IMG/VR virus record: IMGVR_UViG_3300035689_000007
Span: 1-64,000 of that record
Length of the DNA stretch: 64,000 bases
Direction: 5' to 3' (one strand)
From: a virus
In this document: positions 1-64,000 of the stretch, piece after piece
Layout of the letters: each line of letters opens with the position of its first letter
How positions within the stretch are numbered: position 1 is the stretch's first letter
Notes under the pieces: generated by a model
What the model was told of the DNA's origin: nothing
What the model saw: only the letters and a program-made list of their open reading frames with translations
The model's database searches: none
Made by a program: the position numbers and the translations under genes

Positions 1-2
1 TT

Positions 3-338
3 TATCCAATTAGCCAAGACAATGGTCAAAAATGTGTTATTGTTAGAAATCCAATTGAAAGATTTCGATCTATGGTGGCTCATAGAAATAGAACAGTTGA
101 AGAACAATTAGAAAATCCAATATACGGTTGTGAGTTCTGCCATATTACAAATTATGACAGAGCATTTTTATTTGAAACGCAACTACAAGACTGTGCAGAT
201 TGGCTTGGGATTACCGTGCCATTACCACATTTGGATGCTAGTGAAAATAAGCCCGTTTTAACAACAGAACAAGAAAATAGAGTTCGTGAAATATATGCAA
301 TAGATATTGAATTATGGGAGTCATTACAGAACGAATAA
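3..338 (+). CDS. Sulfotransferase family 2-like protein, 5'-truncated at the window edge
   Basis: The frame of ORF 72..338 stays open to position 3 (YPISQDNGQKCVIVRNPIERFRSM...). It has VRNPxERxxS, the PAPS 3'-phosphate-binding motif, and a typical C-terminal helix (LTTEQENRVREIYAIDIELW). Confidence 0.6.
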   Translation, partial: YPISQDNGQKCVIVRNPIERFRSMVAHRNRTVEEQLENPIYGCEFCHITNYDRAFLFETQLQDCADWLGITVPLPHLDASENKPVLTTEQENRVREIYAIDIELWESLQNE

Positions 339-376
339 TTAAATTAACTAAAAGGTTAAACAAACCTGTTTAAAAA

Positions 377-406
377 TTGTTAAACTTTTAACATGTAAGC
401 TACTAT
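377..406 (+). promoter_or_regulatory. Candidate sigma70-type promoter overlapped by an inverted repeat
   Basis: TTGTTA(377-382)-18 nt-TACTAT(401-406) in an AT-rich intergenic gap. The inverted repeat TGTTAAA-CT-TTTAACA (378-393) overlaps the -35 element. Confidence 0.35.
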
Positions 407-452
407 AGATAGTAAATAAATATTTATAAACCCAACCTAAAAGGAAATAATC

Positions 453-689
453 ATGCCAGTATCTACAACAGATGTTGTTCAAAATGTAACAAGTTCAGAA
501 ACCATAAGAAACGGTGTTTTTGTAACGTCGTGTTTCGCAACAGGTGAATATCACACAATTAGCACAAGCACAGATAGTAATTTTGTTAATTTTGATGTAA
601 GTTTAACCTATGACCAATTAGAAGATAAGTATACATCTAGATTTGATAAAATATCATATTACAATGCCGTTGATGGGGGTTCTCCATGA
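453..689 (+). CDS. Hypothetical protein
   Basis: AAGGA RBS upstream; stop overlaps the next start (ATGA). Confidence 0.7.
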   Translation: MPVSTTDVVQNVTSSETIRNGVFVTSCFATGEYHTISTSTDSNFVNFDVSLTYDQLEDKYTSRFDKISYYNAVDGGSP

Positions 690-979
690 GATATAGTTTT
701 TATTGTGCATTATGCTTTTTAATAACTGGTTGTTCTACTCAATATTCTTGTGATATTGATGTTGCGTTTAGCAATGTTACACCAATGGTAGAAGAAGCAA
801 ATGCGGCATTTGATAAGGCTGAAAAGGAATTGTTAAATATAAAACCAGATGATATTGTTAGGCCAGATCCAGATATTAGTAAATGCCCATGCAAAGGAAG
901 TGGTGTAATTACACATGGCGATGGACATCAAACACAATGCCCGTATCACTCAAAAACGATGAATATTTTAAAGAGGTAA
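686..979 (+). CDS. Putative lipoprotein with C-terminal Cys/His metal-binding motif
   Basis: Signal peptide with lipobox (FLITG|C); C-terminal CPCKG...HGDGH...CPYH. Confidence 0.6.
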   Translation: MRYSFYCALCFLITGCSTQYSCDIDVAFSNVTPMVEEANAAFDKAEKELLNIKPDDIVRPDPDISKCPCKGSGVITHGDGHQTQCPYHSKTMNILKR

Positions 980-982
980 CAA

Positions 983-1255
983 ATGGAACTAGATTTTTAC
1001 ACAAGGATAGGATTACTACTAGCAGGGCTGCTACTTCTTTTATTTGTAAATGTTGATATAACATATGTTTTATCAAGATTACTATTTCGTAAAACAGTCT
1101 CAGAAAACACAACTAATGAAAAAGAATTTTTAAACATGGTTAATTTATGGTATAAGCTTAAAGAAGCTTGTGAAAAACATGGATTTATAGACGCAAGTAA
1201 TAAATTAGACGAAGTGTTTCCACTATTAAATGATAGGTCGCCTAATGATGAATAA
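983..1255 (+). CDS. Hypothetical membrane protein
   Basis: GAGG RBS; N-terminal hydrophobic helix IGLLLAGLLLLLFV. Confidence 0.7.
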   Translation: MELDFYTRIGLLLAGLLLLLFVNVDITYVLSRLLFRKTVSENTTNEKEFLNMVNLWYKLKEACEKHGFIDASNKLDEVFPLLNDRSPNDE

Positions 1256-1703
1256 AAAATTTGCTAACATTATAGCGGTATTAGCTATTATAATTGCTAT
1301 ATTTCCTGCTATTAAATTACCTATACTTCCTTTACCAACTCCACAACCTTCTATCAATCTTGATGTTAATAAGCCAGATCAAGATATACTAAATAAAGTC
1401 AATGCGATTAACTTAATTGTTACCAACAGAGAAGATAGAATTAAATTAGCCGTATTTAACTATTGTTTTAGTAAAAGGCTAAAGGGTTATAACACAGACA
1501 CACAAAAGCTAAATGACATTTACGTTAAAGCAGCCGCATATTATTTTGGTGAAACGATGAAAGATAAATACAATAATCTGGATGTAGAATTAACTAAAAT
1601 GTTTGTAGATATTTTGGGAGACAAAAATCATATTCTAAGCGAAGATGAAAAAGTACAATTACATAATACTTTTGGAGGTCTTGCTTGGAGTCTAATTCAA
1701 TGA
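1248..1703 (+). CDS. Hypothetical membrane-anchored protein
   Basis: Basic N-terminus, TM helix IIAVLAIIIAIF, Pro-rich linker. Start ATG at 1245 or 1248 overlaps the upstream gene. Confidence 0.7.
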   Translation: MNKKFANIIAVLAIIIAIFPAIKLPILPLPTPQPSINLDVNKPDQDILNKVNAINLIVTNREDRIKLAVFNYCFSKRLKGYNTDTQKLNDIYVKAAAYYFGETMKDKYNNLDVELTKMFVDILGDKNHILSEDEKVQLHNTFGGLAWSLIQ

Positions 1704-2332
1704 TAACATTACCTATTAGAGATATAAAAAAAACGCTAGATGAAATATTTTCTAATTCTGGATATTCATTTAAAGACTTCTCTATAAAACTACCACAGCC
1801 ATTGAACATGACTTTTGGTACTGTTGATGGTGACAAAATATCTCTCAAATTTGTTAATAAACTACCAATTATTAGTTGGAAAAAACTTATCACTATATCC
1901 GCATCTATCCAAGAAATAATCCTTGGTAATGATGGCGGAATTATAAGAATTAAGTACTTTCCAGATTTGAAATTTAAGTATACGGAAGATGTTGATGGTG
2001 TTACTTTCTTTAATTATGGCATAAATTTTAATGACATCAAGTCAGAAATCAACGAAGTTTATGACGATGAGGAGCGTAGAAAAATTGCAAATCAGTGCTT
2101 GCGTTATGCCGATGAATGGGTTACAATGTGCTGTGCGTCTGGAGTGCAGCGTTCAGAATTTTCCAATAAGCGTTTAAAAAATGACTGCTATCGTTTCGTA
2201 AAAGATAATGTTATTACAGAATACAAACAAAATCATGGATCAGTTGTAATCAGCTTTATAGTAATATATGTGATATTACCAATAATATTGAAATGGATTA
2301 TTGAGAAGATATTTAAAAAGTTAACTAGCTGA
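1700..2332 (+). CDS. Hypothetical protein with C-terminal TM helix
   Basis: ATGA overlap at 1700 with GGAG upstream; C-terminal VVISFIVIYVILPIILKW. Confidence 0.7.
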   Translation: MITLPIRDIKKTLDEIFSNSGYSFKDFSIKLPQPLNMTFGTVDGDKISLKFVNKLPIISWKKLITISASIQEIILGNDGGIIRIKYFPDLKFKYTEDVDGVTFFNYGINFNDIKSEINEVYDDEERRKIANQCLRYADEWVTMCCASGVQRSEFSNKRLKNDCYRFVKDNVITEYKQNHGSVVISFIVIYVILPIILKWIIEKIFKKLTS

Positions 2333-2370
2333 TTTCAGATATTTACTTACACATTATAGGAGCAATATAT

Positions 2371-4608
2371 ATGTTGGTCAAGAAACGCAGTGGCGAAGTT
2401 GAAGAATACAATGTGGAGAAAATACACAAAGTTTTAGAATGGGCCACTTATGATATAGCTAATGTTTCTTTTTCCGACATAGAGATGAACGCTCACCTAT
2501 CTTTACATGATGGTATAAGTACTAAAGAAATACATCAAATTTTAATTAAATCTGCCAATGATTTAACTTCTAAAACATGTCCTAATTATCAATATGTTGC
2601 CTCTCGTTTATTAAATATGTCTCTTCGTAAAGACCTGTGGGAAAGGCATGATTCTCCACCATCTTTGTATGATCATATATGTAAAAACGCCCAAGAAGAA
2701 GTGTATGATAAAAATCTTTTTACTAAGTGGACGAAGGATGATATAGAAGAAATAGAAAAACACCTAGACCATAATCGAGATTATTTATTTACATATGCCG
2801 GTTTGCAACAAATGATTGACAAATATCTTGTAAAAAATAGGAGTACAGGTAAAATTTATGAAACTCCACAATTTGCCTACATGTGTATAGCACTATCATT
2901 ATTTCACACAGTTTCAGAAGTATTAGAAGCGTATGAATACTTCTCTACACACAAAATAAATCTACCTACACCAATCATGGCCGGTGTAAGAACCAAAATA
3001 AAACAGTTTGCCAGTTGTGTTCTAGTCGATGTAGAGGACGATTTAAACTCTATTTTTGCTAGCGTACACGCTGTTGGTAAGTATACTGCAAGAAGGGCTG
3101 GCATCGGATTAAATATTGGAAGAATTAGACCTATCAATTCTAGTATACGTGGTGGCGAAGTAATACACACGGGCTTAATTCCTTATCTCAAAATATTTGA
3201 ATCCACAGTAAAAGCAACTAGTCAAAATGGTATTCGTGGTGGTTCTGCCACTGTGCATATCCCCTTCTGGCATTACGAGATAGAAGACGTTGTGTCTTTA
3301 AAGAATAATGCCGGAACTGACGATAATAGAGTTAGAAAGCTAGATTATTCTGTGCAATTTAATAAGCTATTCTACGAACGGCTAATTAATAATCAAGATA
3401 TAACTTTAATGAGTCCAGAAGAAACCGATGGACTTTATTCTGCAATGGGTGATGATTATGAAACATTTAAGAGATTATATGAGAAGTATGAAAATCACAG
3501 ATCGATAAAAATAAAAAAGAAAATCAATGCACGAAAACTAGCAGAAATATTTGCTAAAGAAAGACTCGAAACTGGTAGAATATATGTGATGAACATTGAT
3601 AATGCTAACGAACATGGTTCTTGGTCTGTACCAGTTTATATGAGTAATCTATGTCAAGAAATTATACATCCAACAAAGCCTATTCATGATATAGCAGATA
3701 AGGATGGAGAAATTGGAATCTGCATATTATCAGCCTTAAATCTACTAGAACTACACTCCGATCAAGATATTGAAAAGGCTTGTTCTATAACTGTTAAGAC
3801 TTTAGAATCCATTATTGATTATCAAGATTATCCAGTATTAGCTGGGGAAAACTTTACTAAGAATAGGAGATCTCTAGGTATAGGAATTACAAATTTTGCT
3901 GGATATCTAGCTAAAAATAAACTAAAGTATGATGATCCTGCAACTTTAAAGTTTGTACATACAGCTATGGAAAAAATACAATGGTATTTACTTAATGAGT
4001 CGTGCAAACTGGCAGAACAACTAGGACCGTGTAATAAGTTTAACGAAACAAAATATTCTCATAAACTTTTACCTATTGATTGGTACAAAAAAACAGTTGA
4101 CGAGCTAGTCAGTCCAGAGTATACTATGGATTGGGAGGGTTTGCGAAACAGAATAGCACAACACGGTCTGAGACACTCCACTCTTACTGCTATTATGCCA
4201 TGCGAGTCATCTAGTGTGATTCAAAATAGTACAAATGGAATTGAACCTGTGCGTAACTTAATTTCATATAAGAAAGCTAAGAACGGTGTACTTAAACAGT
4301 TAGTTCCAAATTATAGTTCCAGAAAGAATTTTTACACTTTAGCGTGGGAAATGCAAGACAACAAAGCTATATTAAACATTTGTGCTGTATTGCAAAAGTT
4401 TGTTGACATGAGCATTAGCGTAAATCTGTACTATAATTATTCACATTATCAAGATGGAAATATTCCACTAAGTACGTTGATTAAAGATCAAATATACGGT
4501 TATAAATACGGTATCAAAAATTTCTATTACTGTAACACTCCAGATTCTGATGGAGATACAGAAAAAGAATTATCTAACAACTGTGAAAGTGGAGCGTGTG
4601 CAATATGA
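2371..4608 (+). CDS. nrdA: Ribonucleoside-diphosphate reductase class Ia, alpha subunit
   Basis: N-terminal ATP cone (VKKRSG...EKI), PTPIMAG, FASCVL, catalytic SNLCQEI, KNFYY, C-terminal CESGAC. Confidence 0.97.
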   Translation: MLVKKRSGEVEEYNVEKIHKVLEWATYDIANVSFSDIEMNAHLSLHDGISTKEIHQILIKSANDLTSKTCPNYQYVASRLLNMSLRKDLWERHDSPPSLYDHICKNAQEEVYDKNLFTKWTKDDIEEIEKHLDHNRDYLFTYAGLQQMIDKYLVKNRSTGKIYETPQFAYMCIALSLFHTVSEVLEAYEYFSTHKINLPTPIMAGVRTKIKQFASCVLVDVEDDLNSIFASVHAVGKYTARRAGIGLNIGRIRPINSSIRGGEVIHTGLIPYLKIFESTVKATSQNGIRGGSATVHIPFWHYEIEDVVSLKNNAGTDDNRVRKLDYSVQFNKLFYERLINNQDITLMSPEETDGLYSAMGDDYETFKRLYEKYENHRSIKIKKKINARKLAEIFAKERLETGRIYVMNIDNANEHGSWSVPVYMSNLCQEIIHPTKPIHDIADKDGEIGICILSALNLLELHSDQDIEKACSITVKTLESIIDYQDYPVLAGENFTKNRRSLGIGITNFAGYLAKNKLKYDDPATLKFVHTAMEKIQWYLLNESCKLAEQLGPCNKFNETKYSHKLLPIDWYKKTVDELVSPEYTMDWEGLRNRIAQHGLRHSTLTAIMPCESSSVIQNSTNGIEPVRNLISYKKAKNGVLKQLVPNYSSRKNFYTLAWEMQDNKAILNICAVLQKFVDMSISVNLYYNYSHYQDGNIPLSTLIKDQIYGYKYGIKNFYYCNTPDSDGDTEKELSNNCESGACAI

Positions 4609-5849
4609 AACGTAGAAACTTCTTACTATCGACGGGTGTTGCTGGTATAACAGCAACTATGAATAATATCAGTTTTTCTATCAACTATAACAATGATCCA
4701 AAATTTACCTCAAATGATAATAGCGTTATATATCTATATCTTAGCGGTGGACCAACACACATTGAAACATTCAATCCGCTGCCATTAGCTCCATCTGATA
4801 GAAAATCTATTACTGGTAATATACATACCAAAATACCCGGATTTGCAATTGGTGGTATGTGGGATAAAATAGCAAATCAAACAAACAAAATTACGGTAGT
4901 AAATAGTTTCCACCACTCTGATCCAAACCATGAAAGTGCAACACACTGGATGTTAACGGGAGAAAGAACAACTCCAAATAGTCCACCTAAATGGCCTAGT
5001 TTTGGTAGCGTTATTTCTGGACAATATGGAACGAATATAAAAAATGGTCTACCTTCCTATATCAAGTTAAATACAATTCAATACGATGGTGCCGCATGGA
5101 TGGGTACTAAATACATGGGCTATACTGCTAGTAGAGAAGGTGTAGATGATCTGTTTATGAAAAATGAGAAGAAGTTCAAAGATAGAATGAAGATGTTAGA
5201 GGTACTTGAAAAGCATAGCCCAATACCGGATGATCGTAATGCTAACGCTTGGCTTGAATTAAGAAGTCAGGCTGTAGACGTATTAGTAGGAAAAGCTAGT
5301 GAAGCTTTCCTAATAGAAAAAGATAAAGACTTTGCTAACTACAAAGATAGCCAACTTGGCAAAGATATGCTTACTGCTATTAGACTTATAGAGGCCGGTG
5401 TAAAATTTGTTACAATTAATTACGGCGGATGGGATATGCATGATAACATACTAAACGGTCTAAAAAGTAAAGTACCGGCATTAGATCATGTATTGTCCAT
5501 GTACTTTAATTCAGCGGAGCAAAGAAATATCAACTATAAAAATCTATTAGTAATGAGTGGTGACTTTGGAAGAACTCCAAAAATCAATAAAGATGCTGGT
5601 AGAGATCATTGGCCGCATCTAGTTCCACTATTACTAGCTTGTGATACATATGAAATGAATAGAGTAATTGGTGCCTCTGATAGTAATGGAGAAAGGCCAG
5701 TAGACCATCCATTTGAACCAGAAGATTTAAAATGGACTATTTTAGAGCATATGGGTGTAAATAAAGATGCAGATTGGTATAGCATAGAAAATAGGCCAAT
5801 GATGTTCGTACAAGAAAACGCAAAAAATATTCTGAGGTATTCAATATAA
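4605..5849 (+). CDS. DUF1501-family protein with twin-arginine (Tat) signal
   Basis: MKRRNFLL Tat motif; LSGGPTHIETFNP, GWDMH and GDFGRTPKIN...GRDHWP match DUF1501 proteins. GGAG RBS and ATGA overlap with nrdA. Confidence 0.85.
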   Translation: MKRRNFLLSTGVAGITATMNNISFSINYNNDPKFTSNDNSVIYLYLSGGPTHIETFNPLPLAPSDRKSITGNIHTKIPGFAIGGMWDKIANQTNKITVVNSFHHSDPNHESATHWMLTGERTTPNSPPKWPSFGSVISGQYGTNIKNGLPSYIKLNTIQYDGAAWMGTKYMGYTASREGVDDLFMKNEKKFKDRMKMLEVLEKHSPIPDDRNANAWLELRSQAVDVLVGKASEAFLIEKDKDFANYKDSQLGKDMLTAIRLIEAGVKFVTINYGGWDMHDNILNGLKSKVPALDHVLSMYFNSAEQRNINYKNLLVMSGDFGRTPKINKDAGRDHWPHLVPLLLACDTYEMNRVIGASDSNGERPVDHPFEPEDLKWTILEHMGVNKDADWYSIENRPMMFVQENAKNILRYSI

Positions 5850-5850
5850 T

Positions 5851-6930
5851 ATGCAAACAATACTAAATAAAAAGAACGTCAATTATCTAAATCAACCTAT
5901 ATTTTTAGGTGAAGATCTATCATTACAGCGATATGATAAGTTTAAATATCCTGTCTTTTTTGATCTATATAAGAAACAGCTAGAATTTTTCTGGAGGCCA
6001 GAAGAAATAGAATTAAAAAAGGATCGAAACGATTTTAAGAATGACAGTATTATGAGTCCAAACGAAAGATTCATTTTTACGTCGAATCTAAAATATCAAA
6101 CAATGATGGATTCTGTGATATGTCGTGGAGTTCCAACTTTAGTAAATTATGTTTCTAATCCAGAATTAGAAGCATGTATGAACGTGTGGCAATTTTTTGA
6201 GCAAATCCATAGTTATAGTTATACGTATATCATCAAAAATGTGTATAGCGATCCTAGCGAGATTCTAGATAGTTGTCTTACCGATAAAGAGATCTTAAAA
6301 AGGGCAGATGTAGCAATTAAGGAGTATAATGCTCTTAGGGAGCTTGGTAATTCCACAAAGAAAAAAGATCTTAAAAAACAGATATACTTAACCTTAATTA
6401 GTGTAAATATATTAGAAGCAATTCGTTTTTATGTCTCATTTATTTGTGCGTTTGCCTTTGCGGAAAATAAAAAGATGATAGGCAATGCAGATATCATCAA
6501 ACTTATTAAGAGAGATGAGGCTTTGCATCTATATAATACCCAAGAAATAATTAAGATTTTGAGGACTGTTCCAGAAGAAGGTTTTGTCGAAATAGCTTCC
6601 GAGTGCGAAGAGGAGGCTTGTAAAATGTTTGATTCTGCTGCTGCGGAAGAAAAAGCTTGGTCACAGTACCTGTTTAAAGATGGCTCAATTATAGGATTAA
6701 ATGACAGGGTAATGTGTGAATATATAGATTGGTTGTGCATGACTAGGCGTAAGAATATAGGATTGCCATACGAAAAAGGATATAAAAATCCAATAGCTGG
6801 ATGGACTGATCCTTGGATGAATAGTGAATCTGTACAAGTTGCACCACAAGAACATGAAATTACTTCATATAAAATTGGTGCTAGTAAGAACGATTTAGAA
6901 GAAGTTGACTTAGGAGGTTTTAGTCTATGA
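5851..6930 (+). CDS. nrdB: Ribonucleoside-diphosphate reductase class Ia, beta subunit
   Basis: FFWRPEE, EQIHSYSY, EAIRFYVSF, RDEALH di-iron ligands, VAPQE...SY. Confidence 0.97.
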   Translation: MQTILNKKNVNYLNQPIFLGEDLSLQRYDKFKYPVFFDLYKKQLEFFWRPEEIELKKDRNDFKNDSIMSPNERFIFTSNLKYQTMMDSVICRGVPTLVNYVSNPELEACMNVWQFFEQIHSYSYTYIIKNVYSDPSEILDSCLTDKEILKRADVAIKEYNALRELGNSTKKKDLKKQIYLTLISVNILEAIRFYVSFICAFAFAENKKMIGNADIIKLIKRDEALHLYNTQEIIKILRTVPEEGFVEIASECEEEACKMFDSAAAEEKAWSQYLFKDGSIIGLNDRVMCEYIDWLCMTRRKNIGLPYEKGYKNPIAGWTDPWMNSESVQVAPQEHEITSYKIGASKNDLEEVDLGGFSL

Positions 6931-7370
6931 GTTGTACAAAGTTTATGGATTATATACAGGTATCATTACTAAATAGTAATGCTAAAATACCCACAAAAGC
7001 TCATAATGATGATGCTGGATTTGATTTATATTCTAGTGTTGATATAAACATAGCACCTAAATCAAGAGCTACAATCAATACATCAATAGCAATAGCGATG
7101 CCAAGCAATTTTGCCGGTTTAATTTGGCCTAGATCTGGCCTATCTGTTAAACATGGTATAGATGTTTTGGCTGGAGTGGTAGATAGTGGTTATAGGGGAG
7201 AAATACTAGTATGTCTATACAATACTTCAGATGATATCGTAGAGATTCATACTGGGGATAGAATCGCTCAGATTATATTCCAAGAGGTTCCTCGCGTATC
7301 ATTATCAGTCAATGCAACGTTAGGTTCCTCGCAACGAGGGAGTAATGGCTTTGGAAGCACAGGCACATAA
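6927..7370 (+). CDS. dut: Trimeric dUTPase
   Basis: AGFDL, PRSGLS, GVVDSGYRGE, GDRIAQ, RGSNGFGSTG. Confidence 0.97.
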   Translation: MSCTKFMDYIQVSLLNSNAKIPTKAHNDDAGFDLYSSVDINIAPKSRATINTSIAIAMPSNFAGLIWPRSGLSVKHGIDVLAGVVDSGYRGEILVCLYNTSDDIVEIHTGDRIAQIIFQEVPRVSLSVNATLGSSQRGSNGFGSTGT

Positions 7371-8037
7371 TAACAACCGAAAAGATAAAAAAGCAAATAA
7401 GAAAAAAACCAGTTCCACAAATTCGCTAGAAGCTAAGACAGAAAATCAAAAAAATTATATACGCTCTATTATAGAAAACGATATTATTTTTTGTACTGGA
7501 CCGTCTGGCAGTGGTAAATCTTTTATTGCCGCTGGACTAGCTGCACAAAAATTACTAAAAGATGAAATAGATACTATTATTGTAACTAGACCTTTAGTAT
7601 GCACTGGAAGAGACATAGGCTCACTACCCGGAGAATTGAATGAAAAAATTAAACCATATCTACAGCCAATGGAAGAAAATTTAAGGTTTTTCCTTGGTAG
7701 AGATTTATTTGGTTTATATTTTAATCAACGTAGAATTAGATTTGAACCTCTGGAAACTATGCGTGGATCTACATTTCATAAATCTTATATGATTTTAGAT
7801 GAAGCTCAAAATTGCACTCTAGAACAAATTAAAATGTTCATAACTAGAATGGGACAGGATAGTAAAGTGCTTATAAATGGAGATAATAAACAAACCGATA
7901 TCTATACTAAATGTGGATTAGATTTTTGTATGGATAGGTTGTCTAGCGTTCAAGGTGTCGGAATCTGTCGATTGGAGTATCATGATATACAGAGGAACGG
8001 AATTTTAGGGGCTGTGCTTTACGCATTAGAAAAGTAA
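7345..8037 (+). CDS. phoH: PhoH-family ATPase
   Basis: GPSGSGKS, TRP, LPGELNEK..PY, MRGSTF, DEAQN, TRMG, GDNKQTD, DIQRNG. Confidence 0.95.
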   Translation: MALEAQAHNNNRKDKKANKKKTSSTNSLEAKTENQKNYIRSIIENDIIFCTGPSGSGKSFIAAGLAAQKLLKDEIDTIIVTRPLVCTGRDIGSLPGELNEKIKPYLQPMEENLRFFLGRDLFGLYFNQRRIRFEPLETMRGSTFHKSYMILDEAQNCTLEQIKMFITRMGQDSKVLINGDNKQTDIYTKCGLDFCMDRLSSVQGVGICRLEYHDIQRNGILGAVLYALEK

Positions 8038-8381
8038 TGCTATACGATTATCAATGTGCTAGTTGTCAATATTTTATGATCGATGTATATCAATCGATTC
8101 ACGATGCCCCATTAGATACATGTCCTAATTGTGATAGTAAATCTTTGGAAAGAATAATTAGCGGTGGACTTGGGGCATTTGTTAAAGATGTAAAAACTAT
8201 TGGTCAACTAGCGGACCATAATTGGAAAAAATTAGGATCATACGAAAAATCAGACAGGGTGCATCAAGACAAAAGGGTGATAGAAGAAAAACCCCAGTTT
8301 TATGGAAATGCTAGCAAGTCCCAAATAAGTAAAATGACAGAAGCACAAAAACAAAAATACATTATAACAGGTGAAACATGA
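8037..8381 (+). CDS. FmdB-like zinc-ribbon protein
   Basis: YDYQCASC...CPNC...LERIIS. Confidence 0.75.
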   Translation: MLYDYQCASCQYFMIDVYQSIHDAPLDTCPNCDSKSLERIISGGLGAFVKDVKTIGQLADHNWKKLGSYEKSDRVHQDKRVIEEKPQFYGNASKSQISKMTEAQKQKYIITGET

Positions 8382-8716
8382 AGTATGTTGAGAAGAATAC
8401 AGACCTATCTGAAATAGATACTAATATAACGGTTACCTTCTTTGACAAGAAGGGAAATATTACAGATGATAATAGAAATGCTTTTGGACAAATCATTACA
8501 AAGCAAAAGGCAGATGGTTCTAATCATAAACAGTATCAAATATCAACATATAATAATGTGTTATATGACCCAATGGGTGCAGACGGTCACAGAAAAAATA
8601 TCAATCTTGTACTCAAAACTGTGGACCAACAAACGTTTGATTATTATATCATGTACCTAAAAACAAAAAATTCATTATATATGACTAGAGCGCAAAGGAG
8701 TTTTATCAATGGCTAA
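8378..8716 (+). CDS. Hypothetical protein
   Basis: Coupled ORF in the operon (AGGTG RBS, ATGA overlap). Confidence 0.75.
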   Translation: MKYVEKNTDLSEIDTNITVTFFDKKGNITDDNRNAFGQIITKQKADGSNHKQYQISTYNNVLYDPMGADGHRKNINLVLKTVDQQTFDYYIMYLKTKNSLYMTRAQRSFING

Positions 8717-9005
8717 AAAAGGACCGATTGGGAAAGTAGAAGCATTTTATATAGACAACAATTACAAGAACATGACTGTTGCAGAAATCGCTACAGATCT
8801 AGATAGAACAATAACATCTATAGAAAGCTACATTAAAAAGAATCATGTCAGACAAAAGCCAACAATTACTGTCGGTGATCAATTTGCTAGAACTAATGGT
8901 GTTACGATCATGACAGAAAATGCGTCAAGTATGTCTGATGAAAAAAGAAGAAATAATAAAACTATTAACAAGCCTAAAACATCTTGTATAACTAAAATAA
9001 AATGA
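8709..9005 (+). CDS. Small basic protein, possible helix-turn-helix
   Basis: AAGGAG RBS; MTVAEIATDLDRTITSIESYI resembles an HTH. Confidence 0.6.
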   Translation: MAKKGPIGKVEAFYIDNNYKNMTVAEIATDLDRTITSIESYIKKNHVRQKPTITVGDQFARTNGVTIMTENASSMSDEKRRNNKTINKPKTSCITKIK

Positions 9006-9436
9006 GCTATATATTTGGCAAAGAACAATTCCTACAAAGGTATAAACAGCTTTCTAGCCAAGACAGAAGAAATATATGGATCATTGTTCATACATCAGAT
9101 GAATCTGATATTTATTTAGAAGACTATAGTGATTGGCTAACGATTGGGAATTATTGTAACGCTAACAAGTTAACTATTAGTAAAATTTCTCTACAGTATA
9201 AAAGTCATGTTGTAGATTTTGATACTACTAATGCCGATGGTGTTTATTTATCTAAAACGGCAAAAGGTACACTTGGTGGTGAAACAAAACAATGCTATAG
9301 CATTGGTGTGTTAAGGGAAAATAAAATATATCGCACACTATATGCTATACCAGAATTGATAGAAGATCTAAAATTAGAAGACGAAGTTGAAAACTGTTTG
9401 AAAGAGGCTTTAGTTGTATATGACAAAGAAAGATAA
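9002..9436 (+). CDS. Hypothetical protein
   Basis: ATGA-coupled ORF. Confidence 0.7.
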   Translation: MSYIFGKEQFLQRYKQLSSQDRRNIWIIVHTSDESDIYLEDYSDWLTIGNYCNANKLTISKISLQYKSHVVDFDTTNADGVYLSKTAKGTLGGETKQCYSIGVLRENKIYRTLYAIPELIEDLKLEDEVENCLKEALVVYDKER

Positions 9437-9941
9437 ACCTTCATTATTCAACCAAAAGTATCAATCTCAATGGTCAGAAACTCACAAGTATAAACATATA
9501 CACACTGGTGAGTATTGCACTTTTGAAGCATATGTTGCTGAATATATTGTACTTAGAAGGGCTGAAAAACTAAATCTAGGTAAACCTTCCTATAAGTTTT
9601 GGACTAAGGGAGATCCTAATCACTGGTTGTGGAAAAAACAACTTGGTGCAGCAAGACAGCTTAAAAAGAAATATAGCGAAGAAGCAATATTGAGAGCAAT
9701 CAAATCAAAAGAATTTGACAAATTGCTAGTACTTGGTGTGCAAGATGGTAGGGGCTACAAGATTAATCCGCTTGCGGAACGTGTTATCGCAATGTATGAT
9801 AGTAGGGTAAGGGAAGAAGCAGACAAGCAAAAGGCACTTGAAGCACCAGTTACTACCGAACCTCCACAACAATTGGAACTAAGAAAAACTCAAACATCAA
9901 CTAAAAATAAGACAATGTTAAATAAATTGAGGGACTTATGA
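9420..9941 (+). CDS. Hypothetical protein
   Basis: ORF in the operon; first ATG at 9420 after GAGG. Confidence 0.7.
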   Translation: MTKKDKPSLFNQKYQSQWSETHKYKHIHTGEYCTFEAYVAEYIVLRRAEKLNLGKPSYKFWTKGDPNHWLWKKQLGAARQLKKKYSEEAILRAIKSKEFDKLLVLGVQDGRGYKINPLAERVIAMYDSRVREEADKQKALEAPVTTEPPQQLELRKTQTSTKNKTMLNKLRDL

Positions 9942-11044
9942 ATAAAACAAAAAAGAAATCAATATCTAAGTTTGACTCCGATGTAGTAAGCAATTCTGTC
10001 ATTACTAAGTATGGAGATGTTGTGCGAAGCGGAACGGAAGTTCTAGAGTCCATTAATAGTCTAGAAGTTATAGGCTTATCTCCAGCATTAGATATTGCAC
10101 TAGGTGGAGGTTTAAGAGAAGGTTCTGTTGTAGTCATGACGGGCGATCCGAAAAGTGGTAAAACTACAACCGCTTTGCATTTTGCTGCTAAATGTCAAGC
10201 TAAAAATAAAAGAGTAATCTATGTCAATACTGAAGGTAGATTATCAAAACAGAATTTTGAAGGAATAAAGGGTCTAAATCCAGACAATATTATTATCATC
10301 GAATCAACAGATGATAGAATACTAACAGCCGAAGATTTTCTCAACATTATAGAGTACTATATCAACAATGATCCCGGCTGTTTAATAATAGCAGATTCTT
10401 TATCAAACATGGTTCCCGCTTGTGAACTTGAAGGGGAGGTTAGGACCGGTGTTAGAAATGCTTTACCTAGATTACTATCTATGTTTTTTAAGCGTATTAG
10501 TGGCACGTTGATGAAGAATAAAATTATGCTAATTTGCATCACACACAATATTGCTAATACCGGAGGATCTCCATATGCACCATCAAAAATGGCAGATTGT
10601 GGAAACATGTTACAATATCAAGCTGGAACCAATATGATTATTACACATCGTGGTAAGTGGCAAGTACCAAAAGACACTGGCGAACACGTTGGACAAATTG
10701 CTAACTGGTCTATTAAAACTTCTAACGCTGGTGGAAGACCAAATAGCACCGCCGAAAGTTGGATTCGATATGGTGTAGGAATAGACGAAGTGCAAGAAAT
10801 TATTCACATAGCTTGTGAGTTTAGATTAATAAAGGCTAGTGGAGCTTGGTACACTATATCGTGTGCTGTAGAAAATACAAATCATCCAATAATCTCAAAG
10901 ATATTATCAGACAATAATATATCTGGAGAAGAAAACGTTGAAAAATTCTTTAAGTTTCAAGGTGTTAACAATGTATGCGAATTCTTAACACAGAATAAAC
11001 TGATTGCGGATTTTGTATACGAAAAAATAAAGGAGCTATATTGA
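9938..11044 (+). CDS. recA: RecA/UvsX-like recombinase
   Basis: LDIALGGGL, Walker A GDPKSGKTT, YVNTEGR, IIADSLS, GIDEVQE, GAWY. Confidence 0.9.
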   Translation: MNKTKKKSISKFDSDVVSNSVITKYGDVVRSGTEVLESINSLEVIGLSPALDIALGGGLREGSVVVMTGDPKSGKTTTALHFAAKCQAKNKRVIYVNTEGRLSKQNFEGIKGLNPDNIIIIESTDDRILTAEDFLNIIEYYINNDPGCLIIADSLSNMVPACELEGEVRTGVRNALPRLLSMFFKRISGTLMKNKIMLICITHNIANTGGSPYAPSKMADCGNMLQYQAGTNMIITHRGKWQVPKDTGEHVGQIANWSIKTSNAGGRPNSTAESWIRYGVGIDEVQEIIHIACEFRLIKASGAWYTISCAVENTNHPIISKILSDNNISGEENVEKFFKFQGVNNVCEFLTQNKLIADFVYEKIKELY

Positions 11045-11463
11045 AAGTTATTGGAATAAATGGTAAAGAATACGTATGGAATTTAGCTGGATATGATGTC
11101 AAAGCCAATGATACAAGATCAAGATCTAAGTACCATTTAAGAGCTAGAATCTTACTAAAAGATATATTCCATAGTTATAGGATACTTGAAGAGGTTAAGT
11201 TACCCGGAAGTACCGCAAGGCATCGAAGAGGGGTTTTGTATTTAGACTTTTTCATACCACAGGTTAATATGGCAATTGAAGTTCACGGTCAACAACACTA
11301 TGAATTTAATCCATTTTTCCACAAGAACAAAGCAGATTTTGTCTTGTCTCAAGCCAAGGACTATGATAAAATGGAGTGGTGCCGCATCAACAAATTAAGA
11401 TTAGTTACTCTAAAGTATTCTGACTCAAATGAAGATTGGAGACGACAAATTGTCAACCGCTAA
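11041..11463 (+). CDS. DUF559/Vsr-like PD-(D/E)XK endonuclease
   Basis: LYLDFFIP...AIEVHGQQHY...D..K..WC; TTG start after AAGGAG. Confidence 0.75.
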   Translation: MKVIGINGKEYVWNLAGYDVKANDTRSRSKYHLRARILLKDIFHSYRILEEVKLPGSTARHRRGVLYLDFFIPQVNMAIEVHGQQHYEFNPFFHKNKADFVLSQAKDYDKMEWCRINKLRLVTLKYSDSNEDWRRQIVNR

Positions 11464-11911
11464 AGAAAATCTTGAACAACATATTAAAGACATAGACGAC
11501 TACATCAATGGACACAACACAAAATTCTCATCTTTTAGAGAAGAGTTTTTGTTGGTAGCAGATATGTCAATAGAAAATCTGAAGAAACTTACTAAAGATG
11601 AACTATTTGATAGTGCTTATATGTTATATAGTTATGCTTCATATATACAAGACGATATAAATCGTAATAAAATTGCGTTAGATTGGTGCAATGATCAATT
11701 AGAGAAATTAGTTGTAAAACATAATGACACTTTTGATAAATATACCAAACACGAATCTAAGAAACAAATTATAGTTCAAGAAAATAGCTATGCAGCAAAA
11801 GTAGATCAAATGAGATTAGTAGCAGAAGCAAGACTACAATCTCTAGATGGCAAGGTTTATGAGATCAAGAGAAAAGCGGATATCCTACTAGAAAAGGGCA
11901 AAAGATCATGA
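11429..11911 (+). CDS. Helical/coiled-coil protein, possible UvsY-like recombination mediator
   Basis: All-alpha heptad pattern and position between recA and helicase; function inferred from context only. Confidence 0.45.
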   Translation: MKIGDDKLSTAKENLEQHIKDIDDYINGHNTKFSSFREEFLLVADMSIENLKKLTKDELFDSAYMLYSYASYIQDDINRNKIALDWCNDQLEKLVVKHNDTFDKYTKHESKKQIIVQENSYAAKVDQMRLVAEARLQSLDGKVYEIKRKADILLEKGKRS

Positions 11912-12309
11912 GTATGGAAGAATTTATAAAGACGTTAAGCGAAGAACAAAAGCAAGCTTTGTTAAAAGCTTTAAGTGATAATAAGCCCACGACAGAGCAA
12001 AGTGAACAAACAACAATAAAGAAACATATTAGCAACAGTCAAAGTCAAAATTTTATCACAGAAACAAAACCTAAGATACAAAATCAACAAAGGAGAGAGC
12101 CAGTGAGAGGAAGGGGAAATGAATGGGTTGATACTGGAGAGGGTAGAGATATTTTTACTCCAGAAACAGAAAGAACTCCTAGGAAAAGACCGCCACCAGT
12201 AAAACAAATGGTAGAATGTCACGCCTGTGGAAAAACATTTAAAGCAGACAAGAGATTTATTTATGGAGAATATGTCCGATGCGATAGGTGTGTGGGGAAA
12301 AAGCGATAA
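11908..12309 (+). CDS. Hypothetical protein with C-terminal zinc finger
   Basis: CHACG...CDRC. Confidence 0.7.
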   Translation: MSMEEFIKTLSEEQKQALLKALSDNKPTTEQSEQTTIKKHISNSQSQNFITETKPKIQNQQRREPVRGRGNEWVDTGEGRDIFTPETERTPRKRPPPVKQMVECHACGKTFKADKRFIYGEYVRCDRCVGKKR

Positions 12310-13784
12310 TGGAAGAAAAACTAATTGATGTTGGGTCTGAACGTGCAGTGTTGGCTGGGCTTATACAACACGGATTAGATGGACATATTACAGTATGTGA
12401 CTTGATATCTCAGGATACGTTTGGTAATCATAATAACCAAATGTTATATAGGTGTATTGAACATATTCTTCACAAAGAACAAAAAATAGATATACCTTCT
12501 CTTCTCGCTGCCGCAGAGGTTCTACATTATTCAGAAACTATAAATACTACTCAAGAACTAAAGTATATTAAATCGTTGTTTGATTTTCCAATCAGTATAG
12601 AAAATATACTAAGTTTTACAATACAGCTAAAGAAGTTTGAATTTGCCAGAAAGATAAAAAAGTTAACCGCTAAAATTCATAAAGATGTAGATAAGGTAAC
12701 TGGCAATGAGAGCATCAATGAAATTGTTCAAATCTTAGAAAGTCCAGTAACAGATTTTCTTAGAGAAGAAGATAACAGTGGAGAAACTCCAGCTAAAATT
12801 GGATCTAACATAAATGAGTATATAGATTTTCTAATAGAGAACAAGTGCGATATAATTGGTATACCAACAGGCTTTAGTAGATATGATCAAGCAATTGGTG
12901 GTGGACTACGCAGAAAGTGTGTAGACTTAGTATCTGCAAGACCTAAAGTGGGTAAATCTGTTTTTGCTGATAATGTTGCTTTGAATATTACATCTCTTGG
13001 CATTCCGGTTCTAGTGCTAGATACGGAGATGTCCAAAGAAGATCATCTTAATAGATTGTTAGCTAATATTAGCGGCATACCAATAAATGATATTGCAACT
13101 GGAAAATTTTCTGAGGATGAAGATAAACACAGAAAAATACAACAGGCTATGGCAACCCTAGAAAAGGTTCCATATAGTTACATTAGTGTTGCTGGTAAAC
13201 CGTTTGAGTCAATCTTAAACTTAATCCGTAGATGGGTTGTACAAGAAGTTAAAACTGATGAAACTGGTAAAACGAATGATTGCGTAATAATTTATGATTA
13301 TTTGAAGTTGATGTCTTCCGAGTCTATAACTAATAATATACAAGAATATCAAGCTCTTGGATTTCAAATAACATCTTTACATAATCTATGTGTTAAATTG
13401 GATATACCATGTCTATCATTTGTTCAGTTGAATAGAGATGGCATTACTAAAGAAAGTACAGACGCTGTTAGCGGTTCTGATAGATTAATTTGGCTATGTA
13501 CATCATTTACTATATTCAAAGCAAAATCTCCAGAAGAACTAGCAGAAGATGGTCCTAATGCTGGCAATAGAAAGTTAGTCCCAATTGTAACAAGGCATGG
13601 TGCTGGACTAAACGACGGAGACTATATTAATATGCAAATGGTCGGTTCTCATGCTAAATTATTAGAATTGAGAACTAGAAATGAATTTAAAAATCAACCA
13701 GTTGGTGATACCGGACTAGTAGCAAAAGAAGCTATGGATAAAATCAAAAATGAACTTACAGACGATCAAGAATCAACTGAATAA
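12309..13784 (+). CDS. dnaB: Replicative DNA helicase
   Basis: N-terminal SERAVLAGL, GIPTGF, Walker A ARPKVGKS, DTEMS, IYDYLKLM, QLNR, TRHG. ATG at 12309 overlaps the upstream TAA. Confidence 0.93.
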   Translation: MEEKLIDVGSERAVLAGLIQHGLDGHITVCDLISQDTFGNHNNQMLYRCIEHILHKEQKIDIPSLLAAAEVLHYSETINTTQELKYIKSLFDFPISIENILSFTIQLKKFEFARKIKKLTAKIHKDVDKVTGNESINEIVQILESPVTDFLREEDNSGETPAKIGSNINEYIDFLIENKCDIIGIPTGFSRYDQAIGGGLRRKCVDLVSARPKVGKSVFADNVALNITSLGIPVLVLDTEMSKEDHLNRLLANISGIPINDIATGKFSEDEDKHRKIQQAMATLEKVPYSYISVAGKPFESILNLIRRWVVQEVKTDETGKTNDCVIIYDYLKLMSSESITNNIQEYQALGFQITSLHNLCVKLDIPCLSFVQLNRDGITKESTDAVSGSDRLIWLCTSFTIFKAKSPEELAEDGPNAGNRKLVPIVTRHGAGLNDGDYINMQMVGSHAKLLELRTRNEFKNQPVGDTGLVAKEAMDKIKNELTDDQESTE

Positions 13785-14778
13785 TAATATTGAAAAAGTG
13801 TTGACAAAGTTAGATATTGACTATGAATTATTTTCAGAAAATATCTATTCAATATGTCCAATTCATCAAGACAGTGATAATCCAAGAGCATTTTCTTTTT
13901 CTAGAAATAAAGGAATTTGGAAGTGTTGGACTAGAGACTGTCAAAATGAACATGGTAATGATATATTTGGTCTAATAAAAGGTGTCTTATCACAACAAAA
14001 GAATCAACCAATAGACTTTTCAGATGTTCTAAAATGGTCTAAAAATCTATTAGAAATCAATGGAAGCGTTAGGATAGAACATAAAACAGAAGAAGTAGAA
14101 GAAGATCAATTTGTACAATTAGTCAACAATATAAATAAATTTCATTCAAAAGTTCAGAACACTAAAACGCCGTCTATTAAGATTGACTTTGAGTTACATA
14201 ACTCGTCTGAATATTTTATAGACCGTGGATTTGATAAAAAAACGTTAGATCATTTTGGTGTGAAAGATTGTGAGCAAAGCGGTATAATGAAAGATAGAGC
14301 AATCATACCAATTCATGATGATCTTGGAAGAAATATTATTGGCTTAATTGGAAGATCTACAAAAGAATATCGTACACCTAAGTTCATAATATACCCCAAG
14401 GGTTTTGACAAAAGAAACTATTTTTACAACTATCATAGAGCAATAGAAAAAGCAAAAGAAACTTCATGTCTATATATATTAGAAGGTCAAGGTGATGTTT
14501 GGAAAATGTACGAAGCTGGAGTAATAAACGCTGTCAGTATTTTTGGTAAAACTTTAACAGAACAACAGATAGATAAATTATTAAAGTTACCGATAACGCA
14601 CTTAATCATCTTAACAGATAATGATCAGTCTGGTAAAGAATCAAAAGTACAAATAAAACGTCAACTAGGCAGAATATACAAATTGTCATTTCCCAAAATT
14701 ACAGAAAAGGACATTGGAGATATGACAATAGAAAAAATACAAACATCCATTTTGTCAAATATGAAAGGAACATATTGA
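13750..14778 (+). CDS. dnaG: DNA primase (CHC2 zinc finger plus TOPRIM)
   Basis: CPIH..D.NP...WKCWTRDC, R..IPIHD, EGQGD, TDNDQSG, KDIGD. Confidence 0.92.
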   Translation: MNLQTIKNQLNNNIEKVLTKLDIDYELFSENIYSICPIHQDSDNPRAFSFSRNKGIWKCWTRDCQNEHGNDIFGLIKGVLSQQKNQPIDFSDVLKWSKNLLEINGSVRIEHKTEEVEEDQFVQLVNNINKFHSKVQNTKTPSIKIDFELHNSSEYFIDRGFDKKTLDHFGVKDCEQSGIMKDRAIIPIHDDLGRNIIGLIGRSTKEYRTPKFIIYPKGFDKRNYFYNYHRAIEKAKETSCLYILEGQGDVWKMYEAGVINAVSIFGKTLTEQQIDKLLKLPITHLIILTDNDQSGKESKVQIKRQLGRIYKLSFPKITEKDIGDMTIEKIQTSILSNMKGTY

Positions 14779-15524
14779 TGGCTAAAATAATAGCTATATC
14801 TGGAAGAAAACAGTCTGGTAAAAATACTGTAGCTAATTTTATTACTGGGTCTATTCTGAAAAATAAGGGTATGATCCAAGATTTCAATATAAATAATGAT
14901 GGTAATCTTGAGATAAAAACTACCAATTCTAAAAATGAAGTTGGTTGGGGCGTACTAGATTTAATGAGAAAAGATGAAATTTTTATTAACTATGCAGAAA
15001 ATGAATTGTGGCCGCACGTAAAAATCTATCACTTTGCTGATCCACTAAAAGAGATTTGCACAAATCTATTTAATATAGATACAAAAACTGTTTATGGTAA
15101 TGATAAACAAAAAAATAACAAAATCAATCTTAACTGGGAAGATATGCCAGAAAATCATGATAGTAAAAAGGGACGCATGACTGCTAGAGAATTCATGCAA
15201 CATTTTGGCACAAATATATTAAGAAAAATGAAAGACGACATTTGGGTACAAGCTACAATCACTAGAATATTTGGTGAAAATTCAGAAATTGCTATTATAC
15301 CAGATGTCAGATTTCCAAATGAAATAGAAGCAATTAAAGACAATGGCGGAACTGTTATCAGACTTACAAGAAATGTATTCAACGATCCACACCATTGTGA
15401 GAGTATTCTAGATAAAAATGTGTATGATTGGTCAAACTTTGATTATGTAATAGAGAATCATGGTGTATCTGTCAAAGATTTGACATGCGAGTTGAACAAA
15501 ATTAATAACCTCTGGAACATATAA
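14775..15524 (+). CDS. Deoxynucleoside monophosphate kinase (T4 gp1-like)
   Basis: GRKQSGKNT, FADPLKE, REFMQHFGT, DVRFPNE. Confidence 0.85.
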   Translation: MMAKIIAISGRKQSGKNTVANFITGSILKNKGMIQDFNINNDGNLEIKTTNSKNEVGWGVLDLMRKDEIFINYAENELWPHVKIYHFADPLKEICTNLFNIDTKTVYGNDKQKNNKINLNWEDMPENHDSKKGRMTAREFMQHFGTNILRKMKDDIWVQATITRIFGENSEIAIIPDVRFPNEIEAIKDNGGTVIRLTRNVFNDPHHCESILDKNVYDWSNFDYVIENHGVSVKDLTCELNKINNLWNI

Positions 15525-15525
15525 T

Positions 15526-16545
15526 ATGATTGTAACATATATTCGGTCTTCTAGTTATAATAACTACTCGTATTGTGAAATGCAGTATTTCATAACGTAT
15601 GTGCTTGGATACCAACCGGTTAGTGGTAAAAAGGCAGATTTAGGAACAATTACCCATAAGGTTATGGAAGTATTAGCAAAGCTAAAAAAAGAATTACAGG
15701 ATAATCATAATCAAAAAACTTTACTAGTCAATGATGACGCATTGGGAAAAATCAGTACATCTAAATCAGATTTTTCTAGTGATAAGCTAGTAGATAAAAT
15801 ACTGGACAAAAGTTTTAGTTTCTATTCGTCTAAATCTACTCATACTTTTACAAAAGCCGATAAAAATACATGCTTAGATATGTGCTGGTCGGCTTTAAGT
15901 TTTAACAATGGACAATTTGATCCAAGAAATAGAAATATAGTTGCAGCAGAGCCTCATTTTGATATTCCAATAGATGAAGATTGGGCGCACTACGAATATG
16001 AAATAAATGGTAAACTTATTAAAGGGCAACTGGCTATTAAAGGCACAATAGATCTAGTAACTGAAATTTCTAATGGCACACTTGAGGCTGTAGATTGGAA
16101 AACTGGTAAAAGGCTAGATTGGGCAACTGGTGAGGAAAAAGACTACGAAAAATTAAATAAAGATCCACAATTACTACTCTATAATTACGCCCTATCCAAG
16201 TTATTTCCAGAATACGAACAGTCAATAATGTCCATCTTTTTTATTAAGGATGGAGGTCCATTTTCTCTATGTTTTGACAAGTCTGATCAAGACAGATTTC
16301 TTAGTATGCTAAAAGACAAATTCTCAGATATACAGAAAAATAACCTACCAAGACCAATATCTGTAGATCGTACCAATTGGAAATGCACTAAATTATGCCA
16401 CTATTGTAAGACAAATTGGCCCGAAACGGATAAAAATATGTGTATCTATATAGACGAGTACTTAAAAAAACACGGAATGCAAAAAACTGTAAACGATTGT
16501 ACAAGATCTGGATTTGACATAGGATTTTATGAGGCTCCGGGTTGA
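15526..16545 (+). CDS. Cas4/AddB-like PD-(D/E)XK exonuclease with putative Fe-S staple
   Basis: GTITHKVME, GTIDLV, DWKTG, QLLLY; one N-terminal Cys plus C-terminal CTKLCHYC. Confidence 0.85.
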   Translation: MIVTYIRSSSYNNYSYCEMQYFITYVLGYQPVSGKKADLGTITHKVMEVLAKLKKELQDNHNQKTLLVNDDALGKISTSKSDFSSDKLVDKILDKSFSFYSSKSTHTFTKADKNTCLDMCWSALSFNNGQFDPRNRNIVAAEPHFDIPIDEDWAHYEYEINGKLIKGQLAIKGTIDLVTEISNGTLEAVDWKTGKRLDWATGEEKDYEKLNKDPQLLLYNYALSKLFPEYEQSIMSIFFIKDGGPFSLCFDKSDQDRFLSMLKDKFSDIQKNNLPRPISVDRTNWKCTKLCHYCKTNWPETDKNMCIYIDEYLKKHGMQKTVNDCTRSGFDIGFYEAPG

Positions 16546-16546
16546 A

Positions 16547-17404
16547 ATGTCAAAATTATTAACCATAGGAATGGCTACTTATGATGATTTTGATGGTGTT
16601 TACTTCACCATACAGGCTCTTAGGTTGTATCACCCAATCTGTAATTCTGGAGATGTGGAAATTATTGTAATAGATAATAATCCAAATTCAAATCACGGTG
16701 CCACTAATAAACAATTTATCAGTTGGGTCAAAAATGGTAGATACATTCCATACACTCTAAAAACAAGCACGGCGATCAGAAATGAAATTTTTAAACAGGC
16801 CCAAGGCAAGTACTGCATATCTATGGACTGCCACGTATTGCTTTGTGGGGGCGCTATTGAAGCATTGCTAAAGTACTATGAAGTCAATCCAGACTGCAAA
16901 AATATCGTACAGGGACCACTAGTTTACGATCATCTAGATTTTGATTCTGCGTCAACACATTTTAATCCGTGTTGGGATTCTTGTATGTATGGCAAATGGG
17001 CAACCAATCATGAAAAACTCAATGAGGGAAAACCGTTTGAGATTCCTATGCAGGGTTTAGGAGTGTTTTCTTGCGAAACAAAAAATTGGGTGGGTTTTAA
17101 TAAACATTTTAAGGGTTTTGGTGGAGAAGAAGGATATATTCATGAGAAGTTTAGACAATTTGGTGGCAAGGCAATATGTCATCCAGAATTTACTTGGGTG
17201 CATAGATTCAATAGACCAAATGGTGTTAAGTATCCACTAATCTTAGAAGATAGAATATGGAACTATTTTGTTGGGTGGTTAGAGTTGACCCAAGATCCAA
17301 ATCATACAATTATCCAAGAAATATATAATCATTTCAAAGATAAGATTCCAACAGGCAGTATAGATAATATTTTTCAAATGGCAAAAAACAAAATTTTAAT
17401 ATAA
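16547..17404 (+). CDS. Glycosyltransferase family 2 (GT-A)
   Basis: LTIGMATY, EIIVIDN, RN, MDCH, GF...FKGFGGEE. Confidence 0.85.
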   Translation: MSKLLTIGMATYDDFDGVYFTIQALRLYHPICNSGDVEIIVIDNNPNSNHGATNKQFISWVKNGRYIPYTLKTSTAIRNEIFKQAQGKYCISMDCHVLLCGGAIEALLKYYEVNPDCKNIVQGPLVYDHLDFDSASTHFNPCWDSCMYGKWATNHEKLNEGKPFEIPMQGLGVFSCETKNWVGFNKHFKGFGGEEGYIHEKFRQFGGKAICHPEFTWVHRFNRPNGVKYPLILEDRIWNYFVGWLELTQDPNHTIIQEIYNHFKDKIPTGSIDNIFQMAKNKILI

Positions 17405-17413
17405 GGAGATATC

Positions 17414-18403
17414 ATGCCCCTTCCAAACAGAAATAAAGATGAAAAAAGAGACGATTTTGTTGCTAGATGTATGCAAAACGACACAATGAAAAGTGAATAT
17501 CCAGATCAAGCTCAAAGAGTAGCTATATGTATTAGGCAGGCTACCGCTGATTGTAGCATGATAGAAGCAGCAGACTTCGAATTACAAATGGAATCTGGAT
17601 ATGAAGAAGAATTGACAGAAGATAATTTCTACATACCCGTAGCAGCAGAATATGTAGATTTTGGAGAAACAGCAGAAGAATGGGATTGTGCTAAAGAACG
17701 TCCCGGATTGTGGGAGAATATTAGAAAGAAAAAGGAAAGAGAAGGTAAAAACTATAAGCCAGCAAAGCCGGGAGATCCAGATAGACCAGATAAAGACGCT
17801 TGGAAAAAAGCCCAATCCGATAGCGGAAACGAAATGGCTATTGAACAACTACAAAAAATGCATGATCAATTAATGGGAGTTGTCATGAAATTAAAACTTA
17901 TGGAAGTTGAATTTCAAGATTGGACAAAAGATATGATTTCTAAAGCAGAAGTATATATTCAAAATGTCTTTGATTTTGTTACATATTATGAACCCGGAAA
18001 ATATGAAGACGAATATGTAGAGGAACCATCAGAAATAGAAGATGAGGAAACAGAATCTAAATATCAATATGAAGATCCAGTTACTAGAGAAGTATTTACA
18101 TATACGCAGAGAAAAACATACAAAAAAGATGGCAAGACTTTAATCTATCTAGGTGAAGCTAGTGAATATCAAGGTAGAAAGGTACAACTAAATAAGCCAT
18201 TTAGAACACCAAAGGGTCCAAAAAAGTTTAGCGTATACGTTAAGAACGAAAAGGGTAATGTGGTCAAGGTAAATTTTGGTGATCCAAATATGAAAATAAA
18301 GAAAAATATACCGGAACGAAGAAAAAGCTTTAGAGCAAGACACAATTGTGATAATCCCGGCCCCAAGTGGAAGGCTAGATATTGGTCATGCAAAGCTTGG
18401 TAA
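17414..18403 (+). CDS. Modular phage protein with acidic core and basic C-terminal domain
   Basis: AAGGAG RBS. Modules PLPN...FVARCM, GLWENIRKK and VNFGDPNM...RRKSFRARHNC...ARYWSC resemble small domains recurrent in large phages. Confidence 0.75.
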   Translation: MPLPNRNKDEKRDDFVARCMQNDTMKSEYPDQAQRVAICIRQATADCSMIEAADFELQMESGYEEELTEDNFYIPVAAEYVDFGETAEEWDCAKERPGLWENIRKKKEREGKNYKPAKPGDPDRPDKDAWKKAQSDSGNEMAIEQLQKMHDQLMGVVMKLKLMEVEFQDWTKDMISKAEVYIQNVFDFVTYYEPGKYEDEYVEEPSEIEDEETESKYQYEDPVTREVFTYTQRKTYKKDGKTLIYLGEASEYQGRKVQLNKPFRTPKGPKKFSVYVKNEKGNVVKVNFGDPNMKIKKNIPERRKSFRARHNCDNPGPKWKARYWSCKAW

Positions 18404-18639
18404 AGAAATGGAAGGATCATCTCGACTCTAATAACATGACATACTGTGAACATTGGATGTTTGCAGTGTGTCATGGGTTGAGATGTATAAAAGCCGGATT
18501 TTGTCTTATATTACATGGTAATTTTCCATGTTTTTTAGTGCATACTGGTAGTGAATTGATACATAAATTAGAACAAGATTTTACTAAGAGAGAAAAGGAT
18601 ATTGATGATGAAAAAACCAATACTAAGACCGTTAAGTAA
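18388..18639 (+). CDS. Small His-motif membrane-associated protein (DUF6356-like)
   Basis: HL...MTY.EH..FA...G...LH..FP pattern; family name recalled from memory. Confidence 0.55.
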   Translation: MQSLVKKWKDHLDSNNMTYCEHWMFAVCHGLRCIKAGFCLILHGNFPCFLVHTGSELIHKLEQDFTKREKDIDDEKTNTKTVK

Positions 18640-18703
18640 TGGCCCTAGATCTTCTGACAAAGAACCAAAAAAAAGACCTCTCTTGCCGTTGAAAAATTCT
18701 TGA
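18605..18703 (+). CDS. 32-aa basic, Pro-rich microprotein
   Basis: MMKKPILRPLSNGPRSSDKEPKKRPLLPLKNS*, AAGGA RBS upstream; too short for the ORF track. Confidence 0.45.
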   Translation: MMKKPILRPLSNGPRSSDKEPKKRPLLPLKNS

Positions 18704-18717
18704 TCGTAGGGTAAGAT
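18689..18717 (+). promoter_or_regulatory. Sigma70-type promoter upstream of the N-terminal dnaE gene
   Basis: TTGAAA(18689-18694)-17 nt-TAAGAT(18712-18717), followed by GGAGA RBS and TTG start at 18754. Confidence 0.55.
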
Positions 18718-18753
18718 AGAGTATCGACACGTTGCACATAGGAGAAATATACA

Positions 18754-20346
18754 TTGAATTGGTTTCCACTTAAAAACTTGACACATTACAGTTTGTTAAA
18801 AGCGTTTTCTAAGCCAAAAGAATTAGCATCTCTATGTGCTAAGTTCGATTATCCAGCCTGTGGAATATGTGATTATAAATCTATATCTGGTGCAGTGTCG
18901 TTTTTTCAAGCTTGTAAAAATGTTGGTATAAAACCAATTATTGGCTGCACGTTTGATAATAACACCGTGTTTGCAAAAAATAAAAATGGATGGCTGGATC
19001 TAATTACTCTTGTATCTTCAATGGATGATAACGGTCAAATACCAAATGACATCGTTCAAGATATCAACGATAGAAAAAATCTTATATATGTAAATGAGAT
19101 CGGCATTAACAATAGTTTTTATACTAAACCGGAACATGCGAACTTACACAGAGTATTATTATGCTCAGAATTAAAGACTACACTTCCAAAGATTCAAAAG
19201 CAGGTTCGTAAAGGAGAATTATCTGAAGATATATCAGACTACTTTAAAAGTGATAATAAGCATATTGTTCCACAAAAAGTATGCAAGAAATTACAAGAAG
19301 TTTATAACACATGCGAGGATTATGACATTCTTAGTAAGCCAATTTTACCAAAGTTTGAGTGTCCAAATAATTTATCCGAAGAGGAATATCTTAAAACGTT
19401 GGCTAGGAATGGATGGAGAGAATTGCTAATTAACACTGGCAAGGTAAAAGACAGTCATAACAAAGATATCTATCTAAAAAGATTTAACCTAGAACTAGAA
19501 GTAATTAAAAATGCAAACTTGTTCGGATATTTTCTCATAGTACAAGATATTATGAACTATGTCCAAAAAATGGGATGGATGATAGGACCGGGAAGAGGTT
19601 CTGCCGCAGGGTGTTTAATATCATACCTTATAGGTATAACACAAATAGATCCAGTAGAATATGATTTATTGTTTGAAAGGTTCTATAATGCTGGCAGAAA
19701 TTCAGATGATCATATATCATTACCAGATATAGATATGGATGTGCCAGCACAAAAAAGAGATTCTGTAATACAGTACTTAAAAGAAAAATATGGACATCAA
19801 CATGTAAGTCAAATGATCACTTTTGGAAGATTGCAGGGAAGAAGTGCCATCAAAGAAGTATTACGAATTAATGAGGCTTGTTCTTTTGCTGAGATGAATG
19901 CTATCACAAAGAGTGTTCCAAATGAAGCAGAAATTTCAGATCAGCTTGCAGAGATGGATGATGAAGATCGATCAATTATCAAGTGGTCACTAATAAATAG
20001 ATCTAAAGAATTACAAGATTTCTGTTATCTAGATGATAATGGAGCATTGCAGGGACAATATTCTGAATTTTTTCAACAAGCAATAGAAATAGAAGGGACA
20101 TTTAAAACACAAGGCAAACACGCTGCCGGGGTTGTTATATCAGCAAATCCTCTGAATGGTGTATGCCCAATGGTTAAACCAAAACATGGTACAGAAAAGG
20201 TGGCTGGACTAGAAATGTCGGACTTAGAGGCTTTAGGTCATGTTAAGTTTGATGTTCTTGGGATTAATCTGTTAGATAAGTTGATGAAAATTAAAGACAT
20301 AACAATGAACGATACTAACAAAGCATCGGAGACAATATATGGCTAA
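18754..20346 (+). CDS. dnaE: DNA polymerase III alpha, N-terminal part (degenerate PHP, palm, thumb)
   Basis: THYSLL, GIKPIIG, YFLIVQD, GPGRGSAAG, LLFERF, PDIDMD, GKHAAGVVI, VKFDVLG, then stop. Confidence 0.93.
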   Translation: MNWFPLKNLTHYSLLKAFSKPKELASLCAKFDYPACGICDYKSISGAVSFFQACKNVGIKPIIGCTFDNNTVFAKNKNGWLDLITLVSSMDDNGQIPNDIVQDINDRKNLIYVNEIGINNSFYTKPEHANLHRVLLCSELKTTLPKIQKQVRKGELSEDISDYFKSDNKHIVPQKVCKKLQEVYNTCEDYDILSKPILPKFECPNNLSEEEYLKTLARNGWRELLINTGKVKDSHNKDIYLKRFNLELEVIKNANLFGYFLIVQDIMNYVQKMGWMIGPGRGSAAGCLISYLIGITQIDPVEYDLLFERFYNAGRNSDDHISLPDIDMDVPAQKRDSVIQYLKEKYGHQHVSQMITFGRLQGRSAIKEVLRINEACSFAEMNAITKSVPNEAEISDQLAEMDDEDRSIIKWSLINRSKELQDFCYLDDNGALQGQYSEFFQQAIEIEGTFKTQGKHAAGVVISANPLNGVCPMVKPKHGTEKVAGLEMSDLEALGHVKFDVLGINLLDKLMKIKDITMNDTNKASETIYG

Positions 20347-21019
20347 TAGAGACTATATCATTTTTGACTTTGAAACCGGATCTAGAAATCCACACAAAAC
20401 TCAACCAACCCAAATTGCCGCAATAGCACTAGATGGAAGAAATTTTTCAGTCAAAGGTACTTTTAATAGTGAAATATGTCCAATTTTTGATGAAGAAGAA
20501 GCAATAAAACTTGGATTAGATCCAGTAGAAGATGAAGCTCTCAAAATAACACATAAAACAAAAGAACAGCTAGAACAAGCTCCAGATGTAAAATCTGTTT
20601 GGAAAAAATTTGCTAAGTTCGTAGAACAATACAATTGGAAAAATGATCCATTTTTTAATCCTGTTCCAGTAGGATTCAATATTATTGGGTTTGACATGAT
20701 TATTGTGAATAGGTTGTGTCAAGAATATGGCCCTTGGGACAAACAAAAAAACGTACAGAAAATATTTAGTAAAGTCTATAAGATAGATATTATGGATATG
20801 ATATTTTCTTGGACTGAGGGCGATCCAAGCATAAGATCAATAAGTATGGATTCTTTAAGAGACATTATGGGATTATCAAAAGATAATGCACATGACGCAT
20901 TACAAGACGTAAAAGATTCAGCAAATATCTTCATTAAGATGATGAAAACCCATAGAGCGGTTTATAGAAATATAGAATTTGAACAAGCTTTTGCTAATGG
21001 AAATTTATATGTCAAATAA
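20339..21019 (+). CDS. dnaQ: DEDDh 3'-5' exonuclease (Pol III epsilon-like)
   Basis: ExoI DFETG, ExoII FNIIGFD, ExoIII HDALQD. Confidence 0.88.
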   Translation: MANRDYIIFDFETGSRNPHKTQPTQIAAIALDGRNFSVKGTFNSEICPIFDEEEAIKLGLDPVEDEALKITHKTKEQLEQAPDVKSVWKKFAKFVEQYNWKNDPFFNPVPVGFNIIGFDMIIVNRLCQEYGPWDKQKNVQKIFSKVYKIDIMDMIFSWTEGDPSIRSISMDSLRDIMGLSKDNAHDALQDVKDSANIFIKMMKTHRAVYRNIEFEQAFANGNLYVK

Positions 21020-21692
21020 TATAGTAGCTTTTAGTAATTACGATAATAACTTTTCGGCTGTTAACAGTATAACATATCCACACAATAAAACATACTTTGA
21101 TAAGCATGACATAGAATATATTGTGTTTAATAACAGCGCAATAAATATGATTAAAACATCTAGTCAACATGTAACTAAGTGCTATTATATTAAGTGGTTA
21201 TTACTTCAACACATGCTAGAAACAAGGTATGATGTTGATTATTTTTTTGCTATAGATACAGATATAATCATATGTGACTTTGATATAGATTTAAGGCTTT
21301 TTACTAAGCTATCGAATAGGGATATTTTGTTGTGTTCTGTAGAAGACTGTTCGCCAAATATGTTTTGGAATATAAATGCTGGATCTATGATTGTAAAAAA
21401 TAGCGATGCTGTTAAATCTTTCATACGTGCATATTTAGAGATAGCAAAATTGTACGACTATAATATTATTGACCAAGTACTATTGCAGGGATTTATAGAT
21501 AAAAAGCCAGAATACAGACATCTATTTGCTATATTTCCATCTTGCACATTTAATCACGGTGGAGTTGATTCATTCTTATATCACGATTGTAGCATTAGTA
21601 CATCTAATAGATCTTTAGAAGAATGTATAGCAACAAAGACACGCAATTTAAAAACCGCTATTAATAAACTAACCAATAAACATGAACAATAA
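21009..21692 (+). CDS. Glycosyltransferase, GT34 (GMA12/MNN10)-like
   Basis: IKW, FFAIDTDIII (DxD), INAGSMIVKN, DQ..L. Confidence 0.65.
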   Translation: MSNNIVAFSNYDNNFSAVNSITYPHNKTYFDKHDIEYIVFNNSAINMIKTSSQHVTKCYYIKWLLLQHMLETRYDVDYFFAIDTDIIICDFDIDLRLFTKLSNRDILLCSVEDCSPNMFWNINAGSMIVKNSDAVKSFIRAYLEIAKLYDYNIIDQVLLQGFIDKKPEYRHLFAIFPSCTFNHGGVDSFLYHDCSISTSNRSLEECIATKTRNLKTAINKLTNKHEQ

Positions 21693-22056
21693 ACAAACAA
21701 TACAACATAGAAAAAAATGGATAGATACATATAAAATATCCAGAGGTTGCGATATTTGTGGCTACAATAAGCATCCAGCCAGTTTATGTTTTGATCATTT
21801 GCCTAATTTTGAGAAAGCAGAAATAACTAAAAACGGATGTTCAAAAAGAAGTTGTGCTGGTGGTATGTTTATGATGTATGGTAAAAAATACGATGTTGAA
21901 GAGTTGATTTCTGAGATCAAAAAATGTAGAATACTGTGTCACAATTGCCACATGGAGTGTACCCATAAAAAAAACATACATCTCAATATTATTCCAGAAA
22001 TGACAGTTGAAGATTTATTCACAAAGTTGAGAAATGAAAACTATGAAATACAATGA
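21682..22056 (+). CDS. HNH endonuclease
   Basis: CDICGY...LCFDHL...EIKKCRILCHNCH. Confidence 0.8.
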   Translation: MNNKQTIQHRKKWIDTYKISRGCDICGYNKHPASLCFDHLPNFEKAEITKNGCSKRSCAGGMFMMYGKKYDVEELISEIKKCRILCHNCHMECTHKKNIHLNIIPEMTVEDLFTKLRNENYEIQ

Positions 22057-23602
22057 TGATAAAACATGGCAGCTATTTGCAGAAGGCAAAACTAAGGGAA
22101 TCTTTCAATTAGAAAGCAACCTTGGAAAGTCTTGGTCTAAAAAGTTGGCCCCAACAAACATAGAAGAATTATCTGCTTTAATTGCTATTATTAGACCGGG
22201 ATGTTTAAAAGCATATGTAGATGGAAAATCTATGACACAACATTTCGTAGATAGAAAACACGGAAGAGAAGAGATAACATATCTTCATCCATCGCTAGAA
22301 GAAGTGTTGAAAACAACATATGGCGTTCTAGTATATCAAGAACAATCTATGCGTATAGCACAAAAAATAGCTGGATTTGATTTACAAGAAGCAGATATGT
22401 TAAGAAAAGCCATAGGAAAGAAGAAGGCTGATCTTATGGCTAAAGTGAAAAAGTCTTTTATAGAGGGTGCTGCAAAGGTTAATATAGTTACTAAAGAAGA
22501 GGCAGAAGAAATATTCGGCTGGATAGAAAAATCTTCAAGATACGCTTTTAATAAGTCTCATAGCATTTCATACGCCGTGTGTTCATATTGGAGTGCTTAT
22601 CATAAAGCTCATTTTACCAAAGAGTTTTTTCTTTCTTATTTATACTACGCTCATGAAAAACAAGACCCACATCAAGAAATATATGAATTAGTTTCTGAAG
22701 CTAAAATATTTGATATACAGACTAAAACTCCTAGTGTTAAAAACTTTGCTGAAAAATTCAACATAAAGCATAACAAAATCTATTTTGGATTAAAGGATAT
22801 CAAATCTTTGAGTGGAAAAAATGGAGACGCAATAATAGAAATTATTGGCGAAATACAAAAAGAACACAAGAAAAAAATTCATGAGTTTACTTGGTTAGAA
22901 ATATTATTATTTATGTCTCCAAGAATCAATTCTACAGCATTCAAGGCTTTAGTATCTATTGGATTCTTTAGAGATTTAAAAGATCAAGTAACAAGAAACA
23001 AAGCTTTATATGACTTTGAAATCATAAAAACTCTAACTAAAGCAGAGTTTAATTGGGTACAACAAAATTATCATACTAATAAGTGGGAAGATTTAATATC
23101 ATGTTTAAGATCTTTAGCACCGACAAAGAAAAATGGGGGAGGAACGCACAGTGAGGATAGAAAACAGTCTATAGAAAATGAAATCAACTTATTAATTAAT
23201 CCTCCGTATGATTTAGAAGATGATCCAAACTGGATTATTGATCAAGAAACTAAATTCTTAGGATGTCCCGTCAGCATGACTAAGATAGAAATATCAGACA
23301 CATCATCCGCAAATACTTACTGTAAAGATATTGTTAATGGAAAACGTGGTAAAGATTTGTGCATTGTGGGTAATATAGTTAAGTTGTCAGACTATAAAAT
23401 CAAGAAAGGTGAATCAAAAGACAAATTAATGTCATTTTTGACTATTGAAGACGAAACTTGTATTCTAGATAGTGTAATAGTTTTCCCAAAAGTTAAAGAA
23501 AAATATAAGTATATCCTATACGAAGGTAATAATTTACTTTTTTGCGGCTCTGTAAGCGGACAAGATAATGCTTTCATAGTTGATAAAATTCATGAAATTT
23601 AG
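22034..23602 (+). CDS. dnaE: DNA polymerase III alpha, C-terminal part (fingers, HhH, OB fold)
   Basis: DDKTW, GIFQLES, RPG, RKHGRE, TYGVLVYQEQ, ADMLRKAIGKK, YAFNKSHS, FGLKDIK, MSFLTIEDET...VFP. Confidence 0.93.
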   Translation: MKTMKYNDDKTWQLFAEGKTKGIFQLESNLGKSWSKKLAPTNIEELSALIAIIRPGCLKAYVDGKSMTQHFVDRKHGREEITYLHPSLEEVLKTTYGVLVYQEQSMRIAQKIAGFDLQEADMLRKAIGKKKADLMAKVKKSFIEGAAKVNIVTKEEAEEIFGWIEKSSRYAFNKSHSISYAVCSYWSAYHKAHFTKEFFLSYLYYAHEKQDPHQEIYELVSEAKIFDIQTKTPSVKNFAEKFNIKHNKIYFGLKDIKSLSGKNGDAIIEIIGEIQKEHKKKIHEFTWLEILLFMSPRINSTAFKALVSIGFFRDLKDQVTRNKALYDFEIIKTLTKAEFNWVQQNYHTNKWEDLISCLRSLAPTKKNGGGTHSEDRKQSIENEINLLINPPYDLEDDPNWIIDQETKFLGCPVSMTKIEISDTSSANTYCKDIVNGKRGKDLCIVGNIVKLSDYKIKKGESKDKLMSFLTIEDETCILDSVIVFPKVKEKYKYILYEGNNLLFCGSVSGQDNAFIVDKIHEI

Positions 23603-23631
23603 TTGTTTTTTTGATGTGTACCAGCTAAAAT
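23603..23631 (+). promoter_or_regulatory. Candidate sigma70-type promoter for the ssb/glycosyltransferase operon
   Basis: TTGTTT-17 nt-TAAAAT, then GGAG RBS at 23641. Confidence 0.4.
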
Positions 23632-23649
23632 ATAAAGATAGGAGTTAAT

Positions 23650-23973
23650 ATGAATAATTGTTGTTTTACTGGCTATTTAGTTGATAATCCTAATACTTCT
23701 GTGGTAAACGATGTTGTATTAGCAGAATTTACAATAGTGGTATATACTTATCGTAGAACTAAAAGTACTGGAGAAAAAAGTAGAATTCCAACATATATAA
23801 AGTGTGAAGCTTGGCATACTGGGGCAGAAACTATAGAACGGTTTGCTACGAAAGGTACTAAAATCAGTATACAAGCATCTGCTAAAAATCCGTCAAAAAA
23901 TAGTGATGATATAATTTTTAGAGTTAATGAATTCGATTTATGTGACACAGAAGACTTTGAGGATTGTATATGA
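23650..23973 (+). CDS. ssb: Single-stranded DNA-binding protein
   Basis: MN...TGYLVDNP, FTIVV, CEAW..GAE, KGTKI; short acidic tail. Confidence 0.8.
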   Translation: MNNCCFTGYLVDNPNTSVVNDVVLAEFTIVVYTYRRTKSTGEKSRIPTYIKCEAWHTGAETIERFATKGTKISIQASAKNPSKNSDDIIFRVNEFDLCDTEDFEDCI

Positions 23974-25628
23974 GAAAGAAACGTATTTTATTTTGTAGCG
24001 AGGCCACTTTTCTTAATACCGGCTACGCCACATACACAAGGGAAATATTACAATATCTATATCAAACTGATAAATACGAATTGGCAGAATTAGCTGCTTA
24101 TGGAGATAGCGGCGATAGAAGATCTCTATATATACCTTGGAAATTTTATGGGGCTACCCTACCAAGAAACGCATCCGAAGATCAAAAAAGATTATATCAA
24201 TCAAAGTATTCTTATCAGTTTGGAGAGTACGCTTTTCATGATGTATGTCTTGATTTTAAGCCAGATATAGTGTGTGATATACGAGATTTTTGGATGTTAG
24301 AATTTGTTGAGAGGTCACCATATAGACCTTTCTTTAAGTGGTGTATTATGCCAACTGTCGATGCCTATCCACAGGCAAGACAATGGATTTCTACATATCA
24401 ATCAGCAGACGCTTGTTTAACTTATTCTGATTGGGCTGGCGAAGTATTAAAAAAACAGTCTAATGGAAATATTAATTACTTAGGATCTGCACCACCTTCA
24501 GCACATGCAGCGTATTGCATGATTAGAGACAAGAACGAATCTAGAAAATACTTAGGTATACCAGATCATTGCAAAGTTGTTGGAACCGTGATGAGAAACC
24601 AACGTAGGAAGTTATATCCAGATTTATTTAAAGCGTTTAGATTATTACTTGACAAAGTAGAAGATCCACAAAATTATCTTTTGTATTGTCATACAAGTTA
24701 TCCAGATATGGGCTGGGACATACCAGAATTATTACAAACATACAATTTATCGTCAAACACAGTATTTACATACGTTTGTACTGAAACCAAGAAGCCATTT
24801 GCTTCTTTTTTTCAAGGCCCACACGTAGTATCACCATTTACTAAAAAATTAACTGGTATTATGTCTAACGTTAAGTGCGGTATAGATTATCCAGAATTAG
24901 CAACTATTATGAATAGTTTTGATATATATGTACAATATGCTAATTCAGAAGGTTTTGGTTTACCACAAGTAGAAGCTGCCGCCTGTGGAATACCAGTAGC
25001 GTCTGTAAATTATTCAGCAATGGAAAGTGTTGTTAAACAATTAGGTGCAATACCACTAGATGTAAAGGCTCTATATCAAGAAATGGAAACTGGATGTATG
25101 AGGGCTGTTCCAGATAATCAAGATACTGCACAAAAACTATATGAATTTTTTCAGCAACCATCATTCAAAAGAAGTAAACTTGGTTTTGATATAAAACAGA
25201 ATTTTTTGAAATATTTTCAGTGGGATATTAGCGGATCTGTATGGGAAAGATATTTTGATAGCGTAGAAATATTGGACGAAAGAGAAACTTGGTTTTCTAC
25301 CCCTAGAATATTTAAACCGGCATCAAAGCCAGATTTCAAAAAGTTTAGTGATATACAGGAATATGCCACGTTTCTAATTAAACATGTTCTATGTAAAGAA
25401 GAAAAAATTAATACGTTTTTTCATTCTAAACTGGTTAGAGATTTACTATATGGTTTTACTACCGGTATTTCTGGCGGGGTATATCAAAATGATAGCTCTA
25501 TGATAGCTGATGGTAATGTTCAAAAAATATCTTTTGATTTTGATAGAGCTTATGAATATATGCTATCAATACGACTAGAAGAAAATGCAATAGAACAAAA
25601 AAGAGCGGAGGTATTTAAATTACTATGA
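23970..25628 (+). CDS. Glycosyltransferase family 4 (GT-B)
   Basis: TGYA, RNQRRK, FDIYV, SEGFGLPQVEAAACGIPV. Confidence 0.9.
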   Translation: MRKKRILFCSEATFLNTGYATYTREILQYLYQTDKYELAELAAYGDSGDRRSLYIPWKFYGATLPRNASEDQKRLYQSKYSYQFGEYAFHDVCLDFKPDIVCDIRDFWMLEFVERSPYRPFFKWCIMPTVDAYPQARQWISTYQSADACLTYSDWAGEVLKKQSNGNINYLGSAPPSAHAAYCMIRDKNESRKYLGIPDHCKVVGTVMRNQRRKLYPDLFKAFRLLLDKVEDPQNYLLYCHTSYPDMGWDIPELLQTYNLSSNTVFTYVCTETKKPFASFFQGPHVVSPFTKKLTGIMSNVKCGIDYPELATIMNSFDIYVQYANSEGFGLPQVEAAACGIPVASVNYSAMESVVKQLGAIPLDVKALYQEMETGCMRAVPDNQDTAQKLYEFFQQPSFKRSKLGFDIKQNFLKYFQWDISGSVWERYFDSVEILDERETWFSTPRIFKPASKPDFKKFSDIQEYATFLIKHVLCKEEKINTFFHSKLVRDLLYGFTTGISGGVYQNDSSMIADGNVQKISFDFDRAYEYMLSIRLEENAIEQKRAEVFKLL

Positions 25629-26737
25629 AAATACTATATGTGGGCCACTATAAAGAAAATAGTGGATGGTCTAATGCGGCAATTAATAATATATTGGCAT
25701 TAGATTCTATAGGTGTTGATGTAGTGTGTAAAGATATTAAACTGACAAACAAGCCATTCAATATTCCTAATAGAATTTTAGAATTAGAACAAAAATCTCT
25801 TAATGGTGTAACACATTGCATACAGCATATCTTACCACATCATATGGTAGGATCTGATCAATTCAAAAAGAGCGTTTGTTATTATGTTGGAGAATCAATA
25901 CATACTAAGAAAAATAGCTGGCATTCTTATTTAGAACTCGTTGATGAAGTTTGGGTTCCAAATATTGATTTGCATAAAAATACTCAACAGTTCGTTAGCA
26001 ACGCGGTGCGTATACTTCCACACACATTTGATATAAATAAATATCGTCAGGAGTTTAAGAAGATAAATTTTGGATCTGAATCAAGTTTTTTTAAGTTCTA
26101 TACTATTGGTGACATCAATGATCGAAAAAATATGATTGAAACCATTAAATGTTTCTATCACGCATTTTCTAGCGATCAAGATGTGTTATTCATTGCTAAG
26201 ATTAAGAAGCATGGATTAACACAATCTAATCTACAAAAATATACAGAACAATTATGTGAATCTATACAAAATAGTATGAAATTATATTCAGATAAGACAA
26301 AATATGGAAACGTAAGATTTATTACGAGTGATTGCGATGACGATTTCATATATGCATTGCACAACTCTTGTGATTGTTTTCTTAATATTTCACATGGAGA
26401 AGCTTGGTCTATACCATCTTTTGAAAGCATGTGTTTTGGAAATACGCCAATATGCTCTAATGAAGGTGGTCCAGCGATGTATATAAATGATGATAAAGCA
26501 CACGGAACATTGATAGATGGCACATATACCATATGTAATCAATCTGACGCTGCTTTTGATCATATATTCACCGGTTCAGAATTTTGGTTTCAACCGAATC
26601 ATATATCAACAGTAAATGCCATGAAATTTTACTATGAACACAGAGATGTTAAAAACAAGGAAGAGTGTTTAACTTATGCATCTAAGTTTGATTATAGTAT
26701 TATTGGACAACAAATAAAGGATATGTTAAATGACTAA
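25625..26737 (+). CDS. Glycosyltransferase family 4 (GT-B)
   Basis: SGWS.AA, DEVWVP, RKN, DCFLNISHGEAWSIPSFESMCFG. Confidence 0.88.
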   Translation: MKILYVGHYKENSGWSNAAINNILALDSIGVDVVCKDIKLTNKPFNIPNRILELEQKSLNGVTHCIQHILPHHMVGSDQFKKSVCYYVGESIHTKKNSWHSYLELVDEVWVPNIDLHKNTQQFVSNAVRILPHTFDINKYRQEFKKINFGSESSFFKFYTIGDINDRKNMIETIKCFYHAFSSDQDVLFIAKIKKHGLTQSNLQKYTEQLCESIQNSMKLYSDKTKYGNVRFITSDCDDDFIYALHNSCDCFLNISHGEAWSIPSFESMCFGNTPICSNEGGPAMYINDDKAHGTLIDGTYTICNQSDAAFDHIFTGSEFWFQPNHISTVNAMKFYYEHRDVKNKEECLTYASKFDYSIIGQQIKDMLND

Positions 26738-27713
26738 ACTTGCATCACTATTTCGTAAACTCAGCGATGTAGAAAAATATAACATTATTACCTTTCCAAC
26801 ACACGAAAGGTATGAAACACAGTTATGCAAAACTGGACACAACTTCTTTTCTTTAAATAGGGAAGGAAGAAAAACTTGGAATACTCAACAGGTTAATATT
26901 CCAGAAAACTACTTTATACAAAATGGTAAATTCAATTCATATATAACATATGACATGATATTAGTTCAAAGTAGATTTGATGATCAATTTAGCTTGGCGC
27001 ACCAAATAAAACAAAGTTTAGATATACCAATTATAGTATTAGATCATAGCTTACCACCACCAGAAATCAATACAAAAATAAGAGATATGATAAGAAGTTA
27101 TTCTGGTAATGTCAATGTATTTATTTCTGAATTTTCTAGGGACTGTTGGCAAATAAACAGTCAAAATAATATCGTTATACATCACGGTATCGATAGTAAT
27201 ACATTTACACCTAAAGATAATATAGATAAACAAAAATATGTATTAACAGTTGCAAATGGATTTACACAACGAAAAGATTTACATTTCAACGATTGGTTAG
27301 AAATAACTAAAAATATCGAAAACAAAATTGTGGGAGATAATCCCGGTTTATCTGAATCTGCCAAAGATGTCAATCATCTAGTTGAAGAATATAATAAGTG
27401 TAGTGTCTATCTTAATACATCGCGTACACCAATACCAATGAGCTTATTAGAAGCAATGTCTTGTGGGTGTGCGGTTGTTACAGTGAAAGATAGTATGATG
27501 GTTGATATCATAAATAATGGAGTAAATGGCTTTATTAGTAATGACACTAAAGAACTTACCGATATGATAAATTTGTTAATGGGCGATGAAAATTTAAGAA
27601 AGTCAATTGGAAATAAAGCTAGAGATACAATTTTACACAACTTTTCAGAACAATCTTTTATAGATAAGTGGAACACATTATTTAAAGATACATACGAAGG
27701 AAAATATCAATGA
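26730..27713 (+). CDS. Glycosyltransferase family 4 (GT-B)
   Basis: IHHGID, VYLNTS, PMSLLEAMSCGCAVV, NGVNGF. Confidence 0.9.
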   Translation: MTKLASLFRKLSDVEKYNIITFPTHERYETQLCKTGHNFFSLNREGRKTWNTQQVNIPENYFIQNGKFNSYITYDMILVQSRFDDQFSLAHQIKQSLDIPIIVLDHSLPPPEINTKIRDMIRSYSGNVNVFISEFSRDCWQINSQNNIVIHHGIDSNTFTPKDNIDKQKYVLTVANGFTQRKDLHFNDWLEITKNIENKIVGDNPGLSESAKDVNHLVEEYNKCSVYLNTSRTPIPMSLLEAMSCGCAVVTVKDSMMVDIINNGVNGFISNDTKELTDMINLLMGDENLRKSIGNKARDTILHNFSEQSFIDKWNTLFKDTYEGKYQ

Positions 27714-28135
27714 ATTTAAACTTTACATACAAAACAAATCATATTGAAAATTTTATCAACATAGATGCTACGTCCGACAAATTAGAAGCAGAACTGAAAC
27801 GTATATCAGCTTCATCTTGTAGTAATATTATTATTTCAGAATCTATCAATTATCTTAATTATGATGAATCAAAAACAACACTAGTAGAAATAATTAGTAA
27901 ATTGAGAAAGGGTGGAAATATTTCTATATCTACTGTAGATTTTGATGCAATATCAACAAATTTTATTAATGGTGATATAGACATACCATATCTGTGCAAC
28001 ATACTGAGTAGTATTAAATCCATAATACCAAATCAACATGTAATCAGCCTAGTGAAAGATCATAATGTCAAAATAATTAGCATTGAAAAAAGAGATTTTT
28101 TGTTTATTATACGTGGTTATAGAGAAAATACATGA
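27710..28135 (+). CDS. Degenerate SAM-methyltransferase-like protein
   Basis: NLN...FINID and KLRKGGNISI..DFD match class I MTase spacing, but the Gly-rich motif I is absent. Confidence 0.5.
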   Translation: MNLNFTYKTNHIENFINIDATSDKLEAELKRISASSCSNIIISESINYLNYDESKTTLVEIISKLRKGGNISISTVDFDAISTNFINGDIDIPYLCNILSSIKSIIPNQHVISLVKDHNVKIISIEKRDFLFIIRGYRENT

Positions 28136-28899
28136 AGACAAAAAGCTGTATAACATCTACCAAAAAAAGCCATAAAGCAGTAGAACAAGTAAAACATGAT
28201 TGTTTTGTGAGCGTTGTTTTAATACATGATCAGCAGATTAATAGAATGAAATCGTATATGCCATTAGCATTATTACAAATAGATGATAATAACACGCTGT
28301 TAGATTTGCAGATCAAGGCTATAGAAAAAAAGTTTCAAAAATATGAAGTTATAGTGACGGCAGGATCTCATATAGAAAAAATAGTAAGACACATCAAACA
28401 AAAATATAGAAATCAAAATATTAGAGTTATAGAAAATACGATGTCTCAAGAAACTACAAACGCAGAAAGCACCAGATTATCTTTAAATAACATCAACAAT
28501 GATAAAATTTTTATTATTGACGGCCACCTATTTTTTACTGACAAAATTTTTGAAGAAATAAATCCCAATGAATCTTTTGTTTTATGCAATAGAGAAAAAG
28601 ATGATAGTTTAGAAATAGGCGTAAACGTGGGTGAATTAGACAATGTTCAATATTTTTCTTATGGGGCTAATTTCGCATGGTCTGAGGTAATATTTTTAAA
28701 TGCCTCAGTTTCCGTTGAACTAGAAAAGATACTGTCTACAAAACAATTTCAACAAAAATTTCTATTTGAAGCTATAAATGAAATGCTAAAGAGAACTAAC
28801 ATAAAACAAAAATACGTTGATGTAAATAATGTCATCAAAATCAAAAACAATAAAACATATCAAAGAGCTAGGAGTAGACATGAAATTCATAGTCGATAA
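28132..28899 (+). CDS. Sugar-phosphate nucleotidyltransferase-like protein (degenerate)
   Basis: RMKSYMP.ALL.I, VIVTAG, IEN...TNAES, IIDGHL, FLFEAIN; lacks AAGxG. Confidence 0.65.
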   Translation: MKTKSCITSTKKSHKAVEQVKHDCFVSVVLIHDQQINRMKSYMPLALLQIDDNNTLLDLQIKAIEKKFQKYEVIVTAGSHIEKIVRHIKQKYRNQNIRVIENTMSQETTNAESTRLSLNNINNDKIFIIDGHLFFTDKIFEEINPNESFVLCNREKDDSLEIGVNVGELDNVQYFSYGANFAWSEVIFLNASVSVELEKILSTKQFQQKFLFEAINEMLKRTNIKQKYVDVNNVIKIKNNKTYQRARSRHEIHSR

Positions 28900-29725
28900 T
28901 TATAGCGGCAATGCTACATCGCAATCTCTATACATATATAAACATATTAGTGAGAATACGAACCATCAATGTTATTTGAACAATGGACAAATATCAACAT
29001 TTGATCTATTGGATGATGTTAAACCGGAGGTGTATATAAGCAATTTATCTGTGTTGTCTAGAGATGTAATACAATATATAAGACAAAATCAATATGATAT
29101 GAAACTAATGATAAATATTGATAATGTAAAACTGGGCAATATTCTAGATGTAGAAGAAGTATTAGTAGATGAAAAAATCAATTTTAGATTTTTTGGCAAT
29201 CTGTCTGGAATAAATCCAACAAAAGTTAGAAAAACCAAAATATTTAACTTATTAGACGGTTATGATAGCAATATAGAATCTTCAAAAAAGGTGTGGGATA
29301 AAAAAATAAACCATCTAATTGTTGTAAAGAGTGATGTAGATATAACCAATATTGATCTAGAAAAATTAAAAAACAAGACATTTCATGTTGCTTCATTTGA
29401 AAGCACAGTTGAGATACACACAAATGTAATAGATGCAATCAAGAATCTGTACCACAATTATGATAGCGTAATATTTGCTAATCTAGAATATGGTATACCG
29501 CAACCATTTTTTGATTGCCTATATCAAAACTGTAAAGCTTTTTTTGTTTCCAAAATGTATGGCAAAGAAATAAATAATACGCTAACTAAAATACTAAAAA
29601 TTAATGGCAATTTAAATTTTAATGACGATGACAAAATAGAAGATTTTAATGAGATTTTTGACACTGTGAAACAGAATCATAGTTATGTGCGCCGCGTAAA
29701 CAGTTTGCTTTCACAGGTGTCTTGA
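28880..29725 (+). CDS. Hypothetical protein, possible degenerate GT-B (CgeB/Glyco_trans_1_2-like)
   Basis: GGAG RBS before ATG 28880; KPEVYI and C-terminal VKQNHSYVRRVNSLL resemble the HTYxxR ending. Confidence 0.5.
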   Translation: MKFIVDNYSGNATSQSLYIYKHISENTNHQCYLNNGQISTFDLLDDVKPEVYISNLSVLSRDVIQYIRQNQYDMKLMINIDNVKLGNILDVEEVLVDEKINFRFFGNLSGINPTKVRKTKIFNLLDGYDSNIESSKKVWDKKINHLIVVKSDVDITNIDLEKLKNKTFHVASFESTVEIHTNVIDAIKNLYHNYDSVIFANLEYGIPQPFFDCLYQNCKAFFVSKMYGKEINNTLTKILKINGNLNFNDDDKIEDFNEIFDTVKQNHSYVRRVNSLLSQVS

Positions 29726-29727
29726 AC

Positions 29728-30477
29728 ATGATTAATACAAAGAAAATACAGACTCACGCTTTTTTGTGGTATAAAGATACACATGAATATATATTAACAA
29801 AGTTAGCGAAGGCTGGAATAACTCATTTAAATCTATCACTAGAAAGTGGGAATAAAAATAATAAAACTATCATAACTGCTGCAAAAAAATTGATTCCAAA
29901 TGTAAGGTATATTAAAGTTAGACCTTGTGGTAGTGATCAACTTGGTTTTTATTGTTCAGCAATCAAATATAACAAAACAAAAAAAGATTGGATATTATAT
30001 TGTCACGATAAAAGCAAAACAAAGCAAAAGTGGGTAGATAGTATTTTAGATCCAATATTACAAGATAAAATAAATGATATCATTGTAGATAATAATATTG
30101 GCATAATATCGTCTGGTCATCCAGATTATTTTAAACAATTATGGTCAGAAGAAGATTTAGTTAAACTAGATCATCAAACGTTTTTTCATGACAAAAAATG
30201 CATAGTAGAATGTAGACATACTCTAACTTGGCTCAGAGAGTTACAATACATATTATTTAGAAAACACGGCCTAATGGATAAAGAAAATCTTAATTTTAAC
30301 TTTACTGCTGGAAATATGTTCTTGATAAGAAGAGATGTATTACAGGTGGCTCATTCGTGTATTCATAGTAATTTTTTCCCTAATAATTATAGGGCCGATG
30401 GAGATGTGTCACACGCCCTAGAAAGATTTTATTATTACGTATCGATTTGTATGAAATACAAAAATGAATTTATATAG
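29728..30477 (+). CDS. Rhamnan synthesis protein F (RgpF)-like
   Basis: HAFLWY, G.D..GF, HDKSK, FTAGNMF, DGDVSHALER. Confidence 0.75.
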   Translation: MINTKKIQTHAFLWYKDTHEYILTKLAKAGITHLNLSLESGNKNNKTIITAAKKLIPNVRYIKVRPCGSDQLGFYCSAIKYNKTKKDWILYCHDKSKTKQKWVDSILDPILQDKINDIIVDNNIGIISSGHPDYFKQLWSEEDLVKLDHQTFFHDKKCIVECRHTLTWLRELQYILFRKHGLMDKENLNFNFTAGNMFLIRRDVLQVAHSCIHSNFFPNNYRADGDVSHALERFYYYVSICMKYKNEFI

Positions 30478-30487
30478 GAGATTTTAA

Positions 30488-30928
30488 ATGCATAATTTTG
30501 CTATATGTTTGACTAACGATGACAATGTGGCAAACATTGTATTAAACGTCTTGTACAAAAAAATAAAACAAGAAATTCCCAAGTCAAATATATCTGTATT
30601 TGCTAGCTCACACGGTAATTTCAGTTTTGACTGTGGTATATTTTGCTTATCAGAACTGTGGTATTTTGCTGGAGAAATATTTGTTTTTGATATGGATTCA
30701 ATCGAATATATTAACAATTTACATCAAGACATCAAAATAAATTTTGTGTTTTTTAATCAAAATTTAGATATCAAGAAAATGATGGAATTATTAAACGACA
30801 ATATAGTCAATATTCATCTAGACAGGTCTTCATTAGACAATTTTTCAAGAATAACTGGAAGAAATTCTATAAGTCTAGATAAGTATATAGAACTATGTAA
30901 GAATATAGAGGTAAAATCAAATGAATGA
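30488..30928 (+). CDS. Hypothetical protein
   Basis: GGAG RBS; ORF within the operon. Confidence 0.7.
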   Translation: MHNFAICLTNDDNVANIVLNVLYKKIKQEIPKSNISVFASSHGNFSFDCGIFCLSELWYFAGEIFVFDMDSIEYINNLHQDIKINFVFFNQNLDIKKMMELLNDNIVNIHLDRSSLDNFSRITGRNSISLDKYIELCKNIEVKSNE

Positions 30929-31688
30929 ACAAAAAATTATCGATATGTACAAAGAGAAAAAAATGAGTACATATGAAATAGCGAAAGCTTTAAATACATA
31001 TCCAAATAAAATACGAAGATTGTTGATCAAACATGGTGTCGAACTAAATGATAAAAGTACGGCACAAAAATTAGCTTTAGAAAAAGGTATAGCCAATATT
31101 CCTACAAAAGGAAAAACCAGAACACGCGAAGAAAAACTAAAAATTAGTAGATCTTTAAAAGACAACTGGGAAAATATAGGCGATAAAGAATATGCAAAAC
31201 GAGTAGAATTAGCTAAAGATAGATGGTCCAAGCTATCACAATCAGCTAAAACAAAAATGAACGAAGCAGCAATACAAGCTATACAAAAAGCTGGCAAGGA
31301 AGGATCTAAACTAGAAAAATTTATACGTAATGAATTATCACAATATGGATATAAGGTAGAATCTCATAAAAAAAATCTTATTCCTAATTACAATCTAGAA
31401 ATCGACATGTACTTTCCAGAGGTCAAGGCTATAATAGAGATAGACGGGCCTTCTCACTTTCTGCCAATTTGGGGTGAAGAAAAATTGAAGAAACAAATCA
31501 AGGCAGATGCAGATAAAACAGGTTTAATATTAAGTAGAGGGCTAGCGATCATAAGAGTAAAAAATCTTTCTGATTCTTTATCATTAGCTTCTCAAGAAAA
31601 CTTAAAAACAAGATTGATAAACATACTAGATAGTATGAAGAATAATTTTCCAAAAGAGTCTGAAAGATATATTGAAATTGAAGTATGA
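30921..31688 (+). CDS. HTH plus DUF559/Vsr-like endonuclease (free-standing homing-endonuclease-like)
   Basis: MSTYEIAKALNT...IRRLL HTH; NUMOD3-like GKTRTREEKLKIS; LEIDMYFP...IEIDGPSHF...D..K. Confidence 0.75.
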   Translation: MNEQKIIDMYKEKKMSTYEIAKALNTYPNKIRRLLIKHGVELNDKSTAQKLALEKGIANIPTKGKTRTREEKLKISRSLKDNWENIGDKEYAKRVELAKDRWSKLSQSAKTKMNEAAIQAIQKAGKEGSKLEKFIRNELSQYGYKVESHKKNLIPNYNLEIDMYFPEVKAIIEIDGPSHFLPIWGEEKLKKQIKADADKTGLILSRGLAIIRVKNLSDSLSLASQENLKTRLINILDSMKNNFPKESERYIEIEV

Positions 31689-32479
31689 AACATATTAAGA
31701 AAGGACTAAACATGATTGCACCAGAAGTAGAAAATTTATTTGAAGGAATGTCGGGCGTAGATTCGGTAGTAGATGTAGACACTTCTGTTAAAAATGTTAT
31801 AAGGGGAGACGAGCCATCTATGCTATCTCCAGAGTGGCATGATTATGCTATGGGATTATTTCATGAAACAGAGTTGTTAGATGGACATCCTCTTGTGAAT
31901 GGTTTAAGAAGGGTAGCAGAATTGGTTTTAGGACCAATTAGATTTAGTGGGCCTACGCAAGTATTCCCAGTACAGCGTGATGATCATCACGGTAGAGCAA
32001 CCGTTATTTTTACTATTGAGTTTGCAAGCGGTTTAAAGTGTGCGGAAGTGGCCGATTCTTGGGAGGGTAACACAGATGATACATTCTGTGCTTACGCTGT
32101 TGCGATTGCAAGCACTAGAGCAGAAGCTAGAGCATTACGAAAAGTACTCAAAATACGCGGCGTGGCAGCGGAAGAATTAACTAAGAAGGATACTGCAAAG
32201 ATAGTACGCGAAATGTCAAATTCTAAGTCATCAAGCACTGGCGACTATGATGATCAAAGTAGGATGAGTGAAGCTCAATATAATTTCATAGATATTAAGT
32301 GTAAGCAACTTAATGTTGATGCACTCAAATTGATGAATGAAGAATTTAAAGTAGATCCAAATAAAAAGGTGTCAAAGAAGGTAGCTAGTGATATTATAGA
32401 TAGGCTGAACGATTATCAGCGTGATAAGAATAGTATTCCAGAAGCTTTACTGGGTTACAATGTAGCGTGGAGAAACTAA
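31685..32479 (+). CDS. Putative Rad52/Sak-like single-strand annealing protein
   Basis: GLRRVAE, beta-rich core, AIASTRAEARALRKVL..VAAEEL, C-terminal SEAQ...AS..ID.L. Alternative start at 31712. Confidence 0.55.
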   Translation: MKHIKKGLNMIAPEVENLFEGMSGVDSVVDVDTSVKNVIRGDEPSMLSPEWHDYAMGLFHETELLDGHPLVNGLRRVAELVLGPIRFSGPTQVFPVQRDDHHGRATVIFTIEFASGLKCAEVADSWEGNTDDTFCAYAVAIASTRAEARALRKVLKIRGVAAEELTKKDTAKIVREMSNSKSSSTGDYDDQSRMSEAQYNFIDIKCKQLNVDALKLMNEEFKVDPNKKVSKKVASDIIDRLNDYQRDKNSIPEALLGYNVAWRN

Positions 32480-32811
32480 TGAAACTAACATATACTACAA
32501 AAAATGGTAGAGTAAAAGTAGAACTAGAGGGTGAATCTCAAAAGGACATTTTTGAGGCAATTAGTAAATTTCAAGAAGTGTTTGATGAAACTAATTGTGG
32601 AAAGTGTCAATCTGAAAATTTACGATTTGTTGTAAGAAACGTAGATGATAATCTATATTACGAACTACGATGTCTAGATTGTGGTGCTAGATTATCTTTC
32701 GGTGTACACAAGAAGGGTGGCGGTTTATTTCCAAAAAGGAAAGATGGAGATAAGTGGCTACCAGATGGCGGTTGGGTAAAGTGGAACTCAAAGACAGAAT
32801 CTATGGAATGA
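32479..32811 (+). CDS. Zinc-ribbon protein
   Basis: CGKC...CLDCGA; ATG overlaps the upstream TAA. Confidence 0.7.
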   Translation: MKLTYTTKNGRVKVELEGESQKDIFEAISKFQEVFDETNCGKCQSENLRFVVRNVDDNLYYELRCLDCGARLSFGVHKKGGGLFPKRKDGDKWLPDGGWVKWNSKTESME

Positions 32812-32824
32812 AGTAGTGAATGAG

Positions 32825-32851
32825 GGGGGTAGGATTACTACCCCCTTTTTT
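32825..32851 (+). terminator. Rho-independent terminator at the convergence of the two arms
   Basis: GGGGGTAG-GATTA-CTACCCCC followed by TTTTTT. Confidence 0.85.
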
Positions 32852-33594
32852 CATAAATAGTCTACTGTGAAATATAATCCATATTGAGTCTTTTCGCCAA
32901 TATCGTTTGGAGAAGAACTTAGTGCCACATACCAATCGTGTCTTAAAAATTCTCCAGTACCACCTTCGTTATAATCCGTGGCAGTCAAACCCAAAGTGGT
33001 GGTTAGATAAGTTTGATACTCTCCAGTAATATCTAATGCCGTTGTATTAAGACCGCTTGGGCCGGGTGAATTTGTTAATGCCATTGGTGTTGGTATACCA
33101 CCAACTGTTGGATCAAATTCTGTCCACACATTTGTATTGGAAGCTCTATGAGATAAATTTGTAGCGGCTTGATTTGTTAGTGGGTGTCTTACTTCATAAA
33201 CAAAAGTGGTTACTCCAACCGCATGATTATTGACAGAAGAACGGTTAAATATTATTATTCTAGGTTGAGATGTTCTTACAGCGGTAGTATGTTCAAATCT
33301 AATATTTAATGTTGCTAGATAATTAGGCAAATTAGCCAAATTAATTGCATTCGCTCCATTTAACTTAACGGTTGTTGTTTCATTAGCTGTATTTATGGGA
33401 TATTGACAATTATTTAATTGGTGACCAATAGCAGTGCCATTACTAGTAGTAATCCACGTTGTAGATTGGGTTTCTCCAATTGGTACTGGAGCAAAAGCTT
33501 GAGAACCAAAAAATCCAATACCACTACCGGCTTGATGATTAATCAAGTCAGGTGTACCATTTAGGACGTTTCCGTAAAACGTAATTGTTGCCAT
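32851..33594 (-). CDS. Putative virion structural protein
   Basis: MA start, GGAGA RBS, Thr/Gly/Asn-rich beta composition, last gene of the tail arm. Confidence 0.65.
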   Translation of the reverse strand: MATITFYGNVLNGTPDLINHQAGSGIGFFGSQAFAPVPIGETQSTTWITTSNGTAIGHQLNNCQYPINTANETTTVKLNGANAINLANLPNYLATLNIRFEHTTAVRTSQPRIIIFNRSSVNNHAVGVTTFVYEVRHPLTNQAATNLSHRASNTNVWTEFDPTVGGIPTPMALTNSPGPSGLNTTALDITGEYQTYLTTTLGLTATDYNEGGTGEFLRHDWYVALSSSPNDIGEKTQYGLYFTVDYL

Positions 33595-33608
33595 ATTTTA
33601 TCTCCGTT

Positions 33609-33634
33609 TAGAGTACTCTATAGTATTATACACA
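33609..33634 (-). promoter_or_regulatory. Candidate late promoter TGTGTATAATA plus 12-bp palindrome TAGAGTACTCTA
   Basis: Motif at 33624-33634 (minus strand), palindrome at 33609-33620, RBS at 33601-33605. Confidence 0.5.
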
Positions 33635-33638
33635 AACT

Positions 33639-36600
33639 TTATGCAATATTAACAATAAAATGGTTGGTTAATTGCGGTCCAGTAGTGTATTCTGGCTCAT
33701 CGTGTAAAACAAACATAATATCATTATGTACGTGAAAATAAAGCTCATATTGACCCTTATATTTAGCGTCTGAATTTCCAGAAATTTGTAAACTGGTAGA
33801 TTTTTTACTATATATACGGTCTTGACCCTCGCCGCTAGAACTGGTTAATCTTGTTCTATTTGATCTTGGTTTTGGTCCAGCATCCCATTCTAAGGCATCA
33901 TAGCACAAACCTTCAGTAAATTTTATATATCTAGATGGGCCACCATTCTTGGGCTTAATAATAAATTGTTTTCCAAGATTTTGTGGAAAATCAGATGGTA
34001 AAAATCCACTGCCCATATATGCATAAGTTAAGTTTTGAGTTACTACTGGATTATAAGAAATATCACCGCCAACCGGCATAGATCCTAAATGTTTAGTAAT
34101 TAAATCTTGAATTCTATATAGTTTTACTATGAATCTATTTGGATTAGCCGATTTATATTGTACTATTACTCCACCGGGTAGTTCAAATTCGTCATCTTCT
34201 GCAAAATTATCAGCCCAAGGATAAGTTTCATTAGGTATAGTGCTATCGGGCATAAGTGTCAATGTTGTCCATTTTACACCTATGACTCTTTTATGATAAA
34301 AATACCCATATTTTGTCACCAATTTGCCTCTACGACTAATATCAATATTCCATAATGGTTCTGTTCTTAATATAGTACTATGATTAATAGTTGCTCCAGC
34401 AGGAACGGTAACACCATCATTTCCATATCCAGATGCTGGCACAGTAGATAGAAATCTAAGATCTACTAAAGCTCCGGCACTAGTACTAGTAGCGTAGGCT
34501 GGAAATGAAGATAGAGTTTGATTTTGATTGGTAAAAGATTTCGTCTCACCATAAGTCGGAACTCTATAATCTACATCTGTTTTAGGTGGAAAGTAATAAA
34601 TATCCTCTTGTGGTAAAGATTCCCATTCATCGCTGTATGGCCTCCTGACGGCGTTAGCGTAATTTGCAACTTTTATTTTTTCTGGACGCTCTACAGCCCT
34701 GTCATACGGACCATTAGATCCGGGAAACGTTGGATTAAAATGTAAACATGTAAAATACTGAGGAATCCACACGGTTTGTTCTTCGGGCCAATAATCCCAA
34801 GCTTGAACGTGTATCGCCGCTGTACCAAACTGATCAATATTATCATTCCCTCTAGTACCCCAAGTTGGGACTACGCCCTCTATTCTTCTTCCGCGATTAT
34901 CTGTACTCCATCCTAAAAGCGCCCCAAGTATTGTAACTTCAATATTTCCACCACCTCCACCGCCGAACCATCTACCTTTCATTCCAAATTGTTCCGTTGT
35001 GTTAAATGTAGCAGTCCAAGAACCGCCACTTCCTTGGTTCATAATTAACCTTGCCGCCGTAATGCCAACACCGTTAGAGCCTCTATATGGAGTATATAAA
35101 GCTAAATCTCCACCCCACATAGTCAATGCCCCAACTGGCGTATTTAAAGGTTCATATTGCACATATAAATCATATGGAAGACATGGCGATATGTTAGTTA
35201 CTCCAGCCCCATTCAAAAAAGACCCTTCTCTATTGAGTAGACCCGCAGGTGGAGATGCAGAACGTCTTGCTAAAGTTTTTTGCGCTAAAATACTACCCTC
35301 TCCATAACGCTGAGTAGAACCTGACTGTTCTAATACTCTATTTAATATAGAAGCAGAAGATGTATTAAATGCCCTAATTACATCGCTTCTACTTACACTG
35401 CCATGTATTCTATCCGGCCACCAAGGCGCGTCGTAGTTAGCCACCGTATCGGAAGCACCAACTAATTCTGCACTCAATAAACTAAATTGTATTGTTAATG
35501 GATCGTTTGGTTGCACAAAACCAGAACCATATACTGGATAATCAGATCTATAATTTGGATAGAATGGATAATTAACATTAGACATGTTTAGATGACCATA
35601 AGGCCAAAAACTTAGGTTAGCTTGTTCTTGATTGAATCTTCTTATTAATTCTACAGAATATTGCGCTAAATTATTTGGCATTGCCGCAAAAGCTGGAACT
35701 TCATTTTTATCTGTAAAATTACATTTCCATCTATTATTAGGTCCAGAGCGTGGAGAGGTTAATCTATTTACCACATTTGTCATTCCTCCGGGGAACATTG
35801 GACCCCAAAATAAAGGATAATATATTTGATCAAATTGTCCACCAGTTTGACCCTGCGGTGGAATTGTAACATTGATTTTATTGAAAAAGGTTAATAATTG
35901 CGATGGAGTAGTAACTTCACCATCGTCACCAACTTCTGCTTGTGTCTCTTGTATTAAATCAAAAACTTCCCAAGGATAATATGGAAATATAGTACCTTCT
36001 ACCCAACTATTGTCATAATTATTACCCACCGGTTCATTGGACATAAATGTAGAATAGGCGTAATAATACTTTTTACGATATAGTTGTATGACTTCTTCTG
36101 GAGTAATTGATGGTCTAGCAATTAAAGGTGGTAAAACCATTGTTCTAAAATACTCATCAGAATCCGCATAAAACTGAGAAAAAATCCATCTTCCCGGCCT
36201 TGGTGGAAGTTGAACAATATTATCAGAAGTATATTTGCCAATTATAAACTCACCATCTATTTTATGTACTGTAACTATTTCTCCGCGCTTGAAACTAATA
36301 TTAGATCTGTTAACTACACGTATAGTTTCCACTTTAGATGATGTTTTACATTTAACAATATGTGGACCAAAGCAGTGTGGATTTTTATTATTCATTCCAA
36401 CAGGAGCCGCCGTACCAGTTGTAAAAGAAGACATTTTGTTTGGAGCATTACGTCCATAAAAATCAGAAGCGGTTCTACCTTGAATATTATTAGTGTCTAA
36501 CGCTATATCAGAAATTTCTACGGGTTCAACATCTGTTAATAATTTAGCTAAAAACGTAGAAGAAGCTTCAAATTTTCCCGTATTTGGATTATAATTTAAG

Positions 36601-37271
36601 TCTAATTCTCCAGCAATGGCGTTTTTAGGATCATGCAAAATATCTCCACCCTCAAACGTTCCGGTTTGTCCAGTTTTATTTGTTAGTGATGCAGAATACG
36701 GAGTACCAGCAACTGTTTTTGGAACTCCTACAAAGCCTATATCAGTTCTAAGACCTAGAGTATTATTGTTAGATTTTTTACTATCAGTTTTATTTTCTTG
36801 TAAGTAAATTTTTATTTTTTGACTTCTATCAGCACTATTATCACCTTCTATATATCCATATTGACTATTATTAATTTCTTCTATAATTCTTTCTGTAGCC
36901 GCGTTCGAATCACTCTCTCTTGATTCTAAAGAAGTATTTTCTACATAAGTAATATATGAATCAATTTGTGAGGTAGTTAAAACATTAGGAACAAATTCAG
37001 ATTGAACCTGTCTATAAAATGTCCAGTTTGATACTCCGCTACCCCAAGGACCACTGCTACTTAAAAATGATAAGAACGAATTAGTATTATTCCATATATT
37101 TACATTTTGTGAGTTTAATGTGTTTTTGTGTGATTGAGCAATTTTATTATTAGTATCTCTTAAAGCATCATAAGATTGTTTGGACAATTTATCAAATCCT
37201 GCCACATTTAACAATCTAGGTATTTCAGCCCAATGTTTTGATGGTGGGTCATATATCCTATTTGAAGCCAT
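33639..37271 (-). CDS. Putative tail/baseplate protein (1210 aa)
   Basis: Long ORF, AAGGAG RBS, tail-module context. Confidence 0.7.
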   Translation of the reverse strand: MASNRIYDPPSKHWAEIPRLLNVAGFDKLSKQSYDALRDTNNKIAQSHKNTLNSQNVNIWNNTNSFLSFLSSSGPWGSGVSNWTFYRQVQSEFVPNVLTTSQIDSYITYVENTSLESRESDSNAATERIIEEINNSQYGYIEGDNSADRSQKIKIYLQENKTDSKKSNNNTLGLRTDIGFVGVPKTVAGTPYSASLTNKTGQTGTFEGGDILHDPKNAIAGELDLNYNPNTGKFEASSTFLAKLLTDVEPVEISDIALDTNNIQGRTASDFYGRNAPNKMSSFTTGTAAPVGMNNKNPHCFGPHIVKCKTSSKVETIRVVNRSNISFKRGEIVTVHKIDGEFIIGKYTSDNIVQLPPRPGRWIFSQFYADSDEYFRTMVLPPLIARPSITPEEVIQLYRKKYYYAYSTFMSNEPVGNNYDNSWVEGTIFPYYPWEVFDLIQETQAEVGDDGEVTTPSQLLTFFNKINVTIPPQGQTGGQFDQIYYPLFWGPMFPGGMTNVVNRLTSPRSGPNNRWKCNFTDKNEVPAFAAMPNNLAQYSVELIRRFNQEQANLSFWPYGHLNMSNVNYPFYPNYRSDYPVYGSGFVQPNDPLTIQFSLLSAELVGASDTVANYDAPWWPDRIHGSVSRSDVIRAFNTSSASILNRVLEQSGSTQRYGEGSILAQKTLARRSASPPAGLLNREGSFLNGAGVTNISPCLPYDLYVQYEPLNTPVGALTMWGGDLALYTPYRGSNGVGITAARLIMNQGSGGSWTATFNTTEQFGMKGRWFGGGGGGNIEVTILGALLGWSTDNRGRRIEGVVPTWGTRGNDNIDQFGTAAIHVQAWDYWPEEQTVWIPQYFTCLHFNPTFPGSNGPYDRAVERPEKIKVANYANAVRRPYSDEWESLPQEDIYYFPPKTDVDYRVPTYGETKSFTNQNQTLSSFPAYATSTSAGALVDLRFLSTVPASGYGNDGVTVPAGATINHSTILRTEPLWNIDISRRGKLVTKYGYFYHKRVIGVKWTTLTLMPDSTIPNETYPWADNFAEDDEFELPGGVIVQYKSANPNRFIVKLYRIQDLITKHLGSMPVGGDISYNPVVTQNLTYAYMGSGFLPSDFPQNLGKQFIIKPKNGGPSRYIKFTEGLCYDALEWDAGPKPRSNRTRLTSSSGEGQDRIYSKKSTSLQISGNSDAKYKGQYELYFHVHNDIMFVLHDEPEYTTGPQLTNHFIVNIA

Positions 37272-37287
37272 AACTTACTCCTTATTT

Positions 37288-40200
37288 TTATCCGTATTGA
37301 GTACCATTTGGTAGTTGTCCATTCTTTATGGTTGGTAAACCATCTCCTCCAGATCTACTATATGGATAAAATATATCAGTAATATTTGCTTGTCCAGTTG
37401 TAGATTCTGATACTCCAGCGTCCACGGGATTGCTAGCAAGAATACTTGCGGCATAAGCCATTTGATCATTTGACATCATACCGCCGTGTACATCTTGTTG
37501 AGAATTAGGGCTTTGATATGCTCCATTAGAATTTGGCGCACTTCCCGGAGAATTAGTTACAGATGCAGTTATCATGGTTCCTACCTGAGAATGTCCCTTT
37601 TCGTGAGAAGAATAAAATCTATTTGCAAAACTTTCAACACTTTGTAATTGATTGATCATCTTAGCAAATGTAACATTAGATTTTTGTCCCTTGCCCATAT
37701 TTCTTCTAATTAAATCGTTTCTTTCATCTGTTATTTTTTGTTTCAGCCTATTTAACTGTTTAATATTATCGGATCTTTGTTTTTGCATTTTACCAAATGA
37801 CGCTGTATATATGTCCATAGAAACTGTTGTGCTAATGCCATCAGAATCTACTTTGGTAGAAATATTAGTAACAAGTGGCCCTAAGTTTAATAAATAAGTT
37901 CCAAGTGTCCAACCAGATGGAGCGGTTGGAATTGTAAATCCACCCCTTTCATTCATTAGTGAAGCACTTGTGCCAAACTCAGCAAGTAATCTACCAGCCT
38001 TATCCATTAAATTATATCCACCATAATTCCAAGGTGCCAGAGATTCATCATGAATAAACTCCATTTTTCCACCAATTTGTTCAAAGTCAGTATAAGCAGA
38101 TAGCCAAGGGCCATAACAACGTTCTACGGAGCGTAACGGTAAAGCTACTAAATCTGGATAAATTGGTGATGGTGAAATAATATTGACTCTATTTGTAAGA
38201 TCGTATGTTAAACCTTGATATGCTTTTTTAATTGCTTCTTTTGCGGCAAATTGTATTCGTCTACCCCTTTCGCCACTTGGCATATACATATAGTCTATTG
38301 CTCTATATTCTCCACCAGTTGTTGGACCGGCGGAATTTAATCCCGGCATACCACGAACGACATCTAATAATAGATAGTGTTTTAAGTTCATTGCGTTTAT
38401 TTGCATATTCATACCATCTCTAAATCTTGTGGTCATAGTAGGAACGGCACGTTCTGGCAAAGTTATTAATGCGTACACATGTTTTGGTTTTTCTTGTTCT
38501 ACATAATCCCAACATTTAGATAAATCCATTTGTTCTAATTCTTGAAATTCAGGACTTTGTGTAACTATTGGATAAATATATAAGTATCTCATTCCATATG
38601 ATTTTACTAATTTACAACCGTCTGCCTCCAATACGTCTTTTGGTTCTGTGGTAATACGATGAAAGTTATATTGATTTCCGTGTAGTTGAGAACTAGCCAT
38701 TATAATAGGAGGAGCAAAATAAAAATCTGGATCTAAGTCAACTTTAATGAACGCACAAGCATTAACTGGAGTAGTTGAGGTGCCACCTATATTTACAACA
38801 TTTTGAAATGCTGGAGCGGTTTCATCTAGTTTATCTGTTGGATTGTTAGAATTTTCCATTACATATGATAAATCTGGAATATAGGCGTTACGTATAGGGT
38901 CTATAAATTGTTGACTATATGAATCTTTAGAAAAAGAAGAAAGACTAATAATATGACTATGATCATATCTTATATATGGTTTTATTCTACCATTATCTGA
39001 TTTTAAGAATTTATTATCTATTGGCTCTAATAATAACGCACTAGGTTTTATACCGGTAGCAAAATAATACCAACCACCCTCTGGTTCTGGATAATAATTA
39101 AATGAGTATTCTTCATTTGCTCGATTAAAACCTATTTTTAGCGCTCCAGCATAACCGGTTGGTTCTGATAATACTAATGCTTCTGGAGGATTCAACATAT
39201 TTTCATTCATAAGTGGAGAAGTATCTATGATACTCGTAGGCATTGTCCACGTTGGAGAATTGGTAGGATCTCTTGGCATAAAACCAAATGGGCCAGAAAC
39301 AATAAATTTTGTAGGTTCCCCAAGGGTATTAATTGTATTGGTTACGATATTTTCTGCGTTGTATCTTTTATTTACTCTTTGTGGAATTTTTACAAGAAAT
39401 TTCTTTCCTAAACATTCGTCAGCAACCTTTTTAATAAAGGCGTATATAGTTTTGACATTTTGTAAGCCCATCCTAGATACTTTATCAGCAACCGCTATAA
39501 TAGAAGCCTGCGCCGTAGTTTGAATTGTAGCCCCCATGCTACTTTCATATGTGGGTTGATTTGGAGAATTAGAAGAATTAGTTCCATATACTTTTCTATT
39601 AGAATTTAAATTATTCAATTGTTTTTGCGCCCTAGCAGAAAATCCAGCAGATCCAGCCATTGGAACCCCGATATTTTTGGCTCTCTGCCAATATAGAGGC
39701 CACCCATACGGTGGACTACATGGATTTAATGGTATGTCGGTTCCAGCAACAAAACCGTCTTCAGACGGGTGTGGTGGAGAAACGCACCTAGGAACAGTAA
39801 TATCATATGTATTTGAAAGCTCTAAAATTTGACCATTTCCCGGTAGAACTTGGGCATAGTACATATCTTGAATATCGCCACCTTCAACAGATTCGTAATA
39901 TTTGTCATTATACATTAGTAAGAATTCTATCCATCTTTCCATAGATATAGAAGCTGCTCTAAGTTCTAACTCTGTGGCGACGTAATATTTTCCAACACCG
40001 TCTGCTAATAACTCTCCAGCATCTAATGTAATTTGCTGATAAGAACCAAAGCCCCTTGGGATAGTAACAGTTTTTGGTGCAAGTGTTCCATAATAAGGTA
40101 GTATTTGTTGATTTAAACTATTGTTTATTTGATGCATACCAAACACCGGAGTAGGTGCTTGATATCTAGTAAAATAATACATTGCAACTTCATCTGCTCC

Positions 40201-41568
40201 AGTAACAAACTTATCTGTTGGCTCATTAGTTAATTCATATCCAAAATCTTTAACAGTAACTGGATCTGGAATAGAATCTAAATATTCTCTAATTTTACCG
40301 GGTAGCGGAGGTATGCTCTTATTTATAGTAACTACTTTTATGATTCCGGCGATCATATTTGTTGGAGTACCCGTATTTCTATTATTCCACTGCCACGTTA
40401 CGCTACATGCTGAATGATTAATAACTGGAAGTAAAGTAATAAAAACTTCATGATTTGTAGCATCACATATTTCCATAATCAAATCTAATAAATTCAATTG
40501 ATCATATCCTAAACGATAATGATATGGCAAGGTGGGTAAACCGCTTAAATCCACAACATATTTTAGCCCACGAAAATAAATATATCCACCATATCCGGCA
40601 TTTACATATTCTTGTTTTTGACTGTCGCTTAGTGGATTATTAACAGTTAAACCCATCATATAGTTGACAGCTTGGGCAACTCTATAGTATGGTATACCGG
40701 CGTCTGTTCTCCTTGACATACCAGTGCCAGTTATTGGAAAACCAGTATACAAAGATTTAATGTATATGTCTGCCTGTTGCGCCGCTCGATTAACAGCATT
40801 ACTAGTTGGTAATCCCAAACTTCCATAATATACATCAGTACCAGTTCCATCGGCTTGTAATTTTTTAGAGACTGAAGGGTTGTCAAATGATCTTTGTAAA
40901 GCATTGTCTAATACGTCATGCTCTAAAAATCCATAAACATTAAGTAGGTTAGCATTGTTGGCTGTTGACCCAGCGTAATTATTAAGAATTAAAACACAGT
41001 TAGATAAAATTTCTCTTGGATCAGTAACAATAACATTATATAGTGTTCCTCCATCTGGACTTTGTGTTTGAGTATAGGCTTGTAATATACCACCAAATAC
41101 AAAATGATAATATCCTTTATCGCCACCTGTAACGTTGCCAAAATTAGTACCGGGAGTCCAATCAAAACTGGGAACTATGGCATCATTTGTACCATAATAA
41201 TCATCAAACGCTTTTTTGAAAGCTTCATCTACAGTAGCTCTTATTCTACCAAAATTAAAAAACACTGGAGTACCAACTGGTGGAGGTCTAAATCTATCTC
41301 CCGGAATCGCTCCATCTTCTCCAACTCCGTCGTGATATACATCGTGTCCTTGGCCTATAGGTGTTTGGTCTGAAATATTAAAAGAATCAACAGCTAAATC
41401 TACAGAAAGTTGTGAAGAAGTGTCTCCAAATCCAGCAGTAACATTAAAACCGGCAATAGAACAGCCCAAAAAAGTTTGCTGTTGCATAATGTAGGGACTT
41501 GGAAAACTAGACCCAACCGATCTACTTGTTGAATGTGCTGTAGCCATAGTTATGTCACCGTGGGCCAA
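37288..41568 (-). CDS. Putative tail tip / baseplate hub-like protein (1426 aa)
   Basis: N-terminal FLGCSI..F...L.V.L, FGGILQ, VTDPREIL; C-terminal beta hairpins then coiled coil; downstream of the TMP. True start may be 41547 (MATAH). Confidence 0.65.
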   Translation of the reverse strand: MAHGDITMATAHSTSRSVGSSFPSPYIMQQQTFLGCSIAGFNVTAGFGDTSSQLSVDLAVDSFNISDQTPIGQGHDVYHDGVGEDGAIPGDRFRPPPVGTPVFFNFGRIRATVDEAFKKAFDDYYGTNDAIVPSFDWTPGTNFGNVTGGDKGYYHFVFGGILQAYTQTQSPDGGTLYNVIVTDPREILSNCVLILNNYAGSTANNANLLNVYGFLEHDVLDNALQRSFDNPSVSKKLQADGTGTDVYYGSLGLPTSNAVNRAAQQADIYIKSLYTGFPITGTGMSRRTDAGIPYYRVAQAVNYMMGLTVNNPLSDSQKQEYVNAGYGGYIYFRGLKYVVDLSGLPTLPYHYRLGYDQLNLLDLIMEICDATNHEVFITLLPVINHSACSVTWQWNNRNTGTPTNMIAGIIKVVTINKSIPPLPGKIREYLDSIPDPVTVKDFGYELTNEPTDKFVTGADEVAMYYFTRYQAPTPVFGMHQINNSLNQQILPYYGTLAPKTVTIPRGFGSYQQITLDAGELLADGVGKYYVATELELRAASISMERWIEFLLMYNDKYYESVEGGDIQDMYYAQVLPGNGQILELSNTYDITVPRCVSPPHPSEDGFVAGTDIPLNPCSPPYGWPLYWQRAKNIGVPMAGSAGFSARAQKQLNNLNSNRKVYGTNSSNSPNQPTYESSMGATIQTTAQASIIAVADKVSRMGLQNVKTIYAFIKKVADECLGKKFLVKIPQRVNKRYNAENIVTNTINTLGEPTKFIVSGPFGFMPRDPTNSPTWTMPTSIIDTSPLMNENMLNPPEALVLSEPTGYAGALKIGFNRANEEYSFNYYPEPEGGWYYFATGIKPSALLLEPIDNKFLKSDNGRIKPYIRYDHSHIISLSSFSKDSYSQQFIDPIRNAYIPDLSYVMENSNNPTDKLDETAPAFQNVVNIGGTSTTPVNACAFIKVDLDPDFYFAPPIIMASSQLHGNQYNFHRITTEPKDVLEADGCKLVKSYGMRYLYIYPIVTQSPEFQELEQMDLSKCWDYVEQEKPKHVYALITLPERAVPTMTTRFRDGMNMQINAMNLKHYLLLDVVRGMPGLNSAGPTTGGEYRAIDYMYMPSGERGRRIQFAAKEAIKKAYQGLTYDLTNRVNIISPSPIYPDLVALPLRSVERCYGPWLSAYTDFEQIGGKMEFIHDESLAPWNYGGYNLMDKAGRLLAEFGTSASLMNERGGFTIPTAPSGWTLGTYLLNLGPLVTNISTKVDSDGISTTVSMDIYTASFGKMQKQRSDNIKQLNRLKQKITDERNDLIRRNMGKGQKSNVTFAKMINQLQSVESFANRFYSSHEKGHSQVGTMITASVTNSPGSAPNSNGAYQSPNSQQDVHGGMMSNDQMAYAASILASNPVDAGVSESTTGQANITDIFYPYSRSGGDGLPTIKNGQLPNGTQYG

Positions 41569-42404
41569 TAAAATGGATTGTTAAAAAAAGAATTAATCCA
41601 AGTTCCATCATTAGTAAAATCTACCAGCGTTGCATTGGAATATGGGCTATATGTTGTAATACGTGTAGCATCTATATTTCTATTTCTTCGTTGTATAGGA
41701 CTATCTGGTGTAACTATAAATGGAGTTAAGTTTCCTCTAACTATTATTTCGCCACTACGTCTATTTGGTGTAAAACTAAAGTTTACTAGATTATAGTGTA
41801 CATAATTAAAAAATTCCAAGTCATCGTAAGAAAAATATTCTTGTGAAGAAGAGAGTGGGTTTTTACTGCTACTACCATAAATAGTATCTGGATTATTAAT
41901 ATTTGTTAATCTAGGATATGTATTAACACCTTGTGTAACATTAAATTGTGGTTTTAATATAGAAACTGGTTGGTTTGATGCTAATGTTGTTGATATATAT
42001 CTATTTGTACCAACTATTTGATCTATAGATAATATAGTGCCAAGAAAAGCAACAGAAAGAAAACCTTTCCTCCATGTAGCGCCGGTGGAAAAATCAACGA
42101 ATTCATCGTCTAACGACTCAAGAGATTGTGGGTAGTGAGTCCAAGGATCTTGATATTTAAATCTGTCATGAAATTCTGTTTTAACTTCATCTTCGTATTG
42201 TTCTTGAAGTTTATCAAACTCTTCTCCAAGCGCATTAGATAATGCGGGGGTATATGGTCTATATTGTCTGCGGGTATTTTCAAATGATAAACTCTTAAAA
42301 AGAGCAGAAATTAATCCATCTAGAAAATATTCTTTGTTAGAATTATTTATATCTGAATAATCTGGAAATGTATTATGTTGATCTGAGTTTGTTGGATATG
42401 GCAT
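41550..42404 (-). CDS. Hypothetical protein in the tail module
   Basis: Long ORF tightly packed between tail genes. Confidence 0.7.
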   Translation of the reverse strand: MPYPTNSDQHNTFPDYSDINNSNKEYFLDGLISALFKSLSFENTRRQYRPYTPALSNALGEEFDKLQEQYEDEVKTEFHDRFKYQDPWTHYPQSLESLDDEFVDFSTGATWRKGFLSVAFLGTILSIDQIVGTNRYISTTLASNQPVSILKPQFNVTQGVNTYPRLTNINNPDTIYGSSSKNPLSSSQEYFSYDDLEFFNYVHYNLVNFSFTPNRRSGEIIVRGNLTPFIVTPDSPIQRRNRNIDATRITTYSPYSNATLVDFTNDGTWINSFFNNPFYWPTVT

Positions 42405-42406
42405 AA

Positions 42407-44134
42407 TTATTCACTAAGTTCATATGTCCAAGAAAGATTTAAAGTATATCTACCCTCTGTTGCATTCCAAGTTTCTGATGGCGCATTTTGAAAATATCTT
42501 CTAATGCCCGGTTCGTTTGCCGGGCTATATATACCTATTAATCTATCTAGCTCTCCTCTAAATGGTTCTAAAAGACTTGGTTTAGAATATAACAAGTTTC
42601 TTCTCAAAACGGGATTTTCTAAATTACTAGCTCTACCATATCCTATCCAAGTTTGATCTAATATAACCTCAATAGATAAATCTCGTTTAAATTCAGTTCT
42701 ACCATAAGTATATTGCAATACCGGGCCGGTTGGTCTGCCCAATATTGGTATAACAGCAAAAACATCTCCGGGATAAGTATCGGTAACTTCGATTTTTTCT
42801 GACATAACTTTAGAAAAGAAATTTGTGGGCCTAGAATCAAACTCAAGATTATATGTAATTTCACCATTTATTGGATTAGTACCTATAGCTACTGATAGTG
42901 GTTGACTATTTAAAGTTAATCCAGTAAGAGCATTACATCGTTTGTATATAGAAGATAAATTACCAAATTGACCATTGCTAGTTAATTTTTGATAAGCAAT
43001 TTTAGCCCTTTCAGCTTCTCCGCCCTCCATAGAGGATAGAGTAGTTCTATTTGTAGTATCAAAAATTCCAGAAGCGTACTCTTCTGGTATCCACTCTGAT
43101 AATCCTTTAATTGTACCATCGATAGAGATTTTATGATATGGAGAATCTTGACCATTTGTGATATTGTGACTAAATGTTTCAATGGCCTTAGATCCAGTTG
43201 GAGCAATAATAAACGTATCTGTAATACTATAAGAACCTTCAGACACGTTTTCTTGTTCAGATCTTTCCCAATTATATAGTTGTAATTGATCACTTCCTGC
43301 ATTGTCAACATTGCGCGTATCGCTAAAAATTTTATTACGTATTGCTAAACGTAGAGCGAGTGGATCTGTGTCTGAAATATAATGATAAAGAAAACTTTTA
43401 GCTAAAATACAAGATTTTACTCCCGGTATATCTTGTCCAAGCATTAGTCCAGTTTGTGGTCCATCTCTGCCTATTATGCCGCTATACACCGCATCATAAA
43501 TAATTGGTTTACCAGTTGCCTGCAATGTCCTAGTATATTTGAAATATCTATTAGTAATTGGATAATGTTGTGCGTCTGATCCGTCATGATAACAATATCC
43601 ATATTCACCAGTTATCGGCTCTATAGATATATCCTCACTTAGGCTACTTATAACAACTGGGTTGTTAAGCTCTGGAAATTCTTCTATATTACTGCAATTT
43701 ATTCCTGGAGTAGAATAGCTTCCTTCCCACTTATCATAAGCTTTAAAGGTAGCGGTGAATTTACAATATTGCCAATATGTTCCTTCCTCAAAATCTAAAG
43801 TTTGTAATATTGGAAAATATGTGGCTTTACAAGCGCCATTAACATCGTTTAATTCTAATCTAAGTTTTTTATCGGTAAAATATTCTCGTAATCTTTCTTG
43901 CCCCTCAAATGCTGCGCCGACTCTAGTACCACCCGGAGTAGATTGTGGTGGAGGATTAAAAGTACCTTGAGCAGAACCAGAAGTCATAATATAACCATTT
44001 AATGTTATATCATATTCTTCTCCATAAGACCTTTGATGATCTCTAAGGTGATTAACAGAAATAGATACAAAAGGCGTTGGATCTAAGAATATTCGTCCAC
44101 CTTCGGTATAAATATATAGCGCATTTGTAGCCAT
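42407..44134 (-). CDS. Putative tail protein (distal-tail-like, beta-rich)
   Basis: PTPFVSIS, YDITLNG, alternating beta strands, ends YTLNLSWTYE. Confidence 0.6.
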   Translation of the reverse strand: MATNALYIYTEGGRIFLDPTPFVSISVNHLRDHQRSYGEEYDITLNGYIMTSGSAQGTFNPPPQSTPGGTRVGAAFEGQERLREYFTDKKLRLELNDVNGACKATYFPILQTLDFEEGTYWQYCKFTATFKAYDKWEGSYSTPGINCSNIEEFPELNNPVVISSLSEDISIEPITGEYGYCYHDGSDAQHYPITNRYFKYTRTLQATGKPIIYDAVYSGIIGRDGPQTGLMLGQDIPGVKSCILAKSFLYHYISDTDPLALRLAIRNKIFSDTRNVDNAGSDQLQLYNWERSEQENVSEGSYSITDTFIIAPTGSKAIETFSHNITNGQDSPYHKISIDGTIKGLSEWIPEEYASGIFDTTNRTTLSSMEGGEAERAKIAYQKLTSNGQFGNLSSIYKRCNALTGLTLNSQPLSVAIGTNPINGEITYNLEFDSRPTNFFSKVMSEKIEVTDTYPGDVFAVIPILGRPTGPVLQYTYGRTEFKRDLSIEVILDQTWIGYGRASNLENPVLRRNLLYSKPSLLEPFRGELDRLIGIYSPANEPGIRRYFQNAPSETWNATEGRYTLNLSWTYELSE

Positions 44135-44135
44135 T

Positions 44136-47100
44136 TTATAGACTTCCTCTTGTCCTAAGTTGTAGTATCGTGTCCGTTTTGGCTATACCACTACTATATA
44201 ATTCCATTACTCCAGATGGAGAAGCTAAACCACTAGCTATTAGTGGCATATTGCCAGAAGATTGTAATAAATTGAATGTATACAAATCCATCATATTATA
44301 CACATTATTGCTTTCTGGACCATAATTCACTAGTGATAAAGAGCCAGAAACAAATGGTGGAGCGCCATCTACAAATAGATTTATATCTTCATATACAGGC
44401 GTTCCATGTAAAAATGATCCACGAATATGTTCAATATACGGTCTATGTACAACATAACCGCGAGGAACCTTATCTTGTCCAGACGCCTCTATAAATATTT
44501 CTCCATTAATATTTGATAATACAATTCCATTAAATAATACCTTTTGATCAAAATTATTGTCATTCTTAAATGTAAATGTTGTATAATCACTTGGTTTTTG
44601 ATATTCTCCATAAACTCTACCAGCAATAAATGTGTCTGGATGAGAGAATGCTGGCCTGAGACTTCTTAACATTCCGTCGAAAGCATATGTTGAACCAATA
44701 TTATCAAATACATTTCCACTAGTTGAGAATGGATGGTTCATAGCCCCAACTGCTAGTATATAGTCTCCATCGACTCTTCTAGCTCTATCTATTGCTATAG
44801 CGTTTCCAAAGAATGTATTTTCTCCAGAGTTTTGAATTCTAGCATATGGACCTTGTGCCACAAGTTTGTGTATGGGAGTCCACTCTTGAGTTTTAGAACC
44901 CCAATTATTAATTTTGTTTTCATATGTAAATACAGCGCCGTGATTAAACACTACAGTTCCACTAGCTCCATATTGTTCTCTTTCGGAGGGGATTGCTAGA
45001 TCATGTATTATTCGTTGTTGAATATCAAATTGCTCATTAAATTCTTTTCTTATGAACGGCGCTGGCGTGTCTTCTGAATAGTTTTCAAACCTATGGCAAG
45101 GAGCAGATATAGCTAATATATCTCCATTTAGAGCTATGTCATATCCAAACATATCTGATACGAACGCTAGATTCTTTAATTTATCATTAGAATAATTATT
45201 GTTACCAATAACTGTAGAAGAGTTGGATGTTGTTAATCCGCTAAAACCAACACTTATTTCTTCTGGTCTAAACTTTCTTGTTACCGTCCAAGGTATTCCA
45301 GTTGTTTTTTGCTTAGACAGATTTACAGAACCAAGACCACTTCCAACATTTCCAACCTTTTCAATTAAATATACTGCGCCAGCACCGCCGTTGAATCCTA
45401 CTTCTTTGCCATGCTGCATACCGCTAGCAATAATAGTAGACCAAGGAGTAATTTCTTCCGTATTGTATGGTGAGAATGGAGCGCCAACATATACTTTGTC
45501 TTTATGTATCTTTACAGAATATCCAAATAAATCTCCGGGATATCCAGAATAAAATACATCTAAGTCTAAATGATCTTTTCCGATAGCTCTTAGTATTGGT
45601 GGAATTCTACTATAAATTCCAGCGTCTCTATAGAGAGTTCCATTATATGTATCTTGTATTTTAGATGTAGATCCGTAGTGTTGTTCAACTATGTTAAAAT
45701 TATCTATATACCAAGCTTGTCTTAGTGCCGCTTTTTCTTCTTCAGTATATGGTGGAGGTGGAGATAATTCAATTCTAAAGTGTCCGATATCGCTATTGAA
45801 TAATGGCAACATTGGATCAGTTGGTTGTGGCGGTTTTTTACCGGCTATTTCTATTTTACCTTCTAAATCACTATATTTTGTAGCTGGTAAGCTGTTACTT
45901 GTAAATTGACCAAAGCGATAATTTAATCCACTGTTTTCTGGATAAGCATTAACTAATCTACTTGGACTTGATCTTTCTGGTGATATAATCTTAAATGCTG
46001 TTTCATATTGTCTTCCAGATCTTGTTGTATTAAAATTAGTATTTGGATATAGACTTGCTAGGAACCAAGCTAGATTTGGATTAATAGTATTTCCACCTTC
46101 GGACAGAATTGTTCTACCTTGTATTAAACTGGGATCACTTATAACTGTAATTCTAGATTTATTATATCCATTGAAATATCCACCTTGATGATAAACTGTC
46201 TGCGCCATAACTACTGGGCCGTCAGCAATATCAACACCCGGTGTGCCATATCCTTCTGGAGGATCATTTGAACATATACGATTATTTGATATGCAATATT
46301 TAGAGCTATCTGTACTAATTTCTCTATTAAATAATTGTGTATACGAAGTATCTGGTGTGCCGGGAATGGTAACTACTTCTGTTTCATAAATAGGCCACCT
46401 AGCTGTAGAAATAATAGTATTTGATGGTATTCTAACACCAGAAACGCTCAACAGTCTAACAGTTCGTAATTGTTTTGGATTTTGTTGTAATGGATAGCTA
46501 GCAGAATGCGTAAAATACATATCTAGTGTTTCTTGACCAGATGGAATTTGTACATATAGGTCAAGACTATCGTATAATTCTTTTGTATATCCGGCAGACA
46601 CATAAGTTTGTTTAACGTTATTATTTTCATCAGTATCAACTAAAAGTATATTTCTTCCTACTGGTCCAATTGGTTGATTAAGAACCGACGTATTTACAAA
46701 CTCTGAAGCCAAACAATTTCCAACAACTAAATTAATTGGAGAAATTTCTAAAGAACTTTCTTTCAAAATATTGAATCTTAACTTGAATAAGTTATAGTCA
46801 TCATGCTCTTCAAGTTTTTCTGGAACTGTAAACGATACTTTAGTTATGCCAGTATTAAATTTTGGAACTCCGATAGAAAATTGTTCTGTGTCTGTAACTG
46901 GAGCGTCAAAAAAAGCTAAATTAATAGCATTCCTATTATTAATAGGAACAAATTCATGTGTAAATCCGTTTGGTACTGGGTACGGTGGACGATCTGAATA
47001 TGGAACTGTAACAGCGCCATCTCCATATCCGACATAAGAATTACTACTTGCAAAAGAAGAATTTTCGTCTAGCCCATCATATAAATATGTGTTTGCGGCA

Positions 47101-50100
47101 ATTGATAATGAAGATGTTAACTGGCCGATGTTATCAGTTCGAATATCAGATCTATCGGCATATTTATTTTTTCCTTCTAAGAATAGCGGACTCATTGATA
47201 GTCCTAATTGTTCGCAAATATACTTTGCCACATTTGCAGATCTAACATTATAAGCAGATATTGTAGATGTCATAGAGCTAGAATCTAAATTATATGTATA
47301 TGTTGTATTATTACTTATTTCATCTCCTAATGATGGCTCTTGACCATAAGTAATTATCAATGTTTTATTTCCCATGTCTAAGAATCGTTTAATATTCTGT
47401 ATATCTTCACTTGATGGCATATTGTCAGTATTAGCAATCCAAGCTGCTGTATAACCTTTAGAAATATCATATAGATCTTGTGTTAAAACATTTAAGTCGC
47501 CCATATCAATACCAACATTAGTCAATTGTGCCTGTATATCAGATTTATTATATCCATCAGTATATGAAGTTCTATTTGTAAATCCGCCAACTTGTGCAAC
47601 TTTTGCATTACCATCAGCATCAGTTGCTAATAAGTTAAAGTATAGATTAATATTTCTATCGCCCGCAGAGGATAATAAAATATTTCTACTTTCATACATA
47701 GTAGCAGCAATTAAAACTATTTTTGAAGTTGTACTATATTGTTCTGAAGCAATCATGCAAACATTGGGTTTGATATTAATCAATTTAGTTGCAGATTGAT
47801 TAGAGATCGTAGATCTAGCTTGTAGTACAGCATCGTTTCCATTATATTCACTTGGATCAAAAAACAAACTATTACTTACAGTATTATTAATATTGTAGTT
47901 TAATTCTGTATAATTACTGTCATCGTTTGACCAAATAAATGCAACGCCACTATATACAGCATTTCCAAATGTTGTTCTTACAGATGTAGAAGAATCATAA
48001 CCAACTAATTTGGATCTTAATTCTTCAGTGGGTGCAGAGCCGGGAACAATTATTGTTTTAGGTATTGCTTCATATGCTGACAAGATCGGTACTGGCTCAC
48101 TCTTTGTGTTGAAATTGGGATTTTTACCTCTTTCTTCTCCTTCGCAGCCCCAATCAACAATATTGTGTGTGCCATATTGAAAACCAAAATTTCTTTCATA
48201 ACTTATCCATGCTGGACCTCTGGGAGTCATTATCTCACATTGATCTATATATTTGGATCTTAAATCTCCCTCATGAACAATGGGCATTTCGCACTTATCA
48301 TGAAGTTCTCTATATGTTCTTTTTCTTTCAAAGTCAAAACTGAATGGATCAGAAGAACCACTTGGTGGTTTATCGCATATATATAAATCTGATATGTTTG
48401 TATCATATAATCTAATGTCTCCAACACCAGAACCTCTTAATGGAACTGGATAAGCTATGGCGGGAGTAGATTTAGCTGGTACAAAAGAGTTTTGAACATT
48501 GTAAAATGTATTTGTGTTTTGCATTAATGCTTCATATTGATTTCTAGCAGCATAAATGCGCATATTGACATCTAGTTCTTCTAATATATAGTTAATAATG
48601 TTGTTTGAGTTAAAGTAAGCGCCATTGGCTTCCCACTTGGGATCATTTCCAACCAAGACCAAGTGCCTATCGCCTAAAGATAACCAATCTCTAATATTGT
48701 CAATTATCTCATCGCTAGCAGCATTAATGGCTGGAGTAATTATAAAGGCGAGTCCAGCATCTTCTGGTATTTTTAAACCTTCAGCAAAACTTGTTCTAGA
48801 AAATGTATAACCCATACTATTGTATAGATTATTCATAGTAAAACTAAATAATCCAGAATCCTGCGGTGGACTTAATAGTTCGTGTAGATTTCCAAACTTG
48901 TAATACTCTACAACCTTTTTATTGTGTGGATAATAATTTCTACTTTCTAACAGCCTTATAGCTCCAGCATTGGTATAATTTTGCCACTGCCAAGGCTCTC
49001 CACCAAATGCAGTTTCTTGTCCAGATTTTATGTCATATCTAAACCACGTTTGTGTGTAGTCTCTTTCGCCCAAACTGTCTGTTGGAGAACCGATAGCAAT
49101 TAAAGATCCGTCTGAATTTATATCAACACTGTATCCTAATCTTGGTGTTGGTATATAATTCGCCCAAAGGTCTGACCAAGCATCAAAACCAATAGGAACA
49201 CCCATTTCATAAATTAAGTTGTACCTTTTAATTTGTAGGTTTTCTAAAAACTTGAAGTAAGCAAAGCGTAAACCTTCTGAAAACTTATTATATGTTTCTA
49301 AATTAAGATTTGCTATAGATTCTGTTATTGGTAATTTTTCTAAATATTCACTATATAGATCATAACTTTCACCAAATGTAGCATTATTAATTTCTTCATA
49401 GTATCTAGGTTGTAAGAAAGATGTGATAAAATATAAGCTGTTTAATAGCTGATTATTGAAGTTTTCGTTATATTCAAATACCTGCACTGAATGTGGAGAA
49501 TATGGAGATCCTATAGCAATAACTTTGCCATCATCACTTATTGCAACATCGTGTCCAAATCGATCAGAAGTATCATTTGTATAAGAAACTGGAGATTTGA
49601 TTTCTTGAACAACTTTAAACTGTCCATTATTTTCTCTTTCAAAAATATAAACAGATCCACCACTTGGTGGTGGGTAATTAAATTCACCAGCATTTTCATT
49701 GAAGCTACCAAGATTATTTGCTATTAATTTTTGTACATTGTTTTCTTGTAGTGTTTCAATATCAGTTAAATCTAATAAGCAGTTAATAGATTGTGCTATC
49801 CAATTTTCATCAACGTCAACCGTTACGTTAACAAATCCTTCTGCCGGATCTCCATCAAAATCCACCAATCCATTATTCTTAGAATAGTCTTTATAGTAAT
49901 CTATGAACTTATCTAGCGCCCCCTTTCTAAAAGGAATATTGTATCCTAAAGATTTAGAACCAAGTGATCTAGAATCATCTATATAGATTCCTAATAGCGG
50001 CGGTATGCCACTATGTATAGCGCTAGATGTTAGTGGAAATACTTCATGAAAAATATCTTTTAGTTCTTGAAGTATGACATCTTCTCGCTCTTGATATTCT

Positions 50101-53100
50101 GGAGTATTTACATTATAACTGAAATGTCTATGAGTAAGATACTTACTTACAAATGGCGGTTTTGGCTCTAAGAAATCTTTAGAAGTTTCACCAATACCAA
50201 TATTTGAACCAAGCATTGGTTCGCAAAGTATTACTTTAATATCAAACTTAACTGATGGGTCACAGAAATATCTATATACTAAATCTCTGTCTGATAGTTG
50301 ATCTAAAATTTGTCTCCAATTAGCATTATCTGGATCACTAACTAATTCGTTATTAAATACAAATAATCCTATAGTTACTGGAGTAGTTTGTATGGGAGCA
50401 AAAGTTCTACTCCACTCAGCGCCGGGTCCACCGGCAATTAAAATATCTGTATTGTTTCTACGGGCAGAATCTAATGAGTATCCTAATTGCCTTCCTTCTT
50501 GACCAACTATCCAATTAGTTCCTATACCCGTGTACGGCAACAAGTTACCATATCTATCTCTAAAAGAGATATTCCTCTTATAAAAATAATCTCTTCTCCA
50601 ACCAGTTGGTAAAACAATTTCTTGTTCTAACACAAAGTTAGATTTATCTAATTGATTGCTCCAATCATAACCACTTGGCTCTGGATTTTTTCTATAGACA
50701 TAAATTTTTCCTGCATTATTAATTTCGTAATTTGTTTCATCGAAAATATTTTCATATGGACAACCAATCATAACCCTATCATCAAGAACTGTAACACTTT
50801 TACCAAATTTATTTCCAGAAGAGTTCACACTTGGTGTTAATTGTATTCCACTATATGCAACATCTTCATTTGTTCCATATTCCCATTCTGTCATTTCTCT
50901 TGGAACTTGTAGTATTTTATCTGTTCCTGTTTTGCCAGTAATAGTAATTGTGTATGGCGCTTGTGGTATTAAATTACTGAATTTTCTAATTCCATAAAAA
51001 TGACCGCTATATGGAATATTAGTACCAAAGGCACCAACATCTGGATTTGTGTAAACAGTTATTGGTCTAACGACTCCACCGTTAACACATTCTGGATCAT
51101 ACCACAGTGTGTCATGTGTTATAAGTTGATCTTCTTGACACTTAATAGTGCTGATTGTATCACAATTACCATAGCATATGGTTTGTACTCCTCTAATTTC
51201 ATCAATCGCAGGAACTGACGCAAATTGATTATCTAATAATGAAATTTCTTTACCAAAATTTGTGCCATCCCACTTAAATGATTCTAGTTCATTATCTCTT
51301 TTGGAAATTGGTTTTACGTGATATAGATAGAGAGGAAATTGAGAATTAATGTTTTCTTCTTTTGGTCTACTGTTGATATATAAAGCAATATTTGCACTTG
51401 TTGGTTCCCAAGTTCTGTTTGGACCAAGTACATATAAACCAATAGATTCTTCTGTTGAAATATCAAAAGCAGAAAGCGGAAAACCAGCCAACAACATAAA
51501 ATTAAGTTGATCAACCGCTGGCTGATTTACATCATCATATGAAAAGAGATTTAATGAGTTGCTTATAGTATTTTCTATTAAGCCGTTAACATAACAAATA
51601 ATAGAATCTTCTTCATTGTCATATCCACCTTCTACAAAAAGGCTCATGCCTAGTGGATTATTATTTCCAAATAAACTTCCAAAATTTGAATTCGATGTTG
51701 ATGCATTGCCAACTTGAATGGTATATAATGGCATTGATACATTACTGTTAAATACTCCAGAACTAATTAATGACATTATACCAGATTGTTCAATATATGT
51801 TACGCCGCTGGTGTAGATATTAATTTGGTTATTGAAAGCGCTAACATATCCCACTTCATATAATGGTAATGGAGCTTCTTGATAAGCTTTACCAGATTCA
51901 TAAATTGGTAAATTGTTATTTATTTCATCAGATTGGTTAATTCCATTTAGTTCTATATCTACTGAGTGTAATTTAATTTGTGATTTGTTATATGTGCCAG
52001 ATGGATAGATAACATCGTATTGCACAAACATTTGATTTATGTCTTTAACAAAATAATTTTCTTCAAATTCTTTGTATGTAATAGTTTTATCGAAAAATGC
52101 CCAAGGTTCAGATTCATTATCCTTTAAATCTCCCAACTTAAACTTACTTTCTATCTTATTCCAGCAATCTTTTGGATTGAGATAATGAGTAGATCTGCTA
52201 ATCAAGCCAAAATTTTTGGTTGGAAATAATACACTTTCTTTAGATGGAGTATATAAACTAACTATAAGTTTAGCACCAGTTTTGCCATTGGGCCAATTAA
52301 TAGTAGAATCACATTCATGTTGTACAACGCTGTTAACAATTAAAGAATCTTCAGCAACTATATAACTTCTTGGTAAGTTTTTAACCAATCTTGGAGGTAA
52401 AGAATAAAGCCTGTCTTCATTACCAGAAAGACTAAATCTTAACATGTCATTTTCTACTTGAGAATGATATGAAATACCAGATAAATGTATTGAGTTTGGT
52501 AATGTTAGATTGGTTCTGTCTTGATAAGTCTTTCCATCATTATAAAAATTATGATATAGATAGTCTTTTCCATTTCTAAATTTCATAATGTCATACGCAA
52601 CACCAAAACTACAATATTTAAAAGCTCCTAATTTCCAATCTTCTGTTTTTTCATCAATAAATTGCCATAGTTTATTTCTATCATTTATGTGTGAGTCATT
52701 TACATTGCAAAAATGTGCTAAGTGGGTGTTGAAAAATAATTCAATATTGTCTTGCTGTTTAGAAGAATCTGGATTTGCATTATAGACTAGATTACCACCA
52801 CCAGTATCATTATGAGTTGATATACCAATTTCAGAAATAAAAGCATTGATGCCTATTCCAGATCCAGAAGAATATCCAAATAACAAATCACTATTACCAC
52901 TACTTAATACAAACTCATTTGATTCATCACATAGTATGTTTGTGCCACTGGCAATTGCGGCAATTTCACTATTAGTAAATAGTCTTAATTTACGAGATTG
53001 ATTATCATTATAAGTCAATGCAATAGAAAGTGGATATTGATAATTTTCATATGATATAGAATCTTGAAGTTCAATCAAGTTACCATTAGAATCTTTGGCA

Positions 53101-56100
53101 TATGCTGAAAGATATCCATCTTTATATCCTAAAGCATATTCTAGTTCTTCTGCTTCGTCCCATTTAGAAAACAATACTCCAGAATTCCACAAGTTATAAT
53201 CTACACCGCTCATGTTATAATCTGGAGAAAATCTTAAAAATACAGCAAAACCACTAGATGTTGGAACATTACCAAAATTCAAATAACCATTAACACCAGA
53301 AATGCGAACAGCGGAGTCAAACGAATCAAGTATTTTTCCATATAATTCGTGACTATTATCGGCCCAATCTAAACTGGTGTAATCTCTTATAGCGGTGGGA
53401 AATAATGATTCATTATTAAATCTTAAACCAAGATTTCTAACTAAACTAGAAGATAGATTTGCAGTAAACAAACCGCTTACAGTACTGGGAGCATCTTCCA
53501 AACTAGATAAAACATAATTATTGTGCGTATTGTTGAAATCATAATACCCAATAGTAAATGGTTGATCAAGTTGTGGATTACTAAAAGCAAAATCAAATGG
53601 AACAGGATCAAATGGGCCACCAAAAACATTACCGCTGCAACCGCGCCATCTTCTAGCATAATTTGTTTTTAGCGTCGTTTCAGAAGTTGAATATGCGTGT
53701 GGAATATTTTCTATTAGAGATAAAGGTGAATTTAAAATGTTGTATGGTGCGTCTACAGATTTTCTGGATGATGGATAAAGTCTATTTTGTCTTCTGGCTA
53801 TTTCCCTACTAAGAAAACCGGCGGTTGATAGTGGAAGAGCGCCACCGGGTTTATACTTGACAATGAGATTTGCGCTAGCAATCGAAGCGCCACTAGGAAT
53901 TGGATATATATCTATATATAAAGATTCAAAATAACTACTCATAGAGTAGTCTTTAGACATGCCCAATTCTACTTTGTCTTTGTATATCTTTAGTGGTACA
54001 GTATACTTAGTAAATGAAGTGCTATTGACTAGTGGAGATTGAGTAATTAAATAGTGATCTCCAGAATCGTTGGGAACAATATTTTTTGAGAAATATGATC
54101 GTTTATCAGATAGAGATTCTGAAGAAATTCCAAGATCATAAACGGGACCAAAACCAGATGTAGTTGGAATAGTTCCGCTACCAGTAATTGAATTTTGTAG
54201 AAATCCACCAACATCAGAAGTAATGAATAAAACTTTATCATCACTATAACCAACAACGTCTATTGGAAAGTCATTTGTTCCGATAGCTTTTTTAGCAACA
54301 ATTTCTAAGCTAATATCTTCAATAATAAAGAAAGAATCATCTCCATAAACTAATTCTATATCAGCTTTTTTAAATGGATTTGTATACGTGTTACCAAACG
54401 AAAAGTCACCACCCCTTGGAAGTTTTACAGAAAACGGTCTTTGATGCTCATATAGTAACTGAAGTTTGCCAGATGGTGCCGTATGAGAAACTATATTTCC
54501 ATCAACATATAGATTAGTAAGTCTATCTATAAGTTCTAATTGGTGTTTGTCGTCGTTAACAGTATTATTGTATGTAAGATTGTCAAGATCTGGAGAGGTT
54601 TCCCAAACATTATTTAGTCCCGTTGGATAAATATTATTATCGAATGTGTTTAGTAAAACCTTGGTTGGATATATAACTCTTTCTATCCAAGTTCCAGTAC
54701 TTTGAACCCCTAAGAAGAATGGTAGTTCAGAATCTCTCAATATACCTTCCGCTCTACCTAGATTAGCAATTTCTATTGCTGAAATTCTAATAGCGTTAGT
54801 AGGTCTAATGTGATAATCTTGAGATTGTGCAGATAATGGAGCGCCATCCACAGCAAGATAATCGTTTTCAGAAGTATTAACAAATTTGTCATTCAAATTG
54901 GCTTCAAAGGCAAAACCTTTGGCAAATTCTTCTGTAAATGGTTGATAAAAACAGTTGCCTGTAATGTCGAAACTTAACGTATATCCACTTGGTTCTCCGA
55001 GAATGGGATATTTTAATTTCCAAGTATTTAATGTTGCATAATTTATCTCTGGCTCGCTAACATATGTAATGTAATTAAATTGGTCTTTGTCTTCAAAGTT
55101 TGCCTCGCCACGAACTTGAAAATCTTTATATTTAACAATCAAATTGCCAGAAGGATCTTCAAACTTAATATTTGTTATGTCGTATAATGTTGGCTGATCT
55201 GTTTCATAATTAAATGTTGGCGCGGCGGCGCGGAAAAAAAAGAAACTTTCTAGTGGAGTAATTTCTGGAGTATTAACAAAGCACTTATACTTGAATGTGC
55301 CTTTAGTATAAATAGACGATGGAGTAATATATGTTGAGTCATCGTCTGAAATAATATTTCCTACGCGAGAATCTTTAGTAATATTACCTAGACACACGCC
55401 CTCATTAATACTTTCAAATAGATTAACCGGCTTAATTTTCTCATTAACAAGAAAAATATTATTATGTTCGACTGTAATATCTTGAATAGGAAATAATTTT
55501 TGTGTTGGCGTGAAATTATCAAATTGGTTTATTTTGTTAAAATGCCCATGTAATTTTTCAAAATATTTACTTTTAACAATACCAGAGCCAGATATTCTAG
55601 TCCTAAAATTATTAATAGGGCGATTAAGACTAGCTTTTAATTCAAATCTTGTAGATAGTCTAGATAGTTTAAGATTCCAAATACACTGTGGTCCTCTAGA
55701 GATAACTAATACAGAATTATTAGAGTCTAGTGGATCATAAACACTACTTGGAATAGCATCCCATCCACCACTAATAATGCTTGGACTATTTATATTGATT
55801 AATTGAGCTGGTAGATTTGTGGGAGATCTACGTATTAATAATTCGGATGATAATACTTTGATATTTCCAGAAACTTTAATAATTTTTGGAGCAAAGCTTG
55901 GAAAATTAGATACAGTATTAGCAAATAGAGAGCCAAATGTGGGTGTTGAATTAGTTCCAGACCCTCTCTTAAATCCAGAATATATTACACTTACATTAAG
56001 TTTACTTAGATTGCCAGTACCTCTTGATCTAACAAAAGGTTGTACTGTTTTTTTCAAAAACGCTTTGACTTTAGCGTCTGGCGCTATTTTTATTTTTAGT

Positions 56101-56126
56101 CTCGACGATCCATCACAAAGAAACAT
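44136..56126 (-). CDS. Giant (3996 aa) tail/adhesin protein with LamG-like domain and seven FG-GAP repeats
   Basis: LamG-like segment (YLNFG...GVLFSKW...IALTYND...LRLF); FG-GAP repeats FGKSV, LGYSL, FGHDV, LGYSV, FGYSV, FGYDI, FGNAI. Confidence 0.8.
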   Translation of the reverse strand: MFLCDGSSRLKIKIAPDAKVKAFLKKTVQPFVRSRGTGNLSKLNVSVIYSGFKRGSGTNSTPTFGSLFANTVSNFPSFAPKIIKVSGNIKVLSSELLIRRSPTNLPAQLININSPSIISGGWDAIPSSVYDPLDSNNSVLVISRGPQCIWNLKLSRLSTRFELKASLNRPINNFRTRISGSGIVKSKYFEKLHGHFNKINQFDNFTPTQKLFPIQDITVEHNNIFLVNEKIKPVNLFESINEGVCLGNITKDSRVGNIISDDDSTYITPSSIYTKGTFKYKCFVNTPEITPLESFFFFRAAAPTFNYETDQPTLYDITNIKFEDPSGNLIVKYKDFQVRGEANFEDKDQFNYITYVSEPEINYATLNTWKLKYPILGEPSGYTLSFDITGNCFYQPFTEEFAKGFAFEANLNDKFVNTSENDYLAVDGAPLSAQSQDYHIRPTNAIRISAIEIANLGRAEGILRDSELPFFLGVQSTGTWIERVIYPTKVLLNTFDNNIYPTGLNNVWETSPDLDNLTYNNTVNDDKHQLELIDRLTNLYVDGNIVSHTAPSGKLQLLYEHQRPFSVKLPRGGDFSFGNTYTNPFKKADIELVYGDDSFFIIEDISLEIVAKKAIGTNDFPIDVVGYSDDKVLFITSDVGGFLQNSITGSGTIPTTSGFGPVYDLGISSESLSDKRSYFSKNIVPNDSGDHYLITQSPLVNSTSFTKYTVPLKIYKDKVELGMSKDYSMSSYFESLYIDIYPIPSGASIASANLIVKYKPGGALPLSTAGFLSREIARRQNRLYPSSRKSVDAPYNILNSPLSLIENIPHAYSTSETTLKTNYARRWRGCSGNVFGGPFDPVPFDFAFSNPQLDQPFTIGYYDFNNTHNNYVLSSLEDAPSTVSGLFTANLSSSLVRNLGLRFNNESLFPTAIRDYTSLDWADNSHELYGKILDSFDSAVRISGVNGYLNFGNVPTSSGFAVFLRFSPDYNMSGVDYNLWNSGVLFSKWDEAEELEYALGYKDGYLSAYAKDSNGNLIELQDSISYENYQYPLSIALTYNDNQSRKLRLFTNSEIAAIASGTNILCDESNEFVLSSGNSDLLFGYSSGSGIGINAFISEIGISTHNDTGGGNLVYNANPDSSKQQDNIELFFNTHLAHFCNVNDSHINDRNKLWQFIDEKTEDWKLGAFKYCSFGVAYDIMKFRNGKDYLYHNFYNDGKTYQDRTNLTLPNSIHLSGISYHSQVENDMLRFSLSGNEDRLYSLPPRLVKNLPRSYIVAEDSLIVNSVVQHECDSTINWPNGKTGAKLIVSLYTPSKESVLFPTKNFGLISRSTHYLNPKDCWNKIESKFKLGDLKDNESEPWAFFDKTITYKEFEENYFVKDINQMFVQYDVIYPSGTYNKSQIKLHSVDIELNGINQSDEINNNLPIYESGKAYQEAPLPLYEVGYVSAFNNQINIYTSGVTYIEQSGIMSLISSGVFNSNVSMPLYTIQVGNASTSNSNFGSLFGNNNPLGMSLFVEGGYDNEEDSIICYVNGLIENTISNSLNLFSYDDVNQPAVDQLNFMLLAGFPLSAFDISTEESIGLYVLGPNRTWEPTSANIALYINSRPKEENINSQFPLYLYHVKPISKRDNELESFKWDGTNFGKEISLLDNQFASVPAIDEIRGVQTICYGNCDTISTIKCQEDQLITHDTLWYDPECVNGGVVRPITVYTNPDVGAFGTNIPYSGHFYGIRKFSNLIPQAPYTITITGKTGTDKILQVPREMTEWEYGTNEDVAYSGIQLTPSVNSSGNKFGKSVTVLDDRVMIGCPYENIFDETNYEINNAGKIYVYRKNPEPSGYDWSNQLDKSNFVLEQEIVLPTGWRRDYFYKRNISFRDRYGNLLPYTGIGTNWIVGQEGRQLGYSLDSARRNNTDILIAGGPGAEWSRTFAPIQTTPVTIGLFVFNNELVSDPDNANWRQILDQLSDRDLVYRYFCDPSVKFDIKVILCEPMLGSNIGIGETSKDFLEPKPPFVSKYLTHRHFSYNVNTPEYQEREDVILQELKDIFHEVFPLTSSAIHSGIPPLLGIYIDDSRSLGSKSLGYNIPFRKGALDKFIDYYKDYSKNNGLVDFDGDPAEGFVNVTVDVDENWIAQSINCLLDLTDIETLQENNVQKLIANNLGSFNENAGEFNYPPPSGGSVYIFERENNGQFKVVQEIKSPVSYTNDTSDRFGHDVAISDDGKVIAIGSPYSPHSVQVFEYNENFNNQLLNSLYFITSFLQPRYYEEINNATFGESYDLYSEYLEKLPITESIANLNLETYNKFSEGLRFAYFKFLENLQIKRYNLIYEMGVPIGFDAWSDLWANYIPTPRLGYSVDINSDGSLIAIGSPTDSLGERDYTQTWFRYDIKSGQETAFGGEPWQWQNYTNAGAIRLLESRNYYPHNKKVVEYYKFGNLHELLSPPQDSGLFSFTMNNLYNSMGYTFSRTSFAEGLKIPEDAGLAFIITPAINAASDEIIDNIRDWLSLGDRHLVLVGNDPKWEANGAYFNSNNIINYILEELDVNMRIYAARNQYEALMQNTNTFYNVQNSFVPAKSTPAIAYPVPLRGSGVGDIRLYDTNISDLYICDKPPSGSSDPFSFDFERKRTYRELHDKCEMPIVHEGDLRSKYIDQCEIMTPRGPAWISYERNFGFQYGTHNIVDWGCEGEERGKNPNFNTKSEPVPILSAYEAIPKTIIVPGSAPTEELRSKLVGYDSSTSVRTTFGNAVYSGVAFIWSNDDSNYTELNYNINNTVSNSLFFDPSEYNGNDAVLQARSTISNQSATKLINIKPNVCMIASEQYSTTSKIVLIAATMYESRNILLSSAGDRNINLYFNLLATDADGNAKVAQVGGFTNRTSYTDGYNKSDIQAQLTNVGIDMGDLNVLTQDLYDISKGYTAAWIANTDNMPSSEDIQNIKRFLDMGNKTLIITYGQEPSLGDEISNNTTYTYNLDSSSMTSTISAYNVRSANVAKYICEQLGLSMSPLFLEGKNKYADRSDIRTDNIGQLTSSLSIAANTYLYDGLDENSSFASSNSYVGYGDGAVTVPYSDRPPYPVPNGFTHEFVPINNRNAINLAFFDAPVTDTEQFSIGVPKFNTGITKVSFTVPEKLEEHDDYNLFKLRFNILKESSLEISPINLVVGNCLASEFVNTSVLNQPIGPVGRNILLVDTDENNNVKQTYVSAGYTKELYDSLDLYVQIPSGQETLDMYFTHSASYPLQQNPKQLRTVRLLSVSGVRIPSNTIISTARWPIYETEVVTIPGTPDTSYTQLFNREISTDSSKYCISNNRICSNDPPEGYGTPGVDIADGPVVMAQTVYHQGGYFNGYNKSRITVISDPSLIQGRTILSEGGNTINPNLAWFLASLYPNTNFNTTRSGRQYETAFKIISPERSSPSRLVNAYPENSGLNYRFGQFTSNSLPATKYSDLEGKIEIAGKKPPQPTDPMLPLFNSDIGHFRIELSPPPPYTEEEKAALRQAWYIDNFNIVEQHYGSTSKIQDTYNGTLYRDAGIYSRIPPILRAIGKDHLDLDVFYSGYPGDLFGYSVKIHKDKVYVGAPFSPYNTEEITPWSTIIASGMQHGKEVGFNGGAGAVYLIEKVGNVGSGLGSVNLSKQKTTGIPWTVTRKFRPEEISVGFSGLTTSNSSTVIGNNNYSNDKLKNLAFVSDMFGYDIALNGDILAISAPCHRFENYSEDTPAPFIRKEFNEQFDIQQRIIHDLAIPSEREQYGASGTVVFNHGAVFTYENKINNWGSKTQEWTPIHKLVAQGPYARIQNSGENTFFGNAIAIDRARRVDGDYILAVGAMNHPFSTSGNVFDNIGSTYAFDGMLRSLRPAFSHPDTFIAGRVYGEYQKPSDYTTFTFKNDNNFDQKVLFNGIVLSNINGEIFIEASGQDKVPRGYVVHRPYIEHIRGSFLHGTPVYEDINLFVDGAPPFVSGSLSLVNYGPESNNVYNMMDLYTFNLLQSSGNMPLIASGLASPSGVMELYSSGIAKTDTILQLRTRGSL
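44294..44304 (-). promoter_or_regulatory. Second copy of TGTGTATAATA, candidate internal late promoter
   Basis: Identical 11-mer about 160 nt upstream of the 44134 start, inside the 3' end of the giant gene. Confidence 0.4.
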
Positions 56127-56135
56127 ATTTATTCC

Positions 56136-59100
56136 TTATCGACCAACTGTTGATGAAGACTTGCTTAAAGTACCACCTTGTCCAACTTTATATTTACTGA
56201 TTTCTTTAGTTACAGCCTCAATGATTTGATTATTAGCATAATCTTTGATTGCCTTAAATATTCCACCATCCATTAGGTTGACAGTAACAGTAACAGGCGC
56301 TAATGTAATATTTAAACCTAATGAACTTAATCTATCTATATTAGCTTGAAATGCACCCAAAAACGTTGTCAAAGATTGAGAAAAATTGCTTAATGCGGCT
56401 AAATCTATTGGTGGTTGTGCGTTACCATTTGCGGGCGTAGTATTAGTCGCTATAGTAGATAATACACTTTGTAGACCACCAATAGCACTAATAATACCAT
56501 CTGAATTAAATGTTGGCATCATTTGTTGTGGACTAGCTCCAGAACTACTAGTATTTTGTGGTACTTGTGGAACATTGGTTACTGGTGGCGCAGGAGTTGT
56601 AGCGACGTTTGCTGGTGGAGTAGTACCAGTTTGAGATGGTGGAGTATAATTAGTATTTGCAGCTAATCTTGCTTGGAGCGCTGGGCTTCCAGAAACATTT
56701 GCAAGCAGAGCAGAAAATGGAGAACTTGGTGCAGGTTTAGACGCTTGTGCTTCTGGTTGAGCTTGAGCTTTTGGTTCTGGTGGTGGTGCAGCAGGCTGAT
56801 CGGCTTTTGGCGCTTCAGCACCTTCTGCGGCTTTACCAGCCTCGCCAGTTCTTTCTTTAACGTTTTGTACGGCTGCTTCCATTTGTTTCTTTGCTGCTTC
56901 TTCCAAAGCCCTAGCAGCATCTAATTGTAGCTTTGCTGCTAATTCTTGATTTTGTGCTGCTGGAACTAATTGTGCTGCTAAACCTCTAGCCTCTTCTTGA
57001 ATTGCTTTTTCTTCAGCGGTTGTTCCTGCGGCAACTTCTGCCATACCCTTGAGATCACCAGACATTCCAGTATTAGCCAAACCTGCTGCATAAGCGTTTT
57101 CTGTAACCTGATCTATATTTTGACCAAACACTTCTCTTACGCCAGCTTCTTTTTGTGCTTGTAATTGTTTTGTAGCCTCTCCAAAAGCTGTAAAACCAAA
57201 TTGACTAGTTAATCTTGGATCGCCAACCGCCGCTGCTGCGGCTGCTCCAGCGCCAGCTTGTTTGTTTAAAAACTCTTCTATATTTCCACTAAGTAAAGAA
57301 TCGATAGCATCTTTTTCAGCTTTGTTTTTAGCCTTAACAAGTTTTAGTTCTTGACGTTTAACATCAATTAATGCTCTAATGGTTTCTTGTTCTTTAGCTG
57401 CGAGGTCTGCTAGTCTTTGTTCTTGAGCTTCAAATTCTGGATTAATTTGTTGTTGAGCGCCCCTGTCGCCACTTGCTGCCGACTTTCTAACAGCACCAAG
57501 TTCTTCCATTTTTGCTCTAGTTTCTGCACTTCTTTGAGCAAATTCAGCAGCACTGCCTGTCTGTAGACCACTAACACCAGCTTGTGCTGAATCAAGATTT
57601 GCTTTATCTAATATTGCTTGTTTTTGCATTTCTGGAGTGACTGCCGCCCCTCCAAATTCTTCCATAATTTTAGCAGCTTCCATCTGAACATCAATAGTTT
57701 TCTTTTGAGCTTCAATGTATTTATTTTCAAGATCTATTCTTTGTTTTTGTATTTTGAATAATTGTTCTTCAGATTCTTTAACCTTTTGTAAGGCTGGAAG
57801 AACTTGAGATAATGTCTGTTCTCCAAGTTCTCCAAGAGCGTTCTGTAATGGAGCAAAGTTACCATCAACAATTTGTTGCATATCGTCTTCACTGAGTTTT
57901 CCACCCTCGATAGCTTTTTTAATTCTCTCTTTAACTTCTGGCGCAAAATCTTTTAGTTGATTAACAACTGCCTCTCCTAAAGCTTCACGTTTTTCATCTG
58001 CCGTGCCAGTACCACGGGCAACACCTCTCTCAAAATCTGCTTTTAATTTTGCTTTTGCTTCTTCACTCGCTTGAGCGAAGAATTTTTGAGCTTGATTAAC
58101 TGCGCCTAGATTTTCTTCAAATTTCTTTATTTGTGCTGGATCGCCACCAAGTTTACTTAGTTGTCCAGAAGCTTCTTGAACAGCGCTGTTCCAATCAGTA
58201 TCAGAAATACCTTGGGCAGCATTTGTAATACCAGCTTCTAGTGTAGATATTGTTTGTCCAAGTCTTGATGTGCTACCATCTTGTGCTTCAATAAGATTAT
58301 TAATTCCAACAGAGGCGGCGGAAGCTGCGGCATTTACATTATTAAATCCTAAGTTCATAGCATTAAAAGCTTCTCTTGTTCTTTGAGCTTCTTTAGCTAA
58401 ATTATTAAATTCCTTCTCCATTCTTTGTAATTCGCTGTCTCTACCTTTCGCCTTGGCTTCATCTTGTTCTCTTTCTAATGTTGCAACGACATTAGTTCCT
58501 TGTTCTGCGTCTCTTTGCTTTAAGAGATTAAGGACATCTTGAAAAGATCCGCCGGAATTAGCTGTTTGTCTTTGGATTAAACCTATTCCGGGTTTTGCGC
58601 TAGCAAGAACAGTTTTATCTAATTCTTTATTTGCTTTTTGTAATTCTTCTTGTTTTTGTACTTTTTGTTGTTTAACTTCTGCATTAGAATCGACAAATCC
58701 AAAACTTAGCCAAGCTAATGCTTCCCTCATATAACTAAATGTATCTTCTGCTAATTCTTTTTGTAGTGCGCTTAAAGCTTCTTCATTTGCCATTCTTGCT
58801 TCAACAGCCGCTAATTGTGCAGAAGAAGCAGCATTCAAAACATCAATAGCAGAAGCGGTGCCATTTCTAAATTCTTCCATTTTTTGTGAAGTAGCATCCT
58901 GTGCATCTTGGAATTTTTCAGTTGCTTTATTTGTTAAAGCCATAGCCTTGGCGTGTTTAATTATTATGTCGCCATCTACTTCTAAGCTAGCCGTCATTGC
59001 GCCAACACCAGCACCAATGATTGCTCCTGCCGCAGCACCAATAGTAGTTCCAATGACAGGAACAATAGACCCAACAGCAAGACCAATAGCAGCACCAGAA

Positions 59101-62100
59101 GCAGCACCAAGACCAACATTACCTAGTTCATCTCCAGTTGGTCTAACCATTCTTTCTTTGGCACCAACCTCTTCTTCGGCTTTTAACACAGCCGTATTAA
59201 CATCTCCCTCTTTTATAGCTTTTTCTTTTTGCGCTTTAGCAGCTTCAGCAATAGAAGATTGCCATAATGCAAATGCTCCTATAGCGCCAAGAACTGCGGC
59301 AGCTAATAATACAAAAGGATTAGCCAATACTGCTGCTAAATTAGCAGATGTTTCAGCCACTTCTGAAGCAGTATTTGCTGTATTAGCTCCAGTTTCTGCG
59401 CCCTCTGTTATAGTATTTGCGGTATTGGCTGCTGCATTAACTTTAGCAGCAGAACTCATTAATCCTACATTAACTAGCAATCCTTTAAAACCATCAACAA
59501 TGCCTCCAAGAGGTATTTGTTGTAATAAAAAGGCAACAGTAGAAAATTGTAAACCTAATTCTGAAATATTTTTCTTAAAATAATCCATTGATGTAGAATT
59601 TTCATCAATTGTTGGAGCAAGCATTGCTAATGCAGAAGTGACTGCACTAAATGCGGCAAAAGCGGCCATGCCATCTCCACCGCCTCTTCTTGGAGTTCCA
59701 CCACCACCACCACCACCACCACCGCCAGCGCCGCCCCTATTTCCAGCATCAGATGCTCTATTAGATGGAAGTGGAGAACTTGCCCCTTGAACAGTATTGC
59801 GTAAATCTGATCTGGCTGAACGCTCTGCCCTTGTTATCGTGGCTCTACGTTCTAATATTTCTTGCCTAGATCTTTCTTCTCTAAAACCGCCGCCACCAAC
59901 GTCTCTTGATTCAACTCTAGCTCTGTATTCTGGATCTGTAGCTAATCTTCTACCTCGTAAAATTGCTTCTGTTTTTTCGCCACCCTTAGTAAATCCAGCT
60001 TCTTGTAATTGTTGTTTTTTAGCTTTAGCTGCGGCAGTCTTATCAGACATTTCTTTGCCGGTGCGAACATCAATGCGAGACGCAGATGCTCCACTTCTAA
60101 TAGTTTTTCGAGCTTGATCAAAAGCTGCTTGAGCTTGAGCTTTAATTGCTTCTTTTAATCTTTCTCTTTCTTTTTGAATAGCGTCTGTAGCAGTAATACC
60201 TCTTCTAGCTAATTGTTCTGTACTAGTATTATAAGCTAATTCTTTATTTGTAGCAGATAAAATTCTCTGTTTTACATTAGCAATTTCTTGATCGATGTTT
60301 CTATCAACTTCACCACTAGATGAAACTGGAGATTTTGTAACATCTTTACTAGTTTTTGCGGATTCTTGTTTTACTTTAGTATCTTCTAACAAAGCTCTTC
60401 CATAAGCTTCTAATCTTTCTTGAACAATTACATGTTGTGCAGTATTACCATCTAAAGATGAAATATATTGACTAATTTCATCAATAATACCAAATTGAGT
60501 TAATGATCCAAGTTTATTAGCAGCGGCGTTGTCTTTAAGAGCCGTAATAAGTGGACCTCCACTAAAACCTATAACACCTTTAATTTGTTGACTTAAAGAA
60601 GCGTAGCCAGAACTTAATTCTTGATTAAATCCAGCAAAATTAGCTATACGTGAAGATAAATTTTTGGTAACTTTATCAAGAACTTTGAAAGTTGTGGATA
60701 CACCAGTGAATATACTGGGATCAAAATCCACAAACCCCTCACTACCAGATCCTAAAAATTGTGGCGGTTTACTTTTACCACCATTGGCAAATCTTTGAAC
60801 ACCAACTATGCCACCCTTTGCATATTTACCAACTTTATTCATACGGTTAAGAGAACCATAACCAATATTTTGAGCAGATTGTTTATTAATTACGAACTCA
60901 CCGGGAGTCAACAATGCCGGAACAGTATCTGTGCCGACATTTCCACCAGTAGCAAATCGTTTTACTGATCGATCAGCCCTTGGACCCTTTGATCTCATTG
61001 AATCAAGTGCTGGTTGTTTGCTTGCGCCCTGAGTAAATATCATGTTTGCGGTGGGTATACCAAACAATCCACCAAGGTATTCAGCAGCGCCCTTAACTCT
61101 TTTAGATTTGCTGATAATACTAATTTTGCGAGGATCTATTTGACCTGACTTAATTATAGCTTGTAGTTCTTTACCAAATTGAGTTAATGGAGAAGATTTC
61201 AAATCTTGTAATCTTTTTGCTTCATCTCTAAAATATGTTTGTAGAACAGATTGTTTTGCTTCTGGAGTTTTTGCTTTGGCGTATGCTAAATCACCAACTG
61301 TTCGTTTTAGAGTACGATCAATATCTACAGCGCCGCCGCCAGACTTTATTAACGCTTGAATAGCAGAACTTGGGTTTGGCAATATAGAACCAGATGCTTG
61401 TAATATATCATCAACCATTGGGGCTGTTGCCAAACCACCGGCAGCAAATTTTCGAATTATTCCTCCTAAGAATTTTTTTTGTTTTCTAGCAGATACTCTT
61501 TGTTCAGCGGTTGATGCCTTTTTTCTATTTTCTATATCTGAAGTAAATCCACCAACATTTTGTGATATTAGTTCATTGGCTAGTGTAGATCTAAATCCTT
61601 CTACAAGTTTATTTGTACCTTTTTTTGCTAAACTTCCAAGAGAATCTTCAGAAAAAGTTCTTTTGGCGTCTGATATTAAAGATGAATCTAAATTAAATAT
61701 TTGACCAGCAGACCCAAGACCAGAAGGAAAATCGAAAGTGTCATTTGGATTAATTTTATTTTCAGTAAATGGAGAATTAGACAAACCATTAACAAAAGCT
61801 TCAAAAATTCCACCTTCTATTTGTTCAATATTAGCTCTATTTAAAGCAGCACTAAACTTACCAGAATCAAATGGTGGATTATTTTTAAATGTCTGAGAAG
61901 CAAAAGTATTTGAAAAATTTGCTAACGATGTATTGATACCATTTTTATATTGTTCAGAAACTGTTTTAGATAATGAGCCAGATGTTATACCTATGGACAC
62001 ACTGTTAAATTTTCCAATTAATTCTTGAGTTAAAGTTTTAGTGGCAGATTTTCCAAGACCAGAAGTAACGGAGTTTAGCATAGAATTAATGCCAGATTTA

Positions 62101-63833
62101 TCTATTCCTGCTACAGTTTTTCTCATTATCCCTTCTGGTTGTAAAAACACACCACCAATATCTAATTCTTTGTCTTGAGGATCTTTATCTCCAGCGGCAC
62201 GAATAACAGCTTGAATTTGTTGATCATTTATCTTGAATGTAGAACTGACACCATCTGATTCTAATTTTTCCTGTAAATTTTTTCTCGTTCCCTGTTTTCC
62301 ACCCTTTTGGAATCTATTCTCATTCATAGCAGCAAGATTACTAGCACCTAATCTATTGACGCTACTCTTTCTAATAACAAATTCGCCGGGTTGTAACATT
62401 GCTGGAACAGTATCTCTATTGCCACTGCCGGGAACCATACCACCCCTAGCAAAATAATGAACTTGACCTCCGCGAGACATTCTTCTACCACCACCACCGC
62501 CACCTAATCCGGCTGAAATACCACCTAAAAATCCACCAATACCTTGTGCCGCTTTAATGCTAGCAAATGTTAATAATAATGGTATAACGGGTTTTAACGA
62601 ATCTGCAAGTTTAATTAGTGCGCTCGCTAATTTCAAAGTAGTATCAGCAAGAACTTGGAAAGTGCCAGTTTGTGTAATACTTCTAATTAGTGCTAGAAAT
62701 TCTTCTTTAACTTTGATAATTCTTATAGCAAGAGATTGTTGTGCAGTAGCAACGTCATTAGCCAAAGAACCCGCGCCCTCTTGTGCGACATTTAAAGCTT
62801 CTTGAGCAACAGCAAACTGTTGTAAGAGTGGAATAACTTTACCAATCTGTCTAAAGCCACCAAGCTCTTCTGCAACGCGAATAAATGTAATATCGCCCTG
62901 TTCTAATCCACCAAGGGCTTCGCTCAATCTTTTAATGGCTTCAAACGGTCCAACGAATTTACCCTGTAAATCTACAAGCTCTACACCAAACTGTTTTAAG
63001 AATTCAATTGTTTTGGGGCGTTGGATACGTGTAAAAATTGTACGTAAACCAGTACCAATACTTTCTGCACTTTCTCGCGTAGTCGCTCTTACGCTGGTGA
63101 ACAATGCCAAGAGTTCATTAAGACTACCGCCAGAAGATTTAAACACACCGCCCGTTCTACGAACAACGTCGATCAAGTCAGATGATTCAACAGCAAACGC
63201 CGCTGAAACAGCGTTAACTGAACCAAGTTGTTGTTCTAAGGCAGCGGCACCAGCTCTAAACTGATTAAAAATAGCCACAGCGCCTTCTGTGGTTTCTGTA
63301 ATATCATCGAACGTTGGCGACAATTGAGTTTGTGCTAAAGTTCTAAGTGCTATTTCTGTATCTTTGGCAGTTAAACCAGCTTGTGCTAAAATCGTTGAAA
63401 CATTTATCAAACTAGAAGAACTAACACCTAAATTAGTAGCTAAAGATGTAATTGTCTCACTAAGAGAAGAAAGTTGTGTGATAGTCTTGCCAGTGACCTG
63501 ACTTATACGAACTAACTCTCTTTCAAATTTTATAGCTTCATCTACGGCGCTGGAAATTGTATTAGTAAAAAGACTAACAGCCCTAGTTGCTACGGCTAGG
63601 GCTGAAAATCTTCTTACTGATGTTACGAATGTTCTGCCTAGTCTTTCTGACGCTACAGTAGCTCTATCAGTAGACTGAGTTAATTGATCTATTTCAGATC
63701 TAGCTCTTGCAGCATTATTTACCTGTATATTAACTCTAACATTATCAAGTTGACTTTGGATTTGTCTAACAACTTGATTAACATTTGAGGGCGCTTGTAT
63801 ATTTAACTGTGCTGTGAGTACAAATCTTGACAT
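56136..63833 (-). CDS. Tail tape measure protein (TP901-like core) with internal accessory segments
   Basis: N-terminal core (FERELVRISQVTG, LAQAGL, ESIGTGLRTIFTR), Ala/Gln/Glu-rich helices, TM/glycine-zipper segments, two GG...DTVPA.L.PGEFV motifs. Confidence 0.92.
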   Translation of the reverse strand: MSRFVLTAQLNIQAPSNVNQVVRQIQSQLDNVRVNIQVNNAARARSEIDQLTQSTDRATVASERLGRTFVTSVRRFSALAVATRAVSLFTNTISSAVDEAIKFERELVRISQVTGKTITQLSSLSETITSLATNLGVSSSSLINVSTILAQAGLTAKDTEIALRTLAQTQLSPTFDDITETTEGAVAIFNQFRAGAAALEQQLGSVNAVSAAFAVESSDLIDVVRRTGGVFKSSGGSLNELLALFTSVRATTRESAESIGTGLRTIFTRIQRPKTIEFLKQFGVELVDLQGKFVGPFEAIKRLSEALGGLEQGDITFIRVAEELGGFRQIGKVIPLLQQFAVAQEALNVAQEGAGSLANDVATAQQSLAIRIIKVKEEFLALIRSITQTGTFQVLADTTLKLASALIKLADSLKPVIPLLLTFASIKAAQGIGGFLGGISAGLGGGGGGRRMSRGGQVHYFARGGMVPGSGNRDTVPAMLQPGEFVIRKSSVNRLGASNLAAMNENRFQKGGKQGTRKNLQEKLESDGVSSTFKINDQQIQAVIRAAGDKDPQDKELDIGGVFLQPEGIMRKTVAGIDKSGINSMLNSVTSGLGKSATKTLTQELIGKFNSVSIGITSGSLSKTVSEQYKNGINTSLANFSNTFASQTFKNNPPFDSGKFSAALNRANIEQIEGGIFEAFVNGLSNSPFTENKINPNDTFDFPSGLGSAGQIFNLDSSLISDAKRTFSEDSLGSLAKKGTNKLVEGFRSTLANELISQNVGGFTSDIENRKKASTAEQRVSARKQKKFLGGIIRKFAAGGLATAPMVDDILQASGSILPNPSSAIQALIKSGGGAVDIDRTLKRTVGDLAYAKAKTPEAKQSVLQTYFRDEAKRLQDLKSSPLTQFGKELQAIIKSGQIDPRKISIISKSKRVKGAAEYLGGLFGIPTANMIFTQGASKQPALDSMRSKGPRADRSVKRFATGGNVGTDTVPALLTPGEFVINKQSAQNIGYGSLNRMNKVGKYAKGGIVGVQRFANGGKSKPPQFLGSGSEGFVDFDPSIFTGVSTTFKVLDKVTKNLSSRIANFAGFNQELSSGYASLSQQIKGVIGFSGGPLITALKDNAAANKLGSLTQFGIIDEISQYISSLDGNTAQHVIVQERLEAYGRALLEDTKVKQESAKTSKDVTKSPVSSSGEVDRNIDQEIANVKQRILSATNKELAYNTSTEQLARRGITATDAIQKERERLKEAIKAQAQAAFDQARKTIRSGASASRIDVRTGKEMSDKTAAAKAKKQQLQEAGFTKGGEKTEAILRGRRLATDPEYRARVESRDVGGGGFREERSRQEILERRATITRAERSARSDLRNTVQGASSPLPSNRASDAGNRGGAGGGGGGGGGGTPRRGGGDGMAAFAAFSAVTSALAMLAPTIDENSTSMDYFKKNISELGLQFSTVAFLLQQIPLGGIVDGFKGLLVNVGLMSSAAKVNAAANTANTITEGAETGANTANTASEVAETSANLAAVLANPFVLLAAAVLGAIGAFALWQSSIAEAAKAQKEKAIKEGDVNTAVLKAEEEVGAKERMVRPTGDELGNVGLGAASGAAIGLAVGSIVPVIGTTIGAAAGAIIGAGVGAMTASLEVDGDIIIKHAKAMALTNKATEKFQDAQDATSQKMEEFRNGTASAIDVLNAASSAQLAAVEARMANEEALSALQKELAEDTFSYMREALAWLSFGFVDSNAEVKQQKVQKQEELQKANKELDKTVLASAKPGIGLIQRQTANSGGSFQDVLNLLKQRDAEQGTNVVATLEREQDEAKAKGRDSELQRMEKEFNNLAKEAQRTREAFNAMNLGFNNVNAAASAASVGINNLIEAQDGSTSRLGQTISTLEAGITNAAQGISDTDWNSAVQEASGQLSKLGGDPAQIKKFEENLGAVNQAQKFFAQASEEAKAKLKADFERGVARGTGTADEKREALGEAVVNQLKDFAPEVKERIKKAIEGGKLSEDDMQQIVDGNFAPLQNALGELGEQTLSQVLPALQKVKESEEQLFKIQKQRIDLENKYIEAQKKTIDVQMEAAKIMEEFGGAAVTPEMQKQAILDKANLDSAQAGVSGLQTGSAAEFAQRSAETRAKMEELGAVRKSAASGDRGAQQQINPEFEAQEQRLADLAAKEQETIRALIDVKRQELKLVKAKNKAEKDAIDSLLSGNIEEFLNKQAGAGAAAAAAVGDPRLTSQFGFTAFGEATKQLQAQKEAGVREVFGQNIDQVTENAYAAGLANTGMSGDLKGMAEVAAGTTAEEKAIQEEARGLAAQLVPAAQNQELAAKLQLDAARALEEAAKKQMEAAVQNVKERTGEAGKAAEGAEAPKADQPAAPPPEPKAQAQPEAQASKPAPSSPFSALLANVSGSPALQARLAANTNYTPPSQTGTTPPANVATTPAPPVTNVPQVPQNTSSSGASPQQMMPTFNSDGIISAIGGLQSVLSTIATNTTPANGNAQPPIDLAALSNFSQSLTTFLGAFQANIDRLSSLGLNITLAPVTVTVNLMDGGIFKAIKDYANNQIIEAVTKEISKYKVGQGGTLSKSSSTVGR
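59698..59736 (-). repeat. (GGT)n trinucleotide run encoding a poly-Gly linker in the TMP
   Basis: Plus strand ccaccaccaccaccaccaccaccaccgccagcgccgcc, encoding GGAGGGGGGGGGGT. Confidence 0.8.
60770..62480 (-). repeat. Eight basic-aromatic-x-x-GG peptide motifs, two extended as DTVPAxLxPGEFV, within the TMP
   Basis: RRMSRGG, HYFARGG (62439-62453), NRFQKGG (62298-62315), KKFLGG, RKFAAGG (61434-61448), KRFATGG (60942-60956), GKYAKGG, QRFANGG. Confidence 0.8.
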
Positions 63834-63865
63834 TTAGTATCCTATGCTACAAGGCTATGATATTA

Positions 63866-64000
63866 TTATAGATCTTCCTCTTCTTTAGCAGCTTTTTTCT
63901 TCTTAGGTTTTTCTTCGGGAGTAACATGGATATCATCTTCATAGTCGGCTTGAATTAAGATCTGACCGCTATCTGATAATAAGTTGCCATCCCTATCTAT
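63866..64000 (-). CDS. 3' end of the gene upstream of the TMP (possible tail assembly chaperone), truncated by the window
   Basis: ...IDRDGNLLSDSGQILIQADYEDDIHVTPEEKPKKKKAAKEEEDL*; function inferred from position only. Confidence 0.6.
   Translation of the reverse strand: MDRDGNLLSDSGQILIQADYEDDIHVTPEEKPKKKKAAKEEEDL

What the first reader, a model, noticed from the sequence alone, without database searches (positions are those of the whole stretch)
4830..62435. Near-total avoidance of CCWGG, visible as forced CCS codons at Pro-Gly
Seen: Pro is usually CCA/CCT in this AT-rich DNA, yet Pro-Gly pairs are almost all CCC-GG or CCG-GG. By eye I count about 37 (e.g. 7627, 19588, 22196, 60901, 62386) against a single CCTGG (43704-43708), on both arms. 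CCGG, GATC, AAGCTT and GAATTC occur freely. Established: CCWGG is the EcoRII/Dcm-type site. Inference: long-term selection against a host CCWGG restriction or methylation system. The substitution is at the synonymous central base, so it points to selection rather than simple 5mC deamination. It also suggests the DNA is not globally shielded by hypermodification despite the many glycosyltransferases.
Basis: partly seen in the sequence, partly recalled or inferred. Interest (0 to 1): 0.7.

Follow-up and report, generated by a model that had tools for sequence, protein, structure and literature searches.

The report
Phage purged of CCWGG restriction sites
An uncultured lake-water phage has silently respelled its genes to remove almost every CCWGG and some 25 other short restriction-enzyme target words; this is a very clean but ordinary case of a virus dodging bacterial DNA-cutting enzymes.

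Summary
The window has 1 CCWGG (43704) against 40 CCSGG, and 37 of the 40 are in-frame Pro-Gly. The whole 78.6-kb contig has 2 CCWGG, against 52.6 +/- 4.6 expected from synonymous codon shuffles (z = -11) and 52-58 from Markov models. All three reading frames, both gene orientations and both arms are depleted. Pro before Gly is CCC/CCG in 44 of 46 cases; elsewhere Pro is 86% CCA/CCT.

CCWGG is one item in a wider purge. Also near zero are CCATGG, CTGCAG, TGGCCA, CAGCTG, GDGCHC, GGTACC, GGATCC and CTTAAG, plus the asymmetric words CCTGAW, CCAGTC and GGTCTC. GC-rich 6-bp palindromes stand at 0.19 of expectation, while non-palindromes of the same composition stand at 1.03.

Most of 65 uncultured relatives (55-79% DnaE identity) share the CCWGG purge, including two complete ~160-kb genomes. 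It was relaxed at least four times, and CCA/CCT returns at Pro-Gly wherever it is relaxed. No C5 or N4/N6 DNA methyltransferase was found in the contig or in the complete relatives. There is no excess of deamination products.

Best reading: ongoing selection by host restriction systems. The host is unresolved and a PVC host is not supported. This scan already holds 69 similar notes from at least 65 other genomes. This is a new member of a known kind.

The parts
1..64000 (.). Whole window, which is the first 64 kb of a 78,634-bp IMG/VR phage contig that CheckV rates at about 50% complete. CCWGG is depleted throughout (1 site), as are about 25 other short words.
43704..43708 (-). The only CCWGG in the window. 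It reads CCA-GG on the coding (-) strand and encodes Pro143-Gly144 of the 575-aa protein at 42407-44134. Its context is CCAGGAATA. The contig's only other site (contig position 67780, outside the window) has the same 9-mer and lies 24 kb away.
4836..4840 (+). First of 37 in-frame Pro-Gly pairs spelled CCS-GG, here in the DUF1501 gene. The other CCSGG sites start at 7627, 10373, 11203, 16537, 17702, 17768, 17993, 18356, 19588, 22196, 27342 (+ arm) and at 33062 through 62428 (- arm).
62428..62432 (-). Last CCS-GG Pro-Gly pair in the window, in the 2565-aa tape-measure-like gene. It shows that the rule holds on the minus-strand arm too.
38548..38553 (-). One of only two remaining copies of the asymmetric purged word CCTGAW/WTCAGG (2 observed vs 60 expected on the contig).
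57107..57112 (+). The second remaining CCTGAW copy. It points the opposite way to the first, so there is no strand-bias strategy.

Best explanation
This is restriction-site avoidance. The contig is about half of a ~150-160-kb virulent-type, AT-rich (34% GC) tailed phage that recurs in lake-water metagenomes. Its lineage is under continuing selection from host restriction endonucleases that cut unmodified CCWGG (the EcoRII / BstNI-MvaI / PspGI type of specificity; the enzyme family is not determined). The phage appears to encode no DNA methyltransferase to protect itself. It survives because every CCWGG that arises is removed by synonymous change: CCW-GG (Pro-Gly) becomes CCS-GG; NCC-TGG/AGG becomes NCD-; NNC-CWG-G becomes CAA or another Leu codon. 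Other host enzymes impose the same pressure. As a result about 25 further words are near zero, mostly GC-rich 6-bp palindromes plus the asymmetric CCTGAW, CCAGTC, GGTCTC and CAGCTC. Shown here: the depletion, its DNA-level nature, its codon mechanics, its conservation and reversibility across relatives, and the absence of C5 and N4/N6 methyltransferase families. Inferred: that restriction enzymes are the selective agent, and that the DNA is unmodified at these sites.
For: (1) Size of the effect: 2 observed vs 52.6 +/- 4.6 by codon shuffle and 52-58 by Markov models. CCWGG is the most depleted 5-mer. (2) The effect is at DNA level, not translation level. CCAGG (2 vs 37.9) and CCTGG (0 vs 14.7) are both depleted on the sense strand, as are all three frames and both arms. 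CAG/CTG overall is not depleted (1769 vs 1875). CCSGG is enriched, so the target is CCWGG and not CCNGG. (3) The purge is specific to palindromes. In this contig, 6-bp palindromes with 4 G/C are at 35 vs 184 (18 of 24 absent) and those with 6 G/C at 0 vs 19 (8 of 8 absent). Non-palindromic 6-mers of the same composition are at 1.03 and 1.84 of expectation. (4) Selection is ongoing, not inherited inertia. Relatives with 55-79% DnaE identity mostly have 0 CCWGG against 10-25 expected per ~20 kb, including the deepest branch. Complete genomes G062 and G064 have 4 vs 133 and 3 vs 115. Avoidance was relaxed in at least 4 lineages. Pro-Gly is CCS 475 / CCW 7 in 56 avoiders, but CCW 35 / CCS 6 in 4 non-avoiders. 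(5) There is a mosaic of core and lineage-specific purged words. CTGCAG is 0 vs 108 across 46 non-redundant relatives. CCTGAW, TCCGGA, GGWCC and TTCGAA are purged only in some lineages. This is what a variable host restriction repertoire would produce. (6) No PF00145 or PF01555 match in the contig or in three 100%-complete relatives. No PF02086 match anywhere in MAG G001, which holds the 152-kb relative. (7) Site avoidance is a documented anti-restriction strategy, strongest for orthodox Type II sites in non-temperate dsDNA phages (Rusinov et al. 2018, PMC6286503). CCWGG methylation is seen on marine viral genomes, so CCWGG-directed systems exist in aquatic communities (PMC9516812, PMC8919816).
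Against: No host and no cognate restriction enzyme have been identified. A CCWGG purge this uniform across a deep clade from many samples needs a CCWGG system that is common in the host populations, which is unusual for strain-variable R-M systems. The EcoRII-C family was found in only 3 of 61 relatives of the one MAG lineage that a clade member was binned with, although that binning is itself unreliable. Only about half of this phage's genome is available, so a methyltransferase or anti-restriction gene in the missing half cannot be excluded for this particular phage.
Confidence: 0.85

Rival explanations
1. The phage avoids the methylation mark rather than the cut. Hosts carry an orphan Dcm-type CCWGG methyltransferase. 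Progeny DNA methylated at CCWGG would then be cut by methylation-dependent (Type IV, McrBC/Mrr/MspJI-like) enzymes in the next host, so the phage sheds the sites in order to stay unmarked.
For: The sequence footprint would be identical to that of classical restriction avoidance. CCWGG methylation does occur on aquatic viral genomes.
Against: It does not naturally explain the simultaneous purge of about 25 other words, most of them classical Type II palindromes. No Dcm-type gene was found in the one candidate host MAG.
Confidence: 0.07
2. The phage avoids its own weapon. It encodes sequence-specific nucleases that degrade host DNA, and it keeps its own genome free of their targets.
For: The avoidance is conserved clade-wide, as a phage-encoded trait would be. 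The contig carries a PD-(D/E)XK nuclease (15526-16545) and an HTH plus DUF559-like nuclease (30921-31688).
Against: More than 20 distinct words would need many nucleases. The PD-(D/E)XK protein is Cas4/RecB-like, and the DUF559-like protein falls in phage homing-endonuclease clusters. Avoidance profiles differ between close relatives and converge between distant ones, which fits an external, host-side pressure.
Confidence: 0.03
3. The depletion is mutational decay. Host Dcm methylation followed by 5mC deamination erodes CCWGG, as happens with CpG depletion in vertebrates.
For: CCWGG is the Dcm site (established knowledge). NCT-TGG is over-used before Trp.
Against: The products CTAGG (34 vs 34.8) and CCTAG (25 vs 23.1) are not in excess. 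The CTTGG excess is explained by joint avoidance of CCATGG/CATGG and NCC-TGG. At Pro-Gly the change is W->S, which deamination cannot produce, and C->T there would be non-synonymous. A 96% depletion in all frames is far beyond mutational equilibrium.
Confidence: 0.02
4. The pattern is a translation-level artefact. Codon-pair bias, or avoidance of internal Shine-Dalgarno-like AGG strings, produces an apparent CCAGG deficit.
For: AGGA, AGGAG and AGGT are depleted on the sense strand only (206 vs 368; 32 vs 88; 209 vs 319), while their complements are not.
Against: CCTGG, which has no AGG on the sense strand, is 0 vs 14.7. CCAGG is reduced 19-fold against about 1.7-fold for AGGA. Non-avoiding relatives with the same proteins use CCA/CCT-GG freely.
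Confidence: 0.02

Closest known systems
Restriction-site (short palindrome) avoidance in virulent dsDNA phages, as surveyed by Rusinov et al. 2018 (PMC6286503). From my own knowledge, classical cases include coliphage T7/T3 with few EcoRII (CCWGG) sites and GATC-free Staphylococcus phage K.
   Same: Near-complete elimination of Type II-type recognition words by synonymous substitution. It is strongest for palindromes and occurs without a self-methyltransferase. That paper reports complete or almost complete elimination in about a tenth of viral genomes.
   Different: The breadth is large: 26 of the 32 GC-rich 6-bp palindromes are absent, plus CCWGG and several asymmetric words. The host is unknown. 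The trait is documented here across an uncultured clade of about 65 relatives, with at least 4 reversals.
Earlier CCWGG-avoidance notes of this scan, for example e1-5320839 (giant phage in which all Pro-Gly pairs are spelled CCC/CCG) and e1-5782405 (cyanophage purged of GGWCC, GTAC and CCWGG).
   Same: The same footprint: Pro-Gly forced to CCS-GG, with many other words also missing.
   Different: Those notes concern unrelated genomes. Unlike e1-5782405, e1-5379417 and e1-5703456, the residual sites in this clade share no flanking context, so there is no sign of a flank-dependent protective modification.
Dcm/Vsr signature of E. coli (very-short-patch repair). From my own knowledge, it leaves CCWGG over-represented and CTWGG under-represented.
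   Same: It concerns the same 5-bp word.
   Different: The sign is opposite here: CCWGG is nearly absent, and CTAGG and CCTAG are at expectation. No Dcm-type gene was found.
Self-methylating phages. Aquatic viral genomes with m4C/m5C at CCWGG and GGWCC are reported in PMC8919816 and PMC9516812.
   Same: They face the same kind of restriction pressure in the same kind of habitat.
   Different: Those phages keep the sites and methylate them. This clade lacks the methyltransferase families searched and deletes the sites instead.

Membership tests
Restriction-site avoidance (anti-restriction by site elimination) | The word is significantly under-represented against composition- and codon-aware expectations. 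| tested here: met
   2 vs 52.6 +/- 4.6 by codon shuffle, z = -11; 2 vs 52-58 by Markov models.
Restriction-site avoidance (anti-restriction by site elimination) | The depletion acts on double-stranded DNA: both orientations and all reading frames are affected, and palindromes are depleted while composition-matched non-palindromes are not. | tested here: met
Restriction-site avoidance (anti-restriction by site elimination) | The word is the recognition site of known restriction enzymes. | not tested
   CCWGG = EcoRII/BstNI/MvaI/PspGI and Dcm. CTGCAG = PstI, CCATGG = NcoI, TGGCCA = MscI, CAGCTG = PvuII, GDGCHC = Bsp1286I/SduI, GGTCTC = BsaI. I know of no enzyme assigned to CCTGAW.
Restriction-site avoidance (anti-restriction by site elimination) | The host encodes a cognate restriction enzyme. 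| not testable with these tools
   The host is unknown. There are no isolate relatives. MAG binning of clade contigs is inconsistent. EcoRII-C was found in 3 of 61 relatives of the SAR202 MAG.
Restriction-site avoidance (anti-restriction by site elimination) | The phage does not protect the sites with its own methyltransferase. | tested here: met
   No PF00145 or PF01555 match in the contig or in complete relatives G062-G064. No PF02086 match anywhere in MAG G001, which holds the 152-kb relative C7. Only about half of this phage's own genome is available.
5mC-deamination-driven depletion | Excess of the C->T products CTWGG/CCWAG. | tested here: not met
   CTAGG 34 vs 34.8 and CCTAG 25 vs 23.1. 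The replacements are W->S.
Flank-conditional shielding by a sparse DNA modification (as in scan notes e1-5379417 and e1-5703456) | Residual sites share a flanking context. | tested here: not met
   41 residual CCWGG sites from avoiding clade members show no conserved flank. The shared CCAGGAATA of the contig's two sites is not seen elsewhere.
Type III-style orientation strategy (as for EcoP15I sites in T7) | Residual asymmetric sites all point in one direction. | tested here: not met
   CCTGAW residuals are 1+/1- in the contig, 4+/7- in G062 and 7+/7- in G064.

The most novel reading that the evidence does not exclude
The purged-word profile may be a readable record of the host population's restriction repertoire. 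It includes asymmetric words (CCTGAW at 2 vs 60; CCAGTC at 0 vs 16) for which I know of no assigned enzyme. The CCTGAW/SAGCTS/CCAGTC/GGTCTC profile is shared between this contig and a separate branch of the DnaE tree, but not with the contig's own sister clade (SH-aLRT 98). Avoidance fingerprints may therefore track host or habitat rather than phage ancestry. If so, they could be used to link uncultured phages to hosts and to predict new restriction specificities.
Probability: 0.3. Interest if true: 0.5.

Novelty: new member of a known kind. Interest (0 to 1): 0.3.

Why it matters
As a phenomenon this is textbook anti-restriction, so it matters mainly as annotation. It says the phage is probably virulent and carries unmodified or only lightly modified DNA. 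It says the phage relies on site loss rather than self-methylation. It says the phage's hosts carry a rich and partly conserved set of Type II-like restriction enzymes, including a common CCWGG cutter. The clade-wide data also give a clean natural experiment, because the codon choice at Pro-Gly flips with avoidance status. The list of purged words could be matched against lake methylomes to find the still unknown host.

Tried and rejected
- Deamination origin: rejected, because there is no product excess.
- General CAG/CTG depletion: rejected (1769 vs 1875).
- SD-avoidance artefact: real for AGGA/AGGAG on the sense strand, but far too weak and one-stranded to explain CCWGG.
- CCNGG as the target: rejected, because CCSGG is enriched.
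- Flank-dependent shielding of residual sites: none found among 41 sites.
- Orientation bias of residual CCTGAW sites: none.
- Phage-encoded methyltransferases: none found.
- Methyltransferases in the non-avoiding relatives, as a possible explanation for their relaxed avoidance: none found, but those records are only 10-53% complete.
- Host identification:
  - No isolate relatives by DnaE or by a structural protein.
  - A DnaE search of genome contigs found nothing specific, or only cellular DnaE.
  - The phage DUF1501 protein is only 30-37% identical to Planctomycetota genes. Those loci have 42-71% GC and CCWGG at expectation.
  - The best DUF1501 'cellular' hit turned out to be a mis-binned 152-kb phage relative inside a SAR202 MAG.
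  - Other clade contigs sit in Flavobacteriales, Verrucomicrobiales and Rhodospirillales MAGs, so binning gives no host.
  - No psbA in complete relatives.
- Population data: Logan contigs from four lake-water runs are at least 99% identical to the window. Their 40 listed SNVs create none of the avoided words, but that number is too small to be a test.
- PADLOC scan of 10 unannotated proteins: only a Cas4-like match for the PD-(D/E)XK nuclease.

Full report
**What the DNA is.** The window is the first 64 kb of a single 78,634-bp IMG/VR virus record. The record is linear and CheckV rates it at about 50% complete. GC content is 34%.

The + arm (1-32.8 kb) carries replication and nucleotide-metabolism genes:
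- class I ribonucleotide reductase nrdA/nrdB, with a DUF1501 gene between them;
- dUTPase, PhoH, a RecA-like protein, DnaB and a primase;
- a dNMP kinase and a PD-(D/E)XK nuclease;
- a DnaE split into two genes, with an exonuclease gene between the halves;
- several glycosyltransferases.

The - arm carries very large structural genes of 1210, 1426, 3996 and 2565 aa. No isolated phage is related. Near-identical DNA occurs in 24 lake-water metagenome runs dated 2020-2024.

**Checking the observation.** The window has one CCWGG (CCTGG at 43704) and 40 CCSGG. The whole contig has two CCWGG sites.

Expected counts are much higher:
- about 34 in the window from base composition, with z about -6 under order-1/2 Markov models;
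- 52-58 on the contig under order-1/2 Markov models;
- 52.6 +/- 4.6 on the contig from 300 shuffles that permute synonymous codons within each gene (z = -11).

CCWGG is the most depleted 5-mer under every model. Pro before Gly is CCC 27, CCG 17, CCA 2, CCT 0. Elsewhere Pro is CCA 674, CCT 166, CCC 66, CCG 69.

The other two frames are emptied as well. No NCC codon precedes Trp, although 9.5% of NCN codons elsewhere end in C. No NNC-CAG-G or NNC-CTG-G occurs. By frame, observed is (2,0,0) against expected (35.7, 9.2, 7.3), and both arms are depleted.

The Pro-Gly dipeptide is not selectively avoided at protein level. It occurs 46 times against 71 expected, and Gly-Pro is similarly low at 52.

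**DNA level or translation level.** AGGA, AGGAG and AGGT are depleted on the sense strand only, which fits avoidance of internal Shine-Dalgarno-like strings. That could contribute to the CCAGG deficit. However, CCTGG on the sense strand is 0 vs 14.7, and CCAGG is down 19-fold against about 1.7-fold for AGGA. CAG/CTG as such is not depleted. CCSGG is enriched, so the target is CCWGG and not CCNGG.

**Selection or mutation.** The deamination products of Dcm-type methylation, CTAGG and CCTAG, are at expectation. The excess of CTTGG comes from NCT-TGG codon pairs, which avoid both NCC-TGG and CCATGG/CATGG. For example, Pro-Trp is CCT-TGG in 16 of 16 cases, although CCA is four times commoner elsewhere. 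The W->S change at Pro-Gly cannot come from deamination.

**CCWGG is one item in a broad purge.** A scan of degenerate 4-6-mers against the codon shuffles (counts are observed vs expected) found these near zero:

| Word | Observed | Expected |
|---|---|---|
| CCWGG | 2 | 52.6 |
| CCTGAW | 2 | 60 |
| SAGCTS | 3 | 52 |
| GRGCWC (within GDGCHC) | 0 | 24 |
| CTGCAG | 0 | 17 |
| TGGCCA | 0 | 17 |
| CCAGTC | 0 | 15.8 |
| CCATGG | 0 | 15.3 |
| GGTCTC | 0 | 9 |
| CTTAAG | 1 | 10.7 |

GGTACC and GGATCC are also absent (0 vs 7.7 and 0 vs 5.9).

A composition-matched control shows the purge is specific to palindromes:
- 6-bp palindromes with four G/C: 35 vs 184, with 18 of 24 absent;
- 6-bp palindromes with six G/C: 0 vs 19, with 8 of 8 absent;
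- non-palindromic 6-mers of the same composition: 1.03 and 1.84 of expectation;
- AT-rich palindromes: 0.88.

This palindrome-specific pattern is the hallmark of Type II restriction pressure. It matches the published survey, in which avoidance mainly concerns orthodox Type II sites in non-temperate dsDNA phages (PMC6286503).

**Relatives.** The N-terminal DnaE half retrieved 65 IMG/VR loci at 55-79% identity. Most have 0 CCWGG against 10-25 expected in about 20 kb, including the deepest branch. Two complete genomes with terminal repeats have 4 vs 133 and 3 vs 115 over 161-167 kb. At this divergence I would expect silent sites to be saturated, so the purge needs continuing selection; this step is inferred.

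Avoidance is relaxed in L014/L024 (17 vs 12; 18 vs 11), L016/L017, L042 and L006/L009/L011. That is at least four changes on the DnaE tree.

Codon choice follows avoidance status exactly. In 56 avoiders Pro-Gly is CCS 475 / CCW 7. In four non-avoiders it is CCW 35 / CCS 6, equal to background.

Pooled over 46 non-redundant relatives (772 kb), a core of words is completely absent: CTGCAG 0 vs 108, GAGCTC 0 vs 78, GTGCAC 0 vs 57, GACGTC 0 vs 57, CGTACG 0 vs 34, CTCGAG 0 vs 26. TCCGGA is 1 vs 67 and AGGCCT is 1 vs 67. Other words are purged only in some lineages:
- GGWCC in the outgroup;
- TTCGAA in the 152-kb relative;
- CCTGAW, CCAGTC and GGTCTC in this contig and in a separate branch, but not in this contig's sister clade (SH-aLRT 98).

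Residual CCWGG sites share no flanking context. Residual CCTGAW sites show no strand bias.

**No self-protection found.** There is no C5 (PF00145) or N4/N6 (PF01555) methyltransferase match in the contig or in three complete and two near-complete relatives. There is also none on the 152-kb relative, nor any PF02086 match in the MAG that holds it. The gene at 30921-31688 has weak nuclease-like Pfam matches and belongs to phage homing-endonuclease clusters. It is not a candidate restriction-like weapon.

**Host.** Its closest cellular relatives are Planctomycetota genes at 30-35% identity, in loci with 42-71% GC and no CCWGG avoidance. The single best hit (37%) is contig VFHP01000007.1 in a SAR202 MAG. 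That contig is a syntenic 152-kb relative of this phage: RNR is 73% identical, DnaE 60%, and gene order is collinear from 39 to 135 kb. Its CCWGG count is 27 vs 214 and CTGCAG is 0 vs 28, whereas the MAG's other contigs have these words at expectation.

Other clade contigs are binned with Flavobacteriales, Verrucomicrobiales and Rhodospirillales MAGs, so binning is uninformative. Shine-Dalgarno motifs precede at least 36 of 66 genes. From my own knowledge, that argues weakly against a Bacteroidota host. The host remains unknown.

**Verdict.** The phenomenon is well known, and this scan already holds 69 similar notes from at least 65 genomes. This is a clean new example in an undescribed phage clade. 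It adds two modest points: a natural experiment showing that the codon rule is reversible, and an asymmetric purged word (CCTGAW) for which I know of no assigned enzyme.

Noticed in passing
window-wide; residual copies at 38548-38553 (-) and 57107-57112 (+): The asymmetric word CCTGAW/WTCAGG is almost eliminated (2 vs 60 expected), while CCTGAS is untouched (15 observed, about 19 expected). I know of no restriction enzyme with this site. Avoidance is shared with a separate branch of relatives (0 vs about 20 in each of about 20 loci) but not with the contig's sister clade.
   Followed up: partly
window-wide, coding strand: AGGA, AGGAG and AGGT are depleted on the sense strand only (for example AGGAG 32 vs 88, against its complement CTCCT at 11 vs 19). 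AGGAG/AAGGA/GAGG motifs precede at least 36 of 66 start codons. This fits avoidance of internal Shine-Dalgarno-like sequences, so the host probably uses SD-dependent initiation.
   Followed up: partly
L147-L154 (G001:C7 = VFHP01000007.1, 152,655 bp): A contig deposited in a 'SAR202 cluster bacterium OSU_TB57' MAG is a near-complete phage genome syntenic with this contig. It is probably mis-binned. The same applies to contigs in Flavobacteriales, Verrucomicrobiales and Rhodospirillales MAGs (L242-L244).
   Followed up: partly
L147-L154 (C7): In this 152-kb relative, 25 of the 27 residual CCWGG sites lie in the 84-150 kb region (mostly structural/late genes), and the first 84 kb has only 2. This may reflect different pressure on the part of the genome that enters or is expressed first.
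   Followed up: no
43704-43712, and contig position 67780 (outside the window): The contig's two surviving CCWGG sites share the same 9-mer CCAGGAATA (Pro-Gly-Ile) and lie 24 kb apart. No such context recurs at residual sites in relatives, so this is probably chance. From my own knowledge, EcoRII-type enzymes need two nearby sites, so widely spaced sites might be tolerated.
   Followed up: partly
30921-31688 (+): This 255-aa protein has an N-terminal HTH-like part and weak DUF559/DUF2726/PvuRts1I-N matches (E about 0.05-0.08). It falls in virus-only 'homing endonuclease family' clusters in the ESM Atlas (score 0.99; TM 0.82-0.86). It is conserved at 55% identity in the 152-kb relative.
   Followed up: partly
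L064, L055, L052 (deepest branch of relatives): GGWCC is fully purged only in this outgroup (0 vs 17 per 22 kb), and there CCTGAW is at expectation. This is an example of lineage-specific avoidance profiles.
   Followed up: no
L016/L017: These relatives have relaxed avoidance of many words at once (CCWGG 8 vs 12, GDGCHC 5 vs 12, GGTACC 3 vs 1), yet no methyltransferase was found in the 53%-complete record. They may use another anti-restriction strategy or infect a host with few R-M systems.
   Followed up: partly
window 33001-53000: Contigs from four further lake-water runs match at 99% or more, with only about 64 SNVs in total over 20 kb. This is a persistent, nearly clonal lake population across runs dated 2020-2024.
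   Followed up: partly

Follow-up and report, generated by a model that had tools for sequence, protein, structure and literature searches.

A DnaE-type polymerase encoded as two separate genes around a proofreading exonuclease gene in an uncultured lake phage

The polymerase locus and its genes

The window, by which we mean the whole 64,000-nucleotide stretch analyzed (positions 1 to 64,000 of IMG/VR record IMGVR_UViG_3300035689_000007), comes from an uncultured lake phage whose only detectable DNA polymerase, of the bacterial Pol III alpha type, is encoded as two separate proteins. A gene for a proofreading nuclease lies between the polymerase halves, and a very large family of relatives has the same layout. 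Replicative C-family polymerases are regarded as single-chain enzymes, and to our knowledge the only well-known natural split in this family is that of cyanobacteria, which is repaired by an intein. The locus and its downstream neighbor contain the following genes:

18754..20346, + strand: dnaE N-half (p1), 530 aa; PHP, palm and thumb (ORF list, Pfam, phrog_405)
20339..21019, + strand: DnaQ/epsilon-like DEDDh 3'-5' exonuclease, 226 aa (Pfam RNase_T PF00929, 2.7e-13; phrog_192)
21009..21692, + strand (longest ORF from 20979): GT34-like glycosyltransferase (Pfam Glyco_transf_34, 3.1e-5, barely past the cut-off)
21682..22056, + strand: free-standing HNH endonuclease, 124 aa, CHNCH motif (phrog_2255, phrog_3106, 1.5e-13)
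22034..23602, + strand: dnaE C-half (p2), 522 aa; remaining fingers, then HhH and OB-like C-terminal regions (ORF list, Pfam, phrog_405)
23650..23973, + strand: SSB gene (Pfam SSB, 3.8e-8), directly downstream of p2 and syntenic in most relatives

The sequence-only reading, made from the letters and their open reading frames, had placed three genes between the halves, and the ORFs at 20339-21019, 20979/21009-21692 and 21682-22056, all on the same strand as p1 and p2, agree with it. The locus is real and no assembly artefact, since four lake metagenome runs, from 2016, 2020, 2023 and 2024, yielded contigs of 5.5-14 kb that span 18328-24200 without indels. One low-depth joint in run X9, from 20917 to 22367, is a weak match with 27 letters on its short side and 90% likeness, and we consider this signal too weak to accept as a variant without the insert. 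Among GenBank phages, the best blastn match is one of 181 nt at 68% to Listeria phage fragments, and tblastn reaches a top identity of 27%, a close cultured relative being absent from that collection. Promoter and terminator scans stay at chance level, with no terminator-like site on the + strand inside 18754-23602, and a tRNA scan finds none.

The N-half starts with TTG, with AGGAG 9 nt upstream, and matches DNA_pol3_alpha over the whole profile (PF07733, 1-260/260, E 1.7e-69). Its motifs PDIDMD and KFDVLG hold the three catalytic Asp and align with the E. coli motifs in PDB alignments, where we take the equivalents to be D401, D403 and D555 of the Pol-beta-like palm; D325, D327, D329 and D500 of p1 are invariant among 42 relatives. 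The 27-aa tail after KFDVLG opens with a conserved helix, INLLDKLMKI. At the other end of p1, the Pfam match to PHP covers residues 9-95 only, corresponding to profile positions 5-100 of 164, and the domain is ~100 aa shorter than in the unsplit sister protein P0038 and in relatives of the L039 type. With LTHYS in place of the HVHSHYS found in relative L105, the first His of HxH is lost. These features suggest a PHP domain that is present, shortened and probably inactive.

The C-half begins with MKTMKYNDDKTW...GIFQLES. It matches DNA_pol3_finger (PF17657, 23-164/166, E 1.9e-50), aligns to E. coli alpha 591-851 in the PDB alignment and carries the fingers motifs GIFQLES, YQEQ, LRKAIGKKK and FNKSHS, with Q102, E103, R124, K130, F172, N173 and H176 invariant among 34 relatives. 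Further along the chain, HHH_6 scores 24.8 bits (cut-off 25.6) and the PDB alignment gives no significant match for the OB part, while the OB part of P0038 matches tRNA_anti-codon (4.5e-8) and forms a beta barrel in its model. A tau-binding tail is absent from p2.

The exonuclease gene starts with ATG, has GGAG 7 nt before it and overlaps the end of p1 by 8 nt; the HNH gene overlaps the p2 start. The exonuclease family phrog_192 is annotated as DNA polymerase exonuclease subunit. In 40 relatives, D10, E12, D119, H185 and D190 never vary, and the Exo I (DxE), Exo II (D) and Exo III (Hx4D) motifs are all present. Its C-terminal tail is also conserved, with the form FE(K/Q)AFANGxLYV across relatives and FEQAFANGNLYVK in the window. 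A complex prediction of p1 with the exonuclease returned a score of 0.00, which is uninformative either way.

Position of the break and the question of splicing

A DnaE is expected to be one continuous polypeptide; the window has two ORFs. Against phrog_405, p1 extends to profile position 619 and p2 begins at 625, and in PDB alignments p1 residue 508 corresponds to E. coli alpha 563 and p2 residue 6 to 591. From these positions, the halves are collinear and non-overlapping, as the sequence-only reading of a two-gene DnaE had claimed. That reading also holds for the end of gene 1 at 27 aa past VKFDVLG, for a gene 2 about 1.7 kb downstream (it starts 1,687 nt past the p1 stop), for the location of all catalytic Asp in part 1 and of the fingers in part 2 (Pfam and alignments to E. 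coli) and for an intact YAFNKSHS in gene 2. It needs adjustment for the break itself, which it had put at the palm/fingers boundary: the break is indeed near this boundary, and the exact site lies ~25-30 residues beyond it in E. coli numbering, at approximately alpha residue 585-590.

The break can be placed with P0038, which shares 53% and 42% identity with p1 and p2, respectively. Across the corresponding position it reads ...LDVLGVDILSKVMKIAQDKNLNIND followed immediately by FSDMNVW, with the equivalents of p1 residue 520 and p2 residue 6 next to each other, and thus only 10 and 5 residues in the window are specific to the junction. In the AF2 model of P0038 (pLDDT 93), which resembles Pol III alpha structures from end to end, the break maps to the loop 595-603, between helices 582-594 and 604-612.

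These lengths bear on whether a single-chain polymerase nevertheless arises from the halves, be it through splicing of the RNA, protein trans-splicing or bypass by the ribosome. Relatives of p2 often carry inteins, with Intein_splicing domains at approximately residues 53, 122 and 170-180, and one relative (L082) has the look of a split-intein 'fractured gene' at another site. However, split-intein halves require 88-105 and 33-54 residues (PMC2677866), and the 10 and 5 extra residues relative to P0038 are too few. The junctions had been described as intein-free from the letters, and Pfam likewise finds Intein_splicing in neither p1 nor p2; a Cys/Ser/Thr +1 context is absent at the p1/p2 junction. 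At the RNA level, Rfam gives no match, intron or other, across 20200-22200 at the gathering threshold or at E <= 1. The intervening DNA is nearly all coding, with ORFs in different frames that each have their own start and SD, and the spacers of 0-16 nt in compact relatives leave no space for an intron core. The probability of a joined chain is, in our estimate, close to negligible, and because the sequence shows no means of splicing between the halves, the enzyme is most likely a non-covalent assembly.

Conservation and history of the split

The same split recurs in related phages. Each of the 79 IMG/VR relatives with all three parts, at 45-78% identity to p2, has the N-half first, then the exonuclease and then the C-half, encoded by separate ORFs that mostly lie in different frames. 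Typically, p1 and the exonuclease overlap by 8 nt, and the exonuclease and p2 either overlap or are separated by 16 nt at most. Among the best 150 protein clusters at 50% identity (E < 1e-103), 144 are p2-only and 5 include a palm, while 0 are fused to the exonuclease. The constant partner between the halves is the DEDDh exonuclease gene.

This conservation also speaks to the possibility that the halves form no single enzyme, one being a relic or having another role, with the host polymerase replicating the phage. Such a reading draws on the phage beta clamp and clamp-loader genes, of which none was detected, and for which some host replisome parts are probably in use. On the other hand, p1 and p2 are similarly conserved (46-71% and 38-78% identity among aligned relatives), and the catalytic and dNTP-binding motifs are invariant in both across relatives. 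The two are always found together in one cassette, which sits within a module with DnaB, primase, SSB, RecA-like and RNR genes. Three relatives that are 94-100% complete have one PF07733 match each, in an open frame of 544-550 aa, and no PolA or PolB was found in them. We consider this reading, with replication by the host polymerase, highly unlikely.

The remaining two genes of the window are a different matter. The GT34-like gene has no counterpart at the exonuclease/p2 junction in 80 relatives, and the HNH gene occurs at the same junction in only 3 of the 79 (L014, L026 and L037, with 59-68% identity). Being present in only 4/80 genomes, the HNH gene does not define the split. One could nevertheless propose a recent fracture, in which the HNH gene, together with the GT34 gene, invaded an intact dnaE, as mobE did to Aeh1 nrdA. 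The HNH gene directly precedes p2, and in various relatives the two junctions contain HNH, Endo VII-like, GIY-YIG/T5orf172-like and PD-(D/E)XK-like genes. Yet 76/79 relatives are split with the exonuclease between the halves and without this HNH gene, many have overlapping ORFs with zero inserted genes, and in the window the HNH gene lies between the exonuclease and p2, away from the p1 end of the break. With the split clade-wide, we reject the HNH gene as the cause of the break, and a recent fracture of this kind is extremely improbable. By the gene contents of the relatives, the HNH and GT34 genes are later arrivals, the GT34-like gene being cargo in the exonuclease/p2 junction, outside the conserved cassette. 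An endonuclease may still have invaded much earlier, when the clade arose.

The phylogeny adds contiguous dnaE alleles, which fall in two nested clades, and their presence indicates that a polymerase of this type can do without the split. Parsimony on split and contiguous states needs 3 changes, and the AU test against a single clade of split forms gives p = 0.029 for a group that was defined after inspection of the tree. The history would then be either one old fission followed by at least two re-fusions or several fissions.

A candidate two-chain Pol III core and its known counterparts

Taken together, the locus is very probably a conserved cassette of three genes, old in origin, from which a non-covalent Pol III core is made. 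We propose an ancient, lineage-wide gene fission of a DnaE-type replicative polymerase, with a conserved unit of tightly packed dnaE-N, dnaQ-like exonuclease and dnaE-C, into which this phage would have additionally received the GT34-like and HNH genes at the exonuclease/dnaE-C junction. The best reading of the genes found there is that the two junctions of the cassette act as hot spots where homing endonuclease and cargo genes insert. The cassette genes would probably be co-transcribed and translated as separate chains via overlapping stop and start codons. The N-half would contribute the catalytic palm, the thumb and the first helix past the KFDVLG strand, while the C-half, beginning in the loop after that helix, would contribute what remains of the fingers together with the C-terminal, DNA-binding parts. 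Both chains may then restore the Pol III alpha fold with no peptide bond between them; we infer both their binding and their activity from the encoded proteins. Because the PHP domain is degenerate here, the DEDDh protein is the likely proofreader, presumably with a docking site on the core.

In a literature search of incomplete coverage, we found no paper describing a split dnaE-N / exonuclease / dnaE-C arrangement. Single-chain DnaE (E. coli 2HNH and 5FKU; T. aquaticus 2HPI and 4IQJ; M. tuberculosis 7PU7) shares the domain order, the Asp triad, the fingers motifs and a separate DEDDh proofreader, with matches to the window sequence at 1e-47 to 1e-50 and TM of 0.62-0.79 to the P0038 model. 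The window differs in having two polypeptides with the exonuclease gene nested between them, a PHP domain ~100 aa shorter and no tau-binding C-terminal domain. Cyanobacterial split DnaE and the metagenomic 'fractured genes' (Dassa et al. 2009, PMC2677866) likewise have dnaE in two genes. Fractured genes carry a free-standing homing endonuclease gene between their halves (PMC2677866), and so does the window (HNH, 21682-22056). In contrast to both, however, the window has no intein halves, another break site and an intact FNKSHS; its constant intervening gene is an exonuclease rather than an endonuclease, and the protein is presumably never ligated. Phage genes interrupted by group I or II introns also differ, as Rfam finds no ribozyme core across 20200-22200.

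Further counterparts are the intein-less two-chain replication enzymes gp43 (43A/43B of Aeromonas phages 25 and 44RR), NrdA of Aeh1 and gp39/gp60 of T4, which have inserted DNA or genes between their halves (PMC2988022). For gp43 and NrdA, reassembly of the chains into an active enzyme has been shown: 43A and 43B of Aeromonas phage 25 purify together, and both this split gp43 and the split NrdA of Aeh1 have activity (PMC2988022). Those are a B-family polymerase, an RNR and a topoisomerase from a few phages, whereas the window encodes a C-family polymerase, known from sequence, with a clade-wide split and a functional partner gene in the gap. T4-like jumbo phages have a minimal split Pol III alpha without PHP or other domains (Iyer et al. 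2021, PMC7824862), its genes distantly located and beside a family B polymerase (PMC7824862). A two-protein catalytic module is common to both systems, but the window has a full-length DnaE in adjacent genes as the only detectable polymerase, complete relatives being without PolB.

A large, diverse group of abundant freshwater and marine phages appears to replicate with a Pol III alpha cut between palm and fingers. If so, the cut gives the engineering of two-piece C-family polymerases a split site that evolution has already tested in nature, and it provides a system for studying fingers closure and fidelity across a non-covalent joint. It is also one locus in which gene fission, a nested partner gene, inteins, homing endonucleases and apparent re-fusions are traceable through hundreds of genomes.

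PolC (G. kaustophilus 3F2B) is a C-family enzyme that, like the window, has the DEDDh exonuclease 'inside' the polymerase order. There it is a domain fused within PHP in one chain, whereas the window exonuclease is a separate gene after the palm, and the P0038 model is closer to DnaE than to PolC (E 1e-55 versus 1e-26). A doubtful extension of our proposal is that the nested DEDDh protein acts as a structural bridge clamping the polymerase pieces at the palm-fingers hinge, in an obligate heterotrimer. If true, C-family polymerases would have three modes of proofreader attachment: this bridge, the epsilon-PHP contact seen in E. coli, and the PolC mode with its domain inserted in PHP. Such a bridge would explain why the exonuclease gene is always in the gap, and it would also explain the Cys-rich N-terminal extension that is found on most split C-halves and is missing from contiguous alleles.

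The split dnaE locus and its surroundings

The source record of the window is a 78.6-kb IMG/VR virus estimated to be about 50% complete, with an arm GC of 30-35%. The stretch is present in at least 24 lake-water or freshwater DNA runs from 2016-2024, and no indel appears in the four independent metagenome assemblies that cover the dnaE locus. Five closely packed ORFs run from the N-terminal half of dnaE (p1; shortened PHP and palm/thumb) to the C-terminal half (p2; fingers, HhH and C-terminal part), with a DnaQ/epsilon-like exonuclease gene (exo) lodged between them:

18754-20346, + strand: p1, 530 aa
20339-21019, + strand: exo, RNase_T/DnaQ-like exonuclease, 226 aa
20979/21009-21692, + strand: GT34-like gene
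21682-22056, + strand: HNH endonuclease gene
22034-23602, + strand: p2, 522 aa

The TTG start codon of p1 has AGGAG upstream. The first 8 nt of exo, whose ATG is preceded by GGAG, overlap the end of p1, and the end of the HNH gene overlaps the start of p2. An SSB gene comes next after p2, and genes for a PD-(D/E)XK nuclease, a dNMP kinase, a primase, a DnaB-type helicase and a RecA-like protein lie upstream of p1; the locus is a phage replication module. Close by, at the 3' end of a 329-aa ORF (17414-18403), the summed depth of contigs rises several-fold over positions 18207-18413 in 4/4 lake runs, where short, divergent contigs are also numerous, and this segment is either common to other phages or repeated in the community.

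Position of the break

The sequence-only reading had described a polymerase in two intact halves, broken at the palm/fingers boundary, and this description is right in every checkable detail, as judged from Pfam placement, PHROG coverage and alignment to solved structures. In Pfam terms, p1 consists of a partial PHP domain and a complete DNA_pol3_alpha palm, and p2 of HHH_6 and a finger domain that spans 23-164 of the 166 profile positions. On the PHROG full-length polymerase profile, p1 reaches position 619 and p2 begins at 625, and p1 residue 508 and p2 residue 6 align with E. coli alpha residues 563 and 591, respectively. The unsplit sister protein P0038 (1,102 aa; 53% identity to p1, 42% to p2) runs unbroken across the breakpoint: residues 600 and 601, adjacent in P0038, pair with p1 residue 520 and p2 residue 6, respectively. 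A P0038 structure model, built from an alignment drawn from both types of half (mean pLDDT 93.2, pTM 0.87), matches Pol III alpha structures over the full length and better than it matches PolC. In this model, the strand with the third catalytic Asp (573-581) is followed by a helix (582-594), a loop (595-603) and a second helix (604-612), and the break falls inside the loop.

Relative to P0038, the junction adds only 10 residues to the p1 tail and 5 to the p2 head. The halves of a split intein require 88-105 and 33-54 residues (PMC2677866), and there is therefore no room for them at the break, which bears out the earlier claim that no intein is present. For an intron, the interval between the halves matches no Rfam family even at E <= 1, and the three cassette genes of compact relatives overlap or are separated by at most 16 nt, so that an intron core would not fit.

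Distribution and history of split and contiguous forms

A survey of related phages for a shared breakpoint, as the sequence-only reading had proposed, drew on the best 80 of 279 relatives found by scanning viral contigs with p2. In 79/79 of those holding all three parts, p1, exo and p2 keep this order as separate ORFs, in different frames in most, and the breakpoint is constant to within a few residues. When 1.84 billion cluster representatives were searched exhaustively without a profile, 4,988 matched below 1e-30; the best 150 of these (all below 1e-103) include 144 with p2 only, 5 with palm sequence and none fused to exo. Together, the separate halves in the contigs and the p2-only clusters argue that the split arose long ago and is very widely distributed in uncultured aquatic phages. 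The 6.7-kb contig L104 has an N-half (4274-6264) that is in turn divided, immediately ahead of PDIDxD, into two overlapping ORFs, 4274-5404 and 5395-6264. Either a second fission or a frameshift error could explain this; judging from the families phrog_13169 and phrog_12219, other phages seem to be split at a similar point.

Both gene junctions are insertion hot spots. Inserts in various relatives include at least three kinds of HNH gene, an Endo VII-like gene, a GIY-YIG/T5orf172-like gene, PD-(D/E)XK-like genes, and genes for an FkbM methyltransferase, UDG and UDP-glucose dehydrogenase. In five contigs (L044, L045, L047, L049 and L055), p1 and exo are separated by some 6 kb of additional genes, one of them UDP-glucose dehydrogenase-like, so that the halves can sit more than 7 kb apart. 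At the window's site, the GT34-like gene occurs in 0/79 relatives, and only L014, L026 and L037 share the HNH gene at this junction (59-68% identity), where its divergence is about that of the flanking genes. We reject this HNH gene as the cause of the split, which is old and widespread. Between p1 and exo, 34 more distant relatives (L039-L080) have a small ORF of 71-87 aa with the motif YQVH[CS]D (for example, L040:7063-7311), which the window lacks and for which neither Pfam nor PHROG gave a match.

Contiguous alleles form two well-supported clades nested among split forms, one of P0038 and P0063 and the other of P0082, P0107 and P0033. Constraining all contiguous forms, together with the outgroup, to one side of the tree costs 71 log-likelihood units (AU p = 0.029, a value qualified by the group having been named after inspection of the tree). 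By parsimony, three changes are needed: either a single fission with two re-fusions or a larger number of fissions. In L082 and L083, exo comes immediately before dnaE, which is unbroken where the window's gene is split but interrupted further along, near FNKSHS; in L082 (4312-9687) the parts are:

5001-7685: first piece of dnaE, 894 aa, broken near FNKSHS
7715-8602: ORF in the FNKSHS gap, 295 aa
8566-9687: C-terminal piece of dnaE, 373 aa

This gene may be a split-intein 'fractured gene'. Inteins also occupy other sites in many of the long proteins among the best 150 cluster matches: P0001, P0005, P0006, P0010, P0025 and P0107 carry them (one with a LAGLIDADG domain) at three or more sites, near p2 positions 53, 122 and 170-180, the last being the FNKSHS site known from cyanobacteria.

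A Cys-rich 'FxCGCxF' N-terminal extension of about 30-40 residues is present on 108/150 p2 representatives (fuller motif M..YxFxCGCxF...LPxIxID; examples among P0003-P0150 and in L105:5992-7647, L046, L056 and L078) and is lacking in the window's subclade and in 5/5 contiguous alleles. It may act as a docking element found only in split forms.

Function and comparison with known systems

The catalytic Asp residues of p1, the DEDDh residues of exo and the fingers motifs of p2 are invariant in 42, 40 and 34 sequences, respectively. In each of three relatives of 94-100% estimated completeness, one of which has terminal repeats, there is only one DnaE palm gene (open frame 544-550 aa) and no family A or B polymerase, so no phage polymerase other than the split enzyme is detectable; searches of these relatives for a beta clamp and for delta-prime-type clamp-loader genes found nothing. 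The PHP domain of the window's subclade is about 100 residues shorter than in P0038 and in L039-type and L105 relatives. Within 18754-19300 (p1 residues 1-180), LTHYS replaces the H(V/L)HSHYS of relatives and the first His of HxH is missing, so PHP nuclease activity has probably been lost in this subclade. The DEDDh protein is probably what does the proofreading.

In its mode of working, the enzyme would resemble the Pol III alpha-epsilon core but is not a single polypeptide. With no intein parts, it also differs from split-intein DnaE and from the 'fractured gene' of Dassa et al., and it is unlike the split Pol III alpha of jumbo phages, a minimal module at distant loci beside PolB (PMC7824862). 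The split gp43, NrdA and topoisomerase of T4-like phages, which are also intein-less, are similar, yet the present split is in another polymerase family, is clade-wide and has a functional partner gene in the gap. The closest experimental precedents are the divided gp43 of Aeromonas phage 25, with an active pair of products (43A and 43B) that co-purifies, and the split NrdA of Aeh1 (PMC2988022). We found no published description of a p1-exo-p2 split DnaE in the literature searched, the coverage of which was incomplete.

The cassette genes are probably co-transcribed with coupled translation, yielding three chains. The p1 tail helix and the p2 start would flank one loop within the fingers, so that two chains would complete one polymerase fold. 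The exonuclease would join through some contact, for which its C-terminal tail, FE(K/Q)AFANGxLYV (20940-21019), is a candidate. This tail, which lies beyond the exonuclease fold and is conserved in 40 relatives, may bind the polymerase or a clamp; it also occurs in the L082 type, where exo is not nested.

What the first reader, a model, noticed from the sequence alone, without database searches (positions are those of the whole stretch)
44670..50820. Integrin-alpha-like architecture: seven dispersed FG-GAP blades with a MIDAS-like insert
Seen: seven FG-GAP-type repeats (about 50800, 50480, 49550, 49130, 45520, 45140 and 44800), each with a later G-x-V-Y-type strand, are spread over about 2000 aa. 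The second repeat is interrupted by about 250 aa containing LGIYIDDSRSL (DxSxS at 49965-49979). Established: integrin alpha chains are seven-bladed FG-GAP propellers, some with a vWA/MIDAS I-domain inserted near blades 2-3. Inference: a phage receptor-binding propeller scaffold displaying inserted, possibly metal-dependent, adhesion domains.
Basis: partly seen in the sequence, partly recalled or inferred. Interest (0 to 1): 0.7.

Follow-up and report, generated by a model that had tools for sequence, protein, structure and literature searches.

The report
Giant phage tail protein, split propeller
A 3,996-residue protein encoded right after the tape-measure gene of an uncultured aquatic phage carries seven integrin-type propeller repeats pulled far apart by inserted domains. 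It is probably a host-surface adhesion platform, but the suspected integrin-style metal-binding (vWA) insert could not be confirmed.

Summary
ORF 44136-56126 (minus strand, 3,996 aa) lies 9 nt downstream of a 2,565-aa tape-measure gene. It holds seven FG-GAP repeats at exactly the stated places (Pfam FG-GAP_2, E=2.6e-15), all conserved in about 60 relatives.

- **Insert in repeat 2 (about 233 aa):** a confident alpha/beta domain with a family-conserved [DE]x[ST]xS. The motif follows the fourth strand, not the first. No VWA profile, PDB profile or scan of 1.84 billion proteins links it to vWA, so it is an orphan domain.
- **Not shown:** closure into one seven-bladed ring and any receptor-binding role.

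The family is widespread in aquatic viral metagenomes, always after the tape-measure gene, and has no match in GenBank phages. First-stage notes of this scan describe the same architecture on two other genomes.

The parts
44136..56126 (-). Whole giant ORF (3,996 aa, P0001). It starts 9 nt after the stop of the tape-measure gene.
56136..63833 (-). Context: tape-measure protein gene (2,565 aa) directly upstream.
   Evidence: PF10145 E=3e-24; PHROG tape-measure families, E down to 7e-23.
51141..56126 (-). N-terminal module (residues 1-1662). It is conserved in the family, matches no known family, and is a separate gene in some relatives.
50826..51140 (-). Cys-rich junction (CYGxC...) and the segment before blade 1 (residues 1663-1767). 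In 9 of 63 loci the gene is split in or beside this motif; five show an ATGA stop/start overlap, the others overlap differently.
   Evidence: low to moderate pLDDT
50607..50825 (-). FG-GAP blade 1 (residues 1768-1840; FG at 1774).
   Evidence: Pfam hit; AF2 strands at pLDDT above 85.
50355..50495 (-). FG-GAP repeat 2, part before the insert (residues 1878-1924; LG at 1881).
49656..50354 (-). Insert 1 (residues 1925-2157): an orphan alpha/beta domain placed between FG-GAP motifs 2 and 3.
   Evidence: pLDDT about 90 and DSSP order; present in all 64 sequences compared; found only in this family among 1.84 billion proteins.
49965..49979 (-). Conserved [DE]x[ST]xS (D2050, S2052, S2054) at the C-terminal end of a strand of insert 1.
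49461..49655 (-). Remaining strands of blade 2 and the first three strands of blade 3 (residues 2158-2222; FG at 2190).
49239..49460 (-). Helical insert inside blade 3 (residues 2223-2296), poorly conserved.
48867..49238 (-). Last strand of blade 3 and blade 4 (residues 2297-2420; LG at 2330).
45567..48866 (-). Insert B (residues 2421-3520) between blades 4 and 5: a nested multidomain array.
48387..48860 (-). GIFT/GATase1-like domain A, N-terminal half (residues 2423-2580). This is the most conserved stretch of the module.
46233..48386 (-). Nested insertion inside domain A (residues 2581-3298). It holds beta-sandwich(es) with CBM-like matches and a paralogous GIFT-like domain B (about 2824-3019), and it contains most of the module's least conserved loops.
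45927..46232 (-). GIFT/GATase1-like domain A, C-terminal half (residues 3299-3400).
   Evidence: VIA model ranges reach residue 944 of the model. The family HMMs of the two halves hit the compact relative P0197 only 56 aa apart.
44607..45566 (-). FG-GAP blades 5-7 (residues 3521-3840; FG at 3534, 3660, 3773).
44139..44606 (-). Conserved C-terminal domain (residues 3841-3996), unassigned.
42407..44134 (-). Context: 575-aa gene directly downstream, syntenic in 60 of 63 related loci, no known family.
37288..41568 (-). Context: 1,426-aa gene, syntenic in 55 of 63 related loci, no known family.

Best explanation
The C-terminal 2,330 residues of a giant tail-tip protein are one integrin-alpha-like FG-GAP beta-propeller whose seven blades are interrupted by inserted domains.

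**Inserted domains**
- An orphan alpha/beta domain with a conserved [DE]x[ST]xS loop, inside blade 2.
- A helical hairpin inside blade 3.
- Between blades 4 and 5, a GIFT/GATase1-like domain that is itself split by a second GIFT-like copy and CBM-like beta-sandwiches.

**Proposed role**
The gene follows the tape-measure gene, so the protein should sit at the distal end of the tail. There the rigid propeller would hold these modules out as a multivalent platform that binds host surface glycans or other envelope structures.

**Shown**
- The seven conserved repeats.
- The propeller fold of blades 1-4 and its integrin likeness.
- The alpha/beta nature of insert 1.
- The GIFT-like and beta-sandwich folds of insert B, and their nesting.
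- The tail-gene position and synteny.

**Inferred**
- Ring closure.
- Virion location.
- Adhesion, and any metal dependence.
For: **Repeats**
- Pfam FG-GAP_2, E=2.6e-15.
- A family-trained HMM finds six of the seven repeats and nothing else in the protein.
- Motif residues are invariant at the seven positions.
- The number and order of repeats are kept in a relative only 23-27% identical, P0197.

**Propeller fold**
- The AF2 model of residues 1650-2440 has pLDDT of mostly 85-97 over the blades.
- The Foldseek top hits are integrin alpha chains, E=4.6e-9.

**Tail context**
- The ORF starts 9 nt after the tape-measure stop.
- The order tape-measure gene, giant gene, 575-aa gene, 1,426-aa gene is kept in 55-60 of 63 IMG/VR loci.

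**Insert B**
- Sub-threshold DUF4350 and GldG-family Pfam hits in relatives.
- GIFT domains are proposed sugar binders (PMC7226087).
- Nesting: the HMMs of the two halves hit P0197 56 aa apart, against about 720 aa apart here.

**Conservation pattern**
- The least conserved stretches lie mostly inside the nested insert. The blades and the core of GIFT domain A are the most conserved.

**Precedent**
- FG-GAP propellers occur in other viral structural proteins, including a cyanophage S-TIM5 virion protein.
Against: - Ring closure of blades 1-4 with blades 5-7 was not demonstrated by any model.
- There is no virion proteomics or imaging.
- No part of the protein matches a known receptor-binding, Dit, Tal or central-fibre family.
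- Fold similarity of the GIFT-like and CBM-like domains shows no ligand.
- The architecture is fixed across the family, unlike the cassette swapping typical of many receptor-binding proteins.
- The integrin Ca2+ loops (DxDxDGxxD) are absent.
Confidence: 0.55

Rival explanations
1. The protein is a structural baseplate or hub scaffold, not an adhesin. The propeller and its inserts serve mainly as docking sites for other tail proteins, such as the conserved 575-aa and 1,426-aa neighbours or separate fibres, and the true receptor binders are encoded elsewhere.
For: - The architecture and all inserts are invariant across relatives 26-60% identical. This fits a structural core better than a fast-evolving receptor binder.
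- Beta-propellers are common protein-protein hubs.
- Synteny with two more conserved large genes is tight.
- A 1,545-aa ORF with tail-fibre PHROG hits lies elsewhere in the record.
Against: - The inserts match GIFT-like and CBM-like folds, which are associated with glycans.
- The nested insert contains hypervariable loops.
- About 2,300 aa is far more than known hub proteins need.
Confidence: 0.2
2. The seven repeats do not form one intramolecular ring. Blades 1-4 and 5-7 would be two partial propellers that stay open or complete each other between subunits of an oligomeric tail tip.
For: - About 1,100 residues separate blades 4 and 5.
- The ends of the four-blade model are poorly predicted: model residues 1-120 and 704-770 have pLDDT below 50.
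- No model of the closed ring was obtained.
Against: - Exactly seven repeats are kept in all relatives, including the compact P0197, where blades 4 and 5 are only about 300 aa apart.
- The curvature of the four-blade arc fits seven-bladed propellers at 2.2-2.8 A.
- Domains inserted in loops return the chain to the point where it left.
Confidence: 0.12
3. Insert 1 is a true, if divergent or rearranged, vWA/I-type domain with a functional MIDAS-like metal site. The protein would then be an integrin alpha-I analogue with metal-dependent ligand binding.
For: - [DE]x[ST]xS is conserved at the end of a strand.
- The element order b1-a1-b2-b3-a-b4-a-b5-a-a parallels vWA up to b5.
- A second conserved acidic/amide residue, D/N1926, sits at the end of the first strand.
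- The insert lies between FG-GAP motifs 2 and 3, as the integrin I domain does (10.1101/2023.11.05.565221).
- There is a weak BFVD hit to a Pithovirus vWA protein, rank 49, E=2.9e-3.
Against: - No VWA profile match at E<=10.
- No VWA-family hit among 52 homologues.
- No hit among PDB sequences.
- The profile finds only this family among 1.84 billion proteins.
- No isolated I-domain or vWA chain is among the 50 Foldseek PDB matches listed, all at E<=9.1e-3.
- The motif follows strand 4, not strand 1, and only five strands are predicted.
- D becomes E and S becomes T in a quarter of relatives.
- The integrin I domain arose in chordates from a collagen gene (10.1101/2023.11.05.565221), so any likeness would be convergent.
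Confidence: 0.12
4. The GATase1-like domains are active enzymes, for example amidotransferase-like or glycan-modifying, so the protein is a tail-borne enzyme rather than a passive binder.
For: - The fold class includes enzymes.
- Insert B has conserved Cys and His residues: C2584, C2612, H2618 and C2630.
Against: - The best structural matches are non-catalytic members: IFT52, ThuA-like proteins, OST48 and the GH42 trimerisation domain.
- No catalytic-family Pfam hit was found.
- The conserved Cys and His residues lie outside the GATase1-like core, in a loop-rich stretch.
Confidence: 0.05

Closest known systems
Integrin alpha subunits with an inserted I domain (alpha-M, alpha-X, alpha-L, alpha-E; e.g. 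PDB 7usm, 4nen, 7p2d)
   Same: - Seven FG-GAP repeats.
- An alpha/beta domain is inserted between FG-GAP motifs 2 and 3.
- A DxSxS-type loop sits at the end of a strand of that insert.
   Different: - The insert has no detectable sequence or profile similarity to vWA.
- The motif follows the fourth strand.
- No Ca2+ loops.
- Two further insertions, one of about 1,100 aa and nested.
- No thigh/calf legs, membrane anchor or beta subunit.
- It sits in a phage tail gene cluster.
- The integrin I domain is a chordate acquisition (10.1101/2023.11.05.565221), so the likeness in layout would be convergent.
Bacterial and viral FG-GAP_2 (PF14312) repeat proteins, including FG-GAP proteins of uncultured Caudovirales (A0A6J5S3H5) and the cyanophage S-TIM5 virion structural protein H6WG31 (BFVD)
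   Same: - Same Pfam repeat family, above its cut-off.
- Structural matches at E=2e-6 to 5e-5.
- A viral structural context.
   Different: - Those proteins are 400-900 aa, too short to carry inserts of this size; whether their blades are contiguous was not checked.
- Here the blades are spread over about 2,070 aa with nested inserted domains, within a 3,996-aa protein.
- No sequence match by tblastn to any GenBank phage.
GIFT domains (GldG, IFT52 N-terminal domain, OST48/Wbp1) and ThuA-like/DUF4350 members of the class I glutamine-amidotransferase-like fold
   Same: - Sub-threshold PF14258 and PF09822 hits in relatives.
   Different: - All Pfam scores are below the gathering cut-offs.
- The first copy is split by a nested insertion of about 720 aa.
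- The setting is a phage tail protein.
- No ligand is known.
Central tail fibre and tip proteins encoded after the tape-measure gene (lambda gpJ, T5 pb3/pb4, siphophage Dit/Tal)
   Same: - The gene lies immediately downstream of the tape-measure gene.
- Very large size and a modular build.
- Conserved synteny with other large tail genes.
   Different: - No sequence or profile similarity to any of them.
- Propeller-based rather than built from FN3 or beta-helix units.
- Three to four times larger.

Membership tests
FG-GAP / integrin-alpha-type beta-propeller (Pfam FG-GAP_2, PF14312) | Repeat matches the family HMM above its curated cut-off | tested here: met
   56.8 bits against a cut-off of 23, E=2.6e-15, four stretches.
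FG-GAP / integrin-alpha-type beta-propeller (Pfam FG-GAP_2, PF14312) | Seven repeats, each with FG, GAP and a later GxxYxF-type strand | tested here: met
   Seven sites. Six are found by an HMM trained on four of them. Motif residues are conserved in 61-64 relatives.
FG-GAP / integrin-alpha-type beta-propeller (Pfam FG-GAP_2, PF14312) | Four-stranded blades arranged as a propeller resembling integrin alpha | tested here: met
   [not shown]
FG-GAP / integrin-alpha-type beta-propeller (Pfam FG-GAP_2, PF14312) | Closure of all seven blades into one ring | tested here: inconclusive
There is only indirect support: the repeat count, the curvature of the arc, and the compact relative P0197.
Integrin alpha subunit proper | Ca2+-binding hairpin loops DxDxDGxxD in the C-terminal blades | tested here: not met
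   No strict match anywhere in the protein; one loose DxNxDG in blade 4.
vWA / integrin I domain with MIDAS | DxSxS motif | tested here: met
   D2050-x-S2052-x-S2054, conserved as [DE]x[ST]xS. The bare motif occurs at the chance rate.
vWA / integrin I domain with MIDAS | DxSxS directly follows the first strand of the domain | tested here: not met
   In the AF2 model the motif follows strand 2044-2050. This is the fourth strand when 1915-1924 is counted as the first.
vWA / integrin I domain with MIDAS | Match to VWA-family profile HMMs | tested here: not met
   - PF00092 and PF13519 give no match at E<=10 in the whole record, while the controls ring in 14 and 12 of 14 genomes.
- 0 of 52 insert homologues hit a VWA family at E<=1.
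- No hit among PDB sequences at E<=10.
vWA / integrin I domain with MIDAS | Six-stranded doubly wound alpha/beta fold that superposes on vWA structures | tested here: inconclusive
   - The insert was folded only together with the propeller, which filled the structural hit lists.
- The element order is vWA-like up to the fifth strand, but only five strands are predicted.
- No isolated vWA chain is among the 50 Foldseek PDB matches listed.
vWA / integrin I domain with MIDAS | Divalent-cation binding | not testable with these tools
   Needs a biochemical assay or an experimental structure.
GIFT / DUF4350 / GldG-type GATase1-like domain | Fold similarity to solved members | tested here: met
   [not shown]
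GIFT / DUF4350 / GldG-type GATase1-like domain | Pfam PF14258 or PF09822 above the gathering cut-off | tested here: not met
   Window: 13.5 bits, E=0.088. Relatives: 19-27 bits against a cut-off of 30.4 in 6 of 9, and PF09822 at 17-21 bits against 34.7 in 2 of 9.
Phage tail-tip protein (Dit / Tal / central fibre class) | Gene immediately downstream of the tape-measure gene, in conserved synteny | tested here: met
Phage tail-tip protein (Dit / Tal / central fibre class) | Sequence or profile similarity to known tip or fibre families | tested here: not met
   - No PHROG hit at E<=0.01.
- No Pfam family other than FG-GAP_2.
- PDB profile searches of the N-module returned nothing.
- No tblastn match in 50,697 GenBank phage records.
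Phage tail-tip protein (Dit / Tal / central fibre class) | Presence at the tail tip of the virion | not testable with these tools
   The phage is uncultured, so virion proteomics or cryo-EM is needed.

The most novel reading that the evidence does not exclude
The alpha/beta insert in blade 2 is a functional metal- or ligand-binding module built on a vWA-like topology with swapped loop roles: an acidic residue after strand 1 and [DE]x[ST]xS after strand 4. A phage lineage would then have independently arrived at the integrin alpha-I design, a propeller with an adhesion domain inserted between repeats 2 and 3. It would have extended the principle to nested, Russian-doll insertions of glycan-binding modules, using the assembly as its primary host-recognition device.
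Probability: 0.15. Interest if true: 0.8.

Novelty: new variant of a known kind. Interest (0 to 1): 0.55.

Why it matters
**An uncharted lineage.** The family marks a widespread group of large (about 150-kb) aquatic phages with no cultured member. It was seen in 74 IMG/VR loci, more than 236 protein clusters, and Tara, JGI and ENA data. No gene of its tail-tip module matched a PHROG or Pfam family apart from the FG-GAP repeats, so it is a starting point for working out how these phages recognise hosts.

**Protein evolution.** The protein is an extreme, conserved case of domain-in-domain-in-domain insertion into a closed repeat fold. A compact relative preserves an earlier stage.

**Convergence with integrins.** If the blade-2 insert binds ligand, the layout would be a striking convergence with I-domain integrins.

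**Annotation.** The insert-1 domain and the N-module are orphan families worth defining.

Tried and rejected
**No verdict**
- Complex prediction on three pieces (blades 1-2, blades 3-4, blades 5-7). The tool's verdict was 'no answer (no support, and no evidence against)', because one control came too close. I use it neither for nor against ring closure.

**Searches that found nothing**
- ESM Atlas on insert 1: no usable hit and no model.
- PDB sequence-profile searches of insert 1 and of three N-module pieces: no hits.
- Foldseek of the insert-B model against PDB: nothing at E<=1e-3.
- hhalign of insert 1 against insert B: no relation, probability 0.4%. Insert 1 is therefore not a third GIFT copy.
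- VWA and VWA_2 HMMs on the whole record: nothing.
- megablast and tblastn of all parts against GenBank phages: no match.
- The search for related loci with single sequences: nothing. Only the alignment query worked.
- PHROGs on the giant ORF and its neighbours: nothing.
- Literature searches for FG-GAP or integrin-like phage tail proteins found no description of this architecture. One preprint notes diel-expressed FG-GAP genes in marine viruses.
- No tRNA in the window.

**Weak or misleading leads**
- The borderline hit P0202 from the 1.84-billion-protein search is an unrelated RCC1/cadherin protein.
- The DnaE half has no phage relative above 32% identity, so it gave no host clue.
- The preference of Foldseek for I-domain integrins could simply reflect avoided gap cost. 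I do not count it as evidence for a vWA fold.

Full report
**What is there**

The finding lies inside one ORF, 44136-56126 on the minus strand (3,996 aa, P0001).
- The window is the first 64 kb of a 78.6-kb IMG/VR virus record judged about 50% complete. Its G+C content is about 33%.
- The ORF starts 9 nt after the stop of a 2,565-aa gene (56136-63833). That gene is a tape-measure protein: PF10145 at E=3e-24 and PHROG tape-measure families down to E=7e-23.
- Downstream on the same strand lie ORFs of 575, 284, 1,426, 1,210 and 247 aa. None matches a Pfam or PHROG family.

**Check of the observation**

A motif scan finds FG-GAP-like repeats at residues 1774, 1881, 2190, 2330, 3534, 3660 and 3773.
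- Pfam FG-GAP_2 scores 56.8 bits against a cut-off of 23 (E=2.6e-15) on four of them.
- I trained an HMM only on those four repeats taken from 64 relatives. It also finds the repeat at 2331 (6e-7) and, weakly, the one at 3785 (0.012), and nothing else in the protein.
- The repeat at 1881 is not found by that HMM. It has the motif, and it forms confident propeller strands in the model.
- At the seven positions the G of FG, the P of GAP (H in repeat 7) and the G of the later GxxYxF strand are invariant or nearly so in 61-64 relatives. The later-strand G was not tabulated for repeat 3.
- DxSxS sits at 49965-49979 as stated. The bare motif is at the chance rate: three copies against 2.2 expected.
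- Its conservation is not chance: D/E 64/64, S/T 64/64, S 62/64.

**Blades 1-4**

I folded residues 1650-2440 with an alignment of 59 relatives.
- Mean pLDDT is 76.6, with mostly 85-97 over residues 1770-2349.
- The four blades also superpose on consecutive blades of seven-bladed WD40 propellers at 2.2-2.8 A.
- The Foldseek top hits are integrin alpha chains (E=4.6e-9).
- A weak sequence-profile hit to integrin alpha-6 agrees.
- The integrin Ca2+ loops are absent.

**Insert 1 (residues 1925-2157)**

It is confidently predicted (pLDDT about 90) as an alpha/beta domain.
- If strand 1915-1924 is counted with it, the order of elements is b1-a1-b2-b3-a2-b4-a3-b5-a4-a5. [DE]x[ST]xS sits at the end of b4, and a conserved D/N1926 sits at the end of b1.
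- This order parallels vWA up to the fifth strand. In vWA, however, the motif follows b1 and there are six strands.
- Every sequence-based test for vWA was negative:
  - Pfam VWA and VWA_2 gave no hit at E<=10 anywhere in the record, while the controls rang.
  - None of 52 insert homologues hits a VWA family at E<=1.
  - The PDB profile search returned nothing.
  - A profile search of 1.84 billion representative proteins returned only 95 hits. All but one chance hit are members or fragments of this family.
- The domain is therefore an orphan that occurs only in this context.
- I could not fold it alone, and the propeller filled the structural hit lists. Its relation to the vWA fold therefore stays open. 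Without coordinates I could not read the sheet order.
- The integrin I domain lies between blades 2 and 3 and was acquired in early chordates from a collagen gene (10.1101/2023.11.05.565221). Any likeness here would be convergent.

**Other inserts**

Blade 3 carries a helical insert of about 74 aa (residues 2223-2296), which is poorly conserved.

Between blades 4 and 5 lie about 1,100 aa. I folded residues 2420-3520 (mean pLDDT 77.1, pTM 0.45).
- The best matches are non-catalytic members of the class I glutamine-amidotransferase-like fold:
- Relatives give sub-threshold hits to DUF4350 (6 of 9) and to the GldG family (2 of 9). These fall at two separate places, which indicates two such domains.
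- GIFT domains are proposed sugar binders (PMC7226087).
- The first copy is discontinuous. Its matches span model residues 4-944, yet only about 157 of the 190-210 aligned residues can come from the N-terminal piece.
- A distant full-length relative, P0197 (2,950 aa, 23-27% identical, seven repeats, DTSAS in its insert 1), settles the nesting. Family HMMs of the two halves (residues 2440-2580 and 3290-3400 here) hit it at 2303-2376 (2.5e-14) and 2432-2483 (3.5e-7), only 56 aa apart. The HMMs of the two flanking stretches of the nested part (residues 2600-2800 and 3060-3280) find nothing in it. The HMM of the second GIFT copy hits the same single domain (4.3e-10), so the two copies are paralogues.
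- The architecture is thus propeller > GIFT domain > (beta-sandwiches + second GIFT domain).

**The family**

- More than 236 protein clusters of 2,200-5,000 aa were found in Tara, JGI, ENA and Logan data.
- 74 IMG/VR loci on contigs up to 174 kb encode relatives.
- Every segment, inserts included, is present in all relatives compared.
- Length variation lies mostly in the N-module.
- In 55-60 of 63 loci the order tape-measure gene, giant gene, 575-aa homologue, 1,426-aa homologue is kept.
- In 9 loci the gene is split in or beside a CYGxC motif, at about residue 1663 of this protein. The stop and start overlap, as ATGA in five of them, so the C-module of about 2,300 aa is an independent product there.
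- No part of the protein matches any of 50,697 GenBank phage records.
- First-stage notes of this scan describe the same layout on two other genomes.

**How it probably works (inference)**

- A gene of this size placed directly after the tape-measure gene, in conserved synteny with other large tail genes, most likely encodes the distal tail-tip or central-fibre protein.
- The propeller would be a rigid scaffold.
- The inserted modules would contact the host envelope, probably glycans. These modules are an orphan alpha/beta domain with a conserved acidic/hydroxyl loop, two GIFT-like domains and CBM-like sandwiches.
- The least conserved stretches of the C-module lie mostly in the nested insert, while the blades and the first GIFT core are the most conserved. 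That fits variable contact surfaces on a fixed frame.
- Ring closure, virion location, ligand and metal dependence are not shown.

**Comparison and novelty**

- FG-GAP propellers occur in viral proteins. BFVD hits include giant-virus proteins, an uncultured Caudovirales FG-GAP protein and a cyanophage S-TIM5 virion protein.
- A preprint mentions FG-GAP genes of marine viruses.
- I found no description of a tail protein whose blades are spread over about 2,070 aa by nested domain insertions.
- I class it as a new variant of a known kind: a phage tail adhesin or scaffold built on a known repeat fold.

**Limits**

- Both folding jobs went to partial constructs, so no model holds all seven blades.
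- The complex job gave no verdict (listed under Tried and rejected).
- The host is unknown.

Noticed in passing
window 51130-51145 (about residue 1663 of P0001); L014, L020, L023, L029, L032, L033, L043, L047, L072 near locus position 9,990: In 9 of 63 related loci the giant gene is two genes, split in or beside a conserved CYGxC motif. In the five clearest cases the N-module ORF ends just after CYGxC, the C-module starts with an overlapping ATGA, and a further Cys follows. The Cys-rich junction may hold the two polypeptides together.
   Followed up: partly
P0197 (2,950 aa): A compact, distant full-length relative keeps seven canonical FG-GAP repeats and insert 1 (with DTSAS). It has only about 300 aa between blades 4 and 5, with an unsplit GIFT-like domain. 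It looks like an earlier stage of the nesting, and its C-module is small enough to fold in one job. Its genomic context could not be fetched.
   Followed up: partly
window 51141-56126 (residues 1-1662): The N-terminal module is strongly conserved over residues 200-1400. It matches no Pfam, PHROG or PDB sequence family. Most of the length variation of the family (3,700-5,600 aa) lies here.
   Followed up: partly
window 41550-42404: The 284-aa gene between the conserved 575-aa and 1,426-aa tail genes has homologues in only 3 of 63 related loci. It is a variable slot inside an otherwise fixed tail module.
   Followed up: no
L079:10718-15355 (record positions 73717-78354, outside the window): A 1,545-aa ORF on the same strand hits tail-fibre PHROGs (phrog_9942, E=2e-24). 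The nine other ORFs scanned between it and the tape-measure gene have no PHROG match, apart from one weak tail-fibre hit (E=9e-4).
   Followed up: no
window 48260-48380 (residues about 2584-2630): Invariant or nearly invariant C2584, C2612, H2618 and C2630 lie in a loop-rich stretch at the start of the nested insertion. They could form a metal site or disulfides.
   Followed up: no
window 18754-20346: The N-terminal half of the split DnaE polymerase has no relative above 32% identity among 50,697 GenBank phage records. The phage lineage is therefore far from cultured phages. No tRNA gene is present in the window.
   Followed up: partly

Follow-up and report, generated by a model that had tools for sequence, protein, structure and literature searches.

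We have found that a giant tape measure protein (TMP) of the TP901 type, from an uncultured phage of roughly 150 kb, carries behind its core an array of domains that probably fold independently, are shuffled by recombination and are predicted to be virion-borne effectors; we give this reading a probability of about 0.6. Every domain is flanked by a conserved ~13-aa joint, GG-x-[VI]-Q-[KR]-[FY]-A-x-GG-x-V, and in this phage a copy of a ~60-aa unit, FAxGG...GEFV...YAxGG, closes the array off at either end. TMPs are ejected ahead of the DNA and form a trans-envelope channel (PMC12617516). Being fused to the TMP for good, the domains would be part of the tail and leave it together with the TMP; we infer that they are incorporated during tail assembly, exit at infection and may act as effectors ahead of any phage gene expression. 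Some relatives add an ADP-ribosyltransferase of the R-S-E type to the array.

The tape measure gene and its joints

The window, that is the whole stretch of DNA analysed, comprises 64,000 nucleotides (IMG/VR record IMGVR_UViG_3300035689_000007, positions 1 to 64,000). The features discussed are:

56136..63833, minus strand: giant TMP gene P0001, 2565 aa, one unbroken ORF
62490..63833, minus strand: TP901-type TMP core, aa 1-448 (PF10145 and phrog_28)
62298..62489, minus strand: bracket A, aa 449-512, with RRMSRGG, HYFARGG, DTVPAMLQPGEFV and NRFQKGG
61485..62297, minus strand: segment 1, aa 513-783, modelled as a folded alpha/beta cassette, hypervariable
61434..61484, minus strand: middle joint, aa 784-800, KKFLGGIIRKFAAGG
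60963..61433, minus strand: segment 2, aa 801-957, conserved HAD/receiver-like predicted domain
60768..60962, minus strand: bracket B, aa 958-1022, with KRFATGG, DTVPALLTPGEFV, GKYAKGG and QRFANGG
58983..59672, minus strand: membrane-like region, aa 1388-1617, from a hydropathy scan, downstream of the array

By its sequence, P0001 is a TP901-family tape measure protein. Its core matches PF10145 (aa 126-312) at 86.5 bits, above the curated cut-off of 33.2, and the tape measure family phrog_28 (aa 23-448, E 7e-23); phrog_4211 also matches the N-terminal part. As the PF10145 and phrog_28 matches end by aa 448 and the motif region starts at aa 449, the array lies directly C-terminal to the core, where the sequence-only reading had placed it. 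The array region, 60770-62480, corresponds to aa 452-1022 of the minus-strand protein. All eight of the basic-aromatic GG motifs claimed by that reading were located in it, with their GG at aa 455, 464, 511, 790, 799, 963, 1007 and 1018, and so were the two extended units proposed as outer brackets, DTVPAMLQPGEFV at aa 474-486 and DTVPALLTPGEFV at aa 969-981. The pattern [FY]xxGG was observed six times in aa 449-1022 against a mean of 0.47 and a maximum of 4 in 2000 shuffles, which rules out a chance or low-complexity origin of the motifs; the other ~2000 aa of P0001 hold one copy.

Across the relatives, 890 distinct instances give the joint logo GG-x-[VI]-Q-[KR]-[FY]-A-x-G-G-x-[VA], in which conservation peaks in and just upstream of FAxGG and position +6 (V/A) is conserved too. 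An element of the form GG-h-I-x-[KR]-F-A-x-GG stands N-terminal to segment 2 in most loci compared. Bracket A is preceded by a Gly-rich hydrophobic stretch (aa 433-448) and is 55-87% identical in relatives; bracket B has low confidence in the monomer model. Both brackets hold the full set of elements, namely FAxGG, a spacer of ~10-20 aa, GEFV, a K/R-rich stretch, IGxGNLxR(L/M)N and YAxGG. A PGEFV-type unit had been expected once near a TMP C-terminus, which is true of lambda gpH (aa 732-785 of 853) but not of this family, whose proteins have 0-6 units, three being the commonest count.

The gene is surrounded by large same-strand ORFs. Among the 16 adjoining ORFs scanned, the sole recognisable neighbour is a distant tail-fibre-like ORF (phrog_9942), and the remaining neighbours gave no family match; no relevant Pfam or PHROG family of a peptidase or tail chaperone was detected in these 16, in a record that covers about 50% of the genome. 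Neither Cys nor an HExxH motif occurs in P0001 itself, in which no protease was detected. C-terminal to the array, the hydropathy scan revealed three hydrophobic/Gly-zipper-like segments in aa 1388-1617, and Gly-zipper matches (PF13441/PF13488) are present in relatives. In a set of 50,697 phage records, megablast with 24 kb as the query gave no match. With tblastn of the array, only the ~45-aa bracket unit was matched, in proteins of Synechococcus, Achromobacter and Gordonia phages, and a single-protein scan of prokaryote genomes, aimed at the host, found no relative. The relatives number about 2000 and are 1400-4500 aa long. This giant TMP family is entirely uncultured, with contigs that stem from lakes, and its neighbours are almost without annotation.

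Exchange of cassettes between phages

Block-wise BLAST against 120 relatives showed that the core, the brackets and segment 2 are retained and segment 1 is not; identity of the core to relatives is 45-72%. P0005 matches P0001 at 100% identity as far as NENR (aa 507), and the 100% identity returns at KFAAGG (aa 795), with E, FDFPS and DAKRT as the only shared islands in between. P0004 has a core of ~50% identity, a segment 1 that is 99% identical and unrelated sequence right after bracket B. At the DNA level, locus L049, from a phage with about 50% identity elsewhere, has 2 mismatches to the window over 936 nt (aa 500-811), whereas its core is only 41-77% identical. Among 315 protein pairs with a core identity of at least 80%, 233 fell below 30% identity in slot 1, and the inter-joint segments form about 80 clusters. 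The BLAST blocks, P0005, P0004, L049 and the pair counts together bear out the expectation that segments vary while motifs stay fixed, and they support modular, swappable cassettes with fixed boundaries.

The left recombination breakpoint falls at aa ~499-510, within bracket A. In all 45 loci compared, segment 2 lies inside one unbroken giant ORF, and split-gene forms were absent among them. The proposal that the motifs are recombination anchors holds with one adjustment: the 5-aa motif is not the anchor by itself, a role that falls to the conserved ~60-aa unit and to the conserved beginning of segment 2. The conserved units and segment 2 provide DNA homology on either side of the hypervariable first slot, and divergent phages swap the slot-1 domain because this flanking homology is supplied. 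As related phages exchange these cassettes, the cargo of tape measures may extend beyond cell-wall hydrolases.

Further cassettes were found in the relatives. An ADP-ribosyltransferase (PF03496, cut-off 23.4 bits) occupies precisely the space flanked by two joints, both in P0026 (aa 966-1177, 26.6 bits) and in P0035 (aa 1067-1276, 28.5 bits), and its motifs F-V-S-T-S-K and E-x-E occur in about 16 relatives. On these sequence features, the cassette is a genuine R-S-E type ADP-ribosyltransferase; it is absent from P0001 and confined to relatives. Pfam searches of P0006, P0011 and P0013 gave nothing beyond PF10145, and most cassette families are without a Pfam match. In a second lineage of TMPs, represented by L041 (3128 aa, PF10145), domains of the same kinds are separated by another joint, GFIPNF (5 exact copies and 2 variants), and FAxGG/GEYV units are kept at the C-terminus only.

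Predicted folds of the two segments

Both segments were modelled as folded alpha/beta domains, in agreement with the remark that they do not resemble TMP helices. The further suggestion that they are enzyme-like is upheld in part, by their residue sets, of phospho-aspartate type in segment 2 and E/D/DxK in segment 1, and by the ADP-ribosyltransferase cassette of relatives, but segment 1 lacks a recognisable fold and the scores of segment 2 are middling.

Segment 1 (271 aa) gave an AlphaFold2 model (mad8340c55a83) with pLDDT 81 and pTM 0.72. N668, E678 and D701 are near-invariant and a D722-x-K724 motif is conserved; the E...D...DxK signature is found in 109 of 144 relatives and in 4 of 144 shuffled proteins. 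The order E, D, (D/E)xK of the PD-(D/E)xK type is present (E678, D701, D722-A-K724), and D and E alternate at the last motif in relatives (DAK, EAK, ELK). When the model was held against the alpha-beta-beta-beta-alpha-beta core, neither a nuclease nor any other fold appeared above Z 4.4 or below E 0.6, and D701 lies outside any long strand. Foldseek gave a best E of 1.8 against the PDB and 0.63 against BFVD, a VIA-wide fold comparison reached at best Z 4.4 with no known fold, a PDB profile search returned noise only (E 0.34), and the ESM Atlas had no usable match. With phmmer against 1.8 billion representatives, 96 matches were obtained, all of them TMPs of the family or their fragments, with no outside family. 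Because a structural relative is absent (Foldseek E > 0.6, VIA Z at most 4.4), it is the residue pattern that makes segment 1 nuclease-like. This pattern suggests a metal-dependent hydrolase, possibly a nuclease, and segment 1 would represent a family in which an N/E/D/DxK polar cluster is retained although the sequence evolves fast.

Segment 2 (157 aa) is the more conserved, with 57-90% identity to relatives against 45-72% for the TMP core, and 26 of its columns are invariant even between lineages with an overall identity of just 33-36%. The invariant residues include D808, D809, D837-x-D839-x-T841, S910, N930 and K939 (alignment A3). In its model (m65784a0cf9f9) the core has pLDDT 81-93, and the best Foldseek matches are HAD phosphatases, namely AphA (probability 0.98, E 0.015) and PSPH. 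VIA comparison with class B/C acid phosphatases and receiver domains gave Z 6.1-7.0, within the range below 8 that the tool itself describes as possibly a common arrangement; class C acid phosphatase 3pct scored Z 6.8 (rmsd 3.2, 122 aligned residues), and receiver domains at Z 6.9 were level with the HAD matches (Z 6.1-6.8, ~120 residues). Searches of Pfam/NCBIfam found no HAD family match, hhalign against E. coli AphA was not significant (probability below 1%), the PDB profile search found gpH alone, via the bracket unit, and the ESM Atlas gave unnamed clusters only, with scores of at most 0.85.

The best fold matches are class B/C acid phosphatases (AphA 1z5g/2b82; 3pct, 2i33, 3sf0) and CheY-like receivers, with no membership of these families found at the sequence level. 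As in HAD and receiver domains, DxDxT ends the central strand, a helical insertion comes after it, the strand that follows closes with a Ser, and an invariant Lys and an acidic pair are present. HAD motif I, DxDx[TV], is seen as D837-I-D839-R-T841, invariant in 28 sequences and placed at model strand 51-54, and motif II as the invariant S910 after model strand 121-125 (ISIIS). The order of motifs III and IV departs from that of HAD enzymes: K939 is invariant, but no acidic motif lies between it and the next joint, and the sole invariant DD (808-809) is upstream of motif I, not after the Lys. With its acidic pair N-terminal to motif I, segment 2 resembles a receiver domain, or else a HAD domain in permuted order, and the upstream DD could reflect a permutation or a receiver-like layout. 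Unlike HAD phosphatases, segment 2 has only four strands. The likeliest identity of segment 2 is that of a Mg-dependent phospho-aspartate enzyme of the HAD/receiver type, probably a phosphatase.

Alternative readings and known systems

The tail-tube lumen is about 4 nm wide, and folded domains of 150-270 aa present as trimers or hexamers should not fit; they would therefore be stored extended or elsewhere. We tentatively propose, as a doubtful extension of our reading, that giant tape measures are programmable injectors of effectors, and that the domains are kept unfolded in the lumen, are freed at joints specific to each lineage (FAxGG or GFIPNF) and enter the cytoplasm just before the DNA, where the hypervariable E/D/DxK module might be engaged in an arms race with host immunity and the conserved phospho-aspartate enzyme might disable a common host function.

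P0001 might instead be a true polyprotein, in which the joints are cleavage sites where a protease of the phage or the host acts after GG, freeing each domain as an effector during tail maturation or after ejection. We consider this possible, though on balance unlikely. One joint consensus is repeated at each domain boundary and its FAxGG region is the most conserved, while the L041 lineage, with similar domains, repeats GFIPNF; lineage-specific junction peptides are how cleavage sites co-evolving with their protease would be expected to look. There are also precedents, since lambda gpH is cut in a Gly-rich region just upstream of the corresponding unit (PMC12617516) and in TP901-1 Tal the processing takes place at a Gly-rich motif that separates a structural from a catalytic domain (PMC11409707). 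However, the lack of a protease in the TMP, and of a peptidase family in the 16 adjoining ORFs scanned in this half-genome record, argues against cleavage, as does the presence of the motif inside the bracket units, which cutting there would shred.

The periplasmic and outer-membrane location of the class B and C acid phosphatases that best match segment 2 points to another role, in which the domains have their place of action in the cell wall or the periplasm, like the peptidoglycan-hydrolase motifs known from other TMPs, or serve as plugs or pieces of a channel, and the joints and units are assembly elements that touch the tube, the chaperone or the hub instead of signals by which cargo is released. 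That TMPs can embed wall hydrolases is established (PMC1796659), the bracket unit corresponds to the part of gpH retained by the tip fragment gpHC (PMC12617516), and membrane-like segments lie C-terminal to the array. We nevertheless think such a role improbable: the ADP-ribosyltransferase of the relatives needs NAD+, which points to cytoplasmic action, no wall-degrading hydrolase family was detected, and slot 1 is hypervariable yet keeps its polar residues, more like conflict-driven effector evolution. It is very hard to believe, finally, that the segments are tolerated insertions without function, spacers adding ruler length with the motifs as remnants of duplicated TMP ends. TMPs do accept insertions and deletions, and tail length scales with these (PMC1796659), and most cassette families match nothing in Pfam, but segment 2 is more conserved than the core and keeps its invariant columns across divergent lineages, both segments model confidently as globular, and the polar signature of segment 1 outlasts near-complete sequence turnover.

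Tape measures are known as the first proteins ejected, and some carry wall hydrolases; the family of P0001, at a scale of about 2000 proteins, suggests a wider use. The TMP would be a vehicle for exchangeable non-hydrolase domains, such as the ADP-ribosyltransferase and the phosphatase-like domain, in addition to a hydrolase-like candidate, and these could act prior to any phage gene expression. The family offers a testable handle on two long-standing questions, namely the site and manner of cleavage in TMPs such as lambda gpH and the way in which a tube of 4 nm can store folded domains. Its joints mark where TMP domains can be swapped and are natural sites for engineering.

The closest parallel to the brackets is lambda gpH (PDB 8IYK), in which a Gly-rich stretch is followed by FATGG...GEFV...IGxGNL...YATGG (aa ~701-785); this region is unresolved in the lambda cryo-EM structure, and the comparison is by sequence. 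Bracket A aligns with gpH aa ~701-785, Gly-rich lead-in included, and the bracket B profile matches gpH 732-785 (8iyk_H, E 0.02). Since the profile E is only 0.02, we treat the likeness as a shared pattern and not as proven homology. Lambda gpH matures to gpH* and gpHC by a cut in the Gly-rich region (PMC12617516). It has a single unit near its C-terminus and no inserted domains, whereas P0001 has two units (aa 449-512 and 958-1022 of 2565) framing folded domains.

The TMP of mycobacteriophage TM4 (PMC1796659) and T5 pb2 also contain catalytic modules that are delivered by the tail at infection. In contrast to these wall hydrolases, the modules predicted in the P0001 family are HAD/receiver-like, E/D/DxK and, in relatives, ADP-ribosyltransferase; there are several per protein, with a repeated joint and exchange between phages. 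Polyvalent proteins (Iyer, Burroughs, Anand, de Souza and Aravind 2017; PMC5512222) are likewise variable multi-domain polypeptides of conflict that enter the host with DNA; they include ADP-ribosyltransferases, and their processing has been proposed (PMC5512222). Measured by that description, the P0001 family shows multi-domain architecture and variable composition, its delivery would follow from TMP biology, and its functions are predicted. Polyvalent proteins are reported to be head-packaged or delivered by conjugation, often with a self-processing metallopeptidase (PMC5512222), and tape measures are mentioned nowhere in that paper; in P0001 the carrier is the TMP itself and a peptidase domain is absent. 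The Sle1/Tme effectors of contractile injection systems (PMC13277306) resemble P0001 in having a TMP-like coiled-coil carrier in the tube lumen and a diverse exchangeable domain. They are, however, the cargo of a bacterial nanomachine with one C-terminal domain, whereas P0001 is a true tape measure of a phage, in which the multi-domain array is internal and the joints are conserved.

An array of domains and joints inside the tape measure protein

The array lies within a giant tape measure protein (TMP) that one ORF encodes, in the following order.

56136-63833 (-): TMP gene, single ORF, 2565 aa
60770-62480 (-), aa 452-1022 of that ORF: motif region studied
Directly after the TMP core, ahead of bracket A: Gly-rich hydrophobic stretch
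aa 449-512: bracket A
aa 513-783: segment 1
aa 784-800: double joint KKFLGGIIRKFAAGG
aa 801-957: segment 2
aa 958-1022: bracket B

The IMG/VR record containing the window is 78.6 kb long (completeness estimate about 50%). The N-terminal 448 aa form a TP901-type tape measure core, matched by PF10145 (86.5 bits; cut-off 33.2) and by phrog_28 (aa 23-448). All eight basic-aromatic-x-x-GG motifs that the sequence-only reading had placed directly after this core were found in the protein. The pattern [FY]xxGG occurs six times in the 574-aa motif stretch and once in the rest of the protein (~2000 aa); shuffling the stretch gave a mean of 0.47 and at most 4. A joint logo built from 890 distinct instances reads GG-x-[VI]-Q-[KR]-[FY]-A-x-G-G-x-[VA].

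The bracket unit of ~60 aa (FAxGG...GEFV...YAxGG) matches residues 732-785 of lambda gpH (8iyk_H; E 0.02), and the alignment reaches back into the Gly-rich lead-in. In lambda this Gly-rich region is where gpH is cleaved into gpH* and gpHC, and gpH residues ~690-817 are unresolved by cryo-EM (PMC12617516). Relatives carry 0-6 bracket units, most commonly three. In many, a further DTVPAxLxPGEFV unit lies some 150-250 aa before the C-terminus, as in lambda; the C-terminal end of the window's TMP (56136-57500 (-)) and its near-identical relative P0005 are without this copy.

Downstream of the array (58983-59735 (-), aa 1367-1617), three hydrophobic, Gly-zipper-like segments come after a Gly run, GGAGGGGGGGGGGTPRRGGG; at this position relatives carry PF13441/PF13488. 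The whole protein contains no Cys, three His and three Trp.

Exchange of the first slot between phages

A word-indexed search gave ~2000 relatives. These are without exception giant TMPs (1400-4500 aa), and the contigs that carry them reach 235 kb. With aa 513-960 as the query, exhaustive phmmer returned just 96 representatives, every one a member or fragment of the TMP family, with no match outside it. It had been proposed that the segments form a modular cassette, and block-by-block BLAST of the window's protein against 120 relatives bears out that segments vary while motifs stay fixed: the TMP core is kept at 45-72% identity, the brackets at 47-87% and segment 2 at 57-90% (in almost all relatives), and segment 1 is mostly without a match. 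Among 315 protein pairs with core identity of at least 80%, first-slot identity is below 30% in 233 and reaches at least 80% in only 29. Clustering of the inter-joint segments gives about 80 groups, including 56 singletons.

Individual relatives show the same pattern. P0005 matches the window's protein at 100% identity through NENR (aa 507) and, from KFAAGG (aa 795) onwards, over the whole remainder, sharing only the islands EG-IFE, FDFPS and DAKRT in between. P0004 has a core of ~50% identity and is unrelated past bracket B, with segments 1 and 2 at 99% and 90% identity. At the DNA level the P0004 type was compared through one contig stretch (L049), where mismatches with the window are dense up to aa ~499, number two across aa 500-811 (936 nt) and climb again from aa 812. 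This near-identical tract is a recent exchange; one end falls in bracket A, within its conserved half, and the other in the start of segment 2, which is conserved too.

Predicted character of the domains

Enzyme-like segments had also been proposed, and this was borne out in part: relatives carry an ADP-ribosyltransferase cassette and segment 2 has phospho-aspartate-like residues, while the fold of segment 1 is unmatched. The ADP-ribosyltransferase cassette (PF03496; about 16 of 144 relatives) sits exactly between two joints, after segment 2 in P0026 (aa 966-1177) and before it in P0035 (aa 1067-1276), and contains both STS and ExE. No other Pfam family was found in the cassettes. A short database protein from the phmmer search, P0174 (168 aa), combines methyltransferase-like NPPW and uracil-phosphoribosyltransferase-like GDAGDLAYG with the C-half of a domain resembling segment 2; it is probably a chimera produced by assembly or gene calling.

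Segment 2 has 26 invariant columns in 28 sequences, some of them just 33-36% identical; these include D808, D809, D837-x-D839-x-T841, R844, T845, G847, D848, S910, N930 and K939. In the AlphaFold2 model (confident core, pLDDT 81-93; bracket below 60 throughout, mostly below 50), DxD lies at a strand end with a helical insertion behind it; the next strand precedes S910 and the third precedes K939. The best Foldseek matches are all HAD phosphatases, namely AphA (probability 0.98, E 0.015), PSPH and BT pyrophosphatase. VIA gave Z 6.8 for the class C acid phosphatase 3pct (rmsd 3.2 over 122 aligned residues), 6.2 for AphA, 5.2 for T4 Pnkp phosphatase and 6.9 for receiver domains. As these modelled-fold scores are middling, canonical HAD motif IV is absent, its place taken by an upstream DD pair (the arrangement of a receiver domain or permuted HAD), and no sequence-level HAD membership was found, we do not class segment 2 as a HAD member; it is predicted to work like a phospho-aspartate enzyme.

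The model of segment 1 is confident (pLDDT 81, pTM 0.72) but has no fold match in PDB or BFVD. Conservation reaches 90% or more at N668, G674, F677, E678, D701 and G705, and most members keep D722-x-K724. Among 144 full-length relatives, 109 contain the pattern G-x-h-[FY]-E...h-D-h...[DE]-x-K, compared with 4 of 144 shuffled proteins. It persists across cassette variants that BLAST cannot link and suggests a catalytic or metal site that selection maintains as the remaining domain turns over. A PD-(D/E)xK nuclease is a lead for segment 1 rather than a result.

Joints, processing and known systems

A distant lineage (L041:7265-16651; also L042-L048) has a 3128-aa TMP with PF10145 and the same kinds of domain, joined by GFIPNF (five copies, plus the variants NGFLPNFA and NGNIPNFA) rather than FAxGG. 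Its inserts include a segment-2 homologue (35-38% identity) and E...D...ExK-like modules, and its two FAxGG/GE[YF]V units are at the C-terminus only. As the joint changes by lineage while the domains stay, we infer that it probably works with a partner evolving alongside it, for example a protease, chaperone or tube.

The GG motifs had been read as possible processing signals. Gly-rich processing sites have tail-protein precedents in lambda gpH (PMC12617516) and TP901-1 Tal (PMC11409707). The window's TMP contains neither HExxH nor Cys, and no peptidase family was found among sixteen neighbouring ORFs. Segment 2 lies within one uninterrupted giant ORF in all 45 loci.

Directly downstream of the TMP is a 3996-aa ORF (44136-56126 (-)), followed by ORFs of 575, 284, 1426, 1210 and 247 aa; none of these six has a PHROG family. 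For the ten ORFs upstream (L051:367-14855, genome 63866-78354), Pfam and PHROG give essentially nothing apart from one tail-fibre-like protein of 1545 aa (phrog_9942, E 2e-24). Hardly any of the structural module can be annotated in this phage group.

In concept, the array comes closest to TMPs in which wall hydrolases are embedded (PMC1796659), to polyvalent proteins (PMC5512222, where tape measures are not mentioned at all) and to TMP-like effectors of injection systems, whose domains are exchangeable (PMC13277306). New relative to these are the internal multi-domain array in a phage TMP, the joints that delimit it and the recombination between phages.
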